From: an uncultured virus (IMG/VR IMGVR_UViG_3300005083_000004)
Taxonomy: Duplodnaviria > Heunggongvirae > Uroviricota > Caudoviricetes
DNA: 64,000 nt
Direction: 5' to 3' (one strand)
Virus record (IMG/VR): IMGVR_UViG_3300005083_000004
In this document: one piece after another, positions 1 through 64,000 of the stretch
How the letters are laid out: the number at the start of each line of letters is the position of its first letter
Position numbering within the stretch: position 1 is the stretch's first letter
Notes under the pieces: model-generated
What the model saw: the letters and a program-made list of their open reading frames with translations, nothing else
Told to the model about the DNA's origin: nothing
Databases searched by the model: none
Made by a program: the position numbers and the translations under genes

Positions 1-70
1 GGTTAATTAACAAAAGATTTTACCCAAGATTTAAAGGGAGATTAAGTCTCCCCTTCTTTTTTAAAAAAAT

Positions 71-83
71 AATTATATATTAT
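71..83 (+). promoter_or_regulatory. Putative early promoter AATTATATATTAT
   Basis: Same motif recurs intergenically upstream of many replication/transcription genes; resembles the TATATTA(C/T) early motif of phiKZ-related phages. Confidence 0.6.
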
Positions 84-150
84 CTATACACAAATAAAGA
101 AAAAGATACTATCTTTATTTATTATCCCTACTAAATAAGGAATAACATCT

Positions 151-275
151 AAACAAAATCCAAATTCTAATATTTGGTATGAAAAAACAAAGGAGGAAAT
201 ACCTATGACTTCAATTAAACAGAATCCAAATTCTAGTACTTTGTATGAAAAAACAAAGGAGGAAATACCTATGAT
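151..275 (+). repeat. 66-bp-period tandem duplication containing SD and start codon
   Basis: aaacaRaatccaaattcta...gtatgaaaaaacaaaggaggaaatacctatga occurs at 151 and at 217. Confidence 0.9.
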
Positions 276-2157
276 TGACAATCATCCAGTTTTAAATGAA
301 CATGTGTTAACTGGTTTAAACCTGATTACCAAAGAAGAATATTCAAATTTAGTAAATTTTGTATTTAATAAAATAGCAAATATATTAGAGAAATCTTATG
401 GACCATTCGGGTCCCATACAATTATTAATAAAGCGAACTATCAATTTGCGACCAAAGATGGATATCGAATATTAATGCATACATTATTTGAAGGAGATAA
501 ATTTTATCGAATTATCCATAAACAATTATTCGACGTATGTGAAAAACTGAACAATCGGGTAGGCGATGGTACAACGACAGTAATATTACTATCAAGATTA
601 CTCAATAATGTTTTTAATGAAGATTTGAAAGTTTTTATTGAAGAAGATCCAGTAGGCTACCATAGGCAGCCAAAAGCTATTATGGAAGCGTTTGAACAAG
701 CTGTTGAAACTGTATGTAAAAAAATTGATCAACGAGCAAGAGAATGCTCAATTGATGATATTTATAATATAGCAATGATTGCTACAAATTCAGATCAAAA
801 GATTAGTGCAATTATCAGTGAATTATACAAAAAACATGAAGATCCCGATATTCAATTATTAGAAGATTCTCAATTTGGTATCAGATACGAGACTAGAGAT
901 GGGTTAAAAGTTCCATTATATTTAATGGACGGCGTTTATATCAATAATACTGTTGAACAAACATGTGATATTCATGACGCAAATGTCATTATATTCAATC
1001 ATAAAATTGGAGATATGGCATATAATAACATAATTTATCTATTAGAACAAGAATTTGCTTTGACAAATAAAAGATTAGTTGTTATTGCTCCTGCGTATGA
1101 GGAAAGTTTCCTCTCCGGAAAATGGAGAAGAGATGCAGCAGATCAATTACGACATAATGGATCGATTCGTACAGTATTGGTAAAATACAATCCAACAATA
1201 TTAGGTTCAGCAGGGGCAAGTGATTTATCAATATTTGTTGATACAAATCCGATTGACACCGAGTTGGTCAAAACATTTTCTTCTGATATGAATATTATAT
1301 TTGAAAATAATAGATTTTATATCACAAATAAATATTCATATCAACTACCAATCGGATATATCGGCACTGCCCGATTCGGTATAGAAAATTCATATTTGGA
1401 AGGATTAAAACCTAATGAATTATTATTAGCAGCTCAACAAGAAAAAGCTCGTATAGAATATGAGCAAATAGAGGAAAATCTCACTACATCAGAAAAAGAA
1501 TTCTCTTCAAAATTATCTAATGCGAAAAAACGATATAATCGATTACTGATGAAGACGTGTACTATTTATTATGGTGCACCGACAGATCTTGAAAGAGAAA
1601 ATCTGCACGACTGCATTGAAGATGCCATTAAAGCTTGTGAATCAGCAAAACGATCAGGCATAGTTCAATCACAGCATCTTGAGTTAATACAAGTATTGTC
1701 AAGTATACAATATGATCCATCACTAGTAACAGAGCAAGAATATATTGAAGAATATACAAAATATGGATGGTGGAAACAATTTGCTATATATGTAATGTTC
1801 AAAGCAACATCTCAGTTAGTATATTCATTATACAAAACAAATAAATTATTAGAGTTGGATGTTGAAGATAATTTAAATCAATATCATAAACAAAATCCAA
1901 TATTAAATAAATTAAGAGAACTTGATCAAAAATATTTTGATATATTTTCATTAAATTTAACTCCATCCGACAATATTAAACATCGTCTCCGATATATGGA
2001 CGCAGCAGCGGAATTAGAATATCCGTTAAATCTGTTGACATTAGAACCTGATGAATCATTAATAACATCAGCAGATACAGACAAGGAGATACTAAAAGCA
2101 TCAATTGAACTATTTAAAATGTTAATTGGAGGAAATCAAATGTTGTATATTTTATGA
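205..2157 (+). CDS. groEL: Phage GroEL-like chaperonin (alternative start 271)
   Basis: KSYGPFG, ATKDG, VGDGTTT and EDAIKA chaperonin motifs; GGAGG SD before both ATG205 and ATG271. Confidence 0.9.
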   Translation: MTSIKQNPNSSTLYEKTKEEIPMIDNHPVLNEHVLTGLNLITKEEYSNLVNFVFNKIANILEKSYGPFGSHTIINKANYQFATKDGYRILMHTLFEGDKFYRIIHKQLFDVCEKLNNRVGDGTTTVILLSRLLNNVFNEDLKVFIEEDPVGYHRQPKAIMEAFEQAVETVCKKIDQRARECSIDDIYNIAMIATNSDQKISAIISELYKKHEDPDIQLLEDSQFGIRYETRDGLKVPLYLMDGVYINNTVEQTCDIHDANVIIFNHKIGDMAYNNIIYLLEQEFALTNKRLVVIAPAYEESFLSGKWRRDAADQLRHNGSIRTVLVKYNPTILGSAGASDLSIFVDTNPIDTELVKTFSSDMNIIFENNRFYITNKYSYQLPIGYIGTARFGIENSYLEGLKPNELLLAAQQEKARIEYEQIEENLTTSEKEFSSKLSNAKKRYNRLLMKTCTIYYGAPTDLERENLHDCIEDAIKACESAKRSGIVQSQHLELIQVLSSIQYDPSLVTEQEYIEEYTKYGWWKQFAIYVMFKATSQLVYSLYKTNKLLELDVEDNLNQYHKQNPILNKLRELDQKYFDIFSLNLTPSDNIKHRLRYMDAAAELEYPLNLLTLEPDESLITSADTDKEILKASIELFKMLIGGNQMLYIL

Positions 2158-2169
2158 AATTTATATTAA

Positions 2170-2194
2170 GAGGGATTTATTCCCTCATTTTTTA
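2170..2194 (+). terminator. Intrinsic terminator after groEL
   Basis: gaggga-tttat-tccctc followed by T-tract. Confidence 0.7.
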
Positions 2195-2311
2195 TTTATT
2201 CTTTTTCATTAATAATTTATTTATCACCACTATAAAATATATTTTTGTTAACCCCGATATACTGTGTAATTAAATTTAACAAATAATAATTATATTATGG
2301 AGGAAATAATT

Positions 2312-2830
2312 ATGTATAAAAATTTTGAAATAAGACCAGGAAAGTCACCGATGAACAAACACAGTTTTCGTAAAGTAATTGAAGATGTATTAAATGATGA
2401 GAAATTCACTTTGACTGTATATAATATATATAAAAAATGTGATGAAGAAGTCTCACCATATAAATTATATCGAAGCATGTTAGCTCGTCATTTGGATGAG
2501 ATTAAATATCCAAACAATAAAGAAGCAAAGGACGTAATAGCTAATGCGCAGTTTAAGAGTTTTGAAGAATTGGCTAATTTGATACCAATTCTTGTTTACA
2601 TTCAAATCGCATCAAATAGGTCGCGATTCGATTTGCCGACATTAAAAGATTTTAAAGGCGGAATATATTTGAAAGAAGTTGAAGCAGGTGAAGCAGATAA
2701 AAGAGTTCCAGGATTTAATGGCGCAGCTCCTTCTATTGTTCATAAGAAGTGGGCAAAGCATTATCTTCTTGGTGTTAAAACAAAGAAGCCTGCAACTGTT
2801 GATCTTTCTAACCAAGAAAAGAAAATTTAG
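2312..2830 (+). CDS. Basic protein, possibly HU/IHF-like DNA-binding (ORF track start 2297)
   Basis: GGAGG SD before ATG2312; Lys-rich C-half with a beta-arm-like pattern (RFDLP..GGIYLKEV..RVPG..). Confidence 0.35.
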   Translation: MYKNFEIRPGKSPMNKHSFRKVIEDVLNDEKFTLTVYNIYKKCDEEVSPYKLYRSMLARHLDEIKYPNNKEAKDVIANAQFKSFEELANLIPILVYIQIASNRSRFDLPTLKDFKGGIYLKEVEAGEADKRVPGFNGAAPSIVHKKWAKHYLLGVKTKKPATVDLSNQEKKI

Positions 2831-2841
2831 TTCGTTAAAAG

Positions 2842-2864
2842 ATGGGGAAACACTTCCCCATTTT
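2842..2864 (+). terminator. Intrinsic terminator
   Basis: atggggaa-acac-ttccccat followed by T-tract. Confidence 0.75.
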
Positions 2865-2885
2865 CTTTTGTTATAAGGAGATATT

Positions 2886-2999
2886 ATGTCCAAAAATGAC
2901 AAGGAAAGAATTTTAAATATTCCAATGATATGTGAGAAATGCAATAAAAATTTGAAGATATACTTAATTTACCAAAGACTTATCCAAGAAGTTATTTAG
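2886..2999 (+). CDS. Small 37-aa protein with CEKC
   Basis: AAGGAG SD; MSKNDKERILNIPMICEKCNK...; not in ORF track. Confidence 0.4.
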   Translation: MSKNDKERILNIPMICEKCNKNLKIYLIYQRLIQEVI

Positions 3000-3121
3000 T
3001 ATAAAAAATGAACAATAAATATTTTATAATTATTTTTCATTTTTTCAATATATTATTAATTATATATTATCATTTTATAATAAATTATATATCATAAAAT
3101 TTATGATATAATTATAAAAAA

Positions 3122-4534
3122 TTGGAGATTTATATGAGAATAAATGACCCAAAACAACAAGCTTATTTATTAGACAAGATATCAAATGTTGATATCGTAA
3201 AATTAAATAATGATATGAAAAAGAAATATAATAAAACAATATTTGAATTATCAAATCCAAATAATATAAATTTCTTTACATCATTAAACGATTTCATTGA
3301 TAATTTTATTGGAATTACAAACAATCCAAAATTTTTTATGAAACAATTTCATGAAGTTTTTATAAATGGACAACTTTCAAAACTTGGAACACTCATGAAA
3401 GTTGATGAAGATGAATTCCATTATTTTATATTATTTGAACATTTATATGATCCTCCGATTTATGCGAGAGTAATATTAAAGAATATCCCATCATATAATA
3501 CAAAGAATATAGATGTTGAAAATCATTTTAATAGAAATCATGGTGTTCCATTTAGTATATTTGAAGATAAAAATTTAGATCGGGATTTTTATATATTTGA
3601 TCCAACCAAAAAAGAATCATTATCAATACAATTTTATGATTTTATGATCGATATATTAAGATTTGACTATTATAAATATATTTGGATAACTTTTCTTGAT
3701 GTTATCAATCAACCTTTTCCATATCCAACTTTGACTGATAAACAATTACATGATCAATTCAATGATTTAAAAAAATCCAATGATAATAATTTAAATTCAA
3801 TACGAGGAATCCAAATTATTAATCATTTTCATAAATCAATTTATCAATCATCATATACAGATAATTTATCACCATTAGAGGTATGGAATGATTATAATCA
3901 AATACTAAAAACTATTTCAAATCGTTTTATTTATACAAATAAACCAATTACCGCTTCTCAAGTTTTACATGGTTTTTCTATTAATAAAATTGCTCCAAAA
4001 GTATCAATATTTTCTCCTGGAAAAATGATGACAATATTGGATAGATATACTAATAATAATTTTAAAACCGTTTATGATCCTTTTTCTGGTTTCTCAGGAA
4101 GAATGTTAGGATCAATAGCAAGAAATTTTAATTATATTGGAAATGATATTAATCCTATTACAGTAAATGAGGCAAATAATATAATCAATTACTTTAATAT
4201 TACAAATGCTATTGTATTAAATAAAGATACATTAGATACTAAAGTTGAATTGCCTAATGATCATGTTGTTATTACTTGTCCTCCATATGGATATTTAGAA
4301 AAATGGAATCAAGATATAATAGTTAAGGAATCTTCTGAATGGATTGATATTATATTATCTAATATAAAAGCTAAAAAGTATATTATAGTTGGAGATTCTC
4401 GAGATAATAACCATGATAAATATTGGGTTGATTCAATTTATAATAAAGGACATTTTTCATCTCATGAAGATGAAACCGGGAAAGCAGGAAAAAATAACAA
4501 AAACTTCGAAAAAATATTTATCATAAATAAATAA
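3122..4534 (+). CDS. SAM-dependent DNA amino-methyltransferase-like protein (likely start 3134)
   Basis: Motif I-like VYDPFSGFSGR, YIGNDIN, motif IV-like TCPPY; uncharacterised N-terminal half. Confidence 0.7.
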   Translation: MEIYMRINDPKQQAYLLDKISNVDIVKLNNDMKKKYNKTIFELSNPNNINFFTSLNDFIDNFIGITNNPKFFMKQFHEVFINGQLSKLGTLMKVDEDEFHYFILFEHLYDPPIYARVILKNIPSYNTKNIDVENHFNRNHGVPFSIFEDKNLDRDFYIFDPTKKESLSIQFYDFMIDILRFDYYKYIWITFLDVINQPFPYPTLTDKQLHDQFNDLKKSNDNNLNSIRGIQIINHFHKSIYQSSYTDNLSPLEVWNDYNQILKTISNRFIYTNKPITASQVLHGFSINKIAPKVSIFSPGKMMTILDRYTNNNFKTVYDPFSGFSGRMLGSIARNFNYIGNDINPITVNEANNIINYFNITNAIVLNKDTLDTKVELPNDHVVITCPPYGYLEKWNQDIIVKESSEWIDIILSNIKAKKYIIVGDSRDNNHDKYWVDSIYNKGHFSSHEDETGKAGKNNKNFEKIFIINK

Positions 4535-4569
4535 AGTTATATATTATAATTAAAAATATTAAAGGAGAT

Positions 4570-5055
4570 ATGAAAATGATAATGTCAAATAACTGGGTAA
4601 AATTCGTTGCCCCTCAAAATTTTAAATATATTGGAGCGATTGTTGGAAATCCATTATTATCACCAAAATCTCATGAACGATATGGATTATACTCAGACGT
4701 GGTGGATCTTGACGCCGGTTCATTTTACCCATCATCGATAATCGTATGTAATACGTTTATGAATACGCTACTGTTTAAGGTTCGGGTACCGAATGACCAA
4801 TTCAGTCGAGGAATGATTGATAATTCATTTAATAATATAATCAATCTTAATGAACTTGAATTGGGTAATACTGACGAAGACAAAATTGATACTGAAGATT
4901 ATCAAGAAAATAAAGATGATAAAAATTATTATCTCAATGAATGTGGCGGGTATATTATGGATAACTATTCCACTAGAAATTGGTTAACAATTGGATATAA
5001 TCATTTAAATTATCCATCTATTGAACAAGTTTTAACAGAATTAGGTGAGGTATAA
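4570..5055 (+). CDS. polB: Family B DNA polymerase fragment carrying motif A
   Basis: YIGAIV..P and DLDAGSFYPSSIIVCN match PolB 'GAxV..P' and DxxSLYPS; own AAGGAG SD and TATATTAT motif at 4540. Confidence 0.75.
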   Translation: MKMIMSNNWVKFVAPQNFKYIGAIVGNPLLSPKSHERYGLYSDVVDLDAGSFYPSSIIVCNTFMNTLLFKVRVPNDQFSRGMIDNSFNNIINLNELELGNTDEDKIDTEDYQENKDDKNYYLNECGGYIMDNYSTRNWLTIGYNHLNYPSIEQVLTELGEV

Positions 5056-5057
5056 AT

Positions 5058-6383
5058 ATGGACCATTATTTTGAAAAAGATTATGATAAATTGAGATCGA
5101 CTAAATTTGTTATGAGAGATATATATCACTTTAAATGTGAATATTGTGGAGCTGATTGTAGAACTGAAGGAAGTAATTTAAGTAGATCTTTAAAATCAAA
5201 TATTAATAAAAAATTTCTATGTAAAGCATGTAACTCAACTGAAGCAAATAAAAATCGATGGAGTAATCCAGATAACAAGAAAAAACAATCTGAAAAACTA
5301 AAAAGTTATATTAATGGATTAACTGAAGAAGAGAAAAAACAAAGGTTAGATAAACTTGTTGATGGATTACACAATATGACTGATGAACAAAAAGCACTTC
5401 GATCAATTCAAAATTCTAATTCAGCAAAAAAGTTATATGAAAAATATGATAAAGAAGAATTAAATCAAAGACAACGAGAGAGATATCAATCTCTCTCACA
5501 ATTAGAAAAAGATAAAATTAGACAACGAAGTATTGATCAGTGGAATGATTCAGAATTAAGAAAACGGCAATCTGAAAATAGGAAACGATATTGGGAAAAT
5601 ATCACTTTAGAACAATTACAATCATTAGAAAATAAACGTATTGAATTTTATAAAAATCGATCACCAGAAGAGAAACAAGCTTTCTCAGATTTTATGTCAA
5701 ATCTTGGTAAACAATTATGGATTGATAAAACTCCAGAACNNNNNNNNNNNNNNNNNNNNNNNNNNNNNNNNNNNNNNNNNNNNNNNNNNNNNNNNNNNNN
5801 NNNNNNNNNNNNNNNNNNNNNNNNNNNNNNNNNNNNNNNNNNNNNNNNNNNNNNNNNNNNNNNNNNNNNNNNNNNNNNNNNNNNNNNNNNNNNNNNNNNN
5901 NNNNNNNNNNNNATATGGGTTAATAAACCAGAAGAAGAACTTCATATAATCAGACAACATCAATGTTTGAGTCGATTAGGAAGAATTGATAATGGTCATA
6001 AAGATATTAAATATAAATGGTTGATACAGTGGTTGGATGATAACAAAATTAAATATAGAACTGAGGAACCATATCTCAACGTAGAAATGATCAGAGATGA
6101 TGATGGATATATAATTCCTCCAAAACCATGGGACTTTGGAATATATAATAAAGATAATAAACTTGTATTACTGATTGATGTTGACGGAACTATTCATAAT
6201 GGGTCAATTGATAAATTATTATCAGAACGAGGATTAATGACAATACAAGAACGTGACAATAAACGAGTTATTCAACATGATCCAGATATTCCATATATCA
6301 TATTATATTATGATGATAATATGGAATATAACATCCAATCTGTTAAAGACTGTATTAAAGTAATAGAAAGAGTAATTTTATAA
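5058..6383 (+). CDS. Homing-endonuclease-like protein: Zn finger, helical repeats and C-terminal PD-(D/E)XK/Vsr-like nuclease; spans N gap 5740-5912
   Basis: CEYC/CKAC, repeated 'W.N...E..K..S' helices, WDFGIY..LLIDVDG..H..RDNKR. Confidence 0.65.
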   Translation: MDHYFEKDYDKLRSTKFVMRDIYHFKCEYCGADCRTEGSNLSRSLKSNINKKFLCKACNSTEANKNRWSNPDNKKKQSEKLKSYINGLTEEEKKQRLDKLVDGLHNMTDEQKALRSIQNSNSAKKLYEKYDKEELNQRQRERYQSLSQLEKDKIRQRSIDQWNDSELRKRQSENRKRYWENITLEQLQSLENKRIEFYKNRSPEEKQAFSDFMSNLGKQLWIDKTPEXXXXXXXXXXXXXXXXXXXXXXXXXXXXXXXXXXXXXXXXXXXXXXXXXXXXXXXXXXIWVNKPEEELHIIRQHQCLSRLGRIDNGHKDIKYKWLIQWLDDNKIKYRTEEPYLNVEMIRDDDGYIIPPKPWDFGIYNKDNKLVLLIDVDGTIHNGSIDKLLSERGLMTIQERDNKRVIQHDPDIPYIILYYDDNMEYNIQSVKDCIKVIERVIL

Positions 6384-6420
6384 TATTAATTATATTATGA
6401 AAATAAAGGAGAGAATTTCT

Positions 6421-7155
6421 ATGAATAAATTAAAAAAATTAATAACTAATATAACAGAAAAAATGAGTAATTCTTATATACCGGATGTTATATGGTCATT
6501 ATTATCACTTATTCCATCTTTATTGATATTCTTTTTCGTTGATAAAACGTTGTCTTATATCTTATATTTGATTCTTACTATACCATATTCAATTAAAAAA
6601 ATTTTTACACATTTTAGATATGAAGAAGATAAAATCATAAAATTAAATGATGATTATTTAGAAGAACTAAATCAAGGATTACAAAATTTACTTAATGGAG
6701 TAAGTAATGATCCAGATCAAGTTATGTTTAAAAAAGTTAATGATAAAAATGATATAAATGAATTTCTAAATTTCTTGCAAGGAATTAATCATAATTCGGA
6801 ATATGAGGAGCATCTAAATAATATATTAACCAATATAGATAATTATATTATGCAAGAATTTCAATCCAATAATTTAAATGGAATGGTTCAAATTAGTAAT
6901 AGTGATCATATTCATATGATAGGTTGGGTTTCCGAAGATATTCCAGTGGTAGTTATAAGATGTTATATAAAAAATATAAACGACCAAATGACATTTAAGT
7001 ATGATATATCAGTATTTAATGCATCTAATCAAACATTAGAACAAATTAATGAATCATCAGAATTAATAGTGAATACTGATGATATAGAATCATCTATTTC
7101 AGATCAAGTAACATACATCGTCAATGAAGTTAAAGAAATATATGAGGATGAATAA
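6421..7155 (+). CDS. Hypothetical membrane protein (ORF track start 6397)
   Basis: AAGGAG SD; two N-terminal hydrophobic segments. Confidence 0.55.
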   Translation: MNKLKKLITNITEKMSNSYIPDVIWSLLSLIPSLLIFFFVDKTLSYILYLILTIPYSIKKIFTHFRYEEDKIIKLNDDYLEELNQGLQNLLNGVSNDPDQVMFKKVNDKNDINEFLNFLQGINHNSEYEEHLNNILTNIDNYIMQEFQSNNLNGMVQISNSDHIHMIGWVSEDIPVVVIRCYIKNINDQMTFKYDISVFNASNQTLEQINESSELIVNTDDIESSISDQVTYIVNEVKEIYEDE

Positions 7156-7156
7156 T

Positions 7157-8221
7157 ATGAAAATATGTGTAACAGCAGATCTTCATATTGGTGCTGATTC
7201 TAATATTGATGCAGTAAGAACTGAATATTTACAATGTTTTCAAATGATGTTAGAACATAATCCTGATTTAATAGTATTCGCAGGAGATTTCTTTGATACT
7301 AAACTTTATATAAATTCACAATATACTGAATTGATATTTGAATTAATTCAGTATATATCTAATTTTGGGTGTAGAGTTCGATTAATTAGCGGAACATTAT
7401 CTCATGATGTTAATCAGTATATTTTATTTAAACCATATCTAAAATCTAATATTTTAATCATCAATAAAGTATATGAAGAAGTTATCAATGGTAGATCTAT
7501 TTTATATATACCTGAAGAAATAATCGGGGATAAGATAAAATATTATAATTCAACAATATACTCAAAATGTTATGATTATATATTTGGGCATGGTGTAATA
7601 TTAGAAGGAATGACAATGGTTAAAGATACTGAATCTAAACCTGGGATAAGAACAATACCCAAATTTCGATGTAAAGATTTTAATGTAAATTACTATTGTA
7701 TATTTGGACATTATCATCGTCACACAATTATGAGTGATAAATGTCGATATGTTGGAAGTTTATCACGAACTAGATTTGGTGAACCAGAAGAAAAAGGTTG
7801 GTATTATATAGAAGATGATAAAATTGAATTTCAAAAGAATATATTAGCTCCAGAATATTTATTATTTGAAATACCTGAAAATCAATCACTTGAAGAATTT
7901 GAAAATACATTAAAAAATATTTTAATTAATATTGATCAATATGAAGAAAGTAGAAATAAATATCGTTTATTATTAAAATATAATCGAGATAATGAATCAA
8001 TATCACAAATATTGAGTAAATTACAAGCTGTAATTTCTGAGAATCCGCAGATAAGTTATAAGATTGAATTTAATGATATTAATATAGATAAATCTGATGA
8101 GATACAAAATAAATATGAATATTTATTTGATAAATCATTATCAATTGGAGAAAAAATTACAATATTCCTAGATGGTGAAATTAGTATTGATGAAGTTGAA
8201 AAATTAATATCAGTGCATTAA
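7157..8221 (+). CDS. sbcD: SbcD/Mre11-family metallophosphoesterase nuclease
   Basis: ADLHIG, AGDFFD, GTLSHD, FGHG, FGHYH, YVGS..R..FGE..KG. Confidence 0.9.
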   Translation: MKICVTADLHIGADSNIDAVRTEYLQCFQMMLEHNPDLIVFAGDFFDTKLYINSQYTELIFELIQYISNFGCRVRLISGTLSHDVNQYILFKPYLKSNILIINKVYEEVINGRSILYIPEEIIGDKIKYYNSTIYSKCYDYIFGHGVILEGMTMVKDTESKPGIRTIPKFRCKDFNVNYYCIFGHYHRHTIMSDKCRYVGSLSRTRFGEPEEKGWYYIEDDKIEFQKNILAPEYLLFEIPENQSLEEFENTLKNILINIDQYEESRNKYRLLLKYNRDNESISQILSKLQAVISENPQISYKIEFNDINIDKSDEIQNKYEYLFDKSLSIGEKITIFLDGEISIDEVEKLISVH

Positions 8222-8240
8222 ATGCACTGATATTAATTTT
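8200..8240. terminator. Perfect 20-bp-arm inverted repeat between convergent genes
   Basis: aaaattaatatcagtgcatt-a-aatgcactgatattaatttt. Confidence 0.75.
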
Positions 8241-8251
8241 AAATAATATTT

Positions 8252-8578
8252 TCATACTGTTTTTATTTTTTTCTTATTTTTTATTTGTTTTGGTGGTTTT
8301 GGTGTATTATCAATTTCATAACACCATTTCCATATATATTGATCTGTTTGTCTATGATAATTTAATTCATATACTGTGGAAATCATATCATTTAATTTAA
8401 CTATTACTTGATCATTTAAATATAATTCATTTAATAATTCTTCATCTTTAAAATATTTCGATTGAAGTTTTCTAAAATCGTACCAATAAAGTTTAAATTG
8501 TTTTTCATCAACATCAAATATTCTTGGTATAATGCGAGCATTATTTAACTTCAGATTATCTTCATTATCAATAAACAT
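8252..8578 (-). CDS. Hypothetical protein
   Basis: 108-aa ORF with AAGGG SD, ending at the bidirectional hairpin. Confidence 0.6.
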   Translation of the reverse strand: MFIDNEDNLKLNNARIIPRIFDVDEKQFKLYWYDFRKLQSKYFKDEELLNELYLNDQVIVKLNDMISTVYELNYHRQTDQYIWKWCYEIDNTPKPPKQIKNKKKIKTV

Positions 8579-8652
8579 ATAACATTTCCCTTATTATTCA
8601 AAAACTTAATATATTAATATATTAGGTAATACACAGGAGATATTTAAATATT

Positions 8653-9177
8653 ATGGTAAAATCAAAATTAAATCAATTAACAGCAATATATGATTCATAT
8701 ATCGAATCAATTGATTTGGAAAAAGATATAGATATTAATAATGATGATATTGAAACAGATGTAATTATCATATCAGATGATGATTTTGATAATAACAATG
8801 ATTTCAATCAAAACGATATTGATATTATTGAATCGTTATTGAAATCTGAAAATGATGCATATTCAGATTATACCAATGCAATATCTGAATGTCAGGATGA
8901 CAGAATTCTAAAAGTGTTGGAGGATATTAGAACTGAAGAATTGAAACATCTTCAACAACTAGAATATCTTAAATCCAAAATTACTGGTAAAAAATATGAT
9001 GCTGTTTCATTAAAAATAAAAGATGAAACAGATGAATTGATTGCATCAGTGGTTCCATCTGAAGAAGTCAATAATGAAAATGAATTAGATGAAAAAGATG
9101 AAAATCCATTAAAAGTCACAGATGATGAAAATGATGAAGAAATAGAAGAATCTGCATTGTATTCTTTATATTTTTAA
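8653..9177 (+). CDS. Acidic protein with ferritin/rubrerythrin-like helix pair
   Basis: LLKSENDAYSDY...IRTEELKH (E..ExxH pattern). Confidence 0.55.
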   Translation: MVKSKLNQLTAIYDSYIESIDLEKDIDINNDDIETDVIIISDDDFDNNNDFNQNDIDIIESLLKSENDAYSDYTNAISECQDDRILKVLEDIRTEELKHLQQLEYLKSKITGKKYDAVSLKIKDETDELIASVVPSEEVNNENELDEKDENPLKVTDDENDEEIEESALYSLYF

Positions 9178-9185
9178 TTAAAAAT

Positions 9186-9215
9186 ATAAAGAACGGAGAT
9201 TTCTCCGTTCTTTAT
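9186..9215. terminator. Intrinsic (bidirectional-type) terminator
   Basis: ataaagaacggaga-tt-tctccgttctttat. Confidence 0.75.
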
Positions 9216-9269
9216 TAAAAAATACTTTTTTGTAAAGTAAACAATTTTATTTATTAAGGAGAGATTATA

Positions 9270-9800
9270 ATGAATTGTCATTGGTCTGGAAATTTTAAAA
9301 ATTATGTTGTTGATTTTATTCGAATTCATGATTATCATGCCAATCCAAATGATTATGACATAAAATATCCGATAACAATCGTTGATGCTATTCATGATGG
9401 TGAAGATCCTAGTTCAATTACATTACGTGAAATTTTGAATAAAATTAATTCGAAGTTATCTTTAAAACAACCGATTGTTGAAGCAGGATACAATTCTCAG
9501 ATATTAACAAGAACACCAACACGAGGTGTGTTAGGTTCATTAATGAGAGTTAGCGAAATTGTGCCCTCGAATATAAGGAGCAGCAGTCATATTCCAGATG
9601 AAATTGCAGTTGGTAATTATGTTGATAGGCTTGTTAACAAAATAAATGTTGATGTGGCTGAACTTCAATCAAAAGTTTCAGAACTCAAAACTAGATCTTG
9701 CGAAGATAAAGCACAAATTAATTCATTGAAAGAGGAAATTAATTGGATTAAATCTAAACTAGAAATTGGCGATACAACATTTATATTTGGAGGTAATTAA
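9270..9800 (+). CDS. Fibre/structural-type protein, paralogue 1 of 3
   Basis: DYDIKYPIT..D, ILT....G.L..L, RSS..IPDE.AVG shared with the next two genes; C-terminal coiled coil. Confidence 0.6.
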   Translation: MNCHWSGNFKNYVVDFIRIHDYHANPNDYDIKYPITIVDAIHDGEDPSSITLREILNKINSKLSLKQPIVEAGYNSQILTRTPTRGVLGSLMRVSEIVPSNIRSSSHIPDEIAVGNYVDRLVNKINVDVAELQSKVSELKTRSCEDKAQINSLKEEINWIKSKLEIGDTTFIFGGN

Positions 9801-9802
9801 TA

Positions 9803-10507
9803 ATGATAAATTGTAATTGTAACACAGGTGATACAAGTAATCTTATTTGTATTCTTAAAGAAGATTTAAAGAGATATCATAAATTCCCTGATGGTCATTA
9901 TAATAATGATTATGATATTATTTTGCCAAGAACAACATTTGACCAAGTTAGAATCAGCCAAGATAAAACATCTGATACTTTAACTAAAGTAATTCATAGA
10001 TTAAGTTGTGCGGTCGAGAAGCGTCAATATGTTATTAATGAAGGAACAAATGATGATATATTAACTAAAACAGCGGTTAAAGGTCAACTTGATACTTTAT
10101 TAAAAGTTGATTCAGTTGAAAAAGACCCTGATAACCGTAGTTCTCGTAAAGTTCCAAGTGAAGTTGCAGTTGGTGAAATTTATGATATTGCTAAAGATTC
10201 CACAACAAAAGCAACTGAAGCTCTTGATATTCTTATAACCGATGATACAAGAATTTCAAGTCTCGAAACTAAATCTGCAAATGATGATGTAAGAATTTCG
10301 ACTCTTGAAATTAAATCTGCTAATGATAATGCAAGGATAGCTCTTCTTGAAACTAGAGTTTCTAATCTTGAATCTCAAGTCGCAATATTAACTGCCGCAA
10401 TTGACTCAATCAATACAACTTTGGGGACTGGTAGTAATACTGATGATGGCACTACAGATGGCACAGATGATACTACTACCGAAGGTGAAGGTACTTGCCC
10501 ATGTTAA
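9803..10507 (+). CDS. Fibre/structural-type protein, paralogue 2 of 3
   Basis: DYDIILPRTTFDQV...RSSRKVPSEVAVG; RISxLE heptad repeats. Confidence 0.6.
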   Translation: MINCNCNTGDTSNLICILKEDLKRYHKFPDGHYNNDYDIILPRTTFDQVRISQDKTSDTLTKVIHRLSCAVEKRQYVINEGTNDDILTKTAVKGQLDTLLKVDSVEKDPDNRSSRKVPSEVAVGEIYDIAKDSTTKATEALDILITDDTRISSLETKSANDDVRISTLEIKSANDNARIALLETRVSNLESQVAILTAAIDSINTTLGTGSNTDDGTTDGTDDTTTEGEGTCPC

Positions 10508-11655
10508 GTAATTATATGGATTATGAATACAACATAGATGATCATCTTGTTAGTATCATTAAAGAAGATCTAACAAGATATCATAAATATCCTGACGGTA
10601 CTTATAGTACAGATTATGATATTATTTTACCAAGAACAACATTTGACCAAGTTAGAGTTAATGCAAGTAAATCTTCTAATAATTTAAGTACTATAATTCA
10701 TGATTTAAATTGTGCAGTCGAGAAGCGTCAATATATTATAGGTGAAGGTTCACCTGATGATATATTAACTAAATCAAAATTTAAAGGTCAACTTGATACT
10801 TTGTTAAAAGTTAATGTTGTTGCTGAAGATCCAAGTGAACGTAGTTCTCGGAGAATTCCAAGTGAACTTGCAGTTGGAGATATTTATGATATTGCTAAAG
10901 ATGCGGTGATGAAGGCATCTCATGCTCTCAATGCACTTGTAAATGATAACAATAGAATTGAATCATTAGAAACTAATATTTTTGATATAATAAAATCTCA
11001 AGATAATAAAAAATTCGGTTATATAGCTACTGAAGGGATTGATAATAAAACAGTTAAAATTGCTAAATATGATGTTAATACTCATGGTAAAAAACAAGTT
11101 TATAGTTTGATACTTAAGGGTGATAAATACGTTACATTCAAATGTGGTGATCATAAGCATAATCCAGAATTAACAATAGATGTTAATCTTTCAAGCAGAA
11201 TTAATAAAAATACTTTTGCTAGTACAAATGATCTTGTATTAGGTGATATGACAATTACTCCTAATACAGATGAAAATGGTATAGCAACTATTACTAAAGT
11301 AGCAACAAATGTGAAAGGGGATCATAATAAAGATACAACATCATTTGTTAAGATTGTATCTGAAGATGGCACTATTACTGGAACATTATGTGAAGTTGGT
11401 GTTGATCAATATAAGTTTAATCTTATATCAACGAATCCAAAGAAGAAAAGTATAACATTTAGTAATCCTGGATCTGATGGATATTTTGAGTTTAATCATG
11501 GTCTTGGAACTAGTGATGTTGTTGTTAGTATTCGTAATATAGATACAAATCAAATTGAACAGTTTGATACTGTTATTACATCTGATAATGTTGTTTCATT
11601 AATTAATATTGATTCATCTGTTACAGGAAATTATCGTATAACTGTTATTGGATAA
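10501..11655 (+). CDS. Fibre/structural-type protein, paralogue 3 of 3 (ORF track start 10495)
   Basis: N-terminal ~150 aa highly similar to 9803 protein; C-terminal FNHGLGT..V.V...YRITVIG fibre-tip-like domain. Confidence 0.6.
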   Translation: MLSNYMDYEYNIDDHLVSIIKEDLTRYHKYPDGTYSTDYDIILPRTTFDQVRVNASKSSNNLSTIIHDLNCAVEKRQYIIGEGSPDDILTKSKFKGQLDTLLKVNVVAEDPSERSSRRIPSELAVGDIYDIAKDAVMKASHALNALVNDNNRIESLETNIFDIIKSQDNKKFGYIATEGIDNKTVKIAKYDVNTHGKKQVYSLILKGDKYVTFKCGDHKHNPELTIDVNLSSRINKNTFASTNDLVLGDMTITPNTDENGIATITKVATNVKGDHNKDTTSFVKIVSEDGTITGTLCEVGVDQYKFNLISTNPKKKSITFSNPGSDGYFEFNHGLGTSDVVVSIRNIDTNQIEQFDTVITSDNVVSLINIDSSVTGNYRITVIG

Positions 11656-11691
11656 ATATATTCCTCGTTTAGTTTGTTTAATTATCAACTA

Positions 11692-11721
11692 AAAATGAAG
11701 GAGATTACTCTCCTTCATTTT
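11692..11721. terminator. Intrinsic terminator
   Basis: aaaatgaaggaga-ttac-tctccttcatttt. Confidence 0.75.
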
Positions 11722-11813
11722 ATTATTTTAAGCAATTGATTTTCTCAGGATGATCATGTATTCATTGGGAATTATTGTTACCAAGAACGAAATGCATGGT
11801 AATTATTAAAAAA

Positions 11814-11842
11814 TGGGAAGTCGAAAGACTTCCTTTTTTTTT
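11814..11842 (+). terminator. Intrinsic terminator with GAAA tetraloop
   Basis: ggaagtc-gaaa-gacttcc followed by T-tract. Confidence 0.75.
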
Positions 11843-11886
11843 AATTTATTTTTTGATTTTCAATATTAGTATATAATTAAAAAAAA

Positions 11887-13728
11887 TTAATAATATCTAG
11901 CTATCCATTGTGATAGTGTTTCTCCAGTTGATTTATAATGACCTCTGGTATCACCTGTTGTAAATGATAAATACATATCGATTTTAGGCATCATTTCAAT
12001 TACTTTTATATCATTATCATATGTTGCTAATGTATTTTGGTCAATTTTAGAATTTGGATTAGTATTTTGATAAAATCGAATATCAACAAATGGAGGTCCA
12101 ACAAATCGTTTTATACCAGTTGCCATAGTTTTAGTATCTGCGTTAAATGCATTATTAATATCTGCTGTCACATTAGATAATTTATTAAATGCTATTAAGT
12201 CCCTCAGATCATTATCTCTAAATCCTTGATGCTTAAATGTTACATCTGTTAGAATTCTTGTATCTAATATATCTGAATCAACATTTTTTGCTAATATACT
12301 TGATCCATCTGAAATTGGAAATACCCCAAAATATTTTCTATGTGATAAAATTCTTCCAGAAGTTGTATCAGTCCAGAATATATAAATTGATGCTGCATAA
12401 TCTAATATATCAAACAATATCGGGTTGTTAAATTTGGTAAACCCACCACCACTATCAACATCAATACATGGCCAATGATTTCCAACATATGTATGATGCA
12501 TATATAATATCCACAATTGTAATATTTTCATTGTCTCAAATCCTGCTGTTTCTCTAAATTGAATATTTAAATCTCCACCATCTCTATTCATTTTTTTACT
12601 ATAGAAAACATTTATACCATCATAGTTTTTTAATGAAGCTCTTGTATCTATTGTATTTCCTTGATTAACAAATCCTATTGCTTGATTTGATAAATATAAA
12701 TTAATATTTGTCGAGTCTTTAGATCGTCCCATATCAATTAATGATCTTCCAACTTGAGGATGAGACAATAATATATTTTTCATTTCTGATAAATATGGAT
12801 TATTCATTATATTTGAATGAATTTTCAATATTGATGTATCATTGGTTGTACTAATTCTTTCATATAAATACAAATCGGGTTTAGTTATAAATATATGATA
12901 CTTTGCATTTCTTAATGCAGTATCCAATATAGCTTTCTTAGTATAATTATAAAAATAATACTCAAATGCTTTTGCCATTTTTTCAGTTTTCAATAATGGA
13001 TCTAATCCCATCTCATATCTAATTTGCGATATTGTTTTACCTCCAATTGGAAGTATTCTATCATCATTCCAATCGGGTTGATGATAATTACTTACTGATT
13101 TCGAATCATCGCCCCATTGTCTAACTTTTTTATTATATTCATAATTATAATTTTGACTATCATTAACATGTGGAAGCCACATTCCAGCTCCTCTTGCATT
13201 CGCATCGTGATAATAACCTATACCTTCATTAATGTTCTTATCAAATGTAATATGATTCATTTTAACATCATTAGCAACACCAATTCGATATTTTGATTCT
13301 TTGGTATCATATATTAATGTTAAACCAATATTTCTCATAGCGTCATATGTTTCACGACTTAAATATTTTGTATTACCGGAAACACCATCATTTTTTGATA
13401 ATATTGTTGTATCATCACTAAATTTAATTGTTTTCCAAGATATATTTTTAACAGGAGCTCGATAAATACTTGAAGTAGATTCAGTTTGTTGAAATGTAGG
13501 TGTTTGAGATGTATTATAACTTTTTTGTGTTTGTTGTTGTCCTGTACTATAATTATTACCTGATTCAAATTGATTATCAAGATCTTCAGATATTAAAGTT
13601 TTTCGAGATTGAAAATATGAATTTGCATTTGTGATTATTTTAGATGCATCTGCAGGTGATAATGTATTTGTATTTGCAACGATTTGTTTAGGTCCTACAA
13701 AATCTTCAGGATAATATGTTGTATCCAT
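11887..13728 (-). CDS. Virion structural protein (baseplate/tail-tube-like)
   Basis: IFITKPDL, DYAASIYIF, KYFGVFP patterns recalled from jumbo-phage tail proteins; preceded by late-type motif. Confidence 0.45.
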   Translation of the reverse strand: MDTTYYPEDFVGPKQIVANTNTLSPADASKIITNANSYFQSRKTLISEDLDNQFESGNNYSTGQQQTQKSYNTSQTPTFQQTESTSSIYRAPVKNISWKTIKFSDDTTILSKNDGVSGNTKYLSRETYDAMRNIGLTLIYDTKESKYRIGVANDVKMNHITFDKNINEGIGYYHDANARGAGMWLPHVNDSQNYNYEYNKKVRQWGDDSKSVSNYHQPDWNDDRILPIGGKTISQIRYEMGLDPLLKTEKMAKAFEYYFYNYTKKAILDTALRNAKYHIFITKPDLYLYERISTTNDTSILKIHSNIMNNPYLSEMKNILLSHPQVGRSLIDMGRSKDSTNINLYLSNQAIGFVNQGNTIDTRASLKNYDGINVFYSKKMNRDGGDLNIQFRETAGFETMKILQLWILYMHHTYVGNHWPCIDVDSGGGFTKFNNPILFDILDYAASIYIFWTDTTSGRILSHRKYFGVFPISDGSSILAKNVDSDILDTRILTDVTFKHQGFRDNDLRDLIAFNKLSNVTADINNAFNADTKTMATGIKRFVGPPFVDIRFYQNTNPNSKIDQNTLATYDNDIKVIEMMPKIDMYLSFTTGDTRGHYKSTGETLSQWIARYY

Positions 13729-13865
13729 TATCTATTAATCTCCTTTATTTTAAAAAATGTTATCTGAAAAGTTTTTAATAATAATTAAATAAATTTTATT
13801 AAAAAATTATTAATTATATATAATATACTTGATATTTATAAATAAATATAGGAGAAATTAAATAT

Positions 13866-14687
13866 ATGATACAAACAAAAAGATTTCATAGTCTGATTAA
13901 TGAAATTTATTCAGATTCTTTTAAAAGAGATTTGATAGATTTTTCTAATGATACAATTATTGATTCCATGATAAAACAAGATCAACTTTTTCAATTATTT
14001 AGAACACATAATATTGATGCAATTCCGTTAGGAGCCGGAACTAATCGAATTGGGGTAAAGATAGGTAATTATTGTCATAAATTTGCATATAATATTGAAG
14101 GATATGTTGATAGCCAAAGGGAATTTGCCATATGCCCAAGTATCTTGAAATATGGTGATGATGTTGTAAAAATACATGAAATAACTATTGATGGAAGTAT
14201 TGAAATCTGTGAATATATTCAATCATTTTCTTCACTAAGTGAAATGTCTCAATATCAAGAAGAGATAATCAATATTCTTCGAAAATGGGGTAATAAATAT
14301 TTAATTGGTGATATCGGATTAACCGCTAAGAATTGTCGGAATTGGGGTATTACTTTAACTGGTAAGGTCAAATGTTTAGATTTCGCATATTTCTTTTTAT
14401 GTGATATAAAAGTATTTAAATGTTTTAAATGTGGAGCGAGTATGCAATATAATAATATATTCACGGAATTAGAATGCCCAAGATGTTCAAATAAAGAATC
14501 TTTTGATTCATTAAGGAAATTAATTGATGTTGATAATATCGATTATAACAAAATGATTCAACAAGTTGGTTATAAAATGAACTCAAATTTTGAGAATCAT
14601 GAAATTAAAGATAAATCATTATATCCAAATGATTTATATGATCCAAAAGAGTTTGAAAAATTAATTGAGGAGAGTTATAAATTATGA
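13866..14687 (+). CDS. Protein-kinase-like protein with C-terminal Zn ribbon
   Basis: LGAGTNR G-loop, HK..E, GDIG....NWG catalytic-loop-like segment, LDFAY, then CFKC/CPRC. Confidence 0.65.
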   Translation: MIQTKRFHSLINEIYSDSFKRDLIDFSNDTIIDSMIKQDQLFQLFRTHNIDAIPLGAGTNRIGVKIGNYCHKFAYNIEGYVDSQREFAICPSILKYGDDVVKIHEITIDGSIEICEYIQSFSSLSEMSQYQEEIINILRKWGNKYLIGDIGLTAKNCRNWGITLTGKVKCLDFAYFFLCDIKVFKCFKCGASMQYNNIFTELECPRCSNKESFDSLRKLIDVDNIDYNKMIQQVGYKMNSNFENHEIKDKSLYPNDLYDPKEFEKLIEESYKL

Positions 14688-15400
14688 TATATGCAATTAG
14701 ACAAGATGTATTAATATATCGAGTTTCAGAATTTCTATATCCTGAAGAACTTCAATCATTTAAATATTTTAGTATTGATACTAAAATTGGAAGCTCTTCT
14801 GGTTTTAGTTTAAATAATGTTTTTAATGATTCATATGATTCTATAAAAATATATAATAGAAAATCAATAATTTCATATAGTCAAATATATCCTCAACAAG
14901 CAATTATTATGTATGAATTTGATCATGATGAAAATAAATTTAGAAAAAATTGTTATAGTATTTGGGGAGCTCAATATCGATTTATAACTGATTTGATTGA
15001 ATGTTCTGTGTTAAAATATAATATTTTTATAATATATACCAATAGTAAAATTAATGATATGATAATTGAATATTTGATAGATTTTATATATCAGGAATCT
15101 GGTCTTTCAATTTATAACTTAACAGAATTAATGTTAAAAGGAAAATATGATTTTTGTGATAATGATATACCTAAAATGTATAAGACATTCAAAAAATTAA
15201 GAGATAAAAATAATTCATTATCGTTAATAAATTTAGTAAATTCAGCTGGAATGAATTCAAATATATCATATAAATTATTAGAAAAATTAAATGATAATGA
15301 ATTATTCAATTTCTTAAAAAATAAATATAATTATAATGGTAAAAAAGATCGTCAGAATATGAATGAATATTATATAAATTTTGTTGTTGATCAAATGTGA
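14684..15400 (+). CDS. Hypothetical protein
   Basis: GAGGAG SD, overlaps kinase stop. Confidence 0.6.
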   Translation: MIYAIRQDVLIYRVSEFLYPEELQSFKYFSIDTKIGSSSGFSLNNVFNDSYDSIKIYNRKSIISYSQIYPQQAIIMYEFDHDENKFRKNCYSIWGAQYRFITDLIECSVLKYNIFIIYTNSKINDMIIEYLIDFIYQESGLSIYNLTELMLKGKYDFCDNDIPKMYKTFKKLRDKNNSLSLINLVNSAGMNSNISYKLLEKLNDNELFNFLKNKYNYNGKKDRQNMNEYYINFVVDQM

Positions 15401-15414
15401 ATAATTAAATAATT

Positions 15415-15446
15415 AAACTAGTACCGATTATAATCGGTACTAGTTT
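15415..15446. terminator. Perfect 32-bp palindrome/terminator
   Basis: aaactagtaccgatta|taatcggtactagttt followed by Ts. Confidence 0.7.
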
Positions 15447-15511
15447 TTTAAAATTGTTATATTACTAAAAAAATAACAAAAATTAAAAAATATTTTTTAA
15501 GAGGAAATAAT

Positions 15512-18073
15512 ATGATTAAAGTTATTAAACGAACAAAAGAAATTGTACTATTTAACCCAGAAAAAATTATTAATGCGATCGCAAAAGCATTCAATAGTTT
15601 AAATATCCCAGATAGTGAGCGTCCAACAATAATAGTTAATGAATTTCAATCAGATCCATATTGTCAAATTCAGTTATATAAAAATTCAATTGAAAATATT
15701 AAATGTATTAATATACCATTTGAATATATTGATGATACAGGTTATATTTATTTAGATATTGAAAGTATTCAAGATAGTGTTGAAGATTTATTATTACAAT
15801 ATGATTATAAAATCGGAAAAGAGTATATAAAATATCGATTTAAGAGACAATTAGCTCGTGAATCGAATAAGACATTAATGAATAAGATTCATGAAATGAG
15901 TGTAGCAAAAGATTATTCAAATACAGATAATCTTAATGGAAATATTTCAGATATATATACAATGGGATGGATGTTAAATGTTGGATCTTTGACTTCAAAA
16001 CAATATTTTCTTAATACAATAAAAAAGGAATATTCACAAGCTCATTTGGATGGAAAATTTCATATTCATGATTTAGATTTTTATTCTATGACTACGACAT
16101 GTTGTCTAATAGATATTGAACGATTATTAAAATCTAGATCAACTGATGAAGAATTAGAAAAATATTTCCAATCAATGTTAATAAAATATAAAGATGATCC
16201 ATTGATGGTTGAGAAAGCTGGAAAAGATACTGAGATATATGAACGAAAAAATTCTGGATTTTATACAGGGCATGGAACAATACGCCCAGCAAAATCATTA
16301 CGAACTGCAATGATGTTAACATGTATAATTTTTCAATCCAACCAAAATGATCAATATGGAGGACAAGGAATTCCGGCTATAGACTGGATGCTTGCTGATT
16401 TTGTAAAAGATGATTTTATATCATTATTAAAAGATGAATTGGCATCTTATTTAATATATGGAACAGATATTAAAGGTAATATGATTGGTGATGCAATTAA
16501 TCAAATCAATTTTGATGATTTAGATGTATTGAAACATTATAGGAATTATTCTGAAACAGAAATAATATCAAATATTATCACAGTAATTAAGGAAACATTA
16601 CAAAAATATATTAATGATTATATTGAAAACTTGGCGCTTGAGATAATAATTGATTCGGTTTTATATAAATTGGATAATAATATAAAACAATCATGTGAAG
16701 GGTTCGTTCATAATCTTTGCACTATGAATTCAAGAGCAGGTTCGCAGGTACCATTCACATCAATTAATTATGGAACTGATACATCTTTCTTTGGTAGAAA
16801 AATAATAAAAGGTTTATTGAATGCATGTATTGCAGGAATTGGGTATGGTGAAACAGCAATATTTCCAATTCAAATATTTAAGGTAAAAAAAGGAGTGAAT
16901 AGTGAAAAAGAAGATCCAAATTATGATCTATTTAAATTGGCATTATATAGTACAGGAAAAAGATTATTTCCAAATTATGTATTTTTAGATGCTCCATTTA
17001 ATCTTCAATATTATAAAAAGAATAATCCTAGAACTGAAATTGCATCTATGGGATGTCGTACTCGTGTAGCTTCAAATGTTAATGGTGAAGAAACCCCATA
17101 TGGAAGAGGAAACTTATCTTTCATCACATTAAATTTACCTCAATATGCAATAGAGTCATTATCAGCGTCTCAACCATTAAACAAATTTTATGAGATACTA
17201 GATCAATACTTAAAATTAGCAGCAAGACAATTAATAGATAGACTATTTGAACAAGGTCAACGTAAGAAAATAAATTATCCAATGTTAATGGGAAATGGTG
17301 TTTGGATGGATTCAGATAAATTAAAAAATGATGATAATGTATATGAAGTTTTAAAACATGGAACATTATCTATTGGATTTATTGGATTAGCAGAAACGTT
17401 ATGGATTTTAACAGGTAAACATCATGGAGAATCAGATGATTCACAAAAATTAGGATTAGAAATTATCAAAAGAATTAGAGATTTTTGTGATAATAAAACA
17501 AAAGAAAAATCATTAAATTTCTCATGTTTCTCAACTCCAGCTGAGTCAACATGTTATCGTTTATATAATATCGATAGAAAGAAATTTGGGAATGTTATAT
17601 TACCAAACGGAAGACCTTTATATGAAGAAGGAAATCCAATGACACATGGTTATTATACTAATTCAAATCATATTCCTGTATGGTATAAAATATCAATAAA
17701 AAATAAAATTGATATAGAAGCTCCATATCATGTATTAACAAATGCAGGAAATATTTGTTATGTTGAAATTGATGGTGATGCATCACAAAACATTGATGCA
17801 TTAGAAAAGATAATAAAATATATGCAATATGCTGGTATTGGATATGGATCTATAAATGTTCCAGTAGATTATCATTACAGATGTGGATATACAGGATTAA
17901 TTAATTTAGAATGCCCACATTGTGGAGATCGCTTCGATGAATATTATAACAACGATGTTAAAAGGATTCGTCGAATTACAGGATATTTAGTTCAATCATT
18001 AGATCGATTTAATGATGGAAAAAAATTAGAAGAAAAGGATCGTATAAAACATAATAAAGTTAAAAATAGTTAA
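15512..18073 (+). CDS. nrdD: Anaerobic (class III) ribonucleoside-triphosphate reductase
   Basis: ATP cone VIKR..FN.EKI, HIHDLD, QNDQYGGQ, SRAGSQVPF, MGCRT, GRGNLSF, TPAES, YYTNS.H, RRITGYL glycyl-radical motif. Confidence 0.97.
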   Translation: MIKVIKRTKEIVLFNPEKIINAIAKAFNSLNIPDSERPTIIVNEFQSDPYCQIQLYKNSIENIKCINIPFEYIDDTGYIYLDIESIQDSVEDLLLQYDYKIGKEYIKYRFKRQLARESNKTLMNKIHEMSVAKDYSNTDNLNGNISDIYTMGWMLNVGSLTSKQYFLNTIKKEYSQAHLDGKFHIHDLDFYSMTTTCCLIDIERLLKSRSTDEELEKYFQSMLIKYKDDPLMVEKAGKDTEIYERKNSGFYTGHGTIRPAKSLRTAMMLTCIIFQSNQNDQYGGQGIPAIDWMLADFVKDDFISLLKDELASYLIYGTDIKGNMIGDAINQINFDDLDVLKHYRNYSETEIISNIITVIKETLQKYINDYIENLALEIIIDSVLYKLDNNIKQSCEGFVHNLCTMNSRAGSQVPFTSINYGTDTSFFGRKIIKGLLNACIAGIGYGETAIFPIQIFKVKKGVNSEKEDPNYDLFKLALYSTGKRLFPNYVFLDAPFNLQYYKKNNPRTEIASMGCRTRVASNVNGEETPYGRGNLSFITLNLPQYAIESLSASQPLNKFYEILDQYLKLAARQLIDRLFEQGQRKKINYPMLMGNGVWMDSDKLKNDDNVYEVLKHGTLSIGFIGLAETLWILTGKHHGESDDSQKLGLEIIKRIRDFCDNKTKEKSLNFSCFSTPAESTCYRLYNIDRKKFGNVILPNGRPLYEEGNPMTHGYYTNSNHIPVWYKISIKNKIDIEAPYHVLTNAGNICYVEIDGDASQNIDALEKIIKYMQYAGIGYGSINVPVDYHYRCGYTGLINLECPHCGDRFDEYYNNDVKRIRRITGYLVQSLDRFNDGKKLEEKDRIKHNKVKNS

Positions 18074-18076
18074 GAT

Positions 18077-18111
18077 AAAAAAAGAAAGAGCTTTAAAGCT
18101 CTTTCTTTTTT
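18077..18111. terminator. Terminator after nrdD
   Basis: aaaaaagaaagagctt-ta-aagctctttctttttt. Confidence 0.8.
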
Positions 18112-18128
18112 GCATATTTGGAAATTTC

Positions 18129-18147
18129 AATTATATATTATATATAT
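18129..18147 (+). promoter_or_regulatory. Putative early promoter driving the ncRNA
   Basis: aattatatattatatatatgaata is identical to the element at 56600. Confidence 0.6.
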
Positions 18148-18406
18148 GAATACAAGAATGGAATAGTTGCAAAACTGTGTCCATTTATTACATACCTATC
18201 TGAAAAGTTATATCTAAAGTCGTGTAGATATAAAATGAGTAAGATTGATCTAACGTGCTGATTGTGACGGCGTTAGAAATAGGAAGAGGTTATAGTAATA
18301 AAAACTTTCGTCGATATAAAGTTGCTGATTGTGACGGGCTTTATATTTGATGGTTACATAAACAAAGTTTAAGTGTATTCCACGACAGGATCCCACCCCT
18401 GGCGGC
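18148..18406 (+). ncRNA. Novel multi-stem structured RNA with twin identical loops
   Basis: Nested complementary stems with G-U pairs, GCAA tetraloop, tgctgattgtgacgg twice in hairpin loops, no credible ORF, flanked by promoter motif and terminator. Confidence 0.7.
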
Positions 18407-18440
18407 AAAAAAAGAAGAGCCGATCACTCTTCTTTTTTTT
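18407..18440. terminator. Bidirectional terminator
   Basis: aaaaaaagaagag-ccgatca-ctcttctttttttt. Confidence 0.75.
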
Positions 18441-18453
18441 AATAATTTTTAGA

Positions 18454-18888
18454 TTATATTTTAAACTTACGACGTTTAATAAGTTTACGAGCAGCATTTG
18501 TTGCTGGTGCCGAATATTTCTTCATAATACGTTGTTTAAGTGTACGACCCAACTTTTTATTTTTTGCATATGCTGCAGCAAGAGGATCATTTCGACGTTT
18601 AGCTAAAATGATTGAACAAATGCCTACTAACTGATTTAAAATTGTTGTACGATCAAAACGTACAATATTCTTTTCAGTAAAAAAATCAGGATTCTCTTTA
18701 ATTAAATCATTTGCTACAGCATCAATTTCAGACCCTATATCATTTCGATCAATAATATTTTCAACTTCGTCAACTACATTTTCTATTTCATCAATTGCAG
18801 TAATATTATCATCAAATGTTTCATTGACGGATTCTTGATAATTTTCAACTGATCCAAGAATCCGATCTAATAAATTAACAAATCTCAT
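18454..18888 (-). CDS. Putative virion/head protein, acidic N-half and basic C-half
   Basis: AAGGAG SD; LAKRRNDPL..Y..K pattern. Confidence 0.5.
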   Translation of the reverse strand: MRFVNLLDRILGSVENYQESVNETFDDNITAIDEIENVVDEVENIIDRNDIGSEIDAVANDLIKENPDFFTEKNIVRFDRTTILNQLVGICSIILAKRRNDPLAAAYAKNKKLGRTLKQRIMKKYSAPATNAARKLIKRRKFKI

Positions 18889-18924
18889 ATTAAGAATCTC
18901 CTTTAAATTAATAAACTTATATAA

Positions 18925-19677
18925 TTATTTACGTGTTTTGTTCAGCAAAATTAAATAGTTATTATTTACCCATTTATTTATATTTGATTTACCTATCAAT
19001 GATTTATTTTTATTAATTTCATAAATTCTATAAGGTCTATTTAACATCCATTTATATACTATATTACCATCATCAAACGATCTTAAATCAGGATCTAATT
19101 TAACATAATCTCCTACTTTAAGATTATTTGTATTATATAAATTTACTTCACCTTTTGTTTCATCAAATTCAACATCGACATTTTCAAAATTTAAAAATGT
19201 ATATTTTTTAGCAAATGAAATTATTGGTGTAAGTATATTATTCTGAGTTTCATTATATTTTCCAATCAATCGATCATAATGTATTATATGATAATTATCT
19301 GGTAAAAATAAACCATTATTCTTATAAATAAATGATATTGATTCACTAATTAATTTATACAATGATTCAAATATTAAATTCTTATTTAATTCATATTTAG
19401 ATATTGCATATAATATATATATTGATTGACGATGTAATTGTGTATTCTCTACAATCTGATTATTCCATGATAATGATGTCGGTATGATACTAATATATGG
19501 ACATTCTTTATCATATGATAATAATTCCTGAACTTCACCATCTGAATCAATAGCTCGATGAGGATAATAATCACTTTTTTTCTCATTAGAAATTCCTAAT
19601 GTTCTCATCGTTAATTCAGTTTTAATATTATTGCAATCTTGGATGATAATAAAATTGTGTTTATTTGGAGTTATCAT
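18925..19677 (-). CDS. Degenerate amidase_2-like domain plus C-terminal SH3-like cell-wall-binding domain
   Basis: FIIIQD..YPHRAIDSDGEVQE resembles amidase 'IIIH..HY.I..DG.I'; LKVGDYVKL..W..Y.I. Confidence 0.4.
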   Translation of the reverse strand: MITPNKHNFIIIQDCNNIKTELTMRTLGISNEKKSDYYPHRAIDSDGEVQELLSYDKECPYISIIPTSLSWNNQIVENTQLHRQSIYILYAISKYELNKNLIFESLYKLISESISFIYKNNGLFLPDNYHIIHYDRLIGKYNETQNNILTPIISFAKKYTFLNFENVDVEFDETKGEVNLYNTNNLKVGDYVKLDPDLRSFDDGNIVYKWMLNRPYRIYEINKNKSLIGKSNINKWVNNNYLILLNKTRK

Positions 19678-19686
19678 ATTTTTCTC

Positions 19687-20088
19687 CTATACAACAATAT
19701 CTTCATTTTTATATATCCGTCCCATAATATCGTCAACTTTATTTGGATCAGGAATATATACAATATCTCCAACAAAATCTATATCAGTTTTACATTTATT
19801 CAATAATAATAGAACTAACCATAAATCAATTGTTTTATATAATTGAAATGATAATTTTTTTGGTTGCATATGAAATGCAACATCGAATTTATATTTGATT
19901 TGAATATCTTTAAACATTTCGATATAATATGGAAATAAATTATATAATGGAAATTTGAATATATCTGTTGGACGTTTTGAATTTATACATATATAAGATG
20001 AATATCCTAAATCCACCTTATATCGAGAATTAAATTGATTATTTATAAACTCTAAAATTGTTCCTTCATTCATAATATTTATCCTCAT
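19687..20088 (-). CDS. Baseplate wedge protein (T4 gp53/LysM-like)
   Basis: QPKKLSFQLYKTIDLWLVLLLLN..VYIP pattern. Confidence 0.65.
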   Translation of the reverse strand: MRINIMNEGTILEFINNQFNSRYKVDLGYSSYICINSKRPTDIFKFPLYNLFPYYIEMFKDIQIKYKFDVAFHMQPKKLSFQLYKTIDLWLVLLLLNKCKTDIDFVGDIVYIPDPNKVDDIMGRIYKNEDIVV

Positions 20089-20837
20089 TAATAATATAAT
20101 ATTTGTTCCAATGGTGATTCTGTTTCAGGTATATTTTCTTTAGTTCTTATGATACCTTGATTTATCATTTGACCGAATACTTCAAAAGAAAGCGCAGCAT
20201 AAGTATTTAATTTTGGTGCTAAATTTCTAACAGATAACATTACATAATCATATGGAGTTAATGAATTTGATTTACCATATACTTGACCAAATTTAGATGT
20301 ATTATCTTTTTTATATCTACATGCTATTGCGATAACCGATTCCAATATAAAACTTGGTAATTGAAAATTTACTCCATTCATTTTTAAATTCATTTGCCAA
20401 ATTTTTATTATTTCATCATATGGTATTAAATTTGATGGAAGTTTTCCCATAAGAATATAGTTAATAAATATTTCACAGTTTAAACTATCTTTGATCACCA
20501 TTGATTTACATATCGGCGATTTATCTCCAAATATCATTACTTCACAATTTTCATCTTCAGATCCAAGATTTATTGTATCTGTATATATATCAGTAATATT
20601 AATATTTATCAATGTTGGAATTTTTAATAGTTTAAGAGTATTATTTTTTGAATAAGGAATAATTCCCATTAGACGATATACAATTCCTTGATCTTCAAAT
20701 CCAATCATACTTTTATATGATAATGGAATATAAAGTTTGATTTCACCGTTACAACATATATTTCCATCTATTTCAATAAAATCTTTATTATCATCAATAG
20801 ATTCAATTAGATAAGATTCATTTTTTAAATCCGACAT
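20088..20837 (-). CDS. Putative RNA polymerase beta' C-terminal fragment (probably virion RNAP)
   Basis: ILESVIA..CR and YAALSFE resemble beta' 'HIEVIV.QM' and 'SAASFQE'; ends SPLEQIL. Confidence 0.5.
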   Translation of the reverse strand: MSDLKNESYLIESIDDNKDFIEIDGNICCNGEIKLYIPLSYKSMIGFEDQGIVYRLMGIIPYSKNNTLKLLKIPTLININITDIYTDTINLGSEDENCEVMIFGDKSPICKSMVIKDSLNCEIFINYILMGKLPSNLIPYDEIIKIWQMNLKMNGVNFQLPSFILESVIAIACRYKKDNTSKFGQVYGKSNSLTPYDYVMLSVRNLAPKLNTYAALSFEVFGQMINQGIIRTKENIPETESPLEQILYY

Positions 20838-20918
20838 AATATATATATTCTCCTTATATTCTATAATGTTATCTCAAAAGTTTTTGCATGTTTTTAAAAA
20901 AATTATATATGAATAAAT

Positions 20919-20949
20919 AAAAAAAGAAGGTTTTAAACCTTCTTTTTTT
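20919..20949. terminator. Terminator
   Basis: aaaaaaagaaggttt-t-aaaccttcttttttt. Confidence 0.7.
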
Positions 20950-20958
20950 CACAATCGA

Positions 20959-22410
20959 TTATTTTAAAAACACGTTTAAATTTAATAATGAAAATGGATT
21001 GATCTTAATAGCAACTTTATTATTTATTGCATTGATTCCCATGTAATATAATGGATCATAATTTTCAAATACTTTCTGTAATTCTGGAAATGGTATAGAA
21101 AATAAATTTAATGTATCTCCATCGAAATCGGCATGTAATCCTGGTAATGGTGAATATCCTAATGCCATGCAATAGTTATTTGGATCTTTATTTATTCTAC
21201 GAATATTCATGAGTTGAAATGATTCGTAATTTAATGATGGATTTCGATTTATTAATATTTTTGGATGATATTTTTCCAATATTCGATCACATAATTCATA
21301 TAAGTATTCATTACCATCATTAGAATTAAGCTGAAGATAATTATATGCATTAAATAACGGAACTTTTTTATCATTCATTATTTCTTTAATCAACCAATTT
21401 TTATAAAACACAGTTGCTAACGGAAATCCAATATCTATTTCATTACATTGTAAAGTTGGATCCAGAGTAATAACATTTCTTGATGAATAATTATAATTGC
21501 CTCCTAAAATTGATGATCGAATATGACCATTTTTTCCTTTAATTAGTTTAAATACTTCATCCCAAATTTTATTGATATGATTTTGAATCGAATATAAAGT
21601 GATTACGACTTCTGATAATGTAAATTTAGGTAGTAATTCAATTGATGAACAAATCGGATTAATATGTTTATCAATGGATGTAAATGAGTATGCTCCATTA
21701 TTTATAGAAATTGGTCGTAAGCATGTACTATAAACTGGAAAACATGATGTCCATATATATTCTTTATTATTGATCAAATTCTCAACTCTTTCAGGATTCT
21801 TTTTATTTCCAAATGCTGTTATAATTTCATCAAAATTTTCATAAAATTGAATTAATCCAATATTATAATATTGATTCATTTTTTTAAGTTGACGACGACT
21901 TTTAATAACGATTTCTTCATGAATATCATGTGTATTTCCATCTTGATCATACATATTATCATATCTAATTATATTATCTAAGTTTTTTGAACCAATGACA
22001 GATTCTAATATTTTATAATACCTTGGATGAATTACTTTATATGGGCCCCAATATAACCACCCTGTTTTTGTAATATCAAATGCTGAATATTCAACTTTAG
22101 TATGACATAATGGACATTCTTCACCTTCAAACATTGCTCCAATTATTTCACCACATTCACAGTGATATCTTTCCATAAATGAAAAATCATCCCCGTATCC
22201 ACTACCAAATTTTATTGACCGAGGACCATCAATATTTTTAATTTTATTATATACATCATTAAATGCTCTTTTATTTATCATAAATCCTTTTCCGGTCATT
22301 AGATCAAAATTCATTTGAGCATCACAATTGATTGGTCTAAGAATCACAGATTTTTTAATGTTTTCATTATCATCAAATAAATCCTCTAATTTTTGTATTT
22401 TTCTTGACAT
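20959..22410 (-). CDS. rpoC: Multisubunit RNA polymerase beta' N-terminal subunit with catalytic loop
   Basis: CECG..CPLC Zn site, KGKNGHIR, SSRNVI, NRNPSL, HADFDGD. Confidence 0.92.
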   Translation of the reverse strand: MSRKIQKLEDLFDDNENIKKSVILRPINCDAQMNFDLMTGKGFMINKRAFNDVYNKIKNIDGPRSIKFGSGYGDDFSFMERYHCECGEIIGAMFEGEECPLCHTKVEYSAFDITKTGWLYWGPYKVIHPRYYKILESVIGSKNLDNIIRYDNMYDQDGNTHDIHEEIVIKSRRQLKKMNQYYNIGLIQFYENFDEIITAFGNKKNPERVENLINNKEYIWTSCFPVYSTCLRPISINNGAYSFTSIDKHINPICSSIELLPKFTLSEVVITLYSIQNHINKIWDEVFKLIKGKNGHIRSSILGGNYNYSSRNVITLDPTLQCNEIDIGFPLATVFYKNWLIKEIMNDKKVPLFNAYNYLQLNSNDGNEYLYELCDRILEKYHPKILINRNPSLNYESFQLMNIRRINKDPNNYCMALGYSPLPGLHADFDGDTLNLFSIPFPELQKVFENYDPLYYMGINAINNKVAIKINPFSLLNLNVFLK

Positions 22411-22518
22411 ATTTTATTCCCCATATGGTATTAATGTTATCATTATTTGTTTACTTCAGATCAAGAATATATAATTGAACTTTTTAATTAAAGAAAGTTA
22501 ATAAGAAGGATTTGAAGT

Positions 22519-22695
22519 ATGATTGATTGGAATAAATTATTAAATAAGCCTCATATTAATCAAATTGGTCAAATTGTCGATAATTATTCTTCAGAATATT
22601 ATGGCATGATCCCTATAACAGATTTAGAGATAAATGAATTATTTCGATCTGTAATGGGAGATTTAGTCATAAATAGAATTGTTGCATCAAATTAA
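22519..22695 (+). CDS. Small 58-aa fibre-associated-like protein
   Basis: AAGGA SD; IDWNKLLNKPHIN ('L.NKP.IN' fibre-type motif) and ITDLEINELF; not in ORF track. Confidence 0.5.
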   Translation: MIDWNKLLNKPHINQIGQIVDNYSSEYYGMIPITDLEINELFRSVMGDLVINRIVASN

Positions 22696-22713
22696 TAGAA
22701 ATAATGGAGAAAT

Positions 22714-23913
22714 GTGTATATGCAATTAAAAGCTATTGAATGTCCTCAATATAGGATATTAAAAAAAATTAGAATAATATTGATATTAACGATCGCTATC
22801 ATATATGGTTGTACGATATATCATCTTGTTAATCTAACCAGGTTACAATATATTCAAGAATCTGATGTATATATAGAAAAAATTTCTGAATATGCTCCAA
22901 ATAAGACACCTGATCCTATGATATATATATCAGAATTATATAGTATATATACCAATCAAGTCATCATGAATATTATTGATAAATATTGTCAAAATGGAAT
23001 TCATGGATATACGTATGGATATATATTCGATAATAATTTTAATCTATTATATTCAAATATTAATTCTGATATAGAAAATAATTATGAAGTTAGACTTAAA
23101 AATGAAGAATTTATTAAAAATTTTGAATATAATTATACTAATAATAAATTACCAGAAATAGTCAATATTTACGTAACACAAAATAGATATTATGTATTGT
23201 ATTATGATATTTATAGATATTTATTGATTAATGTATATATGCCATATATATTAATTGGAGTTTTTATAATGCTATGTTGTTGTTTATATCAATTTTTAGT
23301 TAAAGAAATAAATGACAATAGAAATAGAGAAATATATTTAGTCAATGAAAATGATATTTACAATATTGATCAATTAGAAGTACTTCGTACAAAAATTGAT
23401 AAATCATATAGTGAAAAACGATATTATCGTTTTCTGATATTATTAATCATACCATTAATGATATCAGTTATCACATATATAGTTATCCACAATGATGAAA
23501 AATTTAAAATTACTGATATTGATATAATTACAGATGCATTAATAGATATTGAAATTGATAATAAACCAATAGATGAAGCCAAGGTTTTGTTATCAAATTT
23601 ACGTGACGATAGTAATGGTAGATATCATATAATGTTAATAGATGAATCTGAATATAATATATTAAGTGATTTATGGAAATCTGATGATGAACCTCATGTG
23701 GATCTTACAACAGATAAAAAACTTATTAAAAAAACCATGAATGTTATTATCAGTAATAAACCATATATATGTTTATACAGTGCACCATATGAAATGGGAT
23801 TGCTTATACAAGTATTTTTTTATATAACCATGATTGATTTTATAAGTATATTAATGATCACAATTATTATTATTAAAAAACGATACATGTTACCGATAAT
23901 TTTAATTGAATAA
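22714..23913 (+). CDS. Multi-pass membrane protein
   Basis: Four hydrophobic segments arranged as two TM-loop-TM units. Confidence 0.6.
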   Translation: MYMQLKAIECPQYRILKKIRIILILTIAIIYGCTIYHLVNLTRLQYIQESDVYIEKISEYAPNKTPDPMIYISELYSIYTNQVIMNIIDKYCQNGIHGYTYGYIFDNNFNLLYSNINSDIENNYEVRLKNEEFIKNFEYNYTNNKLPEIVNIYVTQNRYYVLYYDIYRYLLINVYMPYILIGVFIMLCCCLYQFLVKEINDNRNREIYLVNENDIYNIDQLEVLRTKIDKSYSEKRYYRFLILLIIPLMISVITYIVIHNDEKFKITDIDIITDALIDIEIDNKPIDEAKVLLSNLRDDSNGRYHIMLIDESEYNILSDLWKSDDEPHVDLTTDKKLIKKTMNVIISNKPYICLYSAPYEMGLLIQVFFYITMIDFISILMITIIIIKKRYMLPIILIE

Positions 23914-23944
23914 TAATATTTTATTTTATAAGGAGATAAGAATT

Positions 23945-24295
23945 ATGGAACTTGATATTACCCAAACATTACAACTTGTTATTACTACTTTTGGCGGTAT
24001 ATTATTGGCATTTATGCAGTATAGAAGTGATAAAAATACCAAAAAAGAAATCAATTCATTAAAAGATAATCCTGCAATTTTGGAAATTAAAAAGAAAAAA
24101 CAAAAAATATTGGAAGATAAAGAGGATTATCATAATGAACTGACACGATTGATTTCACAACATATTATTGATGGAAACCATGTGGATAAACTTAAAGAAG
24201 CTCTTGAACATGCTAGCACGATCCAAAAAGAATGGAATGAGATCAATAAAGAATATTATCAATGTATTGAAGAACAATTAAAAATGAATAGTTAA
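23945..24295 (+). CDS. Holin-like protein (ORF track start 23906)
   Basis: AAGGAG SD; single N-terminal TM (LQLVITTFGGILLAFM) then charged coiled coil. Confidence 0.45.
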   Translation: MELDITQTLQLVITTFGGILLAFMQYRSDKNTKKEINSLKDNPAILEIKKKKQKILEDKEDYHNELTRLISQHIIDGNHVDKLKEALEHASTIQKEWNEINKEYYQCIEEQLKMNS

Positions 24296-24327
24296 CATCG
24301 TAATGAATTTAATAAGAGGGAATCAAA

Positions 24328-24486
24328 ATGGTAAGTGAATATATACTACTGAATGAATTTTCATATCAAGTAAAAATAAATTATGTCGAAAAATCATTTG
24401 TAACTTGGTTATTATATAATATACGAGATATGATTAATATTGCAATTAAATATACTATCGCTAAAATTTTAAGAGTAATAAAATAA
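24328..24486 (+). CDS. Small 52-aa hypothetical protein
   Basis: GAGGG SD; MVSEYILLNEF...; ends at terminator. Confidence 0.4.
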   Translation: MVSEYILLNEFSYQVKINYVEKSFVTWLLYNIRDMINIAIKYTIAKILRVIK

Positions 24487-24508
24487 GGGGAGTATATACT
24501 CCCCTTAT
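24483..24508. terminator. Bidirectional terminator
   Basis: ataaggggagta-ta-tactccccttat. Confidence 0.75.
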
Positions 24509-24527
24509 ATTTTATTAATTAATGAAA

Positions 24528-24713
24528 TTAAGTTAATCGAATTTCTTGATTGTTTGTAAGATAAATTGTATCATTTTGTATATTCTTTATCATCATATTA
24601 GGGTTAATGTCGTAAGCTATATTAATGTTTTTATATTCATATAACAATAATCTTTCAGCATTCGATTCATCTATAAATTTACCAAGAAATTCCATACGAT
24701 CAATGAATTTCAT
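24528..24713 (-). CDS. Small hypothetical protein
   Basis: GAGGAG SD on minus strand. Confidence 0.55.
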   Translation of the reverse strand: MKFIDRMEFLGKFIDESNAERLLLYEYKNINIAYDINPNMMIKNIQNDTIYLTNNQEIRLT

Positions 24714-24862
24714 ATAGAATATCTCCTCATTTACAGAATAATATTATCAATTGGGATTTTTTAATTTTAGCATTATATCTCGGATAAGAAGTATGTCATG
24801 ATATGGCATATCTTTAATTTCTTGGATTGTAAATATTCCATCAGCAATTTTATAAATAGAAA

Positions 24863-26965
24863 TTAACTCTTCATAATATCGTTGAATTCGATTTCCAGAT
24901 CCATTCCTTTCCGAGATAATTGAAAAACCAACTGTTTTAAGTCATTAATTGGAATACTAGTCACATTTCCACATTTCGGACATGTACAATTTTTATATGA
25001 AAAAGTTAATTCATAATTCTTTGTAAATTGTGGAATAACTTCTAACAAAATTTTCATGTCAGCAACAGAGATCCCTTTTAGTAATTCCATAATAACTTGA
25101 TAATTATCACATTGATCATATTCGTCTGTTGTTTTATTAAGAATATAAATAGATGATATACATGATAGCATATATATCATATCAACACTATCGATATCAA
25201 TAATTTTTGACAATAATGAATTTAATTTTTCAATTGCTTCAGGAATCATAAATTCAAATGATGTATTATCAATATATTCATCAAATTTTACAACATTACC
25301 ATTATTCAATTCCAATGAATTATCTTCATTATCAATACTATACTCTTTATTTTTAATTGATTCATATGCAATATATTGTATATGTTTAATATATTGATTA
25401 TTGATATATGGATAATAATCTCGTAATATCTCATATGCAGATTTAATTTTCATACCAATCGCATAATTTGTATCAGGAAGTACAATAATATACTCTTTAT
25501 TCAAATATCCATTATTATAATTCTGATTGATTTCTGATAATGATTTACATGAAATTGTTTTATCCATTATATGCTTAACATCTTTATTCAATTTACCATA
25601 ATCTGGTAAAGATGATGTATTATAATCATAATCATAAATTGTACCACAAGTATTTTCTTCATAAGCAATGAATTGATTATTCTCTCTTACAAGTTTTCTT
25701 CGTGGTTTAAATGAATCATATATCTGTTCATTAATGATTGTATTATATCCAACATAATCTTCACTATTAAACGGAATTTGTTTCCAAACTTTTTTATTAC
25801 AAGTTATACTTAAACTTTGTGAATCAGGATATGTAATTTGTAATAATCCTATTAATAATGTTGATTCATCTATATATGCAGTTTTTTTCATGAAATCATC
25901 CATACTACTAAATTTACCAATTGTTGGATTTAATATATGTTTGAAGAATAATTTCCATAATTTCAATGTTTTTGTTAAATCAGAATCATTAACAAAATTA
26001 TTTATAAACTGCATCTCTGAAAAACTTAATGGTGTCATTTCACATGTATATCGTGATGCTGGTAATGTAATCTTAACAGTTCTAATAGATAATGTTTTAT
26101 CTGTATTTATTTCATCGATCGATGATATTTTACGTCCAGAAATCCTGATATCCTTACTCTCAACGACATTGACTTTAATTCTTTTTGCTTTAACTATTTT
26201 AGATGTTAGATCATTATCAAAGTTAAGTTTATCTTTATCACTTGTATTAATATTGATAATAATGTCACCTGCAGGTTGAACATCTTTTACCAATTCCACC
26301 GTGGTATTCGATGATTCTTCTATAGGTGTATATTTTGATTCTATTTTACTATTATCATTATCTATAGATATAAAATTATCTAGTAAAAATTGATCAAGTT
26401 CATCATCTGTCATCAATGGTTCTCTATAAATAAATTCACGATTTGTTGCTTCATCCTTAAATCCACCTTCTTTCAACCCTAATCTTTTTTTTGCTATAAC
26501 TATTCTTTTAGTAAAATCTGAAAGATCTTCCTCAATATCTGTTAATGATTCTTTCATATGTTCATGAGCTAAATCAATATCTGTCTTTTTAATATCAGAA
26601 GGTCGAGAATCTTTTAATTCTTCAACTATAACTCCTAATGTTGGTTTCTTCGAAGAAAATATGTCCAATGGTGATTTTTTATTTAATGATTGATCATTTA
26701 GATTATCAGGAGATTGATCATTTGAATCATCAAGATTTTTTAATTTTATAGCAATATCATTTAAATCTAATTCCTTGAAACTTGAGTTAATTTCTATTCG
26801 TTTTTCTGTAGATATCGAGGTCTCAGCAAATGATTTGTTTAATCTATTCATTTCATCTTCAGCTAATTGATATGCTTGATTAAAATTTACATTTTCATGA
26901 TTATCATTAATATTATTGCCTGATATTTGATTAATAACATCTGAAACTCGAAATTTTTTTGTCAT
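24863..26965 (-). CDS. Tail/baseplate hub assembly protein (T4 gp26-like C-terminal half)
   Basis: KITLPASRY...PLS..E, D...LL..L...YP...C, C-terminal CPKCG...LVF. Confidence 0.5.
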   Translation of the reverse strand: MTKKFRVSDVINQISGNNINDNHENVNFNQAYQLAEDEMNRLNKSFAETSISTEKRIEINSSFKELDLNDIAIKLKNLDDSNDQSPDNLNDQSLNKKSPLDIFSSKKPTLGVIVEELKDSRPSDIKKTDIDLAHEHMKESLTDIEEDLSDFTKRIVIAKKRLGLKEGGFKDEATNREFIYREPLMTDDELDQFLLDNFISIDNDNSKIESKYTPIEESSNTTVELVKDVQPAGDIIININTSDKDKLNFDNDLTSKIVKAKRIKVNVVESKDIRISGRKISSIDEINTDKTLSIRTVKITLPASRYTCEMTPLSFSEMQFINNFVNDSDLTKTLKLWKLFFKHILNPTIGKFSSMDDFMKKTAYIDESTLLIGLLQITYPDSQSLSITCNKKVWKQIPFNSEDYVGYNTIINEQIYDSFKPRRKLVRENNQFIAYEENTCGTIYDYDYNTSSLPDYGKLNKDVKHIMDKTISCKSLSEINQNYNNGYLNKEYIIVLPDTNYAIGMKIKSAYEILRDYYPYINNQYIKHIQYIAYESIKNKEYSIDNEDNSLELNNGNVVKFDEYIDNTSFEFMIPEAIEKLNSLLSKIIDIDSVDMIYMLSCISSIYILNKTTDEYDQCDNYQVIMELLKGISVADMKILLEVIPQFTKNYELTFSYKNCTCPKCGNVTSIPINDLKQLVFQLSRKGMDLEIEFNDIMKS

Positions 26966-27007
26966 AATTTTACTTGTCCTCCAGTAAGATTAAAAAATTT
27001 TAGTATA

Positions 27008-28807
27008 TTAGTTATATCTTTGAATAATAAAAATAAAATATAAGATTATAGATCCTATATAATTTTGTAATTGTCGAGATTGTAATGTTTTATCAAGTTC
27101 TAATTTATTAATCCAGATAGATATAATATCATGTATATTAGAATATTTTCGTTTATATCTTAATATTATATTGGATGCTATATCTAATCCAAATGATAAA
27201 AATTGTTTTGATGTTATTTCAATATTATCATTTTTTTCAAAGAAATATTCAAGTATATATATTATAAATTTATTTAATTCATATTCTTTATTTTTGATGA
27301 TTGTTTTAATATATGCATATGAATCATCATATGATGTTTTATAGTATTCACATGTTGTTTTCAAAATCTGGGTATTTATTTTATTATTAATAATTGCATT
27401 ATATTTATTATTACCGATAATATATGATTTACTTTTAGAAGATGTTATATCATATTCCATTTCTGTATCTGTAATAATTCTATTACGTTTTTGATAATTA
27501 TCAAGATATTTTGATGTAATATGTTTTATAGCTATATTGAATGTATTACGTAAACGAACTAATGCATCAATATATTCAATATCTTTATTAGTAATTAATG
27601 CATTTTTATGAAAATTGATTGATGATCTACCATTAATATCTACTATCCATTCTTCTAGGTTATGACTTTTTGTAATTTTAAATTTTTCTGATAAATGTTC
27701 AATTGTATATTCCATTATCTGAGGATTTGGATCTGTTTTACTAAAGTATTTTCTAAATATAAGAGAATATTCAGTAATTGATATAATATATATCATTATA
27801 TTCTGCATCTGTTCATTATCAGTCTTTAAGAAATATACATAAGCAATCAAAAATCCTAATAATTGAATTGATGCTATCAATGTTTGTGTTTCTCCAATTG
27901 TAATTTTTTCTTTAATCTCTTTTAAAGTATTTAATAAATCTTCTTTAGATATGCCGATTGCATCTAATATCTCATTTGTTTCTTTAATTGAAATAATTAG
28001 ATTTTTAATCGGATATCGTTGACTTAATATTTCAAAGTTATTATTTTTCCATGTAGATACAACGTTGATGATTGACGTGATATTTTTTTGTTTAGATAAA
28101 TGATCTTCAATTGTTTTATATATTCCATTTTCAATAACAGATGTTCTAGCATCTTTTTTTGCTTCAGTAAATATTTGATTTGATTCAGTTTTCATTTCTA
28201 TATCTGTATCTACTTTTAATATTATCAAATCTGAATCATTTTTAATTAATTGAAAATTTGGTTTTATTAAATGAGATTTATTCAACCATTGTTTTATCTT
28301 ATTAAATGCTAATTCTTTTATTTTATTATATTCATCAATATTTGCATTATGATCCAATTCTTTTATAATATTAAAATTTAAAAATTCCCCAATTACTAAA
28401 TATACGCAATTTTGATTATCATCATCGGCAATCCAATTAAAATCCCGACATAATCCAGTGTATTCAGATTGTTTCCATGCCCATGATTTAAAAAATGGAA
28501 TATAATCAATATATTTTTCTAATAATCTATCAATAGCATATATATCAGATTCATATTCTTTTAAATAATATAATGCTGATTCAGTCAATTCTCTCGTAAG
28601 TTTTGGGTTAAAACTATCTAAATCATAAGGTGTATTTATAATATGCTTTTCAGGTTTATTTTTATTATCCTTTAATATTTTTCCATCACCATATAAATCA
28701 ATTCCATTGAATCCTTTTTGAAATTGAGGTAATGGTATTCCAGAAAAATCATATAACTCATTTAACGTTGAATTATCTATATACAACGATTCACTATATT
28801 TATTCAT
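27008..28807 (-). CDS. Hypothetical protein, probably late/virion
   Basis: 599-aa ORF, AGGAG SD, late-type upstream motif. Confidence 0.6.
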   Translation of the reverse strand: MNKYSESLYIDNSTLNELYDFSGIPLPQFQKGFNGIDLYGDGKILKDNKNKPEKHIINTPYDLDSFNPKLTRELTESALYYLKEYESDIYAIDRLLEKYIDYIPFFKSWAWKQSEYTGLCRDFNWIADDDNQNCVYLVIGEFLNFNIIKELDHNANIDEYNKIKELAFNKIKQWLNKSHLIKPNFQLIKNDSDLIILKVDTDIEMKTESNQIFTEAKKDARTSVIENGIYKTIEDHLSKQKNITSIINVVSTWKNNNFEILSQRYPIKNLIISIKETNEILDAIGISKEDLLNTLKEIKEKITIGETQTLIASIQLLGFLIAYVYFLKTDNEQMQNIMIYIISITEYSLIFRKYFSKTDPNPQIMEYTIEHLSEKFKITKSHNLEEWIVDINGRSSINFHKNALITNKDIEYIDALVRLRNTFNIAIKHITSKYLDNYQKRNRIITDTEMEYDITSSKSKSYIIGNNKYNAIINNKINTQILKTTCEYYKTSYDDSYAYIKTIIKNKEYELNKFIIYILEYFFEKNDNIEITSKQFLSFGLDIASNIILRYKRKYSNIHDIISIWINKLELDKTLQSRQLQNYIGSIILYFIFIIQRYN

Positions 28808-28953
28808 AATTATAATATATCTCCTAATATTCTATAATGTTATCATGAGAGTTTTTATGAAAAAAGAGTTAAAAAATCAATTATGTTAATCATTCAAAGG
28901 ATTTAACTAAAACAAATTTAATAACATTAAACTATATTTAGGAGAGTTATATT

Positions 28954-29421
28954 ATGTTTAAAATATTAATAAATCAATATTTGACAGAAAAGGAATTTCA
29001 ACAAATTGATGATGAAATTGATGACATATTAGATAGTGAATTTAATTCAATATACAGTGATATGGAAGATGATGCATTAGATGATATTGAATTGGGCACT
29101 AGTGATTATTTGGTATTTGTTGATGATGATTCATCTGAAGCGGAATCTGAAGATTTACAAACTGTTGTAGCAGTCGACGATTCTGATATTGATAAAGGAG
29201 AAGATGAATTAGATGATATATCTGATACAGAACTTGATACTATAATTAAAGATGAAATCTTTGGAGATGCAATTAAAGACGATGATATCGTTATAACAGA
29301 TGATCAGGTTACTACAGCTGGAAACATTGCTGATAAAGTTGAAGTTGTATCTGATACAACAACCCTAGATACACCAATTGATGATACAATTGAAGAATCA
29401 GTATATCTTGTTTTTAAATAA
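28954..29421 (+). CDS. Highly acidic protein (scaffold/internal-protein or DNA-mimic-like)
   Basis: Very D/E-rich 155-aa ORF with AGGAG SD. Confidence 0.6.
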   Translation: MFKILINQYLTEKEFQQIDDEIDDILDSEFNSIYSDMEDDALDDIELGTSDYLVFVDDDSSEAESEDLQTVVAVDDSDIDKGEDELDDISDTELDTIIKDEIFGDAIKDDDIVITDDQVTTAGNIADKVEVVSDTTTLDTPIDDTIEESVYLVFK

Positions 29422-29427
29422 ATAATT

Positions 29428-29461
29428 AAATATTAATGGGAGAAATCTCCCATTAATATTT
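29428..29461. terminator. Terminator
   Basis: aaatattaatgggaga-aa-tctcccattaatattt. Confidence 0.75.
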
Positions 29462-29562
29462 TTTATAAATTTAAAATTAACTAAATATTAGTTAGAGTAA
29501 CTACTGGGATAATTATATATTATTTAATAGAAAAAATAAAATAATTTATTTGGAGGACAATA

Positions 29563-31974
29563 ATGAAATTTACAGATGATAAAATGGAACATCTGAAAAC
29601 TGACATATCTAAAATTCGTGTACGACCTGCAATGTATATTAGTTTTATTGGTGATTTAGGAGTATTACATTGTTTAAAAGAAATTTTAAATAATGCTATC
29701 GATGAAGTCATCAATCCAAGATCTCCAGCAACATCTATATCAATTCAATATTATGAGAATGATGATAAAATTATTGTATCCGATGATGGTAGAGGAATGC
29801 CAGCTAAAGAATTGGATCAAATATTAACTCATTTGAATTATGGATCAAATATTAATGCCGACGACAAAAAAGATTTAAAGTTATCGGTATTGGGGACAAA
29901 TGGTGTTGGAACATTAGCATATACTGCATTAGCAAAACAATTAACTATTATAACATTTCGTAGCGGAAGTGTTGAAGGTAATGTATGTCGAAAATTAATT
30001 TATCAAGAAGGACAATTAATTGAAGATAGTGGAATTATACCGTGTAAGAAAGGTCAACATGGAACAATTATTGAATGGCAATGTAGTCAATTAGTATTAG
30101 GAAAGAATGCAAAGATTCCATTAGATAAATTCAAAGAGTGGTTAACTAATGTTCAATTTCAATTTGAAAAACAATTTAAAATCACTTTAGATTGTTATGA
30201 CTCTGATAATATAAAAACATCAATTGTGTATAAAACACAACCATTTATCAATATACTTACATTACGGAATAATAAAAAAGATATTGGTACCGATATTGTT
30301 TATTTCCAAAAAATAGGTGAATGTATTGAAAATAAACCAGATAAAAATTATAATCGTTATATGATTTATGATATAGCATTTGCATATATAAATTCAAATG
30401 TTACTCCTTACATTGATTCATTTTGTAATGGCAGTAATACAATTGATGGAGGATCCCATCTTGATATAGTTATAGAATGTATTAATCGATATTTTCAAAA
30501 TCGAGTAAAACAAGGATTATCAGACAAAGAAAAAGAAAAGTTGGATATTAAATGGGAAGATATCCAATTAGGTTTAACAATAGCCATTAATTTTAGATGT
30601 AATACAGGAGAATGGTTTACATCTCAAACAAAACATAAATTGTATATTCCAGAAAGTATTGTAAAATACATGAAGGATTTAGTAAATAATGGATTAGAAA
30701 AATATTTTAATGATAATCCAAATGTTTATAAACAAATGGCAGCTATTATCAAATTAAATTCAAAAGCACGTACTGAAGGTGAGAAAATAAAGAATTCTGT
30801 AATGAAAGAAAGAGTTCAAAAATGGGATCAATTCAGTATGAATAATTTTAAACCTTGTGCAAATAAAGGATTGAACTCATATAAAGAATTATTTATAGTT
30901 GAAGGAATTTCAGCACAAGGAACTATTGGTAAAGGAAATGATCCTCAATATCAAGCTATAATGTCAATTAGAGGTATGCCAAAAAATATTTATGGGTTAT
31001 CAGTAAATAAAATTTTGGAGAATAAAGAATTTCATGATTTAATTAAAATTATGGGATGTAATATAGGTGATAAATTCGATATAACAAAATTAAATTATAA
31101 TAAGATAATTATTGCAACAGACGCAGATGCAGATGGTTATCAAATTCGTAGTTTGTTGTGCTATTTCTTCTTTGTATTATTTCCTGAAATTATTAAACAA
31201 GGAAGATTATATGTTGCAGATCCCCCATTATATAAATTACAAGATAAAAATAATGAATTCATTACAAATAAAAAGAAGTATATTGAATTATGTTTTGATC
31301 GAATTAAACATAAATATGATATCGGTTTAAATGGTGATATGAATCCATCAGATCAATTAAGAAAATTCTTTGATGATACAAGAAATTATTTGACTGAATT
31401 AAATAATATGAGCAAATATCGAAAAATTCCATCTGAAGTATTAGAAGATATATGGTTTTATATTGCTGAAAATTGCAATAAATCAGATGATAATATTAAT
31501 ATTAACTTAACTGAAAAATATCCTGAAATTGTTTATGATCGGATAACAAAAGTATTATCAGGTGTTGTAAATTATAATTATATTAGAATCATATTGGATA
31601 AACGGACAATTGATTCATTTTGGAATAATATTATATTATTAAAAAAATATGGTTCAATGATTTATTTAATTGATAAACAATCAAGAGAAAATAAAGTTGT
31701 TCGGATTAGTCAAGTTCTAGAAGCTTTTGCGAATTGTTATATTAAAATACTGCATCGATATAAAGGATTAGGTGAATCAGCTGAATCGACATTATGGGAG
31801 ACTAGTTTGAATCCGTTAACACGAACATTGATCAAAGTCGACTATAATGATATAAATGAAACTATATCATTATTTCATTTATGCCACGGAAAAGGTGAAA
31901 TTAATATAAAATCTAGAACTGAATTGTGGTTCAATAGTGGTAGAATAATAGATCCTGATTTAATTGATAATTAA
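29563..31974 (+). CDS. gyrB: Type IIA topoisomerase/gyrase B subunit
   Basis: IRVRPAMYI, EILNNAIDE, DDGRGMP, GTNGVG, VEGISA, TDADADG, RYKGLGE. Confidence 0.95.
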   Translation: MKFTDDKMEHLKTDISKIRVRPAMYISFIGDLGVLHCLKEILNNAIDEVINPRSPATSISIQYYENDDKIIVSDDGRGMPAKELDQILTHLNYGSNINADDKKDLKLSVLGTNGVGTLAYTALAKQLTIITFRSGSVEGNVCRKLIYQEGQLIEDSGIIPCKKGQHGTIIEWQCSQLVLGKNAKIPLDKFKEWLTNVQFQFEKQFKITLDCYDSDNIKTSIVYKTQPFINILTLRNNKKDIGTDIVYFQKIGECIENKPDKNYNRYMIYDIAFAYINSNVTPYIDSFCNGSNTIDGGSHLDIVIECINRYFQNRVKQGLSDKEKEKLDIKWEDIQLGLTIAINFRCNTGEWFTSQTKHKLYIPESIVKYMKDLVNNGLEKYFNDNPNVYKQMAAIIKLNSKARTEGEKIKNSVMKERVQKWDQFSMNNFKPCANKGLNSYKELFIVEGISAQGTIGKGNDPQYQAIMSIRGMPKNIYGLSVNKILENKEFHDLIKIMGCNIGDKFDITKLNYNKIIIATDADADGYQIRSLLCYFFFVLFPEIIKQGRLYVADPPLYKLQDKNNEFITNKKKYIELCFDRIKHKYDIGLNGDMNPSDQLRKFFDDTRNYLTELNNMSKYRKIPSEVLEDIWFYIAENCNKSDDNININLTEKYPEIVYDRITKVLSGVVNYNYIRIILDKRTIDSFWNNIILLKKYGSMIYLIDKQSRENKVVRISQVLEAFANCYIKILHRYKGLGESAESTLWETSLNPLTRTLIKVDYNDINETISLFHLCHGKGEINIKSRTELWFNSGRIIDPDLIDN

Positions 31975-32032
31975 TATATTATTTTATATTAAATGACATA
32001 TATAATTAAAATGTTAATGGAGTATTTAAAAA

Positions 32033-32347
32033 ATGAAAAAATTAATGAATTGCCCAATATGTCGTTCAGTACAAATTAAAATTGATCGTAAGAGAATTAT
32101 ATGTCATAATTGTAGAAATTATTTGTATTTAACTAAAATAGAGAAAATTAAAATCGATTATAATAAATACAATAGTCGATTTTATTATAAGTATTATTTT
32201 AAATATTTAAAAGAGGATGATAGTTGTCAGTCAAATTGTAATGATATTTGTCTGTCAGATTGTGATGAAGTGTGTGCAAAATATGATACATTACTTAATA
32301 ATTTAAAGCATTTTAAAGGAGTAGAATATAATGAAGATAACGTATAA
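32033..32347 (+). CDS. Cys-rich Zn-ribbon protein
   Basis: CPIC..CHNC plus C-terminal Cys cluster. Confidence 0.55.
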   Translation: MKKLMNCPICRSVQIKIDRKRIICHNCRNYLYLTKIEKIKIDYNKYNSRFYYKYYFKYLKEDDSCQSNCNDICLSDCDEVCAKYDTLLNNLKHFKGVEYNEDNV

Positions 32348-33056
32348 ATATAAACAAAATCTCTGTGACAAGATTACAGATAATCCGCTATTCAATAATA
32401 TTTTTAATAGTTATTGGGAAATTGATGTGGGTAATTGTTTGAGTTCAGATTTGATAGTTCTTCGAGAATTTTTAAAACTCAACATATCTGTTAGTCCTCA
32501 AAGTAATAAAAAATACGATATTAATATAATATCAATTGACAATCCAAATATAGATTTTGATACTATTGTAAATCAGATTGAGAATATAGATACTATTTTT
32601 GCAGATTTATATGATAATACATCACATAATGCTTTATTAATTAAAAATGATAAATTAAAAATAGATAGTGAAAATTACTTAATAGGATTTGATATAACAA
32701 TTCATTGTGATGATCTTAAATCAGATCATAAATTTATATTAATATTTAATGATAGTAATTATATTGAAACTATTATGAAAATAAGATCATTAACAAATAT
32801 AACAAAAATACTTGTTTCACGAATTATATATTCCCCAATAAATCCGGAAAGTTTTATATATGTACCAAATATAATCGGACATTTACATTTTATTGATAAA
32901 GAACAGAATTGTTGTTGGGTAATTATAAAAAGATGGTGTTTCACCTTCGTAGATAAATCATTAGATTCAATATTAAATACACCTCAATCAGATAATGATG
33001 ATATATATGAATTAATATTGAAAGATATTTTTCAGAAAGATGAAGAATCGGAATAA
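32331..33056 (+). CDS. Hypothetical protein
   Basis: AAGGAG SD, 241 aa. Confidence 0.6.
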   Translation: MKITYKYKQNLCDKITDNPLFNNIFNSYWEIDVGNCLSSDLIVLREFLKLNISVSPQSNKKYDINIISIDNPNIDFDTIVNQIENIDTIFADLYDNTSHNALLIKNDKLKIDSENYLIGFDITIHCDDLKSDHKFILIFNDSNYIETIMKIRSLTNITKILVSRIIYSPINPESFIYVPNIIGHLHFIDKEQNCCWVIIKRWCFTFVDKSLDSILNTPQSDNDDIYELILKDIFQKDEESE

Positions 33057-33148
33057 TATAAAAAACAATGAAGGTTATTACCTTCATTATTTTTTTATAG
33101 TTATATATTTTATTATTGAAAATTAATTCTAATATGGAGAAATAAAAT

Positions 33149-34513
33149 ATGAGAAATATTAATTCATTGCCGTATATCATACATAATGACTGTATGTTAT
33201 TCGATGTTAGATATATGAAGTATAATACTGAACCTAAATATCCAGAACATTTTGAAGTAATTTATAGAGATTTAGTAACTAAAGAAAAATATTTAGAAAT
33301 ATGGGAAAATCCATTAATACCTATTTATTTCACTAAACCGGAATTTCGAAATTATCAATATAATAAATATGGTGAAAGTTTGGATAAACTTTATAAAGTA
33401 TTAGTTAAACCATCTGAAGTATTAAAGACTATTGCATTGGATAAAGGAGACAGTGCAGTTAAGTTCTATAATGATTGTATAAGAAATAAAAATTTTCAAT
33501 TAGCAAATGAGTTATTTAGATATCAATATTCTTATTTTGCTGATTTTCCACCAGATTTTTATTATAGAATATGGTGGAAATTAAATACGATAAATCGTTA
33601 TACACCATATACACATAATGCATTTTCTGATATTGAGGTTGACACTCTTGATAGTGAATTTAGTTCAGTTGATCAAGTTGTTAAATATGCTGAATGTCCA
33701 ATTAATATCATTACATTAATTGATGAAATAACAAAAGATTCTCATTCATTTTGTTTAATACCAACTGGAAGAGATGATAAATTTCATAAACAACAACAAA
33801 AAGATTATTTTAATTTAATTGATCATTTAGATGAATTTAAAAAAGAATTGACAGATGAATTTAAGATATATGGTGATTTTAAATTTCATTTTCATTGGTA
33901 TAATGAAGAAGATGAATTAAAAATGATCATTGATTATTTTAAATTAATTAATAAAATCAAATTTGATTTTGTTGTATTTTGGAATATGTCATTTGATATA
34001 CCTTATATGTTAAATCGAATTAAAGTTCTCGGTGGATATCCAGAAGATATTGTTTGTCATAATGATTTTCCTGTAAAAAAATATTTTTATAAATATGATT
34101 CAAATAATTTTGTACCACAATTAAAGAAAGATTTTTTCAGTTGTAATAGTTATACACAGTATTATTGTCAGATGTTATTATATGCCAAAATCCGTAAAGC
34201 TCAAATTAAACGTGGATATTCATTGAATGCTATTGCGAGCGATGAATTAGGTGATAAAAAACTATCATATTCTGATGAAGGATATACTATTGAAAATTTA
34301 GCATATTTAAATTATAAAAAATTCATTAAATATAATATTAAAGATGTCATTCTTCAACTTGGTATAAATGCTACAACAGATGATTTAAATTATTTTTGGT
34401 TGACATCTGATATGAATTTGACTTGTTTAGAAAAAATGTTTAGTAATACAACATTTGTCCGTCATTATACTGCATTTACATTCGCACAACAAGAAAAAGA
34501 TTTTATTATATAA
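33149..34513 (+). CDS. polB: Family B DNA polymerase N-terminal 3'-5' exonuclease subunit, lacking motif A
   Basis: ExoI SDIEVD, ExoII FWNMSFDIPYM, YSLNAIA..ELG, ExoIII YNIKDV. Confidence 0.88.
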   Translation: MRNINSLPYIIHNDCMLFDVRYMKYNTEPKYPEHFEVIYRDLVTKEKYLEIWENPLIPIYFTKPEFRNYQYNKYGESLDKLYKVLVKPSEVLKTIALDKGDSAVKFYNDCIRNKNFQLANELFRYQYSYFADFPPDFYYRIWWKLNTINRYTPYTHNAFSDIEVDTLDSEFSSVDQVVKYAECPINIITLIDEITKDSHSFCLIPTGRDDKFHKQQQKDYFNLIDHLDEFKKELTDEFKIYGDFKFHFHWYNEEDELKMIIDYFKLINKIKFDFVVFWNMSFDIPYMLNRIKVLGGYPEDIVCHNDFPVKKYFYKYDSNNFVPQLKKDFFSCNSYTQYYCQMLLYAKIRKAQIKRGYSLNAIASDELGDKKLSYSDEGYTIENLAYLNYKKFIKYNIKDVILQLGINATTDDLNYFWLTSDMNLTCLEKMFSNTTFVRHYTAFTFAQQEKDFII

Positions 34514-34528
34514 ATAGGAGAAAAAATA

Positions 34529-34690
34529 ATGAAACCTTCAATAATTGTTCAACCGGTTGATAATGATTCATCTAATCAATCGGTTAAAAATATAACACCT
34601 TTATCAAATTCAAGTAAAGTCAAGACCCATCGATCATGTCGAATATTTAAGATAGTAAATGATTATATGATTAAAAAGGAGAAAAAATGA
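34529..34690 (+). CDS. Small 53-aa ORF between polymerase and helicase
   Basis: AGGAG SD; MKPSIIVQPVDND...KKEKK; stop overlaps helicase start. Confidence 0.4.
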   Translation: MKPSIIVQPVDNDSSNQSVKNITPLSNSSKVKTHRSCRIFKIVNDYMIKKEKK

Positions 34691-36117
34691 TAAAAATTTA
34701 TAATACACATATTGAGATCTGCCCATATAAAATGGGTGATCTTCCTTTATTAGAAGATAAATTATCGACAATCGATCAAATATCAGGTTTAATGATTCCT
34801 TGGGCATATACATTATATAAAGATATTTTATATATTCCTAAAGGAATTAATATTGAATCATATAATAAAAATGATAAAGTTGAATTTGTCAATTCATCGG
34901 ATGAATATAAGACTTTTAAACCTATTGAAAGTAAATTACTCCCTAGAGATGATGCACAAAAACAGGCAATACAATTTATTATTTATGGACGTAATACCCA
35001 AATAGGAGTTTTAGCATTACCAGGATTTGGTAAGACATTTGTCACAATTTACGCTATTTCGAAATTAGGTATTAGAAGTTTAATTATAACTCCAAATGAT
35101 AATATAAAATTGCAATGGATCAAAACATTATTAACAAATTTTTATTATGAAGAAGAAGATATTATTGATATAAAAGGTTCTTATATTTTAAAGAAAATTT
35201 ATAATAATGAAATAACAGGAAAAATATATGTTTGTAATCATCAAACACTGAATTCATATTTTCGTGATACTTCACCTGAAACATTTGCAGAATTAATTCG
35301 AAAAATGAAAATTGGAATTAAAGTTATCGATGAAGCACATATTCAATTTAAGAATACATTATTTATTGATTTCTTTACTAATACTTATAAAACAATATAT
35401 CTCACAGCAACATTTGATCGATCAGATAAAATTGAAAGTAGAATATTTAAATTGGTAATGTCAAAAGTTTCAACATATGAAAATCATGATAAAAGTATTT
35501 TATCTAATTCAAAACATATGCAATATTATCCGATAATGTATCAATCTGGTGCAACGGTAAAAGATTCATATCAGTTTAGAAGTAGAGCGGGATATGGTAT
35601 TGATATAATTAGATATAGCAAATGGTTATTTAAACAAGATATAATATATCAATTGATATATTCAATTATAGATAAATTAATTCAACAAGATGGACGAGTA
35701 TTAATAACTGTTTCAATTATCGATCTAGCAATATTATTAAAAGAATTATTATGTAAAAGATATTATGATAAAATTGTTGGTGATGTTCATTCAAGAAATA
35801 GTAAATCAGATAATGATTTTGCATTTGAAAATGCGGATATAATTGTTACAACGATTAAATCATGTGGCACAGGTAAAGATATTAAGAATTTACGATTTTT
35901 AATTGGAGTTGAACCTTATGCGAGTAAAGTGATAGCAGAACAATTTAGTGGAAGATTAAGACCTTATTTCAATAACGATGGTAAACAATTGGATACGATG
36001 TATTTTGATTTAGTAGATACATCAGTGTTGATTCTTCACAATTATTATCGTGCAAGAAGTAAGATACTAATTCCAAAATCAAAAAAATATACAATAATAA
36101 ATTGGAACAATTTATAA
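34687..36117 (+). CDS. Superfamily 2 (UvsW-like) DNA helicase
   Basis: PGFGKT, DEAH, LTAT, GTGKDI, QFSGRLR. Confidence 0.9.
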   Translation: MIKIYNTHIEICPYKMGDLPLLEDKLSTIDQISGLMIPWAYTLYKDILYIPKGINIESYNKNDKVEFVNSSDEYKTFKPIESKLLPRDDAQKQAIQFIIYGRNTQIGVLALPGFGKTFVTIYAISKLGIRSLIITPNDNIKLQWIKTLLTNFYYEEEDIIDIKGSYILKKIYNNEITGKIYVCNHQTLNSYFRDTSPETFAELIRKMKIGIKVIDEAHIQFKNTLFIDFFTNTYKTIYLTATFDRSDKIESRIFKLVMSKVSTYENHDKSILSNSKHMQYYPIMYQSGATVKDSYQFRSRAGYGIDIIRYSKWLFKQDIIYQLIYSIIDKLIQQDGRVLITVSIIDLAILLKELLCKRYYDKIVGDVHSRNSKSDNDFAFENADIIVTTIKSCGTGKDIKNLRFLIGVEPYASKVIAEQFSGRLRPYFNNDGKQLDTMYFDLVDTSVLILHNYYRARSKILIPKSKKYTIINWNNL

Positions 36118-36221
36118 ATTATTATTATAATCTAAAATATATTATATTTGATGAAATAATATATTCTAATAATAATCAATTATATATTATTTTAGTAATA
36201 AATAAAAAAAGGAGATTGACC

Positions 36222-36869
36222 ATGTTAGTAGTTAATTATTCTGATATTCGTAAAGTTCAAGATGTTCCAGATTGCATTATAATCAAAGGAATCGAAGAAT
36301 CATGCGAATTAATTGAAGCATTATGCAAGTATACAACCAATGTTACATTTTGGAATTCTGTGAGACCTAGTTATAGAAAATTTTTCAATATTGTTGAGGA
36401 ATTAAATGATGTATTATTTTGTGTATCGGAAATAAGCAATTTTAACATATTTAATATTTTAGATGATCGAAATCAATATAATAAATCATCATTAGATACT
36501 ATTCATAAATTAAATGAATTAATAGATCAAATTCAAAAAAGAGATATAAAATTTGATACTGTTAATGATATATTAAATTATATTTGGACATCAATAATAT
36601 CATTATCTAATGTATATGAAAAATTCTTTATTGATATCTTATATAAATATAAAAATAATAGGAAATCTAGATATGAATTATTGTACAAAATATATTTACA
36701 AGGAAAAGATTTATCTGATGATGATAAAAAAATAATTTTTCAAAAAGTTAAAATAATTAAAAAGACAAAAGATTTGATACCAGATGAATATAGAATCAAA
36801 CTCAACAAGGAACAAAAATTAATTATGTATAATGAACAAATAACTCAACGTAAAGGAGATAAAAAATGA
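36222..36869 (+). CDS. Hypothetical protein (ORF track start 36102)
   Basis: AAGGAG SD before MLVVNYSD. Confidence 0.55.
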   Translation: MLVVNYSDIRKVQDVPDCIIIKGIEESCELIEALCKYTTNVTFWNSVRPSYRKFFNIVEELNDVLFCVSEISNFNIFNILDDRNQYNKSSLDTIHKLNELIDQIQKRDIKFDTVNDILNYIWTSIISLSNVYEKFFIDILYKYKNNRKSRYELLYKIYLQGKDLSDDDKKIIFQKVKIIKKTKDLIPDEYRIKLNKEQKLIMYNEQITQRKGDKK

Positions 36870-37642
36870 CTGAAAATCAAGTATATTATAATGTAGCTCA
36901 ACATGTATTAAATCGAATGATTGAATATTCAAATTCTAGTATAAAAATCGATTCCGAATATCGGAATCGATTTTCAAACATGTTTACTCATTTTATGCGT
37001 CCGGTAACATCAATGATAGCAACTTTAGAGAAAAATAGACAAGAAGATCATAGTCAAGATATCCAATGGAAGTTAAATTATTTACCAGATAAAGGATTTG
37101 TTCCAGGATATTATAAAGGAACATATAAATATTTTGCATCAGGGACAACATATAATATTGCAGCAAGTAAAATTCTTAGTGTTTCAGACATGAAAGTTGG
37201 TGATAATGCATTAATTTATTATAATGATGGAACACGTCAAGATAGTGATTTAGGATATTACTATGGGAATTATGATGGGGATAATTGGAATTGGCTTCCA
37301 GTCATTCCATTTGTAAATGATTTAGATTTCTGGTATATTATAAGAAATTTAGATTATGATATGATAAATGATTATCCATCATTTGTTGTTAATCATAGTT
37401 CAGAATTTGTAGAAATAAGTGGTAATGCGGTGGTTAAAAATAATGCTAAAATATCTGATGTTGCTAAAATATATGATAATGCCGTAATTCAAGATAATGC
37501 TATTGTTCATAAATATGGTAAAGTATTTGAAAATGCTATAATTAAAGATAATGCTGAAGTGACCGATTATGGACAAGTGTATGGTGATGCTATAGTTGGA
37601 GGAACAACTATAGTTAATGATTATGATATCATAAACATATAA
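36866..37642 (+). CDS. Fibre-module domain fused to hexapeptide-repeat left-handed beta-helix
   Basis: C-terminal (I/V)xxNA(I/K) repeats; middle segment resembles the modules of the 49370 protein. Confidence 0.65.
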   Translation: MTENQVYYNVAQHVLNRMIEYSNSSIKIDSEYRNRFSNMFTHFMRPVTSMIATLEKNRQEDHSQDIQWKLNYLPDKGFVPGYYKGTYKYFASGTTYNIAASKILSVSDMKVGDNALIYYNDGTRQDSDLGYYYGNYDGDNWNWLPVIPFVNDLDFWYIIRNLDYDMINDYPSFVVNHSSEFVEISGNAVVKNNAKISDVAKIYDNAVIQDNAIVHKYGKVFENAIIKDNAEVTDYGQVYGDAIVGGTTIVNDYDIINI

Positions 37643-37664
37643 TATCATAAGAAGGAGAATTATA

Positions 37665-39017
37665 ATGTCAAATTATAAATTGGATTTAATAGACTATATA
37701 ACGATGCCAACTACAGGTCAAATAGTATATCGAATAATTTGTATAAATGAATTTTATAATAATGGAAATAGAATTCATTTAGATGACAAAGGAGGATATG
37801 CATACAATGATACATGTTTACATGATAATACTTGGTGTTATGATGAATCAATTGTTGCAGGAAATTCTGAATTATATGATGAATCATATATTCAAGACAA
37901 TGTAATATTATTCAATACCAAATTGCATGATGATTCATATATTATAGATAATGCAATTATAAATAATTGTAATATTTATGACAAAACGGTTATTATGAAT
38001 AATACAAATATTGTTTGTAATAATGGATATATTAAAGGATCGATAGAAATCAATTTAGATGATGATAGTGGATTTGAACCATTTAATTTATCATTGATAG
38101 GTGAAATTAAAATAATGGGAAATGTCATGATGGAAGGTAATATAACAATTCAAGGAAAAAATATATCAATAACTGATAATGTTGAATTAAATAATGTAAC
38201 AATAACAAATCCAATAGATAATACATTTTTAATTGTATCAATATCTAATAATGCGATATTGGAAAATGTGCAAATAAATGGTAATATAATGATCGAAGAA
38301 GAATCTGTCATACGGGATTCAGTATTAAATGGACCAACTCAAAGTGGAAAAAATTTAGTATTACTAAATCAATGTATTATTATCAATAATTCAACAATTA
38401 ATGGGACATCTGAAATTTCTGGAAATTCTATTATCAAAAATGGAGCTATAATATCAAATGCTATTGTTTTTGGTGATGCAATTGTAGATGGTTCATGTAA
38501 AATATCAAATAATGTTAAAATATATGATTATGCGACTATTCAAGATAATGTAATTATTGAAGGGAATCATATTGGACATGTAGAATTCTTTTATGTTGCC
38601 GATAAAGAAATTGAGATGGAGGATAAATATGCAAGACAACATCTCAGATTATTAGCTCCTAAATATGAATGGAATAACACTAGACAAGAAATATTAGATA
38701 AACTTGAAACATATATTCGAGAGATCATTGAGAAAAATCAACCAGATTATAGATTATTGAAATACAAACATAGTGATCACAGTATATTTGATTTAATATA
38801 CGTAATATTATGTAATATTGATAATGTTGATGTAATATTGAATGATATTAATATAAATCGAAATGGAATAGAACGAACATATCAAATGATTCGTAAGTTA
38901 ATAGATAATTATACAAAGACAATTACAAAATACTTTAATAATCCACCTCATGAATTTATGACAAAATTATCCACAGATAGAGGAGTAATAAATAATGGGG
39001 GAGTAGGTGAGAAATGA
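37665..39017 (+). CDS. Hexapeptide-repeat (left-handed beta-helix) protein
   Basis: YRI.C...DKGGY....W.YD N-cap followed by long I..N..I repeats. Confidence 0.7.
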   Translation: MSNYKLDLIDYITMPTTGQIVYRIICINEFYNNGNRIHLDDKGGYAYNDTCLHDNTWCYDESIVAGNSELYDESYIQDNVILFNTKLHDDSYIIDNAIINNCNIYDKTVIMNNTNIVCNNGYIKGSIEINLDDDSGFEPFNLSLIGEIKIMGNVMMEGNITIQGKNISITDNVELNNVTITNPIDNTFLIVSISNNAILENVQINGNIMIEEESVIRDSVLNGPTQSGKNLVLLNQCIIINNSTINGTSEISGNSIIKNGAIISNAIVFGDAIVDGSCKISNNVKIYDYATIQDNVIIEGNHIGHVEFFYVADKEIEMEDKYARQHLRLLAPKYEWNNTRQEILDKLETYIREIIEKNQPDYRLLKYKHSDHSIFDLIYVILCNIDNVDVILNDININRNGIERTYQMIRKLIDNYTKTITKYFNNPPHEFMTKLSTDRGVINNGGVGEK

Positions 39018-40165
39018 TTATCGGGAATATAATTACGACTGAATTAAAATCAATTGCTACATCATCAATATCATCAATTATTAAAAGATTATATAATCAA
39101 ATATTGTCTAGTTGTAATACAATAAAAAAATATGTATTAATATCTTCACCACTATCTCATATGATAATTTATAATATAACTAAAAATTATAATGATATAT
39201 CAAGTTATAGTAAAGAATATTACGATAGTATTTCAGATAATATATATAAAATGATTCCATATAAATTATATCGATATAAAAAAGGATCATTATTTTGTGA
39301 AATAACAACAAAACAAAGAAATTCGTTTTATTCATATGATCAACTTGAAGTATCGATTCCTGACGTGATATTTGATGATTTTAATAATGATTTTATCAAA
39401 TATTCACAATCAAATATATTCAATGGTATATCAGTAAATGTCAAAACATATGATGATTATGATAATTTAATTCTAACAGAAAAGGTTATTGATTTTCAAC
39501 CTAAAGTATATTTAACAAAGATAATACAAGATCAATTTGATTTATATCTAAATAAATATATAAATAAACCATATCGATTAAATATCCTATTATATGGACC
39601 TGCCGGAACAGGAAAATCGTCCATTGTAAAGTATATATCAACAAGGTTAAATAAACCAATTGATACATTCGGCAATATACCGGCATCATTAATAATAAAA
39701 AGTATGTACAATATGTCCAATAATAATATAATGGTGCTGGAAGATTGTGATACATTTCCCATTTTGTTTCAACGTCATCTTAAATTATCAACTATGGTAA
39801 ATAATAATGTTGATGAGAAATTGATAGAAAATCAAACAGAGAATCCGTATTTTCCAGCGATGTTGAATATATTAGATGGAGTTTCTTCAAATAATAAAAT
39901 AATAATATTAACAACGAATGACATATCTAATTTTGATCCTGCTATTATAAGAAATGGAAGAATACATTTAAAATTATCAATTGACTATTTGAATGATCAA
40001 CAATTTAATGATATTATCAAAGATTATTATCCTGACGCTCCATATATTGGTAAATATCAAATAATAAATAATATATCATTAGGTGATGTTATGAACTATA
40101 TTGATTTTGATTTTGATAAATCATATGATAAATTTTTAAATAAGTTTGCTAAAAAATTTAAATAA
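39014..40165 (+). CDS. AAA+ ATPase (BCS1-like)
   Basis: LLYGPAGTGKSS, LEDCD, LNILDG, TTN, DPAIIRNGRI. Confidence 0.85.
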   Translation: MIIGNIITTELKSIATSSISSIIKRLYNQILSSCNTIKKYVLISSPLSHMIIYNITKNYNDISSYSKEYYDSISDNIYKMIPYKLYRYKKGSLFCEITTKQRNSFYSYDQLEVSIPDVIFDDFNNDFIKYSQSNIFNGISVNVKTYDDYDNLILTEKVIDFQPKVYLTKIIQDQFDLYLNKYINKPYRLNILLYGPAGTGKSSIVKYISTRLNKPIDTFGNIPASLIIKSMYNMSNNNIMVLEDCDTFPILFQRHLKLSTMVNNNVDEKLIENQTENPYFPAMLNILDGVSSNNKIIILTTNDISNFDPAIIRNGRIHLKLSIDYLNDQQFNDIIKDYYPDAPYIGKYQIINNISLGDVMNYIDFDFDKSYDKFLNKFAKKFK

Positions 40166-40197
40166 ATAAAAACTGGGGAAATTTCCCCAGTTTTTAT
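40166..40197. terminator. Bidirectional terminator
   Basis: ataaaaactggggaaa|tttccccagtttttat. Confidence 0.8.
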
Positions 40198-40210
40198 ATA
40201 TAATAAATAA

Positions 40211-40699
40211 TTAATTATTGCCTTTATTTTTATGATTTTTTTTAAAAGTGTCATATTTATCAGTATTAGAAATACTTTCTGTTTGAATAGTATCAGAAGT
40301 TTCATTAGTTGTAATATTTTTATCAGTATTAGAAATACTTTCTGTTTGAATAGTATCAGTTTCATTTTTTTGTGGTTTTTCAGGAGTTGCAGATTTAATT
40401 ACTTTTGAAGCATCTTTATTATTAACAGATTTAATTTTTGTATTGGCATAAGGAACCAATATCTTTTTATAATTCTGATAAGTAATCTGAGTTTCTTCAC
40501 CATTATTATTAACAATATTAAAAGTAATTCTCTGTGGATGTCTTAAAAATGATTCAAATATTTCTACAACAATTTTTGCGTCAAGATCAATTTTTGCTGG
40601 ACTAAGAATTCCTAGTTTAGGTATAATTCCGCTCCCACGAAAATGAATTCTTATTTTTCCTTCAGGTATATTACCTGTTGCATTAACTGCAGTTTGCAT
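40211..40699 (-). CDS. Hypothetical protein with duplicated C-terminal peptide
   Basis: AGGAG SD; DTIQTESISNTDK twice. Confidence 0.6.
   Translation of the reverse strand: MQTAVNATGNIPEGKIRIHFRGSGIIPKLGILSPAKIDLDAKIVVEIFESFLRHPQRITFNIVNNNGEETQITYQNYKKILVPYANTKIKSVNNKDASKVIKSATPEKPQKNETDTIQTESISNTDKNITTNETSDTIQTESISNTDKYDTFKKNHKNKGNN
40256..40359. repeat. 41-bp exact direct repeat, period 63
   Basis: tttatcagtattagaaatactttctgtttgaatagtatcag at 40256 and 40319. Confidence 0.9.
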
Positions 40700-40802
40700 C
40701 TTTAATCTCCTATGGCATATTGAGGATTTTTTATACTAAAGTTAATTTCAATTATATATTAATATATATATAAGAATTTAAATTAAAAAGGAGAATTGTT
40801 AA

Positions 40803-43358
40803 TTGAGAATAACATACATTTCTTTAGAGAATTTCATCGGGATTCAAATTGGACAACAATGTTCAAAAATTTCGATTGATATGAGTAAATCAATTTCACC
40901 AATTACTTGTATTCGTGGTAGAAACGGTTCGGGTAAATCGGTACTATTATCTGAATTACATTGTTTTCCATATAATAATTTAGATAATCGAAATACAATT
41001 TCAACAATTATAAAAGGTAAAACAGGATTAAAAGAAATTCATTATTTATTTAATGGAAATAAATATATCATCAAACACATATATCGTCCTAATAATGATT
41101 CACATTCAGTAAAATGTTATATTCAAAAAAATGATATTGAATTAAATGAAAATGGAAATTATACATCATTTTTGAATATTATATTTCAAGAATTTCAAAT
41201 TAAAGAATCGGATTTTAGATTAATACGATTAGGAACTAATATTGAATCATTCATATCATTATCAACTTTGAATCGTAAAAAATATATATTAACATTGATG
41301 GATAATATCGATTCTTATCTTCAGATACATAAATCAATTTCTACAGAAATTAGAAAAATTAAAACATTAATTGATAATGCCAATTTAGAAATTATTAAAT
41401 TAAATTTAAATATTAATACTAATAGTGATTATGATGAGTTAAAATCGAAAATCAATATAATGGAAATTGATTTAAAAATGATCATGGAAAATATTGGTAT
41501 TAAAAGAAATGAAATAAATAATTTAAATACAAATGATAATGATATAAATACATTATCAAATGAATTGATTCAGTTAAAATCACAATTTCAATTTTATGAA
41601 AATACAAATATTAATATCAAAAAAAATTCTATTAAACAATTAAGAGAGAATTTAGATATATTAAAATCTAATTTAAACAAAATCAATACTCAATTTTATG
41701 AACTTAAATCATCTATAACATCTAATCTTAAAAATATTGAATTTTGTAAATTAGATATTAATAATTTAAACAATGATAGTATCAGAAATATTCGGTCAAA
41801 TATATTAGAAATTGAATTAAAATTATCAACATATAATATTCCACAGATAATGAAAGTTAAAGGAAGTTTAGATGATATTCAAACTATTATTTCATATTTG
41901 AATGAAATAAATAATATTTGTAAGATTATTTATAACAATCCAGATTATATGGTAAAAAAAGCAATTGATTTATATTTAGATAAAAATATTAATATTGGAG
42001 AATGGTATGATAATGCTATATCAAATACCATAAGTTCAGATAATAAATCAATATTAATAAAATATATAAATTCTTTAGAGAGTGATAAAAAATATTCATA
42101 TTTCGATGATATACAATGTCAAAGTTGTATTTATCAACATATTATAAATACTATAATTAACAATAATAAGGAATTTCGTTTTGATCCAGATAGTATTTCA
42201 ATTATTAAATCAATATATTATCAATTTGAAATCATATCAACTAAATTAAATTCTATTGATTTAAACCAATTGCCAATTTCGTTACGAAAATTCATTACAA
42301 TAGATGAAATAATTAAAAAAATACAATCATATGCTGATCCAGTTATCGACTTATTACCATTTATACAATTAAAGAAATTAATTATCGATCGTATAAATAT
42401 TGAAGAGTTACAATATAAACTAATACAATATAAAAAAGATATTTTTAATTTAGCAGATAATGAAAATTATCAAAAAACTCTTGAGGATAGATTAAATAAA
42501 TTTAATGACGATAATATTCAATTAAATCGACAATTGAATCTTATTCAATTAGAACAAAATAGAATTCAATCCAGTATAAAAGAAGCTGAAATTTTAATTG
42601 CTAATAAAATTCAATATGATGATATTCATATCAAAATTAATCAAATTAAACAACGAATAATTCAAATTGAGAAATTGATCGATCAAGAAAATAATAAACA
42701 TAAAATAATTAACCAATATCAATATCAAATTAATGAGTTATTAAATTTATATAATAAAAATAAAAAAGATTATGATCAACTAAATGAAAGATTTATATTA
42801 TATACTAAATATAATAGTATTATTCAGAATAATAGTCGAATATTAAATCAATATAATAAAATATGTGATGCTGTATCTCCAAAAAAAGGAATTCCATTAA
42901 TATATATTGATTTATATTTAAATTCAATTAAATCGGTTTGTAATAATTTATTATCATTAGCATATGGAAATGAACTTCAACTCATGGATTTTGTTATCAC
43001 TGATATATCATTTGAAATTCCATATATGAAAAATGGTAAAATTGTTAAAGATATCAAATATGCATCACAAGGAGAAAATGCATTAATAACAATGACATTA
43101 TCTTTTGCATTAGCATCATCAATTATGGATAATTACAATATATTACTAATTGATGAAATGGATTCAACATTAGATATTATAAACAAATCGATATTTATTG
43201 ATATTTTATATAAACAATTAAATTATATAAATGCTGAACAATGTTTCATCATTACACATAGTTCAAGTATTGATAATATTGCAGTTAATTGTATCGATAT
43301 GTCTCCTGGTATAACAAAATTAACAGATTCATTATTATATAATTTAGAACGAGATTGA
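40803..43358 (+). CDS. sbcC: SbcC/Rad50 SMC-family ATPase
   Basis: GRNGSGKS Walker A, coiled coils, CQSC hook, ASQGE signature, LIDEMD, ITH; TTG start with AAGGAG SD. Confidence 0.9.
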   Translation: MRITYISLENFIGIQIGQQCSKISIDMSKSISPITCIRGRNGSGKSVLLSELHCFPYNNLDNRNTISTIIKGKTGLKEIHYLFNGNKYIIKHIYRPNNDSHSVKCYIQKNDIELNENGNYTSFLNIIFQEFQIKESDFRLIRLGTNIESFISLSTLNRKKYILTLMDNIDSYLQIHKSISTEIRKIKTLIDNANLEIIKLNLNINTNSDYDELKSKINIMEIDLKMIMENIGIKRNEINNLNTNDNDINTLSNELIQLKSQFQFYENTNINIKKNSIKQLRENLDILKSNLNKINTQFYELKSSITSNLKNIEFCKLDINNLNNDSIRNIRSNILEIELKLSTYNIPQIMKVKGSLDDIQTIISYLNEINNICKIIYNNPDYMVKKAIDLYLDKNINIGEWYDNAISNTISSDNKSILIKYINSLESDKKYSYFDDIQCQSCIYQHIINTIINNNKEFRFDPDSISIIKSIYYQFEIISTKLNSIDLNQLPISLRKFITIDEIIKKIQSYADPVIDLLPFIQLKKLIIDRINIEELQYKLIQYKKDIFNLADNENYQKTLEDRLNKFNDDNIQLNRQLNLIQLEQNRIQSSIKEAEILIANKIQYDDIHIKINQIKQRIIQIEKLIDQENNKHKIINQYQYQINELLNLYNKNKKDYDQLNERFILYTKYNSIIQNNSRILNQYNKICDAVSPKKGIPLIYIDLYLNSIKSVCNNLLSLAYGNELQLMDFVITDISFEIPYMKNGKIVKDIKYASQGENALITMTLSFALASSIMDNYNILLIDEMDSTLDIINKSIFIDILYKQLNYINAEQCFIITHSSSIDNIAVNCIDMSPGITKLTDSLLYNLERD

Positions 43359-43429
43359 TATTTTTATTTAATGTTTGCGGTAACAATATTGTTAATAAAC
43401 TCGAAATATAACGGAGGTAATCAATTTTT

Positions 43430-44041
43430 ATGAATAATAACCAACAAAAACCTGATTATATATCAATATCTACTAATGGTAGATTGATAAAATCAGATGT
43501 AGGTCAAGTTAGATTCACAATGTGGAACGACGTAATTCAATTGTCATTCGGAATGGCAACAGGTAAAGATAATAAGAATAATATTACGTATAATAATGAT
43601 CCAAAAAAGAATCCGAATGTAAAAATGAGTTATGGTGTTGCTGCAGCTATTGCTGAATTAATTCGTAAAGAAATATATCCAGCTGCGGTAAATAATATAA
43701 TTAAATCAGTTCAAATAAAAACATATATGAAAGGATCAACAGAATGTTATCTTGAATTTAACATATCAAATGGTAGAATTGAGCTTATTGGAAAAGAAGC
43801 TATCAATGGGCAATTAAAACAATGCTCATATAATTTTCCACCAACTTTGGTTAAAGTTAATGGTCAAGATATGAATGTTCAAGGTGAAGTTTTAGCTTTT
43901 GCTAATACACTTGATTCATTCTCAATGACAGGATTTGATGTTAAAGGTCATATAGAAAAATATAATAATGAAGTTAAATCAAAATTTGCATCTGCTCAAT
44001 ATAATAAATCTCAAGGTAATTTTAATAGTATTCCATTTTAA
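43430..44041 (+). CDS. Hypothetical beta-rich protein, possible ssDNA-binding protein
   Basis: GGAGG SD; ends in SIPF like the SSB C-terminal tip; adjacent to sbcC. Confidence 0.35.
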   Translation: MNNNQQKPDYISISTNGRLIKSDVGQVRFTMWNDVIQLSFGMATGKDNKNNITYNNDPKKNPNVKMSYGVAAAIAELIRKEIYPAAVNNIIKSVQIKTYMKGSTECYLEFNISNGRIELIGKEAINGQLKQCSYNFPPTLVKVNGQDMNVQGEVLAFANTLDSFSMTGFDVKGHIEKYNNEVKSKFASAQYNKSQGNFNSIPF

Positions 44042-44066
44042 TAAAAAAGGAAATTGTAATTTATAT

Positions 44067-44777
44067 ATGAAATATAATCCGAATAATGGTAAATATTTAT
44101 TATTTCAAGGATGTGAAAATGTAATATTTGAGTTTAATGATATAATTGCTTGTCCTGGATATGAGTTTATGAAAGATGTATCAAATAATGATTGTCATGG
44201 TAGTGTATTAAATGAATTATTTCATTTAACAAACTATAAAAATATTGATGTTGATAATTGGTATATTAATAGAGAATTTAATAATCCATTGTCCCAAATA
44301 AACTGGGACAATGGATTATTATTAACATCTAAAGCTTGTGATTTAATATATAATAATGAAATATTAAGTATTTATAAATACTATAAATATTATCCTAAAA
44401 ATATTATATTTAAAATTATTAATACAATGAATCAAATTGATGTATCATCAAAAATCATTGTATGGTCAAAATATTATAATTCTCATATTAATAGTTTTAT
44501 TAAAGATTATTTATCATCATATGGATGTATTTATTATTATGGCAATTTTCCTGATATTATCAAATCATTGAGTTTATATTCAACTTTTGTATTATCAAGC
44601 ATAGATTCAATTAAATCATTCACAGAATTAGAATATAATAAATGTAGACAATTAACAATAATTGACTCAAATTATTTACTAAGATCGAATGTGTATAAGA
44701 ATCTTATAAAACAACTTGTCAAATTACCACAGATAGGATCAATCAAATTATCAACCATATTAGAAAACAATATATGA
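44067..44777 (+). CDS. Hypothetical protein, possibly degenerate HAD fold (ORF track start 43968)
   Basis: NVIFEFNDII resembles HAD motif I. Confidence 0.4.
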   Translation: MKYNPNNGKYLLFQGCENVIFEFNDIIACPGYEFMKDVSNNDCHGSVLNELFHLTNYKNIDVDNWYINREFNNPLSQINWDNGLLLTSKACDLIYNNEILSIYKYYKYYPKNIIFKIINTMNQIDVSSKIIVWSKYYNSHINSFIKDYLSSYGCIYYYGNFPDIIKSLSLYSTFVLSSIDSIKSFTELEYNKCRQLTIIDSNYLLRSNVYKNLIKQLVKLPQIGSIKLSTILENNI

Positions 44778-46480
44778 AAAAAATAGCGAGGTCATTAATG
44801 CAAAAGAATAAGTTACCTGACAAATATGGATATCAATCGCATAAATTTCCACACGGGTTTGAAAATTACTTTTATAAATGGACTCCATTTGAAGAAGATA
44901 TTTTATTCGTTCCCATGAAGAATAAAGTTACTATTAGTTTCGATAAGTTACTCGGTAAACCAGAATTTCAAGTATTAAATAATTTTATAATTACAAAACA
45001 TAGTTATTCGAATAACCTTGATATTATATGTGAGGATTTAAATTTCTTTTCAGCATTATATGATAGAGATCATGAATTAGTATTAGGATTATTCCGTCTC
45101 AAATTTTTAATTGATAATCAAAATAAATCGGTTGATAATTTCGATAAATTTAAATCGATAGTATATGAAACTGTGGTTTCTGAAAATATTAAAAAAAAGA
45201 TAAGTTTAATGGTTGAAGAGAATTATGCACATGATATTTCAATTGATATGAAATCTTTAACAATTGGAAAATCTCGTAATATTTTAGAATTTACAAATGA
45301 TCATGTTAAATGTATCCTAAAATCTGCATATGTAATTAAAATATTAGCTATAATAACATCTCATTATTTGGCTATCAACGGTATAAAATCAACATCAACA
45401 TCATATAAATTATATTTTGATGATATGTATATTGCAGCATTAAATTTATTTTCAGATAAATATGATATTTATACAAAAACGTTGATGTATATAGAATCAA
45501 AAATTAAAGATTCCATGAATCACAATAAACCGATACATAGTCAGAGAGAAATCAATGGTGAGGATATTGTAACATGCACTCATTTAATTTTTAGAAAATA
45601 TTTACTAACTGATTCATTTTTAAAGTTTAGATTACAAAAAACATGGAATAAGGAATTGGGACGTCCAACGGAATCGATATTATCATATTATAAAGCAATT
45701 CCAAATTCTCATCTAGAATGGATATTAAAACAACAATTCAAATTTACAATTGTGGAAACGGTTAATGATATTGGCGATGAAGGAATAAATAAAATAGATC
45801 GTTTAAAAATACAATTATCAAATATAGATGAAGAAATAAATATAATGATTGAAGTTAATATTAATGAAAGAATTAAATATATTACAGAAATATTTGCTCC
45901 AATATTACCTGATGAAAAAGTAAATTGGTATATTAAACATCTTAAAGTTATGCCAATTCATATTGTTCTTATTGAACAATATTTCAAATCTTATTTTGGT
46001 AATCCTAAAGCAATTCGATTTATTAATAATAGACAATCAATTCAATTATTATTAATACTTGAATATATTTTGATGAAAGATGTTATTGTTAAAAATAAAA
46101 TGTCTATTGATGATTTAGCTGATTTACCTATATTACCATTCATTATTACAGCCAATATTAAAGATAATTTAATAACTAAAAAAATTAATAAAGCTAATAT
46201 CGATTTATTATTCAATAATAGTTATTATCGTAAAATAATTAATGATCGATATAGTTGGATTGAATCAATATCTACAGATTGTGTTAAAAATACAATCCTC
46301 AATTTTATAACACCGACATATGAAATTTGTTCATATGATCATCCAGAATTAAATGGCACAATTATCGAATATGATAAAAAACATTTAATAGATGAATTAG
46401 TACAGTTTCTATTAAATATACCATCTGAAAATGAATGTTATTATGATGAAAAATGCTTATTTGATAAATATAGATGTTAA
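44774..46480 (+). CDS. Large helical protein; candidate sigma-like non-virion RNAP specificity subunit
   Basis: Size and all-alpha character comparable to phiKZ gp68/AR9 gp226; no decisive motif seen. Confidence 0.3.
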   Translation: MKKIARSLMQKNKLPDKYGYQSHKFPHGFENYFYKWTPFEEDILFVPMKNKVTISFDKLLGKPEFQVLNNFIITKHSYSNNLDIICEDLNFFSALYDRDHELVLGLFRLKFLIDNQNKSVDNFDKFKSIVYETVVSENIKKKISLMVEENYAHDISIDMKSLTIGKSRNILEFTNDHVKCILKSAYVIKILAIITSHYLAINGIKSTSTSYKLYFDDMYIAALNLFSDKYDIYTKTLMYIESKIKDSMNHNKPIHSQREINGEDIVTCTHLIFRKYLLTDSFLKFRLQKTWNKELGRPTESILSYYKAIPNSHLEWILKQQFKFTIVETVNDIGDEGINKIDRLKIQLSNIDEEINIMIEVNINERIKYITEIFAPILPDEKVNWYIKHLKVMPIHIVLIEQYFKSYFGNPKAIRFINNRQSIQLLLILEYILMKDVIVKNKMSIDDLADLPILPFIITANIKDNLITKKINKANIDLLFNNSYYRKIINDRYSWIESISTDCVKNTILNFITPTYEICSYDHPELNGTIIEYDKKHLIDELVQFLLNIPSENECYYDEKCLFDKYRC

Positions 46481-46487
46481 TGAGATT

Positions 46488-46518
46488 AAAAAAGGCGACG
46501 AACTCGTCGCTTTTTTTT
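46488..46518. terminator. Bidirectional terminator
   Basis: aaaaaaggcgacg-aact-cgtcgctttttttt. Confidence 0.8.
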
Positions 46519-46524
46519 AATTTT

Positions 46525-47625
46525 TTATATTTGTAAATAGTCATACCATGCTCTTAAGAGAATTATATTTTCTTCCGATAATTCTCCTTGTTCAATTATT
46601 TCATCTAATAATCCATTTAATTCTTTAATGTATTTTTCAATTTCTTTTTTATAAGATTTATATTTTGGATCTTTCAAATCCAATTCTAATTGTTTTATTA
46701 TCATTTTCATTCTATGAATTGTTGATGAATGAACATCATTATTTTCAATATTTGATAAATAGCAAAGATTATGATGTAATTCATCAATTAAATTAAATAT
46801 ATTATCGGTTTCATGTTGAGATTTTATTCTCTTAAATAAAGGATCATAAAAAGTTAAATATTTAATTAAGTCTTTTCCATATCCATATGCAACTGGTAAC
46901 ATATCAGCATAGAATTCATGTTTTTGTGCATTTTGTAAATTACCATAACCAATTTTTGTAATTTCATTAGATCCAGTATCACCAACAGCTTTACGAAGAG
47001 ATTTCCCTGACAATAACTCTCCTAGTATTTTAATGAATAACCCAAGTTTACTTGTAATTTGCCCTTTGGATTTTTTACTGGCACAATCTTTAATGATTGT
47101 GATTAAATTTGTTGATTTTTTTATTTCCATTAATTGAAATTCTTCATCAAATGCATGTCCAATTTCATGTAACAATGAAGCCATTTGCATTTTTATGGTA
47201 ATATCAGGATTAAATTCATATGGTATACTAATATTAGCTTTAATTGAATTTGATACATCTTTTATCCCTTTTAACGATGACTCAATTGTTGCTTTATATC
47301 CTTTATTATATGATATATATGATCGATGTCCAATAAAAATGTATTTTACATTAATAAACATATATGGTCCCATTCTACTATATATAGGAATTTCTATATT
47401 TATATCTCTAAATCCAAATACTTTTTTAATTAGATCTTCAATTTGTTTTATTCTTGGATCAGCAAAATTATACTTATTATTCTTTATAAATTTTAACGTA
47501 TTACCATTAGATTCTTTCCATAAATTTCTAATATCGGCCATTATATCATTTAAAAGTTTTTCAATATTATCAAATTCTTTAGGTCGTTGATAATATGTTT
47601 CAGTAATTAATTCGGAGTATGACAT
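46525..47625 (-). CDS. Zincin metallopeptidase-like protein (ORF track start 47685)
   Basis: LLHEIGH, EFYAD, YGYG, DVH....R (M48-like arrangement). Confidence 0.75.
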   Translation of the reverse strand: MSYSELITETYYQRPKEFDNIEKLLNDIMADIRNLWKESNGNTLKFIKNNKYNFADPRIKQIEDLIKKVFGFRDINIEIPIYSRMGPYMFINVKYIFIGHRSYISYNKGYKATIESSLKGIKDVSNSIKANISIPYEFNPDITIKMQMASLLHEIGHAFDEEFQLMEIKKSTNLITIIKDCASKKSKGQITSKLGLFIKILGELLSGKSLRKAVGDTGSNEITKIGYGNLQNAQKHEFYADMLPVAYGYGKDLIKYLTFYDPLFKRIKSQHETDNIFNLIDELHHNLCYLSNIENNDVHSSTIHRMKMIIKQLELDLKDPKYKSYKKEIEKYIKELNGLLDEIIEQGELSEENIILLRAWYDYLQI

Positions 47626-47768
47626 AATTATATTCCCACAATGTATAAAATATTTTAATGTTGTGTTGAAATAGTAATAACTCAATAAAAAAGGAGCGAT
47701 TGTTTCCTTTTCTTTTTTTATTATTTCGAACTTTTTCTTAACCTAATCCAATATAAGGAGATTAATAA

Positions 47769-49259
47769 ATGGCATATAAATATAAATGTGCATTTTGTCG
47801 ATATCAAGATAATGATATAAATAAAACAGGTAAACATTATATCGATTGTCATAAATCATTATTACCTGATGATATGGAAGTGAATCAATTTGTATACTAT
47901 ATTAAAACAGGAAAAAAATCAGGTTCTTGTATAATATGTAAAAAACCTACAGATTGGAATTCGAACACGAATAAATATAATAGATTTTGTAATAATCCAA
48001 GATGTAAAGAAATATATCGTGAAGAATTTAAGAAACGAATGATTGGTAAATATGGTCAAATACATTTATTAAATGATCCTCAAAAACAGAAAGAAATGTT
48101 GGCTAAAAGAAAAATTTCAGGAGTATATACTTGGAGTAATGGTAAAGCAAAATTTGGATATACTGGATCATATGAATTAGATTTCTTAAAGTATTTAGAT
48201 TATAATAACTGGGATTATAAAGATTTAATGAGTCCAGCTCCACAAATATTTGAATATAAATATGGAGATAAAGATCATTTTTATATGCCGGATTTTTATA
48301 TACCATCTTTAAATTTAATAATTGAAATAAAAGATGGTGATCCAAATAATAAAGATCATAATGCAAATCGACATCATAAAATTACTGAAATAGATCGTAT
48401 AAAAGAAAAAGCAAAAGATGATGTAATGAGATCATTAAAATCTCAATATAATTATATTAAAATTTTAAATAAAGATTATAAAAACTTTCAAAATTATTTA
48501 AAAAATCAAGAACCGAAATATTTATTTGAATCATATGATGTTGAATATTTCGAATCAGATTTAATGTTTGAAAATATTTATGTAGATGATTTTATTGATT
48601 ATGCACAAGATAAATTGGATACTTGGGTAAATGATGTCAATGCAGAAGAAGAATCTAAAGAAATAAATGATCCAGATTTTATTTCAGATAAACAAAAAAG
48701 ACAAGTTATATCAGATATTGCTAAAGATTTCATTAATGATACTTTTCATGGATATAACAATATATGTATTTGGTATCGAAAATTGGTATGTGAATTTATT
48801 AATGAATGGGAAGATTTTATTAAAGAAAATAAATATTCTGATATATATGAAAGATCAAAACAATATAATGATCAGATTAAAAATTTGATGAATCATAACA
48901 TGAAAACAGTTCAAGAAAAATTTTTGAATAAAATGTATTTAAAAAATATAAAAATAAGTAAAGATCATTCTCATAATCAAATGAAACCAAACCCAGAATT
49001 GATTACAAATCTATTATGGATGTATAGTGTAAAAATTGCTATATTCGATTATAATATTGATGATTCTTATCATTTTGATATAACCAAGGATATTAAATTA
49101 AATAATCCAACTTTTTTACAAAATAAATTAGAGAAAAAATTTGAAAAATATTTTCTTCCAACTTTCTCAAAATCAAACATCGATATAAAGAGTACTTATG
49201 AAATTATTGACCATGTGAAGATGATACGTTTTGATTTATTTGCTGACATAGATATGTAA
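47769..49259 (+). CDS. Zn-finger plus PD-(D/E)XK nuclease with extra C-terminal domain
   Basis: CAFC..H...H, CIIC..C...C, SYE..F, YMPDFY..IIEIKDG. Confidence 0.7.
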   Translation: MAYKYKCAFCRYQDNDINKTGKHYIDCHKSLLPDDMEVNQFVYYIKTGKKSGSCIICKKPTDWNSNTNKYNRFCNNPRCKEIYREEFKKRMIGKYGQIHLLNDPQKQKEMLAKRKISGVYTWSNGKAKFGYTGSYELDFLKYLDYNNWDYKDLMSPAPQIFEYKYGDKDHFYMPDFYIPSLNLIIEIKDGDPNNKDHNANRHHKITEIDRIKEKAKDDVMRSLKSQYNYIKILNKDYKNFQNYLKNQEPKYLFESYDVEYFESDLMFENIYVDDFIDYAQDKLDTWVNDVNAEEESKEINDPDFISDKQKRQVISDIAKDFINDTFHGYNNICIWYRKLVCEFINEWEDFIKENKYSDIYERSKQYNDQIKNLMNHNMKTVQEKFLNKMYLKNIKISKDHSHNQMKPNPELITNLLWMYSVKIAIFDYNIDDSYHFDITKDIKLNNPTFLQNKLEKKFEKYFLPTFSKSNIDIKSTYEIIDHVKMIRFDLFADIDM

Positions 49260-49369
49260 GCAAATTATTTTTTAAATTATATCAAATAACTTTAAAAAAA
49301 GTTTACTCATTCAAGATGGATAATAATTTTCACAAAATAAAATTAATTTTATAAGGAGATAATATTTCT

Positions 49370-52300
49370 ATGGCAACATATAAAAACGAGATTACCACTA
49401 GTGAAGGTCTAGTATATATACTCAACCAATTATACAATGAAACTATATCTAACAATGATAAGAAAGAGGATAGCTCAAATAAAGCATATATCATTGATAA
49501 TATTGGTCGAGTTATATTGGCATATAATTTATATACAGATTTTGTTCCTGCACAAGTAAAAGAATTGGGTTATGCCAAAGACGGAGATCTTGTATTAATT
49601 AAAGATGATGCTTTAAATGATCATCTAAGTTCAGTTTATCGTCTATCGGATGTTGCAAGTTATCCAAATTTGGTATTTGTTAGAACCTTTAATTACGAAG
49701 AATATGCATCAGTAGGAGCAGTATTACAAATTGTCGGTAATGTTACTGCTGTTCATGAATTATATGTTGATACAGAACTTAATAAGAAACTTGACAACTA
49801 TCAAGGAACCGATAAAGCTGGATATATTGCATATATTGGTGATGATGGCAATATTTTCTTTGGTCCTCGTGGTATCGATGGTGTCGCTACAATAACTGGA
49901 CCAGAAGAAATTGTTGATAACACTGATCCGGCTAATCCGGTTATAAACCATGATCCGACAAAACAAGATCTGGATCAAATTTTAAGTTCACTATCTTCTA
50001 TTACTGCAGAAGAAGGTGCATTGATGTTGAGCGGTTTAGAAACCGTAGAAGCACGAAAGATATTTGATTCTGATATTGACATGACTAAGAATCCGGATTC
50101 AAAGTTTTGGTATGTATATGCATTAGCCCGTGCAGTTAAAACATTTACACGGGAAAATGGTTCGATTGTATTTACAAAAAAAGAATTTGATTCAATCAAA
50201 TCCTTTTTGATTGAGGAAACAGAAACTCAAGACTATGATATAGTTGGTCGTGGAGTTATCACAACTTTATCAGCTCATGAAACCGGTGTTATTCTTGGTA
50301 ATGAAAATGATATCGTTACAATCAAAGCAATTCAAACTACCGATGGACCTGCAGCATATGTATTGACTGCGGATGATCCTATTCCTAATGATGCAAATAA
50401 AATTGCATTAAGAGATTGGGTCCGTGCAATGATTGCAGACGCGATACATGGAAAAGGTGAAAACCGTGGTATATTTGGATATTATGCCACCAGTAAATCA
50501 TTAGTTGAAAGCATTGTGCCTGAACCTGGGTATACGACAGCTATATCATTGACTGAAGATCTAAATGTATCTAAGGGCACATACACAATCAGCGGTTGGA
50601 CATGGACTGATCTAACAGGATTAGATAATTGGGTAAATGGCGACTTTGCTTCAATCAGATATCTTTTGGATTATCCAAGTGGAGCAGGAAGCTATAGGTC
50701 AGGAACAATTGTCTATATGACGATCGATGGATCCAATAGATTTGATGTAGATACAGACCGTCAATTCTTTGCTGATGAAATTGATATCCATGATAATCAA
50801 GGAGAGATTGAATTTAAATTAAAGACTCTTGGAAGTAAAAATGTATTAAATAATACAGATGCCGATAAAATTGAATTTGATTCAACAGCAAATGATACAT
50901 TAACTATCAAGGATAAGATAGAATTTGAAGTTGACCGTTTAGATGAATATGATGCAAAAGAACAAGGTGAAATTGATCAGTTAAGAATCGATGTTGATAC
51001 TGATCGTGCAGAATTAACTGAAACAACTGCTCGTTCAATTAAAAATGAAGAAGATATAGATGCACTTGATATTCGTTTAATTTCAGCCGAAAGTGAGATT
51101 GACGTTCTTCAAGAGGAAATGATTGAGCAACAGAATAAAAAGATCAAAGATATTGATGTTGATGTAACAGTTGCGGTTACAACATATAAAGAAGCTATTG
51201 CTCGTGCTATTAATGCTTTCCAAAATACTGATGGTAGCATTACATTTGATCTTAAAACATTTGCAGGTATTGCACCTAAAATCTTTGTTCAAACAGATAC
51301 TGAAAATCTTAATTTGATTTCATACTTGAAAGATGCATTAAGAAATCAGATTGAAGTTGGTGATGAAAATCGTGTTGTTATACTCAGAGCAGGATTAACA
51401 TCAACTGGAGATCCTGGAGCATATGTTTTAACAGGAGAAGATGAAGATAAAACTCCTGACAAAATAATTGCATTAAGAGGATGGACTCAAGATCAAATTG
51501 CTGCAGCTGTGAAAGATATTGGTAGAAACCGTGGTATTTATGGATATTATGGATCGAGTCGTGAAGATATTGAAGCAATTCCAACTGATAAAATAGATCC
51601 TGAATATACATCAGCATTGGTATTGGAAGATGATATTATCCTAGTAGGAAAATTCAATAATTCAAAATGGTTATGGACAGAATTTCAACCTGTATGGGTA
51701 AATGGTGATTTTGCACATATTCGTTATCTTCTCGAATTCCCAATTGGTAATACATGGCAATCTGGTCAAATCGTTTATATTACAGATGTAGGACCTGTTC
51801 ATATTGATATTGACGTTGACCGTCAACATGATCCAGATTTAGTAGATATCAATTTAAATGATTTAGGTCAAATTACATTAAAGAACAGAACCCTTGTCAC
51901 AGTTGATGGTGATAAGACAGTTCTTAATAACACGACAGCTGACAGAATTGATTATGATGGAACATTAACAATTCTCCAAGCAGGTAAAAAAGCTGAACAA
52001 GACTTCATTAATGAAGTTGCTCGTGCAACAGGACGAGAAAATGATATTGAGAATAATCTGATTGGGACACAACAAGATTTAACTAATTTAACTAATAGGG
52101 TTACAATAGCTGAATCTGATATTGATAATGTTGAAAATCGTGCAACATCTCTAGAAAATAGAGTAACAGTTAATGAAGAAGATATTGTTAATATTAAAGC
52201 AAAAGATGTTGAACAAGATGGAAGACTTGATAATCTTGAACAATTCCGAGCCGATGAAGAAGAATTTGATAAAACAGTTGTTCTTAAAGAGAATTTTGGT

Positions 52301-55300
52301 TCTGATGGGTATTATATCAATGATTTGATAATTACCAATGGCGAAAATTCTGGTTCATTGTTATGTCAGAAAATAGCTCGTAGTGTTAATGTAAATCCTT
52401 CAAGTACAGAATTTGAAAAGATATATAATATCAAAATTAGTTCGGATAATGACGTTGTTTTGAAATTCACATTTGAAGAAACATATCCTAATAGCAAGAT
52501 ATTCAATTTGATTGCTCATGTTGATCTTGGTGAATATAGAAAATTGGCAGATCAAGATATTATTGACGCTACAAAACAACCATTGGATCAGATATTAACA
52601 TCTTTAAGTGGAATTGTTATAGATAATGGCGTTCTTATTCTTAATGGACAAAAATCTGTTGAAGCAAGAAAGATTGTAACAAGCGATGTTAGTGCAGATG
52701 ATAATCTTACATCGGCATCAAGAGCATTTGATGGAAATAATGGTACAATTACTCTTGACCAAGGCAGAGTAATCCGTACAGCATTTAATAATAAGAATAT
52801 TCTATCCAATAATGGCATGACCAGAGTTGGTAATACAGATTATAATATTTTACTAGATCCGAAAGCAACAACTGAAGGACATCCTGGAATCTATGCAAAT
52901 ACAAATACTGAAGAGAATAGAATTCCTGTATTATCTGAAATCAGTACATTAATCGATGAAGCAGTTACAAATCATACAGATTATGAAGGAACATTTACTT
53001 TCTTTGCACAAGAATCAACTGAAGATATAGCAAAAGCAAAAGTTGAAAATACTGATCCTGCAACATATGGAAGTGGATTAATAACTGCAATTGTCTTTGG
53101 TTTTGATACTCGTGAAGTTAATTACGGTATCTATACTTCACCCGTTGGTCCTTGGGTATGGACAGTTATTCCAAATAATAATTATCCAAATTTGAAATTT
53201 GATAATGGAGATTGGTTATATTTCACTGATTATATTCATGATTCATATCCGGAACTTCAGACAGGTAAAGCAGTATTCCATCATGTTGGTGATACGACAA
53301 CTGATGACCAGTTTGATGTTGTTCCAGACAGAATTGTTCAGCTTGATCATACTCCTCCTTCACCATCGTCAAAAATTGATACAGCAACTGATTCAGCTGT
53401 ACTATATCAGGTTATTGGTTCAAGAGATGATCTTACCACAACCAATACAAATTCAATTGTATTAGCAATCAATAGTATTAAGACCGATAATACAACTCTT
53501 GATAATCGTGTAACAGCAGAAGTTAGTAGACTTGACGGTAGAATTGATGATTTAACTGCAAAGGTCGATAATAATTACAGTATTCTTGATAATAAGATTG
53601 ATACTGTTAAAAATGAATTACAAACTGAAATCGATCAAACCAATTCCGATTTAGCAAATGAGGTAACAAGAGCAACTAACGCTGAAACAGATTTGCAAAA
53701 TCAAATAATTAGTAATGATGATGATATAACAGCATTAGATGCAAGATTACTTACAGCTGAATCTGATATTGATACATTACAATCTGATTTATTAGCTGAA
53801 GTTAATCGTGCTGAAGCAGCTGAACAAACATTATCCGATCGTGTTACAGTTAATGAAGAAGATATTGTTAATATTAAAGCAAAAGATGTTGAACAAGATG
53901 GAAGACTTGATAATCTTGAACAATTCCGAGCTGATGAAGAAGAATTTGATAAAACAATTGTATTGAAAGCTAATATCGGGACTGAAGGATATTTAGTAAC
54001 CAATTTTGATTTCGCAACCGATGAAGAACCAACAGCTGATGGGGTTGTATTAACTAGAACATTGAGAAGCGTACTTTTAGCTCCTGAACATCCGAATTGG
54101 GAAAAGACATTTGATTGGAGAATTCTCTCTGTTGGAACAGATCGTGATAAATTGAAAATTGATCTTGTTAATACATTGAATCCTGATATCAAAGATATCA
54201 ATTTCACTATCGATTTCTCTGAATATAGGACATCGGCAGAACAAGATGCAATTGATGCGACATATCAGCCATTAGATCAAATACTCACAACATTAAGTGC
54301 AATATCTTCATCGGATGGTGTTCTGGTTCTTAATGGAGTTGAATCTGCTATAGCAAGGAAACTCGATATAGGAGATGTTAAATTAGAATCACCATTACAA
54401 GCTGCTAATACTGCATTCGAAGGAAATGATGGCACGATCACTCTTGTAACTGGAAAACAAATTAAAGATGGTGATAGTGGTAAAAATATTGCAACTATAA
54501 ATGGGTCATTGACATTCGGTGATACAACATATAATGTATTATTCAACACACAACCAACAGTTGATGGTAAAGCAGGTTTATATGCTACAACTATAGATGA
54601 AGATAATCGTATTGTTGTAAAATCTGAATTAATAACATTAATCGATGATGCAATTACAGCTGATTCTGATTATCAAGGAACATTCAATTTCTTTGCACAA
54701 GAAAATACAACAGCTGATGCTGAAAATAAGATTAGTTCATTGACAAATCTCAGTACTCGAATTGGTGATACCGCTATAATATTTGGATTTGATACACGTG
54801 AAGTATTGAAAGGAACTTGTACTTCAGTTTCATCTGCAGGTTCTACATGGGATTTCCAACCTGTTCAACCTTCTCCTGATAATGGTGACTGGGTATACTT
54901 CCTTGATTATATTAATGACCAATATCCTGAAAAACAAACTGGTCGTGCAATTTATAAAGATGATCATATAAATCTTCCTGTATTTGATGTTGTTCCCGAT
55001 ACGATTATTCAACTTGAACATTACGAACCTGATGCAACATCTACAACTGATCATGGAACAGATTCTAAAGTTCTTTATACAATATTGGGTATTAGATCAG
55101 ATCTTATTACAATTGATAAAACAAATCATGTTGCAGCAATTAACGAAGTCAAAAATCAAGTTAATAATGCGGATACGACAACTGCTACAAATTATACAAT
55201 ACTTGATGATCGTATCACAGCTGAAGTTGCAACATTAAATGCAACAATAGATACAGTTAAAGCAGATCTTCAAGCAAATATCGATGCTGAAAATTCTCGA

Positions 55301-55516
55301 GCTGTTGCAGCTGAAACGATATTGACAAATGATCTTGCTACAGAAGTTCAAAATAGACAAGATGCCGATAATGCACTTCAGAATCAGATTACTTCTAATG
55401 ATACAGATATTAATACATTGATTAGTCGAGTTAGTGCAATTGAAGAAAGTTTAACTCCATTGACAGTTTCTGAAGTTGATCAATTTATTACTGATCTTTA
55501 TACTACATTTAACTAA
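49370..55516 (+). CDS. Giant modular tail/head fibre protein (2048 aa)
   Basis: Four related globular modules separated by heptad coiled coils (EV.RA..AE..L), LV.AINE motifs; visibly higher GC than flanks. Confidence 0.75.
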   Translation: MATYKNEITTSEGLVYILNQLYNETISNNDKKEDSSNKAYIIDNIGRVILAYNLYTDFVPAQVKELGYAKDGDLVLIKDDALNDHLSSVYRLSDVASYPNLVFVRTFNYEEYASVGAVLQIVGNVTAVHELYVDTELNKKLDNYQGTDKAGYIAYIGDDGNIFFGPRGIDGVATITGPEEIVDNTDPANPVINHDPTKQDLDQILSSLSSITAEEGALMLSGLETVEARKIFDSDIDMTKNPDSKFWYVYALARAVKTFTRENGSIVFTKKEFDSIKSFLIEETETQDYDIVGRGVITTLSAHETGVILGNENDIVTIKAIQTTDGPAAYVLTADDPIPNDANKIALRDWVRAMIADAIHGKGENRGIFGYYATSKSLVESIVPEPGYTTAISLTEDLNVSKGTYTISGWTWTDLTGLDNWVNGDFASIRYLLDYPSGAGSYRSGTIVYMTIDGSNRFDVDTDRQFFADEIDIHDNQGEIEFKLKTLGSKNVLNNTDADKIEFDSTANDTLTIKDKIEFEVDRLDEYDAKEQGEIDQLRIDVDTDRAELTETTARSIKNEEDIDALDIRLISAESEIDVLQEEMIEQQNKKIKDIDVDVTVAVTTYKEAIARAINAFQNTDGSITFDLKTFAGIAPKIFVQTDTENLNLISYLKDALRNQIEVGDENRVVILRAGLTSTGDPGAYVLTGEDEDKTPDKIIALRGWTQDQIAAAVKDIGRNRGIYGYYGSSREDIEAIPTDKIDPEYTSALVLEDDIILVGKFNNSKWLWTEFQPVWVNGDFAHIRYLLEFPIGNTWQSGQIVYITDVGPVHIDIDVDRQHDPDLVDINLNDLGQITLKNRTLVTVDGDKTVLNNTTADRIDYDGTLTILQAGKKAEQDFINEVARATGRENDIENNLIGTQQDLTNLTNRVTIAESDIDNVENRATSLENRVTVNEEDIVNIKAKDVEQDGRLDNLEQFRADEEEFDKTVVLKENFGSDGYYINDLIITNGENSGSLLCQKIARSVNVNPSSTEFEKIYNIKISSDNDVVLKFTFEETYPNSKIFNLIAHVDLGEYRKLADQDIIDATKQPLDQILTSLSGIVIDNGVLILNGQKSVEARKIVTSDVSADDNLTSASRAFDGNNGTITLDQGRVIRTAFNNKNILSNNGMTRVGNTDYNILLDPKATTEGHPGIYANTNTEENRIPVLSEISTLIDEAVTNHTDYEGTFTFFAQESTEDIAKAKVENTDPATYGSGLITAIVFGFDTREVNYGIYTSPVGPWVWTVIPNNNYPNLKFDNGDWLYFTDYIHDSYPELQTGKAVFHHVGDTTTDDQFDVVPDRIVQLDHTPPSPSSKIDTATDSAVLYQVIGSRDDLTTTNTNSIVLAINSIKTDNTTLDNRVTAEVSRLDGRIDDLTAKVDNNYSILDNKIDTVKNELQTEIDQTNSDLANEVTRATNAETDLQNQIISNDDDITALDARLLTAESDIDTLQSDLLAEVNRAEAAEQTLSDRVTVNEEDIVNIKAKDVEQDGRLDNLEQFRADEEEFDKTIVLKANIGTEGYLVTNFDFATDEEPTADGVVLTRTLRSVLLAPEHPNWEKTFDWRILSVGTDRDKLKIDLVNTLNPDIKDINFTIDFSEYRTSAEQDAIDATYQPLDQILTTLSAISSSDGVLVLNGVESAIARKLDIGDVKLESPLQAANTAFEGNDGTITLVTGKQIKDGDSGKNIATINGSLTFGDTTYNVLFNTQPTVDGKAGLYATTIDEDNRIVVKSELITLIDDAITADSDYQGTFNFFAQENTTADAENKISSLTNLSTRIGDTAIIFGFDTREVLKGTCTSVSSAGSTWDFQPVQPSPDNGDWVYFLDYINDQYPEKQTGRAIYKDDHINLPVFDVVPDTIIQLEHYEPDATSTTDHGTDSKVLYTILGIRSDLITIDKTNHVAAINEVKNQVNNADTTTATNYTILDDRITAEVATLNATIDTVKADLQANIDAENSRAVAAETILTNDLATEVQNRQDADNALQNQITSNDTDINTLISRVSAIEESLTPLTVSEVDQFITDLYTTFN
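52166..53956 (+). repeat. 111-bp near-identical direct repeat (52166-52276 and 53846-53956)
   Basis: acagttaatgaagaagat...gataaaaca; one synonymous C/T difference seen. Confidence 0.9.
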
Positions 55517-55531
55517 AAAATTTAGTTGATA

Positions 55532-55563
55532 AAAGATAATGGAGCAAAAGCTCCATTATCTTT
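55532..55563. terminator. Terminator after fibre gene
   Basis: aaagataatggagc-aaaa-gctccattatcttt. Confidence 0.8.
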
Positions 55564-55622
55564 ATTTTTTTACATACATATATTATAAAAAATTAATAGG
55601 CTCATAAGAGCTTATTAATTTT

Positions 55623-55919
55623 TTATTCTTCTGTAATAGGTCCAAATCTATTAGAAAATTCAGATATAGCTTTAACTTTAAATACGACTGGTTTTCCGGC
55701 TAAATTTTTTTCATGATAATTATTTGGAAATGTTACATTAATCTCAAATTCTTTATCATATTCTTTTCCTATCATTGCTTCTTCAAATCCTGGAATAAAT
55801 TTTTTACTTCCAATTTGATATTGATATGATTTTGCTGTTCCTCCCGGAAACTGGAATCCATCCTGAGTGAATCCTGCAAAATCCATTGTTACAATGTCAT
55901 ACATTTTAATTATTTTCAT
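55623..55919 (-). CDS. Stand-alone trigger-factor-type FKBP peptidyl-prolyl isomerase domain (ORF track start 55934)
   Basis: DIVTMDF.G..DG..F.GG......IGS..FIPGFEE...G....INVTFP.NYH...LAGKPVVFKVK; GAGGAG SD. Confidence 0.88.
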   Translation of the reverse strand: MKIIKMYDIVTMDFAGFTQDGFQFPGGTAKSYQYQIGSKKFIPGFEEAMIGKEYDKEFEINVTFPNNYHEKNLAGKPVVFKVKAISEFSNRFGPITEE

Positions 55920-56541
55920 TATTATTCTCCTCAATACTAAGTAAACTAATATAGTTTGTTATAACATATGCCAATAAATACATAGGGGTTATAGTTACAT
56001 TATTAAACATATATATGATCCTTTGTTTATAATCATATATATATCTAGATATATATATGATAATATCAGATATATTAGCACAAATGATTTCTTTATTGTA
56101 ATACTGATCAATGATTGGTAATATACATAATATTCCTGGAGGAATAAGTCCAATATCTAATTTATTTTTTGTTTGTTTTGTTGATTGATCGGTAAATTCA
56201 CTAAAATCAATTTTTGATTGATTCAATGATACAATATGTCCAAGTGTTAAATAAGCACTGAAACATTTATCAATGTTATTAATTTGATCATTATCAATTA
56301 AAAATGCAATATTCGTTGCCATATGGAATAAGTGATTTAATCCACTCTCATTATCATTTATTTCACCTGATAAATGTTTCAACCAATGTCGTTCCATTGC
56401 ATTAGTTAAATTATATAAATCGATCGGATCTGTTAAAGTTTTCCAATTATCTCGATCATACTTTTTAATACCAAATTCTCTAACTTTAATTATTCCTTTG
56501 ATCATTGGTTCAATATTTACGTTTAATTTGGAAGTATTCAT
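55906..56541 (-). CDS. dATP/dGTP diphosphohydrolase-like (DUF5664) protein (ORF track start 56586)
   Basis: FGIKKYDRDNWK, AMERH, D.ESGLNHL.H.A.N..FL; AAGGAG SD. Confidence 0.75.
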   Translation of the reverse strand: MNTSKLNVNIEPMIKGIIKVREFGIKKYDRDNWKTLTDPIDLYNLTNAMERHWLKHLSGEINDNESGLNHLFHMATNIAFLIDNDQINNIDKCFSAYLTLGHIVSLNQSKIDFSEFTDQSTKQTKNKLDIGLIPPGILCILPIIDQYYNKEIICANISDIIIYISRYIYDYKQRIIYMFNNVTITPMYLLAYVITNYISLLSIEENNNENN

Positions 56542-56599
56542 GTATCTCTCCTTATGTTTAAATTTATTAGTCAAATTGTTTTGCATATATTAATAAATT

Positions 56600-56712
56600 A
56601 ATTATATATTATATATATGAATAAAGAAAAAGATACATTCTTTATTTATTATCTTTTACATGGTGTAAGAGATAAAAAGTTTTGTATCATCCCTACTAAA
56701 TAGGGAAAGGAG
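56600..56712 (+). promoter_or_regulatory. Early-type promoter plus structured 5' leader shared with groEL
   Basis: Matches 71-140; three hairpins before the SD. Confidence 0.6.
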
Positions 56713-56718
56713 TTTGCT

Positions 56719-57480
56719 ATGTCACGTGTGGCAAGTAATGTTAACATCAAACTTTACCAAGGAAGAAATATGGTTACAATTGGTAAATACGAATGGTCTA
56801 AAGTATCAACCTATACCGCACATCCGTTTCTCAAAAATTCGGTACGACTTGTTAAGATGAACGATGACAGCTTTGTAGGATATCTTGATGAAGAAGTTAC
56901 TTACTGCTGCCATGTATTCAATATCAATGATATTACGGATAAATATATCGTAAAATTCTTACATTGGTACGAGAATATCATTGATGGCAGTACATTCCCT
57001 ATTGTCAGATATGATGATTCCATATCTGATAGTTTTATAAATGGGGATAAAATCTATTTTGCAAACAAACATCTTTATCCTGGAACAAATGTTCCATTTA
57101 TTGAAATTGCTGCGCGTGAATGGTATAAAATAACAATTCAACGAATATCAAACAATAAAGTTATAGATAAATACAGTAGTTATCTTAAATCGCTTGGTAT
57201 CGAAAGAGACTCAGAACTCAGAGCCGATATATTCGCTGTTACAGTAATGAAAAGCATAAATGCATTAGACTCGATACTTGACAATTCGATTGTATTAGAC
57301 CAATTAAAGCAAACAGCAATTTCAGCTATTTCAGTAATATCATTAGCAATCGTTAAATGTATCGTATTTAAGACAGAAAAGAAAAAACCGATAATATTGA
57401 AAACAATTGGAGAAACAATAGTAGCATCATTACCATTAATAATTAAACTAAAGAGTATCGAACAGTCGTACAAAAAATAA
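56719..57480 (+). CDS. Hypothetical early protein
   Basis: AAGGAG SD, own promoter motif and terminator. Confidence 0.65.
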   Translation: MSRVASNVNIKLYQGRNMVTIGKYEWSKVSTYTAHPFLKNSVRLVKMNDDSFVGYLDEEVTYCCHVFNINDITDKYIVKFLHWYENIIDGSTFPIVRYDDSISDSFINGDKIYFANKHLYPGTNVPFIEIAAREWYKITIQRISNNKVIDKYSSYLKSLGIERDSELRADIFAVTVMKSINALDSILDNSIVLDQLKQTAISAISVISLAIVKCIVFKTEKKKPIILKTIGETIVASLPLIIKLKSIEQSYKK

Positions 57481-57485
57481 ATATT

Positions 57486-57516
57486 AATGGGGAAATTAAT
57501 TTCCCCATTTTTTTTT
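57486..57516. terminator. Terminator
   Basis: aatggggaaatt|aatttccccatt followed by T-tract. Confidence 0.8.
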
Positions 57517-57529
57517 AATAAAAATTTAA

Positions 57530-58897
57530 TTATTTACGAATACTCATTGGTAGCAAATATGAATCAGTAATCATATCTGTTTTTAAATTCATTCCTAGCA
57601 TAAAAGTATTAGCAAGTGTTAATGTTTGTTTATTAGTTTTATCATAATCCATATCTTCTAATTGCGTATAACCTTTCTCTGCAATATCTTCAAACATTTT
57701 TGATTTCATTACGTTATCATCAGAACGAGGACCATGTAATTCTCTTAAAATATCATTGGCACCTAAACTAACTAACATTGTTGCTTCAACGCTACTATCT
57801 TGAGCATTTTTATCTGAATCGACAACTTGACCAGTCATATGATTTCTTTTATTAATTGAAATACTCATCCCATTCTTTTTTTCTACTAATTGTTGAGTTC
57901 TTTTACAGTTTAAATATCCAACTAATACTTTAGTTGGGGATTTAACAACATTATTTAAATCCATCGTTTGATGTGGTAAATATATATGTTCCCAAAGTTC
58001 AATTCCCAATACTTTTGATGCATTCATAGCATTTTCAATTAACAATTGACGCTCACCTTCAATAATTTCAACACCAAAATATTCTTTATCATTATTAAAA
58101 AAATCTCTAAAAAATGAATTAAATTGAGAATTTGACATAGATTCAAAAAGATTAAAATATTTTTTTGTATTTGCTCCAGTTGGATCTAATGCATTAAATA
58201 CATCATATACAAGCTTTTCCATTTTATTACGTTTATTTTTTGATGTTGTTGTAGCTTCATAAACAGGAATTTCATTTTTATTTTGTACATCTACTATTAA
58301 ATCTATTCTCTCACCTTGATCAAATATTTTGTGAATAAATTCATCAGCATTAACTCCTGATTCGATCTCACGGTATTTAATTAATACATATGAAGTATTA
58401 TTATGAAAATTAGTAAATTTTTTAATAACATCTGTTAATAATTCTAAATTAGAATCATATTCATGAATACCTTTATAATTCTCCCATGCATTTTCTAACC
58501 AAATATTTTTACGATAAACAATAAAAGTATGTGTATTTCCTATTTGAGCATTACCATCATCGTCATTAACAAATAATCCAATAAAATATGATTCACATGA
58601 ATAAATTGAATCTTTAATTATATCAATAAAAAATCTTTCGAATTCAACCTGATCCCAACTTATTCCAATTCTAGATTCACACATTTCATGAAATGATTGA
58701 AGTTTATATTCTGTCAATAATGATGTTTGCATATTGGGTTCAATTTCGAACTCACCGTCATTTTTCATAAAACCATATACAAAATTATCATTCATCCACT
58801 TCATGAATTCTTCTATACTATATGATGCATCAGGTTCTCCTTCTTTTGAAATATAATTGACTTCAAAAGAAAATTCATTTTCAGCAGTATCATTCAT
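57530..58897 (-). CDS. RNA polymerase beta C-terminal fragment fused to N-terminal transglutaminase-like domain
   Basis: VGYLNCKRTQQLVEKK and SSVEATML.SLGA...LREL..PRSDD parallel beta 'GYMY.LKL.HLV.DK' and 'GEMEVWAL.AYGA...LQE....KSDD'; N-half GISWDQVEF..THTF..WLE.AW. Confidence 0.65.
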   Translation of the reverse strand: MNDTAENEFSFEVNYISKEGEPDASYSIEEFMKWMNDNFVYGFMKNDGEFEIEPNMQTSLLTEYKLQSFHEMCESRIGISWDQVEFERFFIDIIKDSIYSCESYFIGLFVNDDDGNAQIGNTHTFIVYRKNIWLENAWENYKGIHEYDSNLELLTDVIKKFTNFHNNTSYVLIKYREIESGVNADEFIHKIFDQGERIDLIVDVQNKNEIPVYEATTTSKNKRNKMEKLVYDVFNALDPTGANTKKYFNLFESMSNSQFNSFFRDFFNNDKEYFGVEIIEGERQLLIENAMNASKVLGIELWEHIYLPHQTMDLNNVVKSPTKVLVGYLNCKRTQQLVEKKNGMSISINKRNHMTGQVVDSDKNAQDSSVEATMLVSLGANDILRELHGPRSDDNVMKSKMFEDIAEKGYTQLEDMDYDKTNKQTLTLANTFMLGMNLKTDMITDSYLLPMSIRK

Positions 58898-59006
58898 AAT
58901 GACTCTTTCCTCATTTCTTGTTAAATTCTTATACTCATGGTTTTTCCATTATACATGATTATATATTATTTAAATGATAATTATATAACATTAGGAGAAA
59001 ATAATA

Positions 59007-60989
59007 ATGAATAATATTAATAAACAAATTAATTTTTATAAAGTTAAAGCAATGAATAATGATCAAATGAATAATAGTGAAGAACAAGATCTAAATCATT
59101 TATTAAAAAAATTAATTGAGTATTATGATAAAGGAGAACCATTAATAAGTGATGAAGAATATGATATACTTCATGAATATTTAATTTATAACGGTGCTCC
59201 GAGAATTATATCTGATACTACAACTAATTATGGTGTTCGTATTAAACATCCAACTACAAAACTTCGAGGAACATTATCAAAAATATATTATTTAAATGAT
59301 AATGAATCAAGGATCAATAAATCTAGAAAAACATTATCTGAGTGGATAAAATCTAAACCAATTGATTTAACATATGAAAAAGTTCATGTGTGTTGTAAAT
59401 ATGATGGATTATCTTGTGTAGGATATTTTAAACAAGGAAGACCTACATTGTGGTTGACTCGAGGTGATACCGATTCTAATGAAGGGTTAGATATTTCTCA
59501 TATAATGAATCATATTGATATTAAAAAATTAAATCCTGAAGGATATACTAATTGTGCAATACAATATGAAATAATGATTTCCAATAATGATTTAGAATTA
59601 CTTAATCATATGAATGGAACTTCATACAAAAATACTAGAAGTATTGTAGCAAGTATTCTCAATAGTAAAGAGATTGATAAAAGAATAGAATATCTTCATC
59701 CAGTTCCATTGAAATTATTATATAATAATGCTGAAATTCCGATTATTCATCCTCGTCAATTAAAAGAATATCCAAATATTGAATGTTCAATTGATGAAAC
59801 CAATAAAATAGCTCGTTTTGCAAATGAGCATAGAATATGGAATGGATTAAGAATGGATGGATGTGTATTAACATTATCAGATATTAATAAATGTATCAGA
59901 TTAGGAAGAAAAGATAATATAAATGAATATGAAGTTGCATATAAATTTACTGAAGAATATGGATATGCAAAAGTCCATAATATCATATTTGATGTATCAT
60001 TTTTAGGGGTAATAACTCCTGTAGTTGAAATAGTTCCAATTCAATTGAAAGGAAATACAATTACAAATATTTCTATATCGAATAAAGATCGTTTTGATGA
60101 ATTAGATTTACATTATAATGATATAGTTAAAATTTCATATGATATAATTCCATATTTATCTTTAGATAATTATTGTAATAAATTAAATATTAATACTCAT
60201 AAAGATACTAGATTTAAAATTAAATTTATTGATAAATGCCCGATATGTAACGAGCCATTAAATTTAAAAAATACTTTGATTAGATGTATGAATCCCAAAT
60301 GTAATTCAAATAAAATGGGAAGAATAATTATATTCTTACAAAGATTAGATTGTAAAGATATTGGACCAGCGACTATTGAAATATTATTTAATTCAGGAAT
60401 AATAAAATCAATTCCTGATTTATTTCATATAGGATCAACTAAACAATATAAATTGATTATGGGACAAGACGGATTTGGTGAAATAAAAACAAAAAAATTA
60501 TTGGCTTGCATAAATAAGATTAAAAAGTTAGAAGATTATAAATTCTTTGGTGCAATAGGAATTTATGGATTATCTGAACAATTTTTCAAATTATTATTTA
60601 AGAATATGGAATATAATAATTTCATTGAATGTATAAATAATAAAGATTGGAAATATTTAGAAAATACACTAATTTCTATTAAAGGTATTGGACATGAAAA
60701 AATTAGAATGTTGATACAAGGATTAAAAAATGATAAAAAATTAATATTAAATTGTTTAAAATATATTACAATTACTCCATCATATGGTTTTGTACAAGGT
60801 GAAAATGGAGGAGTTTGTTTTACAGGATTTAGAGATAAACAAATGGAACAAGATTATATAAATAAAGGGTATTTTATTCAAGATAATATTACAAATGATA
60901 CAGTGCTATTGATCACAAAAGATATTAACTCAGGATCATCCAAAATTAGAAAAGCAATCAATAAAAATATTAAAATTATTGAAATATAA
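59007..60989 (+). CDS. ligA: NAD-dependent DNA ligase
   Basis: YYD.GEP.ISDEEYD, KYDG, TRGD, DG.V, AYKF, CPIC/C.N..C, HhH, BRCT FTG..SSK..KA. Confidence 0.95.
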   Translation: MNNINKQINFYKVKAMNNDQMNNSEEQDLNHLLKKLIEYYDKGEPLISDEEYDILHEYLIYNGAPRIISDTTTNYGVRIKHPTTKLRGTLSKIYYLNDNESRINKSRKTLSEWIKSKPIDLTYEKVHVCCKYDGLSCVGYFKQGRPTLWLTRGDTDSNEGLDISHIMNHIDIKKLNPEGYTNCAIQYEIMISNNDLELLNHMNGTSYKNTRSIVASILNSKEIDKRIEYLHPVPLKLLYNNAEIPIIHPRQLKEYPNIECSIDETNKIARFANEHRIWNGLRMDGCVLTLSDINKCIRLGRKDNINEYEVAYKFTEEYGYAKVHNIIFDVSFLGVITPVVEIVPIQLKGNTITNISISNKDRFDELDLHYNDIVKISYDIIPYLSLDNYCNKLNINTHKDTRFKIKFIDKCPICNEPLNLKNTLIRCMNPKCNSNKMGRIIIFLQRLDCKDIGPATIEILFNSGIIKSIPDLFHIGSTKQYKLIMGQDGFGEIKTKKLLACINKIKKLEDYKFFGAIGIYGLSEQFFKLLFKNMEYNNFIECINNKDWKYLENTLISIKGIGHEKIRMLIQGLKNDKKLILNCLKYITITPSYGFVQGENGGVCFTGFRDKQMEQDYINKGYFIQDNITNDTVLLITKDINSGSSKIRKAINKNIKIIEI

Positions 60990-61012
60990 AAAAGGAGTAT
61001 CGATACTCCTTT
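60990..61012. terminator. Terminator
   Basis: aaaggagtat-cg-atactccttt. Confidence 0.7.
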
Positions 61013-61101
61013 CTATATTACTTTTTTTTAAATAAAAAAAACAAATGATTATATGAATATTTATTCATATTATTCTTTAATGAAAAGGAGAATTATTAAT
61101 T

Positions 61102-64000
61102 ATGGCTATTAATGTAAATGACAAATTTGTCAAACGTGATGATCTTTATCGAATTAATTCTGCAGCCAAGACATACACAAATAATATTACTGGTAATCCA
61201 GCCGATTTATTGACATTATCTAAGTCGACACTGGTCGGAAGCATTAATGAAAATAAAAATAATATTGATGCTTTATCTGCAAATACAACAGAAACTTTGA
61301 AAGATTATGTCAAAAAAGAAAATTTTGATGATGATGGTAAATATACCAAAAACATTACTATTGGTCAGGTATCAGGTTCACCTGTAACAATTAAAACTAC
61401 ACAACATGATGTCATTAATACACCTGGTACAGAAAGTTATAAAGATAATCGATTGACAAGCTCAAATAATTTGTTAACAATTAATTTGAAGACAACATTA
61501 AATCCATTAATTGATGATGTTGAATTTGGATTAGATTTATCTGGATATAGGACATCAGATGAACAAGATGTTATTGATGAGACATATCAACCATTAAATG
61601 CTACATTAACTTCATTAAGTGATGTAACAAGTGAAGGTGTTGTTGTAAAGAATGGACCAAAATCAATTGAAGCGCGGAAGATAGATATAGATGATGTTAA
61701 ACCTGATTCTCCATTGAATGCTGCTGACGCCGCATTTATTGGGAATGATGGTGCAATATCATTAGTAACTGGAAAACCGATTAAAGATGCTAGTAGTGGT
61801 GATCCGTTACTTCAAAACAATGGAACAGTAACTGTTGGTAATAGTAATCAATCTGCTATTATAACAAGTAAAGCAAATGGTGAAGGAAAACCTGGTATTT
61901 ATGCTGGGGTAAATGCAGAAGACAATCGTATTCCAACATTAGCAGAAGTTAATACATTAATTGAAACCGCCATTGTTGAAGATTCAGATTATGAAGGAAC
62001 ATACACTTATTTTACTCAAGAAGATACAGCTGCAGCTGCCCAAAATGGAATTACAAGTCAAAGTGTTCCATTGACTTATGGTAATGCAACAGGTATAGCA
62101 TTCGGATTTGATGATCGCAAGATCATGACTGCACAATATTCGACTACAACTGGAACTTGGAGTTCATGGACTGAAATAGTTGATGTATTTACAAATGGTT
62201 CATGGATTTATTTCCAAGATTATATTCATACAAATTTCCCTGAACAGCAATCAGGTAAAGCAGTTTGGACAAAATTGACATCTACGGATCCTGGTCAATT
62301 TGATGTAATTCCTGATAAGATTGTTCAACTTGAACATGTTGCCCCTAATGCATCAAGTAAAACAGATACAGGAACTGACTCTGCAATTCTTTATCAAGTA
62401 TTGGGATCAAGGGATGATCTTCTTACAATAGATAAAACAAATTTGGTTGCGGCTATAAATGAAGTCAATAATAATAATGCAACTCTCAATAATTATGTAA
62501 CAACAGAAGTTAATAGACTTGATGGTAGAATCGACACAGAAATTAGTGATAGAACAGCAAGTGATGAATCATTGAATGATCGAATTAACATTGAAATTAC
62601 AACAGTAAATGCTATTATTAATGCATTGGATAGTAAAGTTGAAGATTATAATGATGCAAGAGAAGCTGATATATCAATATTAGATGAAAGACTTGATGTT
62701 GTTGAAGATGATNNNNNNNNNNNNNNNNNNNNNNNNNNNNNNNNNNNNNNNNNNNNNNNNNNNNNNNNNNNNNNNNNNNNNNNNNNNNNNNNNNNNNNNN
62801 NNNNNNNNNNNNNNATAACAAAAGCAGAATCTGATATTGCCAATATTAATACTAAAAATTCTGAACAGGATGCAGAAATCGATACTAAAGTCGATCGTGC
62901 AAATTTTGATAAAAATGGTTGGTATGTTGATAAGGTAGTTCCGGCAGAAATTTCAACAGGTGGTGTCAAATTATCGGTTGAATCATCTAATGCATTAGAT
63001 GATCCTCAGAATGCAACTCATACAAAGAATTTTGATTTCCGTCTGAAGTCTACAAATAGTATTCTTGGAATTGCTCTTGATACATTAGCAGATAATCCGA
63101 ATGTTAATGATATCTTATTCACTGTTGATACAAGCAGTTATCGTACTGCTGCAGATCAAGATATTATTGATGCTACTAAACAGCCATTGAATAGTAAACT
63201 AACTGATATCTCTAATGCAGATGCAAATGGTGTATTGACTGTTAAAACAACTGGAATAGTTGAATCTAGAAAAATTAATATTAATGATATTGCAGCTGAT
63301 TCACCTCTTCAATATGCTGATAATGCATTTGCATCGAATGATGGTTCAATCCAACTTGTAACAGGTAAAGCAATCAAGGATGCTTCAAGTGGAACAGATA
63401 TTCTTTCATTGTCTGGCAGTGTTAAGATTGGTAATACATCGAATACAACAGTAATTACGCCAAATTTAACACCTGAAGGATTCGCTGCAATTTATGCTTC
63501 AACTGCAGATGAAGATCATCGTATTCCTGTGAAATCGGAAATCTCAAATATGATTGCGCAAGCTATTGTTAATGATACTGACTATCAAGGAACAGTAACA
63601 TATTTTGCTCAAGAAGAAATTGAAACTGATGCTAAAGCTAAAATTGAATCATTGACTAATGTAGTTCTCGGTTCAACTGCAATTATATTTGGTATAGATA
63701 ATCGGGTAGCTATTCTTGGTACCTATGTTGGTGCATGGAATTGGGTTGAGTTACCGGATCCATCTTCACAAATGACATTTACAAATGGGCATTGGATATA
63801 TTTTTCTGATTATATTAACGATGATTATCCTTTAACTCAAACAGGTAAAGCTGTATATACAGCAGTCGGAGCTTCTTCAGCAGCATTTGAAGTTATCCCT
63901 GATAAGATTGTTGAGCTTGAACACCATGAACCTGATGCAACATCATCGCAAGAAAAAGGAACAGATGCAAAAGTTCTTTATGAAGTATTGGGATTAAGAA
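61102..64000 (+). CDS. Second giant modular fibre protein, paralogue of 49370; runs off window, frame kept across N gap 62713-62814
   Basis: AAGGAG SD; MAINVNDKFVK...; contains EARKI..AF.GNDG.I.L, DYEGT.TYF.QE, NG.W.YF.DYI, PDKIV.LEH..P modules. Confidence 0.85.
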   Translation, partial: MAINVNDKFVKRDDLYRINSAAKTYTNNITGNPADLLTLSKSTLVGSINENKNNIDALSANTTETLKDYVKKENFDDDGKYTKNITIGQVSGSPVTIKTTQHDVINTPGTESYKDNRLTSSNNLLTINLKTTLNPLIDDVEFGLDLSGYRTSDEQDVIDETYQPLNATLTSLSDVTSEGVVVKNGPKSIEARKIDIDDVKPDSPLNAADAAFIGNDGAISLVTGKPIKDASSGDPLLQNNGTVTVGNSNQSAIITSKANGEGKPGIYAGVNAEDNRIPTLAEVNTLIETAIVEDSDYEGTYTYFTQEDTAAAAQNGITSQSVPLTYGNATGIAFGFDDRKIMTAQYSTTTGTWSSWTEIVDVFTNGSWIYFQDYIHTNFPEQQSGKAVWTKLTSTDPGQFDVIPDKIVQLEHVAPNASSKTDTGTDSAILYQVLGSRDDLLTIDKTNLVAAINEVNNNNATLNNYVTTEVNRLDGRIDTEISDRTASDESLNDRINIEITTVNAIINALDSKVEDYNDAREADISILDERLDVVEDDXXXXXXXXXXXXXXXXXXXXXXXXXXXXXXXXXXITKAESDIANINTKNSEQDAEIDTKVDRANFDKNGWYVDKVVPAEISTGGVKLSVESSNALDDPQNATHTKNFDFRLKSTNSILGIALDTLADNPNVNDILFTVDTSSYRTAADQDIIDATKQPLNSKLTDISNADANGVLTVKTTGIVESRKININDIAADSPLQYADNAFASNDGSIQLVTGKAIKDASSGTDILSLSGSVKIGNTSNTTVITPNLTPEGFAAIYASTADEDHRIPVKSEISNMIAQAIVNDTDYQGTVTYFAQEEIETDAKAKIESLTNVVLGSTAIIFGIDNRVAILGTYVGAWNWVELPDPSSQMTFTNGHWIYFSDYINDDYPLTQTGKAVYTAVGASSAAFEVIPDKIVELEHHEPDATSSQEKGTDAKVLYEVLGLR

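Follow-up and report, generated by a model that had tools for sequence, protein, structure and literature searches.

The window, by which we mean the whole 64,000-nucleotide stretch analysed here, encodes split multisubunit RNA-polymerase genes, NrdD, topoisomerase II, SbcCD and an NAD ligase, and its source is an AR9/phiKZ-type jumbo phage. Family-B DNA polymerases are usually single chains. In this genome two genes spaced 28,093 nt apart carry different parts of such an enzyme (Table 1). Both are embedded in tight same-strand gene arrays, and a Shine-Dalgarno sequence and a promoter-like motif precede each of them.

Table 1. Positions of the two polymerase-piece genes and of the signals that lie ahead of them.
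Feature	Position	Strand	Details
Early-promoter-like GTTATATATTAT	4536..4547	+	33 nt upstream of ATG 4570
Small palm piece with motif A	4570..5055	+	161 aa, or 159 aa from ATG 4576
Terminator-like hairpin with T run	33067..33088	+	9-pair stem, 3 G-C pairs
Early-promoter-like GTTATATATTTT	33100..33111	+	48 nt upstream of the exonuclease-piece start codon
N-terminal domain and 3'-5' exonuclease piece of a family-B DNA polymerase	33149..34513	+	454 aa

The product of the larger gene matches Pfam PF03104 (DNA_pol_B_exo1) with an E-value of 3.3e-8 and 33.7 bits, where the cut-off is 23, and it matches phrog_3011, named 'DNA polymerase', with an E-value of 1.5e-37 over profile positions 44-439 of 576. 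The residues of ExoI (D161/E163), ExoII (N279/D283) and ExoIII (Y395/D399) show no variation in a 26-row alignment; we take ExoI (DxE), ExoII (NxxxFD) and ExoIII (YxxxD) to be the names of the motifs that hold these exonuclease acidic residues. This alignment and the translation of the ORF agree with the original prediction, which had placed all three motifs in a protein ending at ...FAQQEKDFII. A GGAG is located 9 nt upstream of the ATG. When modeled alone with AlphaFold (AF2) the protein has a mean pLDDT of 89.5 and a pTM of 0.88, with disorder confined to the last ~7 residues, and residues 13-454 of the model superpose on residues 1-380 of RB69 gp43 (Z 29.9, rmsd 3.1 A, 360 residues). The 454-aa exonuclease module is predicted from this model to fold autonomously, and given the RB69 1-380 equivalence the model supports a cut at the boundary between the N-terminal domain and the palm.

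The small ORF has the N-terminus MKMIMSNN and contains GAIVGNP and the motif A DLDAGSFYPS, a form of the DxxSLYPS pattern of family B, together with a Shine-Dalgarno sequence and an upstream motif of its own, all of which had been claimed for it beforehand and can be read directly in the DNA. The GGAG at 4564-4567 is only 2 nt ahead of the ATG at 4570 and 8 nt ahead of the ATG at 4576, thus 4576 may be the true start; the gene call of the source (P0005) is 159 aa. The 161-aa protein matched no Pfam family at E<=0.1, and its match to phrog_262 is weak (E 0.013, positions 382-429 of 856). A profile built from four relatives does match archaeal PolB structures in the region of motif A with an E-value of 2.4e-4, and D46, D48, Y53 and P54 are without variation across 14 stand-alone small proteins. 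D48 pairs with D562 of phiKZ DNAP-N, the hhalign alignment to this protein (gp82) being weak (E 0.029, probability 1.7%); the D562A mutant of phiKZ is described as the polymerase-dead control in PMC13648687. A conserved C-terminal helical segment (~120-161) also aligns weakly, to the stretch of phiKZ DNAP-N leading into the palm-insertion domain. AlphaFold gives a poor model of the small piece alone (pLDDT 46.8).

Comparison with single-chain relatives supports the reading that the two ORFs are adjoining halves of one protein, the N-terminal PolB subunit known from phiKZ/AR9-type phages. In the phiR1-37 record the exonuclease piece matches 114033-115232 and the small ORF 115239-115478, both within g170 and 6 nt apart, and because the second match abuts the first inside the same gene the placement of the small ORF is not a matter of chance. 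The reverse search of the window places residues 48-447 of g170 at 33308-34495 and residues 450-529 at 4579-4800 (E 4e-4), and AR9 g132 is split likewise over both ORFs, as 34-421 and 431-508 (E 3e-3). Jointly the ORFs cover 48-529 of the 576 residues of g170 and 34-508 of the 554 residues of g132, which is the end-to-end match to AR9 and phiR1-37 subunits expected of halves of one chain. At the junction the fused forms read ...YLKQG-YVIGNN..., while the window reads ...FAQQEKDFII, a stop, and MKMIMSNN...; the nearest relative has ...EFQQE and a stop (P0031), and MKYIVGNN (P0007). The exonuclease piece ends <=5 residues from the aligned junction and the small piece begins exactly at it, with no residues lost or surplus.

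Motifs B (KxxxNSxYG) and C (DTD) were found in neither ORF nor, using tblastn with three DNAP-C queries, anywhere in the 64-kb window, as had been noted earlier. This would be expected if they are carried by a separate DNAP-C. The enzyme would then be at least three-piece, a count that we infer, as the window, 64 kb of a 180-kb contig, does not contain the motif B/C subunit.

The upstream signals of the two genes can be compared with a published early consensus. This consensus, TATATTAT, is given for AR9 and MarsHill in 10.1101/2020.12.14.422802, and it occurs exactly at 4540-4547, inside GTTATATATTAT, while GTTATATATTTT includes TATATTTT (33104-33111), which has one mismatch to it. The motif agrees with the annotated early promoter ahead of AR9 g132. 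Exact copies of the 10-mer GTTATATATT are found in the 64 kb only at 4536 and 33100. There are 22 copies of TTATATATT in the window, 10 of which are intergenic (the intergenic share of the window is 6.7%), and all except one of these 10 are located 33-132 nt 5' of a same-strand gene start; among the genes that these nine precede are those for the two polymerase pieces, topoisomerase II, SbcC and the ligase. The terminator-like hairpin ends the upstream transcription unit directly ahead of the exonuclease-piece gene, in a region with 3 terminator-like sites where 0.3 are expected from shuffles.

Judging from database sequences, this genome is not alone in encoding the motif-A piece apart. P0031, which at 44% identity is the nearest exonuclease relative, terminates at the cut position of the window; it comes from the same source as P0007, each on a 4,756-bp contig, and the two presumably share one contig. 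A phmmer search of 1.84 billion representatives gave 17 matches, including the stand-alone proteins P0006 (176 aa) and P0007 (145 aa), which start at the same motif. The profile search gave 15 matches, and besides the window's own protein 13 of these are full stand-alone motif-A proteins of 145-181 aa, all metagenomic; 10 of the 14 stand-alone small proteins match Pfam PF00136 at E<=0.01. Whether a separate gene for the motif-A piece is the normal state among homologues, a point raised with the original prediction, has a divided answer: it is so in a small clade, but not in the family at large, where fused forms (596-644 aa) account for 104 of the best 120 exonuclease homologues. A quick tree, which took in 4 of the 14 stand-alone proteins and in which the short rows occupy ~1/4 of the columns, placed these four, the window's included, in one clade that has an SH-aLRT of 96 and lies within the fused forms. 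The cut appears to be inherited among relatives, which argues for function.

It is likely that DNAP-N is split here into two genes whose products assemble non-covalently with DNAP-C into a three-polypeptide core. There are other ways to read the two genes. The exonuclease piece may act apart, as a free or loosely bound proofreading or nuclease subunit, leaving a core of the small piece and DNAP-C. This would be in keeping with its predicted ability to fold alone, and residues 14-445 of its model match chain residues 2-370 of PDB 1noy (Z 27.6), an isolated polymerase fragment of 388 residues in which the N-terminal-domain and exonuclease module is stable alone and which ends at the endpoint of the window gene. 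We take 1noy to be a laboratory fragment of T4 gp43 that corresponds to no natural gene. The C-terminal segment of the small piece, with its weak alignment to a DNAP-N stretch that in phiKZ folds together with DNAP-C, could also be read this way. However, all of the matched solved family-B structures hold the N-terminal domain, exonuclease and palm as one body, and we consider a separately acting exonuclease piece unlikely.

It is also quite unlikely that either ORF, or both, is what remains of a broken gene in decay, with replication carried out by another polymerase or by a second intact copy. The small ORF does score low against general profiles, and ~2/3 of the 180-kb contig lies outside the window. 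Against decay, both frames are open at full length, every exonuclease and motif-A catalytic residue is retained, and a PHROGs scan (E<=1e-5) of the 43 other ORFs of the window gave no DNA polymerase. The same cut persists in proteins that are 33-44% identical to those of the window, which points to long survival under selection.

The products might instead be rejoined into a single DNAP-N chain, either by trans-spliced intron halves or by a split intein, and this we regard as very unlikely. A split intein brings ~100 extra residues after the N-extein and ~35 before the C-extein, with a nucleophile at +1. With nothing missing or surplus in the junction alignment there is no room for extensions of that size, which rules against a split intein. 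An intron has some precedent, as in the relative L010 an HNH-endonuclease ORF (11543-12115) interrupts the gene directly after ...KFAGAF, 7 of the 10 short homologues inspected terminate at this same point, and disruption of polymerase genes by introns is reported for AR9-like phages (10.1101/2020.12.14.422802). In the window, however, Rfam gave no match over the whole length at gathering thresholds and none at E<=1 in 34300-34800 and 4300-4700, a search that covers described families only; ATG 4570 is just 35 nt past the stop of the upstream gene, and each ORF has a separate start codon, Shine-Dalgarno sequence and promoter-like motif. The earlier view that no intein or intron flanks the break, and that non-covalent reassembly is likelier than splicing, is supported by the lack of intein room and, within the described families, by Rfam. 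The interrupted relatives present a different picture. In L010 and L009, in Staphylococcus MarsHill-like phages and in gp207/gp206 of Bacillus phage BpSp the same gene is interrupted ~25 residues downstream of the window's cut, and the halves remain adjacent around a ~0.85-kb insert with an HNH ORF, or a 280-nt gap. These DNAP-N genes are presumably spliced, whereas the window keeps no inserted element and its halves are autonomous genes.

A chimeric or mis-joined assembly that fakes the split is hardly credible, for although the window derives from a metagenome contig, a mis-join would not yield a clean stop, Shine-Dalgarno sequence, start codon and promoter-like motif at a domain boundary, the surrounding gene arrays are tight and same-strand, and the same cut occurs in independent relatives from other samples.

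The split DNAP-N is a variant of the known split family-B polymerase of phiKZ and AR9. It belongs to the same divergent PolB lineage as phiKZ DNAP-N (gp82, 638 aa) and DNAP-C (gp50, 731 aa), the annotated counterparts of which are g170/g167 in phiR1-37 and, for DNAP-N, g132 in AR9. In the phiKZ type the N-terminal domain, exonuclease and palm motif A are all found on DNAP-N, the other catalytic aspartate, that of motif C, is on the separately encoded DNAP-C, and the polymerase genes are distant, with 45-57 kb between them in two relatives, G003 and G004. The two phiKZ proteins are reported to form a stable, active 1:1 complex, and their non-covalent assembly has been shown experimentally, with the structure of the two-chain enzyme solved only in 2026 (PMC13648687); the two-polypeptide PolB from which the original prediction started is therefore established. 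Unlike in phiKZ, where the cut is inside the palm-insertion domain, DNAP-N in the window has been cut again, ~48 residues ahead of the motif-A aspartate, into 454 aa and ~160 aa. In the Aeromonas phages 25 and 44RR the cut between gp43A and gp43B is said to fall in the fingers and not at the boundary of the N-terminal domain and palm. These phages likewise have a family-B replicative polymerase in separate polypeptides without splicing, but in two pieces only and from adjacent genes with an untranslated spacer or a seg endonuclease gene between them (PMC2988022), and gp43A and gp43B of the T4-related phage 25 are reported to co-purify and to be active (Petrov et al. 2010, via PMC2988022). Our literature search found no report of DNAP-N split into two further genes.

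For the three-polypeptide assembly we propose the following. In the parent state DNAP-N consists of the N-terminal domain, exonuclease and first palm segment with motif A, and DNAP-C of the remaining palm, fingers and thumb. Here DNAP-N is cut where the N-terminal domain meets the palm, and the two resulting genes, 28 kb from each other, are translated independently; both are probably expressed early, under promoters of one class. The ~160-aa piece would supply the motif-A catalytic aspartate and the C-terminal helical segment. Both pieces would join with a DNAP-C encoded beyond the window, whose existence and form in this phage we infer, and physical assembly into an active polymerase/exonuclease core would most likely be non-covalent. 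DNAP-C may be what mainly holds the small piece, with completion of the palm sheet as one contact and the palm-insertion domain as the other; as the gp82 alignment is weak, the latter anchoring is an analogy drawn from the phiKZ structure. Onto this core of small piece and DNAP-C the exonuclease module would dock. A bolder and rather doubtful possibility is that the replicase of this clade is a natural heterotrimer with cuts at two domain boundaries, in which a ~160-aa 'motif-A mini-subunit' is locked in DNAP-C and completes the active site, while the module of N-terminal domain and exonuclease is a detachable proofreading subunit. Such a proofreader would be functionally closer to Pol III epsilon than to the built-in exonuclease of family B, and the phage could tune its fidelity or swap the proofreader.

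There is a consequence for annotation, since the ~160-aa piece is 'hypothetical' or unnamed in the sources and the window's copy escapes Pfam. If the split is as proposed, the proofreading module, the first palm segment and the fingers-palm-thumb body would be separable units of folding and assembly, and the phage would offer a natural test case for an active site built from a 160-residue peptide and a second chain. Gene fission is already known for the RNA polymerase subunits of jumbo phages, and it would here reach the replicase.

The exonuclease piece (454 aa) and the small piece carrying motif A (161 aa) are both present as ORFs in the window, and it is nearly certain that they are homologous to DNAP-N, one of the two chains of the phiKZ/AR9-type split family-B DNA polymerase, and that the cut between them has been placed correctly. 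The original prediction that they form contiguous halves of one subunit is borne out by end-to-end alignment with two single-chain forms, phiR1-37 g170 and AR9 g132, and by a multiple alignment. In the phiR1-37 record the exonuclease ORF matches 114033-115232 and the small ORF 115239-115478, both within g170, annotated as a 576-aa 'B-family DNA-polymerase'. In the reverse search of g170 against the window, residues 48-447 fall on 33308-34495 and residues 450-529 on 4579-4800 (E 4e-4), while residues 34-421 and 431-508 of AR9 g132 (554 aa, 'DnaQ-like exonuclease and partial catalytic domain') are matched in the same way (E 3e-3). The multiple alignment with 13 single-chain relatives places the cut to the residue: where the single chains read ...YLKQG-YVIGNN..., the first ORF ends ...FAQQEKDFII and the second starts MKMIMSNN. 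No conserved residues are lost at the junction, and a short overlap, if one is read there at all, spans no more than five residues (KDFII against KMIMS).

The exonuclease piece matches Pfam DNA_pol_B_exo1 above cut-off and positions 44-439 of the 576 in phrog_3011, 'DNA polymerase'. The small piece is nearly undetected by general profiles. It matches zero Pfam families, and its sole PHROG match, to positions 382-429 of phrog_262 (E 0.013), falls just after the stretch at 109-355 that the exonuclease ORF hits in that profile. The window comes from an AT-rich jumbo phage of AR9/phiKZ type. Across 43 ORFs, PHROG scans pick up pieces of a split multisubunit RNA polymerase (see the table) as well as NrdD, topoisomerase II, SbcC, SbcD, a GroEL-like chaperonin and an NAD-dependent ligase.

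Structural modeling locates the cut with respect to the polymerase domains. The model of the exonuclease piece, built from a 26-row alignment, has a mean pLDDT of 89.5 and a pTM of 0.88, with pLDDT below 50 only at residues 1-6 and 450-452. Its residues 13-454 superimpose on residues 1-380 of RB69 gp43 (Z 29.9, rmsd 3.1 A, 360 aligned), and it also matches the isolated 388-residue fragment 1noy (Z 27.6). Since the match runs to residue 380 and the RB69 palm domain begins near residue 383, the exonuclease gene ends at the boundary between the N-terminal domain and the palm. The small piece alone gave an AlphaFold model too poor for a fold search (pLDDT 46.8), and a predicted complex of the two pieces, made with alignments, scored 0.10 against a mark of 0.32, which counts neither way on binding. 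The small-piece profile does match the motif-A region of archaeal PolB structures (E 2.4e-4). A weak alignment (E 0.029, probability 1.7%) of its residues 39-161 with residues 553-633 of phiKZ gp82 puts D48 on D562. Its C-terminal segment is conserved, with helices predicted at 125-134, 138-145 and 151-160. According to the phiKZ preprint, the phiKZ cut sits in a palm-insertion domain made of DNAP-N 589-638 and two DNAP-C segments, and DNAP-N and DNAP-C assemble into a stable 1:1 complex that is active (PMC13648687). By analogy, the small piece would supply the motif-A strand and its C-terminal helices would pack with DNAP-C.

Neither ORF contains motif B or C, and the claim that they are absent from the whole window also stood: tblastn returned only noise with each DNAP-C query, namely phiR1-37 g167 and the frames of 647 and 666 aa from two closer relatives. 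In those two relatives DNAP-N and DNAP-C lie 45-57 kb apart, so the absence of DNAP-C from a 64-kb window, itself part of a 180,450-bp contig, is unremarkable. If the known architecture of the family holds here, with a predicted DNAP-C elsewhere, the enzyme would consist of at least three pieces. In three more distant loci (L029, L031 and L036) and their siblings, at 28-33% identity, a DNAP-N of 607-683 aa is directly followed by an ORF of 754-771 aa, which resembles neither the DNAP-C of the two relatives nor anything in the window.

Evidence on the cut in split-type relatives comes from the protein databases, and on these sequences the cut is not an accident of this contig. A phmmer search of 1.84 billion cluster representatives with the small protein gave 17 matches at E<=1e-3, five of them single chains of 623-642 aa matched near their C-termini and 12 of them short (111-281 aa). 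P0006 (176 aa, MPYIICNN) and P0007 (145 aa, MKYIVGNN) start at the same point as the small piece, and P0011 (176 aa) starts 17 residues earlier; P0006 and P0011 sit on contigs of 27 kb and 70 kb. A profile search returned 15 proteins: the window's own, 13 complete stand-alone proteins of 145-181 aa and a 100-aa partial one. Ten P0011-like proteins begin 8-25 residues ahead of GGILSNN, within the same linker, and PF00136 is matched by 10 of the 14 stand-alone small proteins. With the exonuclease piece as query, 422 homologues came up at E<=1e-10. The possibility raised against the original prediction, that homologues normally encode the motif-A piece separately, holds only in part: stand-alone proteins exist, but 104 of the best 120 of these homologues are 596-644 aa long, with 16 shorter, the query included. 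Among the same 120 the closest is P0031 (423 aa, 44% identity, E 4e-111, the next being 1e-87), which ends ...EFQQE, at the window's cut. P0031 and P0007 come from the same source and each from a contig of 4,756 bp, which suggests that they share one contig. In a quick maximum-likelihood tree on full-length rows (590 columns, of which short rows fill about a quarter), four stand-alone rows form a clade (SH-aLRT 96) nested in a 15-row clade (98) whose other members are single chains.

Contig scans of viral, metagenome and genome collections with the exonuclease protein or small-piece alignments turned up fused forms only and no split-type contig. Every IMG/VR relative recovered with a fused form or the exonuclease piece as query is either single-chain or interrupted by an endonuclease; 13 of the 15 loci were matched over full length and two only to residue 447, with a 506-aa ORF in the single-chain L028 and ORFs of 607-683 aa in nine further single-chain loci. 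Three short motif-A proteins, P0008, P0010 and P0020, on contigs of 0.9-15 kb, form a second well-supported clade (SH-aLRT 99). P0008 (215 aa) begins just past the ExoIII motif, and by eye about 100 N-terminal residues of P0010 (231 aa) do not look polymerase-like. The three proteins may reflect other cut sites or be mere fragments.

Splicing of the two halves looks unlikely. As originally proposed, there is no sign of an intein or intron at the break: Rfam, which covers described families, has no intron match in the whole window and none at E<=1 around either junction, and the alignment has no spare residues that could hold intein halves. The upstream stop (4534) is only 35 nt from the ATG of the small gene, and behind the exonuclease gene come a 15-nt gap, a 53-aa ORF and a helicase gene. 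Intervening elements do occur nearby in relatives. In a gut-type relative (L010:10001-12698, also L009) about 0.85 kb interrupts DNAP-N directly after ...KFAGAF; within this insert lies an HNH-type endonuclease ORF (11543-12115), after which the gene resumes in ORF 12333-12698. Among ten shorter exonuclease homologues inspected (P0055, P0076, P0125, P0131 and P0137 were left out), seven end ...KF(A/S)GAFN, a class that such an HNH insertion explains; P0111 ends ten residues past GNN and P0112 earlier. The HNH ORF between the gene parts makes this region, which lies downstream of the window's cut by about 25 residues, look like a hot spot for introns or homing endonucleases. In Bacillus phage vB_BpuM-BpSp (L003:3902-5915) DNAP-N is annotated as two CDS, gp207 (318 aa) and gp206 (258 aa), 280 nt apart. 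That break lies within the exonuclease region, not at the window's cut site, and is probably an intron or frameshift.

Given that the cut is common to proteins only 33-44% identical to the window's and nested among single chains, we infer that an ancestor of this clade underwent a single fission. The halves would first have been close, and have separated later in the lineage of the window, if P0031 and P0007 truly share a 4.7-kb contig. A plausible trigger is insertion of an element like the HNH gene of L010, of which no trace is left in the window. In relatives DNAP-N is preceded by an SbcC-like gene and followed by a virion protein; their counterparts in the window stand in a different order, and nothing at the DNAP-N loci of relatives corresponds to the flanks of the small gene. 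The changed order is consistent with rearrangement. The 441-aa ORF behind the small gene has an N-terminal CxxC...CxxC, long charged helical repeats and a C-terminal ...WDFGIY...LIDVDGTIH, which is reminiscent of PD-(D/E)xK/Vsr-like nucleases. Its look raised the idea of a homing endonuclease, but Pfam and PHROGs support no assignment. The 470-aa ORF ahead of the small gene has DPFSGFSGR and TCPPY, similar to the motifs for SAM binding and catalysis in DNA N-methyltransferases. No Pfam family matches this ORF, and its one PHROG match is phrog_12517 (unknown function, E 3.6e-7).

Each gene has its own translation signal. GGAG lies 9 nt ahead of the exonuclease ATG, and at the small gene it lies 2 nt ahead of ATG 4570 and 8 nt ahead of ATG 4576; this spacing favours the start at 4576, in agreement with the 159-aa call of the source. 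The 10-mer GTTATATATT has exactly two copies in 64 kb, one 33 nt before the small gene and one 48 nt before the exonuclease gene; when one mismatch is allowed it is not enriched relative to shuffles (43 copies, 43.8 expected). Suggestive is only where the 9-mer TTATATATT lies: 10 of its 22 copies in the window fall in the 6.7% that is intergenic. Nine of these ten precede a same-strand gene by 33-132 nt. The genes are mostly replication genes; topoisomerase II, SbcC, the ligase and the GroEL-like gene are among the nine. The motif agrees with the annotated early promoter ahead of AR9 g132 and with the published early consensus of AR9/MarsHill, TATATTAT (10.1101/2020.12.14.422802); TTATATATT(AT) is a candidate AR9-type early promoter. 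Since the AT-rich composition of intergenic DNA inflates motif counts, early co-expression of both polymerase pieces is put forward as a prediction from the motif.

Coordinates of the polymerase pieces and of other features in the window
Feature	Coordinates (strand)	Remark
Exonuclease piece	33149-34513	
Small piece	4570-5055	
GGAG before small piece	4564-4567	
ORF, 470 aa	3122-4534 (+)	directly upstream of small gene
ORF, 441 aa	5058-6383 (+)	starts 3 nt past stop of small gene; N-masked stretch 5740-5912
ORF, 2048 aa	49370-55516 (+)	no PHROG match at E<=1e-5
RNA-polymerase pieces, split multisubunit type	20962-22410 (-), 44774-46477 (+), 57533-58897 (-)	PHROG scan
Counterpart of SbcC-like gene	40803	
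Counterpart of virion protein	20088	
TTATATATT(AT) upstream of nine genes	73, 3060, 4537, 22474 (-), 29513, 33101, 40752, 56602, 58959	
Tenth intergenic TTATATATT copy	18131	no downstream gene nearby
Terminator-like hairpin	33067-33088	precedes promoter-like motif of exonuclease gene

Divided polymerases are known from several phages. They include the two-chain family-B polymerase of phiKZ (PMC13648687), which has annotated counterparts in AR9 and phiR1-37, the gp43A/gp43B split in T4-related phages (PMC2988022) and intron-interrupted polymerase genes in AR9-like phages (10.1101/2020.12.14.422802). The passages of Iyer et al. 2021 on a divergent group-1 PolB mention no further cut (PMC7824862), and we found no report in open-access papers and bioRxiv of a three-piece PolB or of one with its N-terminal subunit divided again. 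The split of DNAP-N is apparently undescribed. It is real and conserved, and mechanistically it extends a known theme. By analogy with phiKZ, which is our guide to both the physical assembly and the presence of DNAP-C, the pieces quite probably work as a functional three-chain enzyme held together non-covalently.

Follow-up and report, generated by a model that had tools for sequence, protein, structure and literature searches.

Closest described systems

The Csr/Rsm sponge RNAs (CsrB, RsmY and RsmZ) carry multiple GGA motifs in their hairpin loops and titrate the protein CsrA. In Bacillus phages, the pRNA of phi29 is an early, structured packaging RNA, the function of which depends on two mutually complementary loops. 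What is known of jumbo phages that carry RNA polymerases of their own concerns, to our knowledge, chiefly the proteins, and descriptions of non-coding RNAs from these phages are few.

The unit reported here was found in a window of 64 kb (the whole stretch of DNA that was analysed), and it is most likely an early non-coding RNA gene, with a predicted plus-strand transcript of about 290 nt running from 18148 to about 18440. It resembles CsrB, RsmY and RsmZ in forming an independent RNA gene that has a promoter and a terminator to itself, in presenting a short motif in the loops of differing stems, and in its proposed action, the titration of a multivalent RNA-binding protein. It is unlike them in holding two copies of its motif rather than many, in the motif itself, which is a 15-mer, in having no link to CsrA, and in being phage-encoded and, by its promoter, early. 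GGA is absent from both conserved loops, the GGA triplets of the RNA being located in stems or junctions. The likeness to phi29 pRNA consists of a phage-encoded, structured and presumably early RNA with two key loops; in contrast to those of pRNA, the two loops have the same sequence and are not self-complementary, no similarity was found in sequence or through Rfam, and the phage is of a different type.

The early promoter of phage AR9, used by the injected virion RNA polymerase, is given in the text of the AR9 report as AAATATATATTAT-(6N)-G+1 (PMC5312081), and the same report counts 292 ORFs and a single tRNA gene; neither "noncoding" nor "non-coding" is used in its main text (PMC5312081). 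The early units of AR9, as far as that report describes them, are matched here by a promoter agreeing at 12 of 13 positions, by a G at +1 and by split beta/beta' homologues in the same genome (PMC5312081); they differ in their product, which at the present locus is predicted to be an ORF-free structured RNA.

Phage genome and gene neighbourhood

The window has a GC content of 25.7%, represents about a third of an AT-rich phage contig of 180,450 bp, and contains two N stretches (5740–5912 and 62713–62814, 275 bases together). Split RNA polymerase beta/beta' homologues are encoded in it according to Pfam and PHROG: a beta' fragment on the minus strand at 20959–22410 (Pfam Rpb1 domain 2; PHROG RNA-polymerase family) and further proteins of PHROG RNA-polymerase families at 44774–46480 and 57530–58897. 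A GroEL-like protein, topoisomerase II, a family-B DNA polymerase, SbcCD and a NAD-ligase are also encoded. The beta' fragment shares just 26–28% identity with its counterparts in AR9-like and phiKZ-like phages (INPHARED), and its best identity among 5.8 billion proteins was no higher than 42%, values which indicate a deep, poorly sampled jumbo-phage lineage. Judged from its sequence, this is a novel AT-rich jumbo phage, which resembles AR9 and phiKZ in having multisubunit RNA polymerases that are split. A protein with a Coat_F spore-coat domain is encoded at 8653–9177 on the plus strand (PF07875, E 8e-7), which hints at a spore-forming Firmicute as the host.

The RNA unit is located between nrdD (15512–18073, plus strand; Pfam NRDD, E 8e-168) and a convergent minus-strand operon of the ORF list (18454–22410) that encodes virion proteins and the beta' fragment, and it faces the latter head-on.

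Promoter, terminators and coding status

The first-pass annotation had described a non-coding, GC-enriched unit with an early-type promoter of its own, bounded by terminators on both sides, and each of these elements was recovered. Terminator T1 follows nrdD (18078–18111, plus strand) and is a true inverted repeat of 17 + 17 nt, 100% complementary and of the bidirectional type (A-run, palindrome, T-run); it was found as an inverted repeat and is absent from the list of the terminator scan. Terminator T2 (18407–18440, plus strand) is likewise a true inverted repeat, at 18407–18439, was listed by the scan with 13 pairs, a loop of 7 and a T-run, and is bidirectional, also closing the convergent minus-strand operon, the last ORF of which ends at 18454. 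The two terminators are alike, with arms at 18098–18113 and 18405–18420 that are 88% complementary, an observation that may bear on the origin of the unit. Between them, just two frames of 31 and 47 codons are present, neither plausible as a gene and both lacking a ribosome-binding site. The GC content of the unit is 35.4%, compared with a window mean of 25.7% (standard deviation 4.9), placing it at the 96th percentile of 257-nt windows; the other intergenic stretches are very AT-rich.

The promoter motif ATTATATATTAT is located at 18130–18141 on the plus strand and is of the type read in AR9 by the virion RNA polymerase, early in infection. The window holds 7 exact copies of it, without exception on the plus strand, with 1.13 expected and none of 100 shuffles reaching 7. 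Six of the seven copies are intergenic by the ORF list; five of these precede plus-strand ORFs, at 205, 3122, 29563, 56719 and 59007, and the sixth precedes the RNA unit. Across eight aligned upstream regions, TTATATATTA showed no variation. At the RNA unit, positions 18129–18141 read AATTATATATTAT and are followed by ATATAT and then by G18148, so that the AR9-type consensus, the spacing of 6 nt and the G all occur there in order, as far as the AR9 rule is set out in the report cited above. A G at this spacing was present at 4 of the 6 copies inspected. Applying the AR9 rule, transcription is predicted to start at G18148 on the plus strand, and this G doubles as the first base of the stem that closes the predicted RNA.

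In a relative, the 292-kb IMG/VR record G005, TTATATATTAT has 36 copies, of which 33 lie between genes; among them, an early-type promoter with its G (47000–47310, minus strand) heads a cluster of tRNA genes; promoters of this type therefore do drive non-coding RNA genes in the group. One downstream tRNA-like sequence of that cluster appears, on reading its sequence, to be interrupted by an ORF. The RNA unit of the window is very probably transcribed.

Two leaders that follow the same promoter motif in the window, at 84–140 and 56619–56705, share a hairpin AATAAAGAAAAAGATACWWTCTTTATT, with TATTATC directly after it and CCCTACTAAATARGGAA at a greater distance; the first leader precedes the GroEL-like gene and the second the 253-aa gene at 56719. 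This shared leader may be a regulatory or stabilising element of the 5' UTR. The same GAATA opens the RNA studied here.

A cis-acting transcription device was also considered, in which the structured early transcript, or transcription through it, would control the late operon that it faces head-on at 18454–22410. Such control might be exerted through antitermination at T2 that yields antisense RNA, through collision of polymerases or through insulation, much as put- or nut-like hairpins act on RNA polymerase. The convergence itself fits such a device, as does the location of two hairpins just ahead of T2, a terminator of modest strength with 3 G-C pairs. No likeness to put or nut RNAs was found, however, nor any Rfam match; a multibranch closure and identical long loops would be superfluous for insulation, and the proposal, which is pure inference, is considered very unlikely.

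Structure of the predicted RNA

The minimum free energy (MFE) structure and the partition function were computed on the predicted transcript 18148–18445. The RNA forms a closed multibranch core on the plus strand (18148–18380), with the closing stem GAAUACA/UGUAUUC at 18148–18154/18374–18380 (pair probability, P, 0.94). On the same strand it contains a 5' hairpin at 18156–18186 with a GCAA tetraloop at 18169–18172 (P 0.81 and 0.99), a hairpin UUAUAUCUA/UAGAUAUAA at 18208–18233 with arms at 18208–18216 and 18225–18233 (P 0.94), and a 3' hairpin CAGG/CCUG with a C-rich loop at 18383–18404 (P 0.99). Most of the helices previously drawn by eye were thus reproduced, but the helix aaacttt/aaagttt was weak (P 0.35) and the helix cctat/atagg gave way in the MFE structure to CCU/AGG at 18287–18289.

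The fold of the RNA as a whole is energetically unremarkable. The core at 18146–18404 on the plus strand gave −58.0 kcal/mol with a z-score of −1.83, and 8 of 200 shuffles folded equally well; on the minus strand, the core gave −46.6 kcal/mol with a z-score of −1.64. The better z-scores of a 306-nt stretch were due to the terminator. The fold holds 8 G.U pairs, of which the extension of the second twin hairpin contributes 3. The plus strand is favoured because of the order of promoter and terminator, the difference of 11 kcal/mol and these 8 G.U pairs.

The most distinctive part of the unit is a pair of hairpins with the same loop. The 15-mer TGCTGATTGTGACGG occurs in exactly two copies, at 18256–18270 and 18323–18337, and no further match with up to 3 mismatches was found on either strand of the 64 kb. 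Hairpin H1 (18249–18277, plus strand; 48.2 bits, P 0.89) has a 7-bp stem, tctaacg/cgttaga at 18249–18255/18271–18277, and the 15-nt loop UGCUGAUUGUGACGG (18256–18270). Hairpin H2 (18308–18353, plus strand; 46.9 bits) has a 9-bp stem, atataaagt/gctttatat at 18314–18322/18338–18346, a 7-bp extension with 3 G.U pairs, and the same 15-nt loop (18323–18337); its pair probability was 0.98 in the inner stem and 0.70 in the extension. The earlier report of an identical 15-mer on two differing stems was exact in its coordinates. When H1 and H2 were aligned on the loop, both partners had changed in 5 of the 7 stem pairs, yet all 14 cells paired, compared with 29–57% of cells in slid controls with the partner shifted by 1–3 columns. 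The compensatory counts, which come from two sequences only, were matched by 11 of 500 shuffles.

First-order Markov simulations of 64 kb yielded, in 8 of 200 runs, a closely spaced direct repeat that was 15 nt or longer and not of low complexity. In the real window, 7-bp stems enclosing a 15-nt loop have a frequency of 0.0025 per position, from which the chance that both copies of the 15-mer would be framed by stems is estimated at about 1e-7. A scan for the twin-loop architecture returned H1/H2 as the sole locus in the 64-kb window, and in a covariance model of H1 and H2 the next-best window match scored 15.2 bits (E 0.65). The hairpin motif is found nowhere else in the window, and titration of an operator is accordingly given no support, at least in this third of the genome. 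The two 15-mers are spaced by 67 nt, which is not a multiple of three, so they do not share one reading frame and do not represent a peptide repeat. The element is real, sharply defined and statistically non-random.

Direct repeats of 15 bp at this distance of 67 bp could also be read at the DNA level, as protein sites belonging to an origin, a partition or packaging site, or a regulatory region. Intergenic direct repeats between convergent units are typical of iteron-like sites, and the z-scores hardly separate the two strands. Nevertheless, each repeat is framed by an inverted repeat of its own, different from the other, which a protein binding duplex DNA would not need; the G.U pairs favour one strand, promoter and terminator are present in the correct order, and only two copies exist, with none elsewhere in the window. 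A DNA-level element is considered very unlikely.

As an RNA, the unit presents identical, long, G-rich loops on stems that are not identical, which indicates that the loop sequence is the part that is read. The loops could be read by a nucleic acid rather than by a protein, serving as seeds that pair with an mRNA of the host or the phage, or with a crRNA, tRNA or rRNA. Long, unstructured, G-rich loops on stable stems are a typical way of displaying a seed, and an exact complement of 8 nt for H1, or of 10 nt for H2 when extended into the stem, was located in 16S rRNA at GCCCGUCACA in two Bacilli-class genomes. This 16S match was not significant, however, with 5 of 60 shuffled loops pairing equally well; the best target in the 64 kb reached −18.8 kcal/mol, compared with about −27 for a perfect site, no target coincided with a ribosome-binding site in the 64 kb, and no complement with up to 3 mismatches was present in the window. 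A base-pairing regulator is therefore judged unlikely. Reading of the loops by a protein is preferred here, and the presence of two loop copies on one closed scaffold suggests a bivalent ligand.

Known families and searches for relatives

The unit had been described as belonging to no recognised RNA family, and a check against Rfam 15 bears this out, with 0 matches at gathering scores in the whole 64 kb. When region 18050–18500 was searched at E ≤ 10, 27 matches were obtained, all below gathering scores and nearly all on the terminators; the top one was ncr1015, with 34 bits of the 60 needed, on the minus strand at 18080–18190. The lone match touching H2 was DUF3800-I, with 16.6 bits compared with 44.2 (E 5.8). 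A tRNA or tmRNA was rejected, ARAGORN having found 0 genes in the window and 0 in 18000–18600 when relaxed to -ps80; at -ps70, only implausible intron-bearing calls were returned for that region. The unit is not a leader or riboswitch because no plus-strand gene follows it, and it lies opposite no gene, which discards an antisense RNA. Type III antitoxin RNAs (ToxI-like) consist of tandem near-identical repeats followed by a toxin gene. The present unit is not such an array because its repeat is only 15 nt long, with flanks that differ, and because it is followed by a terminator and convergent genes and by no toxin gene.

Relatives of the unit were sought in several collections. In distant mode, blastn of 18100–18460 against the INPHARED phages gave no match. 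The twin-motif pattern was found at 0 loci in IMG/VR, at 23 loci in JGI metagenomes, read as tandem coding repeats, satellites or CRISPR arrays, and at 8 loci in GTDB (one genome per species), all of them unrelated tandem repeats or CRISPR-type arrays. A single 14-mer was present at no fewer than 118 loci in IMG/VR, and among the matches listed none had an AT-rich hairpin context. A hairpin model (R1) run on 16 loci (301,426 bases) produced 3 matches with E values of 1.2–2.9, none convincing. Ten related jumbo-phage records were collected through the beta' protein (29–43% identity), and in these neither R1 (0 of 10 at E ≤ 1) nor a 170-nt model, R2 (0 of 10), found a match; R2 scored 215 bits on the window as a positive control. 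In blastn against 5 related records, the matches were of promoter and terminator size only. A literature search with the loop sequence returned unrelated papers only.

The neighbouring genes were also followed. Relatives of NrdD were found in record L001 (38% identity) and in MT837933 (43%), a GC-rich, bacterial-like contig in which no similar unit lies downstream of NrdD. G005 and G006 are the two complete relatives with both NrdD and a homologue of the 144-aa virion protein, but the two genes are not adjacent there, and no ORF-free unit follows either of them; the 144-aa neighbour protein itself has no relative in IMG/VR. The twin-loop architecture in G005 was matched strongly only by a coding repeat inside an ORF. 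Comparative support comes from the internal comparison of H1 with H2, that is, from two sequences. Within the collections searched, the unit is an orphan in a lineage without close sampled relatives, and it belongs to no known family.

An orphan of this kind might instead be a decaying or selfish cassette, in which an early promoter precedes the functionless remnant, whether transcribed or not, of a lost early gene or of an inserted moron. The absence of a homologue from every collection searched and the weak folding z-score are consistent with decay, and so are a weak colinear likeness to the promoter, 5' UTR and start, ATGAGTAAGWTTGAT, of a 230-aa gene of G005 and the 88% resemblance of T1 to T2, as if a cassette had been placed within a duplicated terminator. 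Even so, tblastn with the 230-aa protein of G005 detected no trace of coding sequence at the locus (best E 1.5), and a pseudogene of that gene was rejected on the same result. Decay would also leave unexplained the exact repetition of a G-rich 15-mer in an AT-rich genome, the perfect but different stems around both copies, the GC enrichment, and a closing stem that begins at the predicted +1. This explanation is regarded as rather unlikely, and the unit is considered to be probably functional as an RNA.

K-loop comparison and candidate partners

The K-loop is described as a K-turn in which a terminal loop takes the place of the C helix (PMC3884654, PMC1865073). The twin loops had been likened to the K-loop bound by L7Ae proteins, but the likeness proved to be loose. 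The loop reads CUGA-UU-GUGA-CG, with a D'-like CUGA and with GUGA corresponding to the start of the C'-like RUGAUGA; read in this way, the sequence permits tandem sheared pairs G5.A12 and A6.G11, a C3-G14 pair and a protruding U10. The C' box agrees at 5 of 7 positions only, the position 3b.3n would be C.U rather than U.U, and the loop is minimal, with only 4 nt bridging the G.A pairs. With the L7Ae-bound K-loops of archaeal box C'/D' and H/ACA RNAs, as those sources present them, the phage loops may share the tandem G.A/A.G pairs, the C-G pair and the protruding U; unlike the archaeal RNAs, the phage unit lacks boxes C and D, guide regions and ACA, and it belongs to a bacterial virus.

No Ribosomal_L7Ae domain was detected among the 52 window proteins scanned with Pfam, and no candidate RNA-binding partner was present among the proteins of the window (64 kb of 180,450 bp). 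The suggested involvement of the Firmicute K-turn binders YbxF and YlxQ was not supported either, and the literature weighs against it, for YlxQ by the title of Baird et al. 2012. That the twin loops represent genuine K-loops recognised by a protein of the L7Ae type is considered improbable. Still less probable is the fuller version of this proposal, in which K-loop-like modules would make the unit an early bivalent RNA that captures either a host protein of RNA binding or defence, dimeric or duplicated, or an L7Ae-like protein of the phage encoded in the remaining two thirds of its genome. If true, this would be the first case of a phage using a K-loop of the archaeal or eukaryotic type in an RNA decoy or RNP scaffold.

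Proposed action

The best explanation of the locus, to which we give somewhat less than an even chance, is a lineage-specific early non-coding RNA, the twin loops of which would make it a bivalent binder serving as a decoy, sponge or scaffold; both the binding mechanism and the partner in this proposal are inferred. The virion-type RNA polymerase of the phage would initiate at G18148, which lies 6 nt past the promoter motif, and would be released close to 18440 by the bidirectional terminator, so that the product would be about 290 nt long. This RNA would close on itself through its first seven bases, and its two hairpins with differing stems would display the same G-rich 15-nt loop as the working parts. 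A single kind of partner, most probably a protein of either the host or the phage, would be bound as a dimer or as two separate copies, and the RNA would act early in infection in one of the three capacities named. The specific step of protein binding through the twin loops is put forward tentatively, as a possible but rather doubtful mode of action.

If correct, this explanation would describe an early RNA made by a virion polymerase and showing one recognition motif twice, and it would provide a compact candidate for an RNA-based tool of takeover or counter-defence, founding a new RNA family. The present value of the unit is that of a well-defined target known from one sequence, with ends that are predicted exactly, a pair of 15-nt loops and a promoter rule that was carried over from AR9.

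Other features of the window

Several minor features were observed in the window. The minus-strand gene at 55906–56586 encodes the N-terminal domain of dATP/dGTP diphosphohydrolases (PF18909, E 3.5e-17) and is adjoined by a gene for an FKBP-type prolyl isomerase at 55623–55934 on the same strand. Diphosphohydrolases of the PF18909 type accompany base-modified phage genomes. A 63-nt tandem repeat at 40261–40347, located inside a 162-aa ORF on the minus strand (40211–40699), is one of three loci in the window with close direct repeats of at least 13 nt. Additionally, a tandem duplication of about 66 nt at 156–275 spans the ribosome-binding site and start codon of the GroEL-like gene, with AAGGAGGAAATACCTATGA present at 190 and 256 and the two ATGs, at 205 and 271, in frame.
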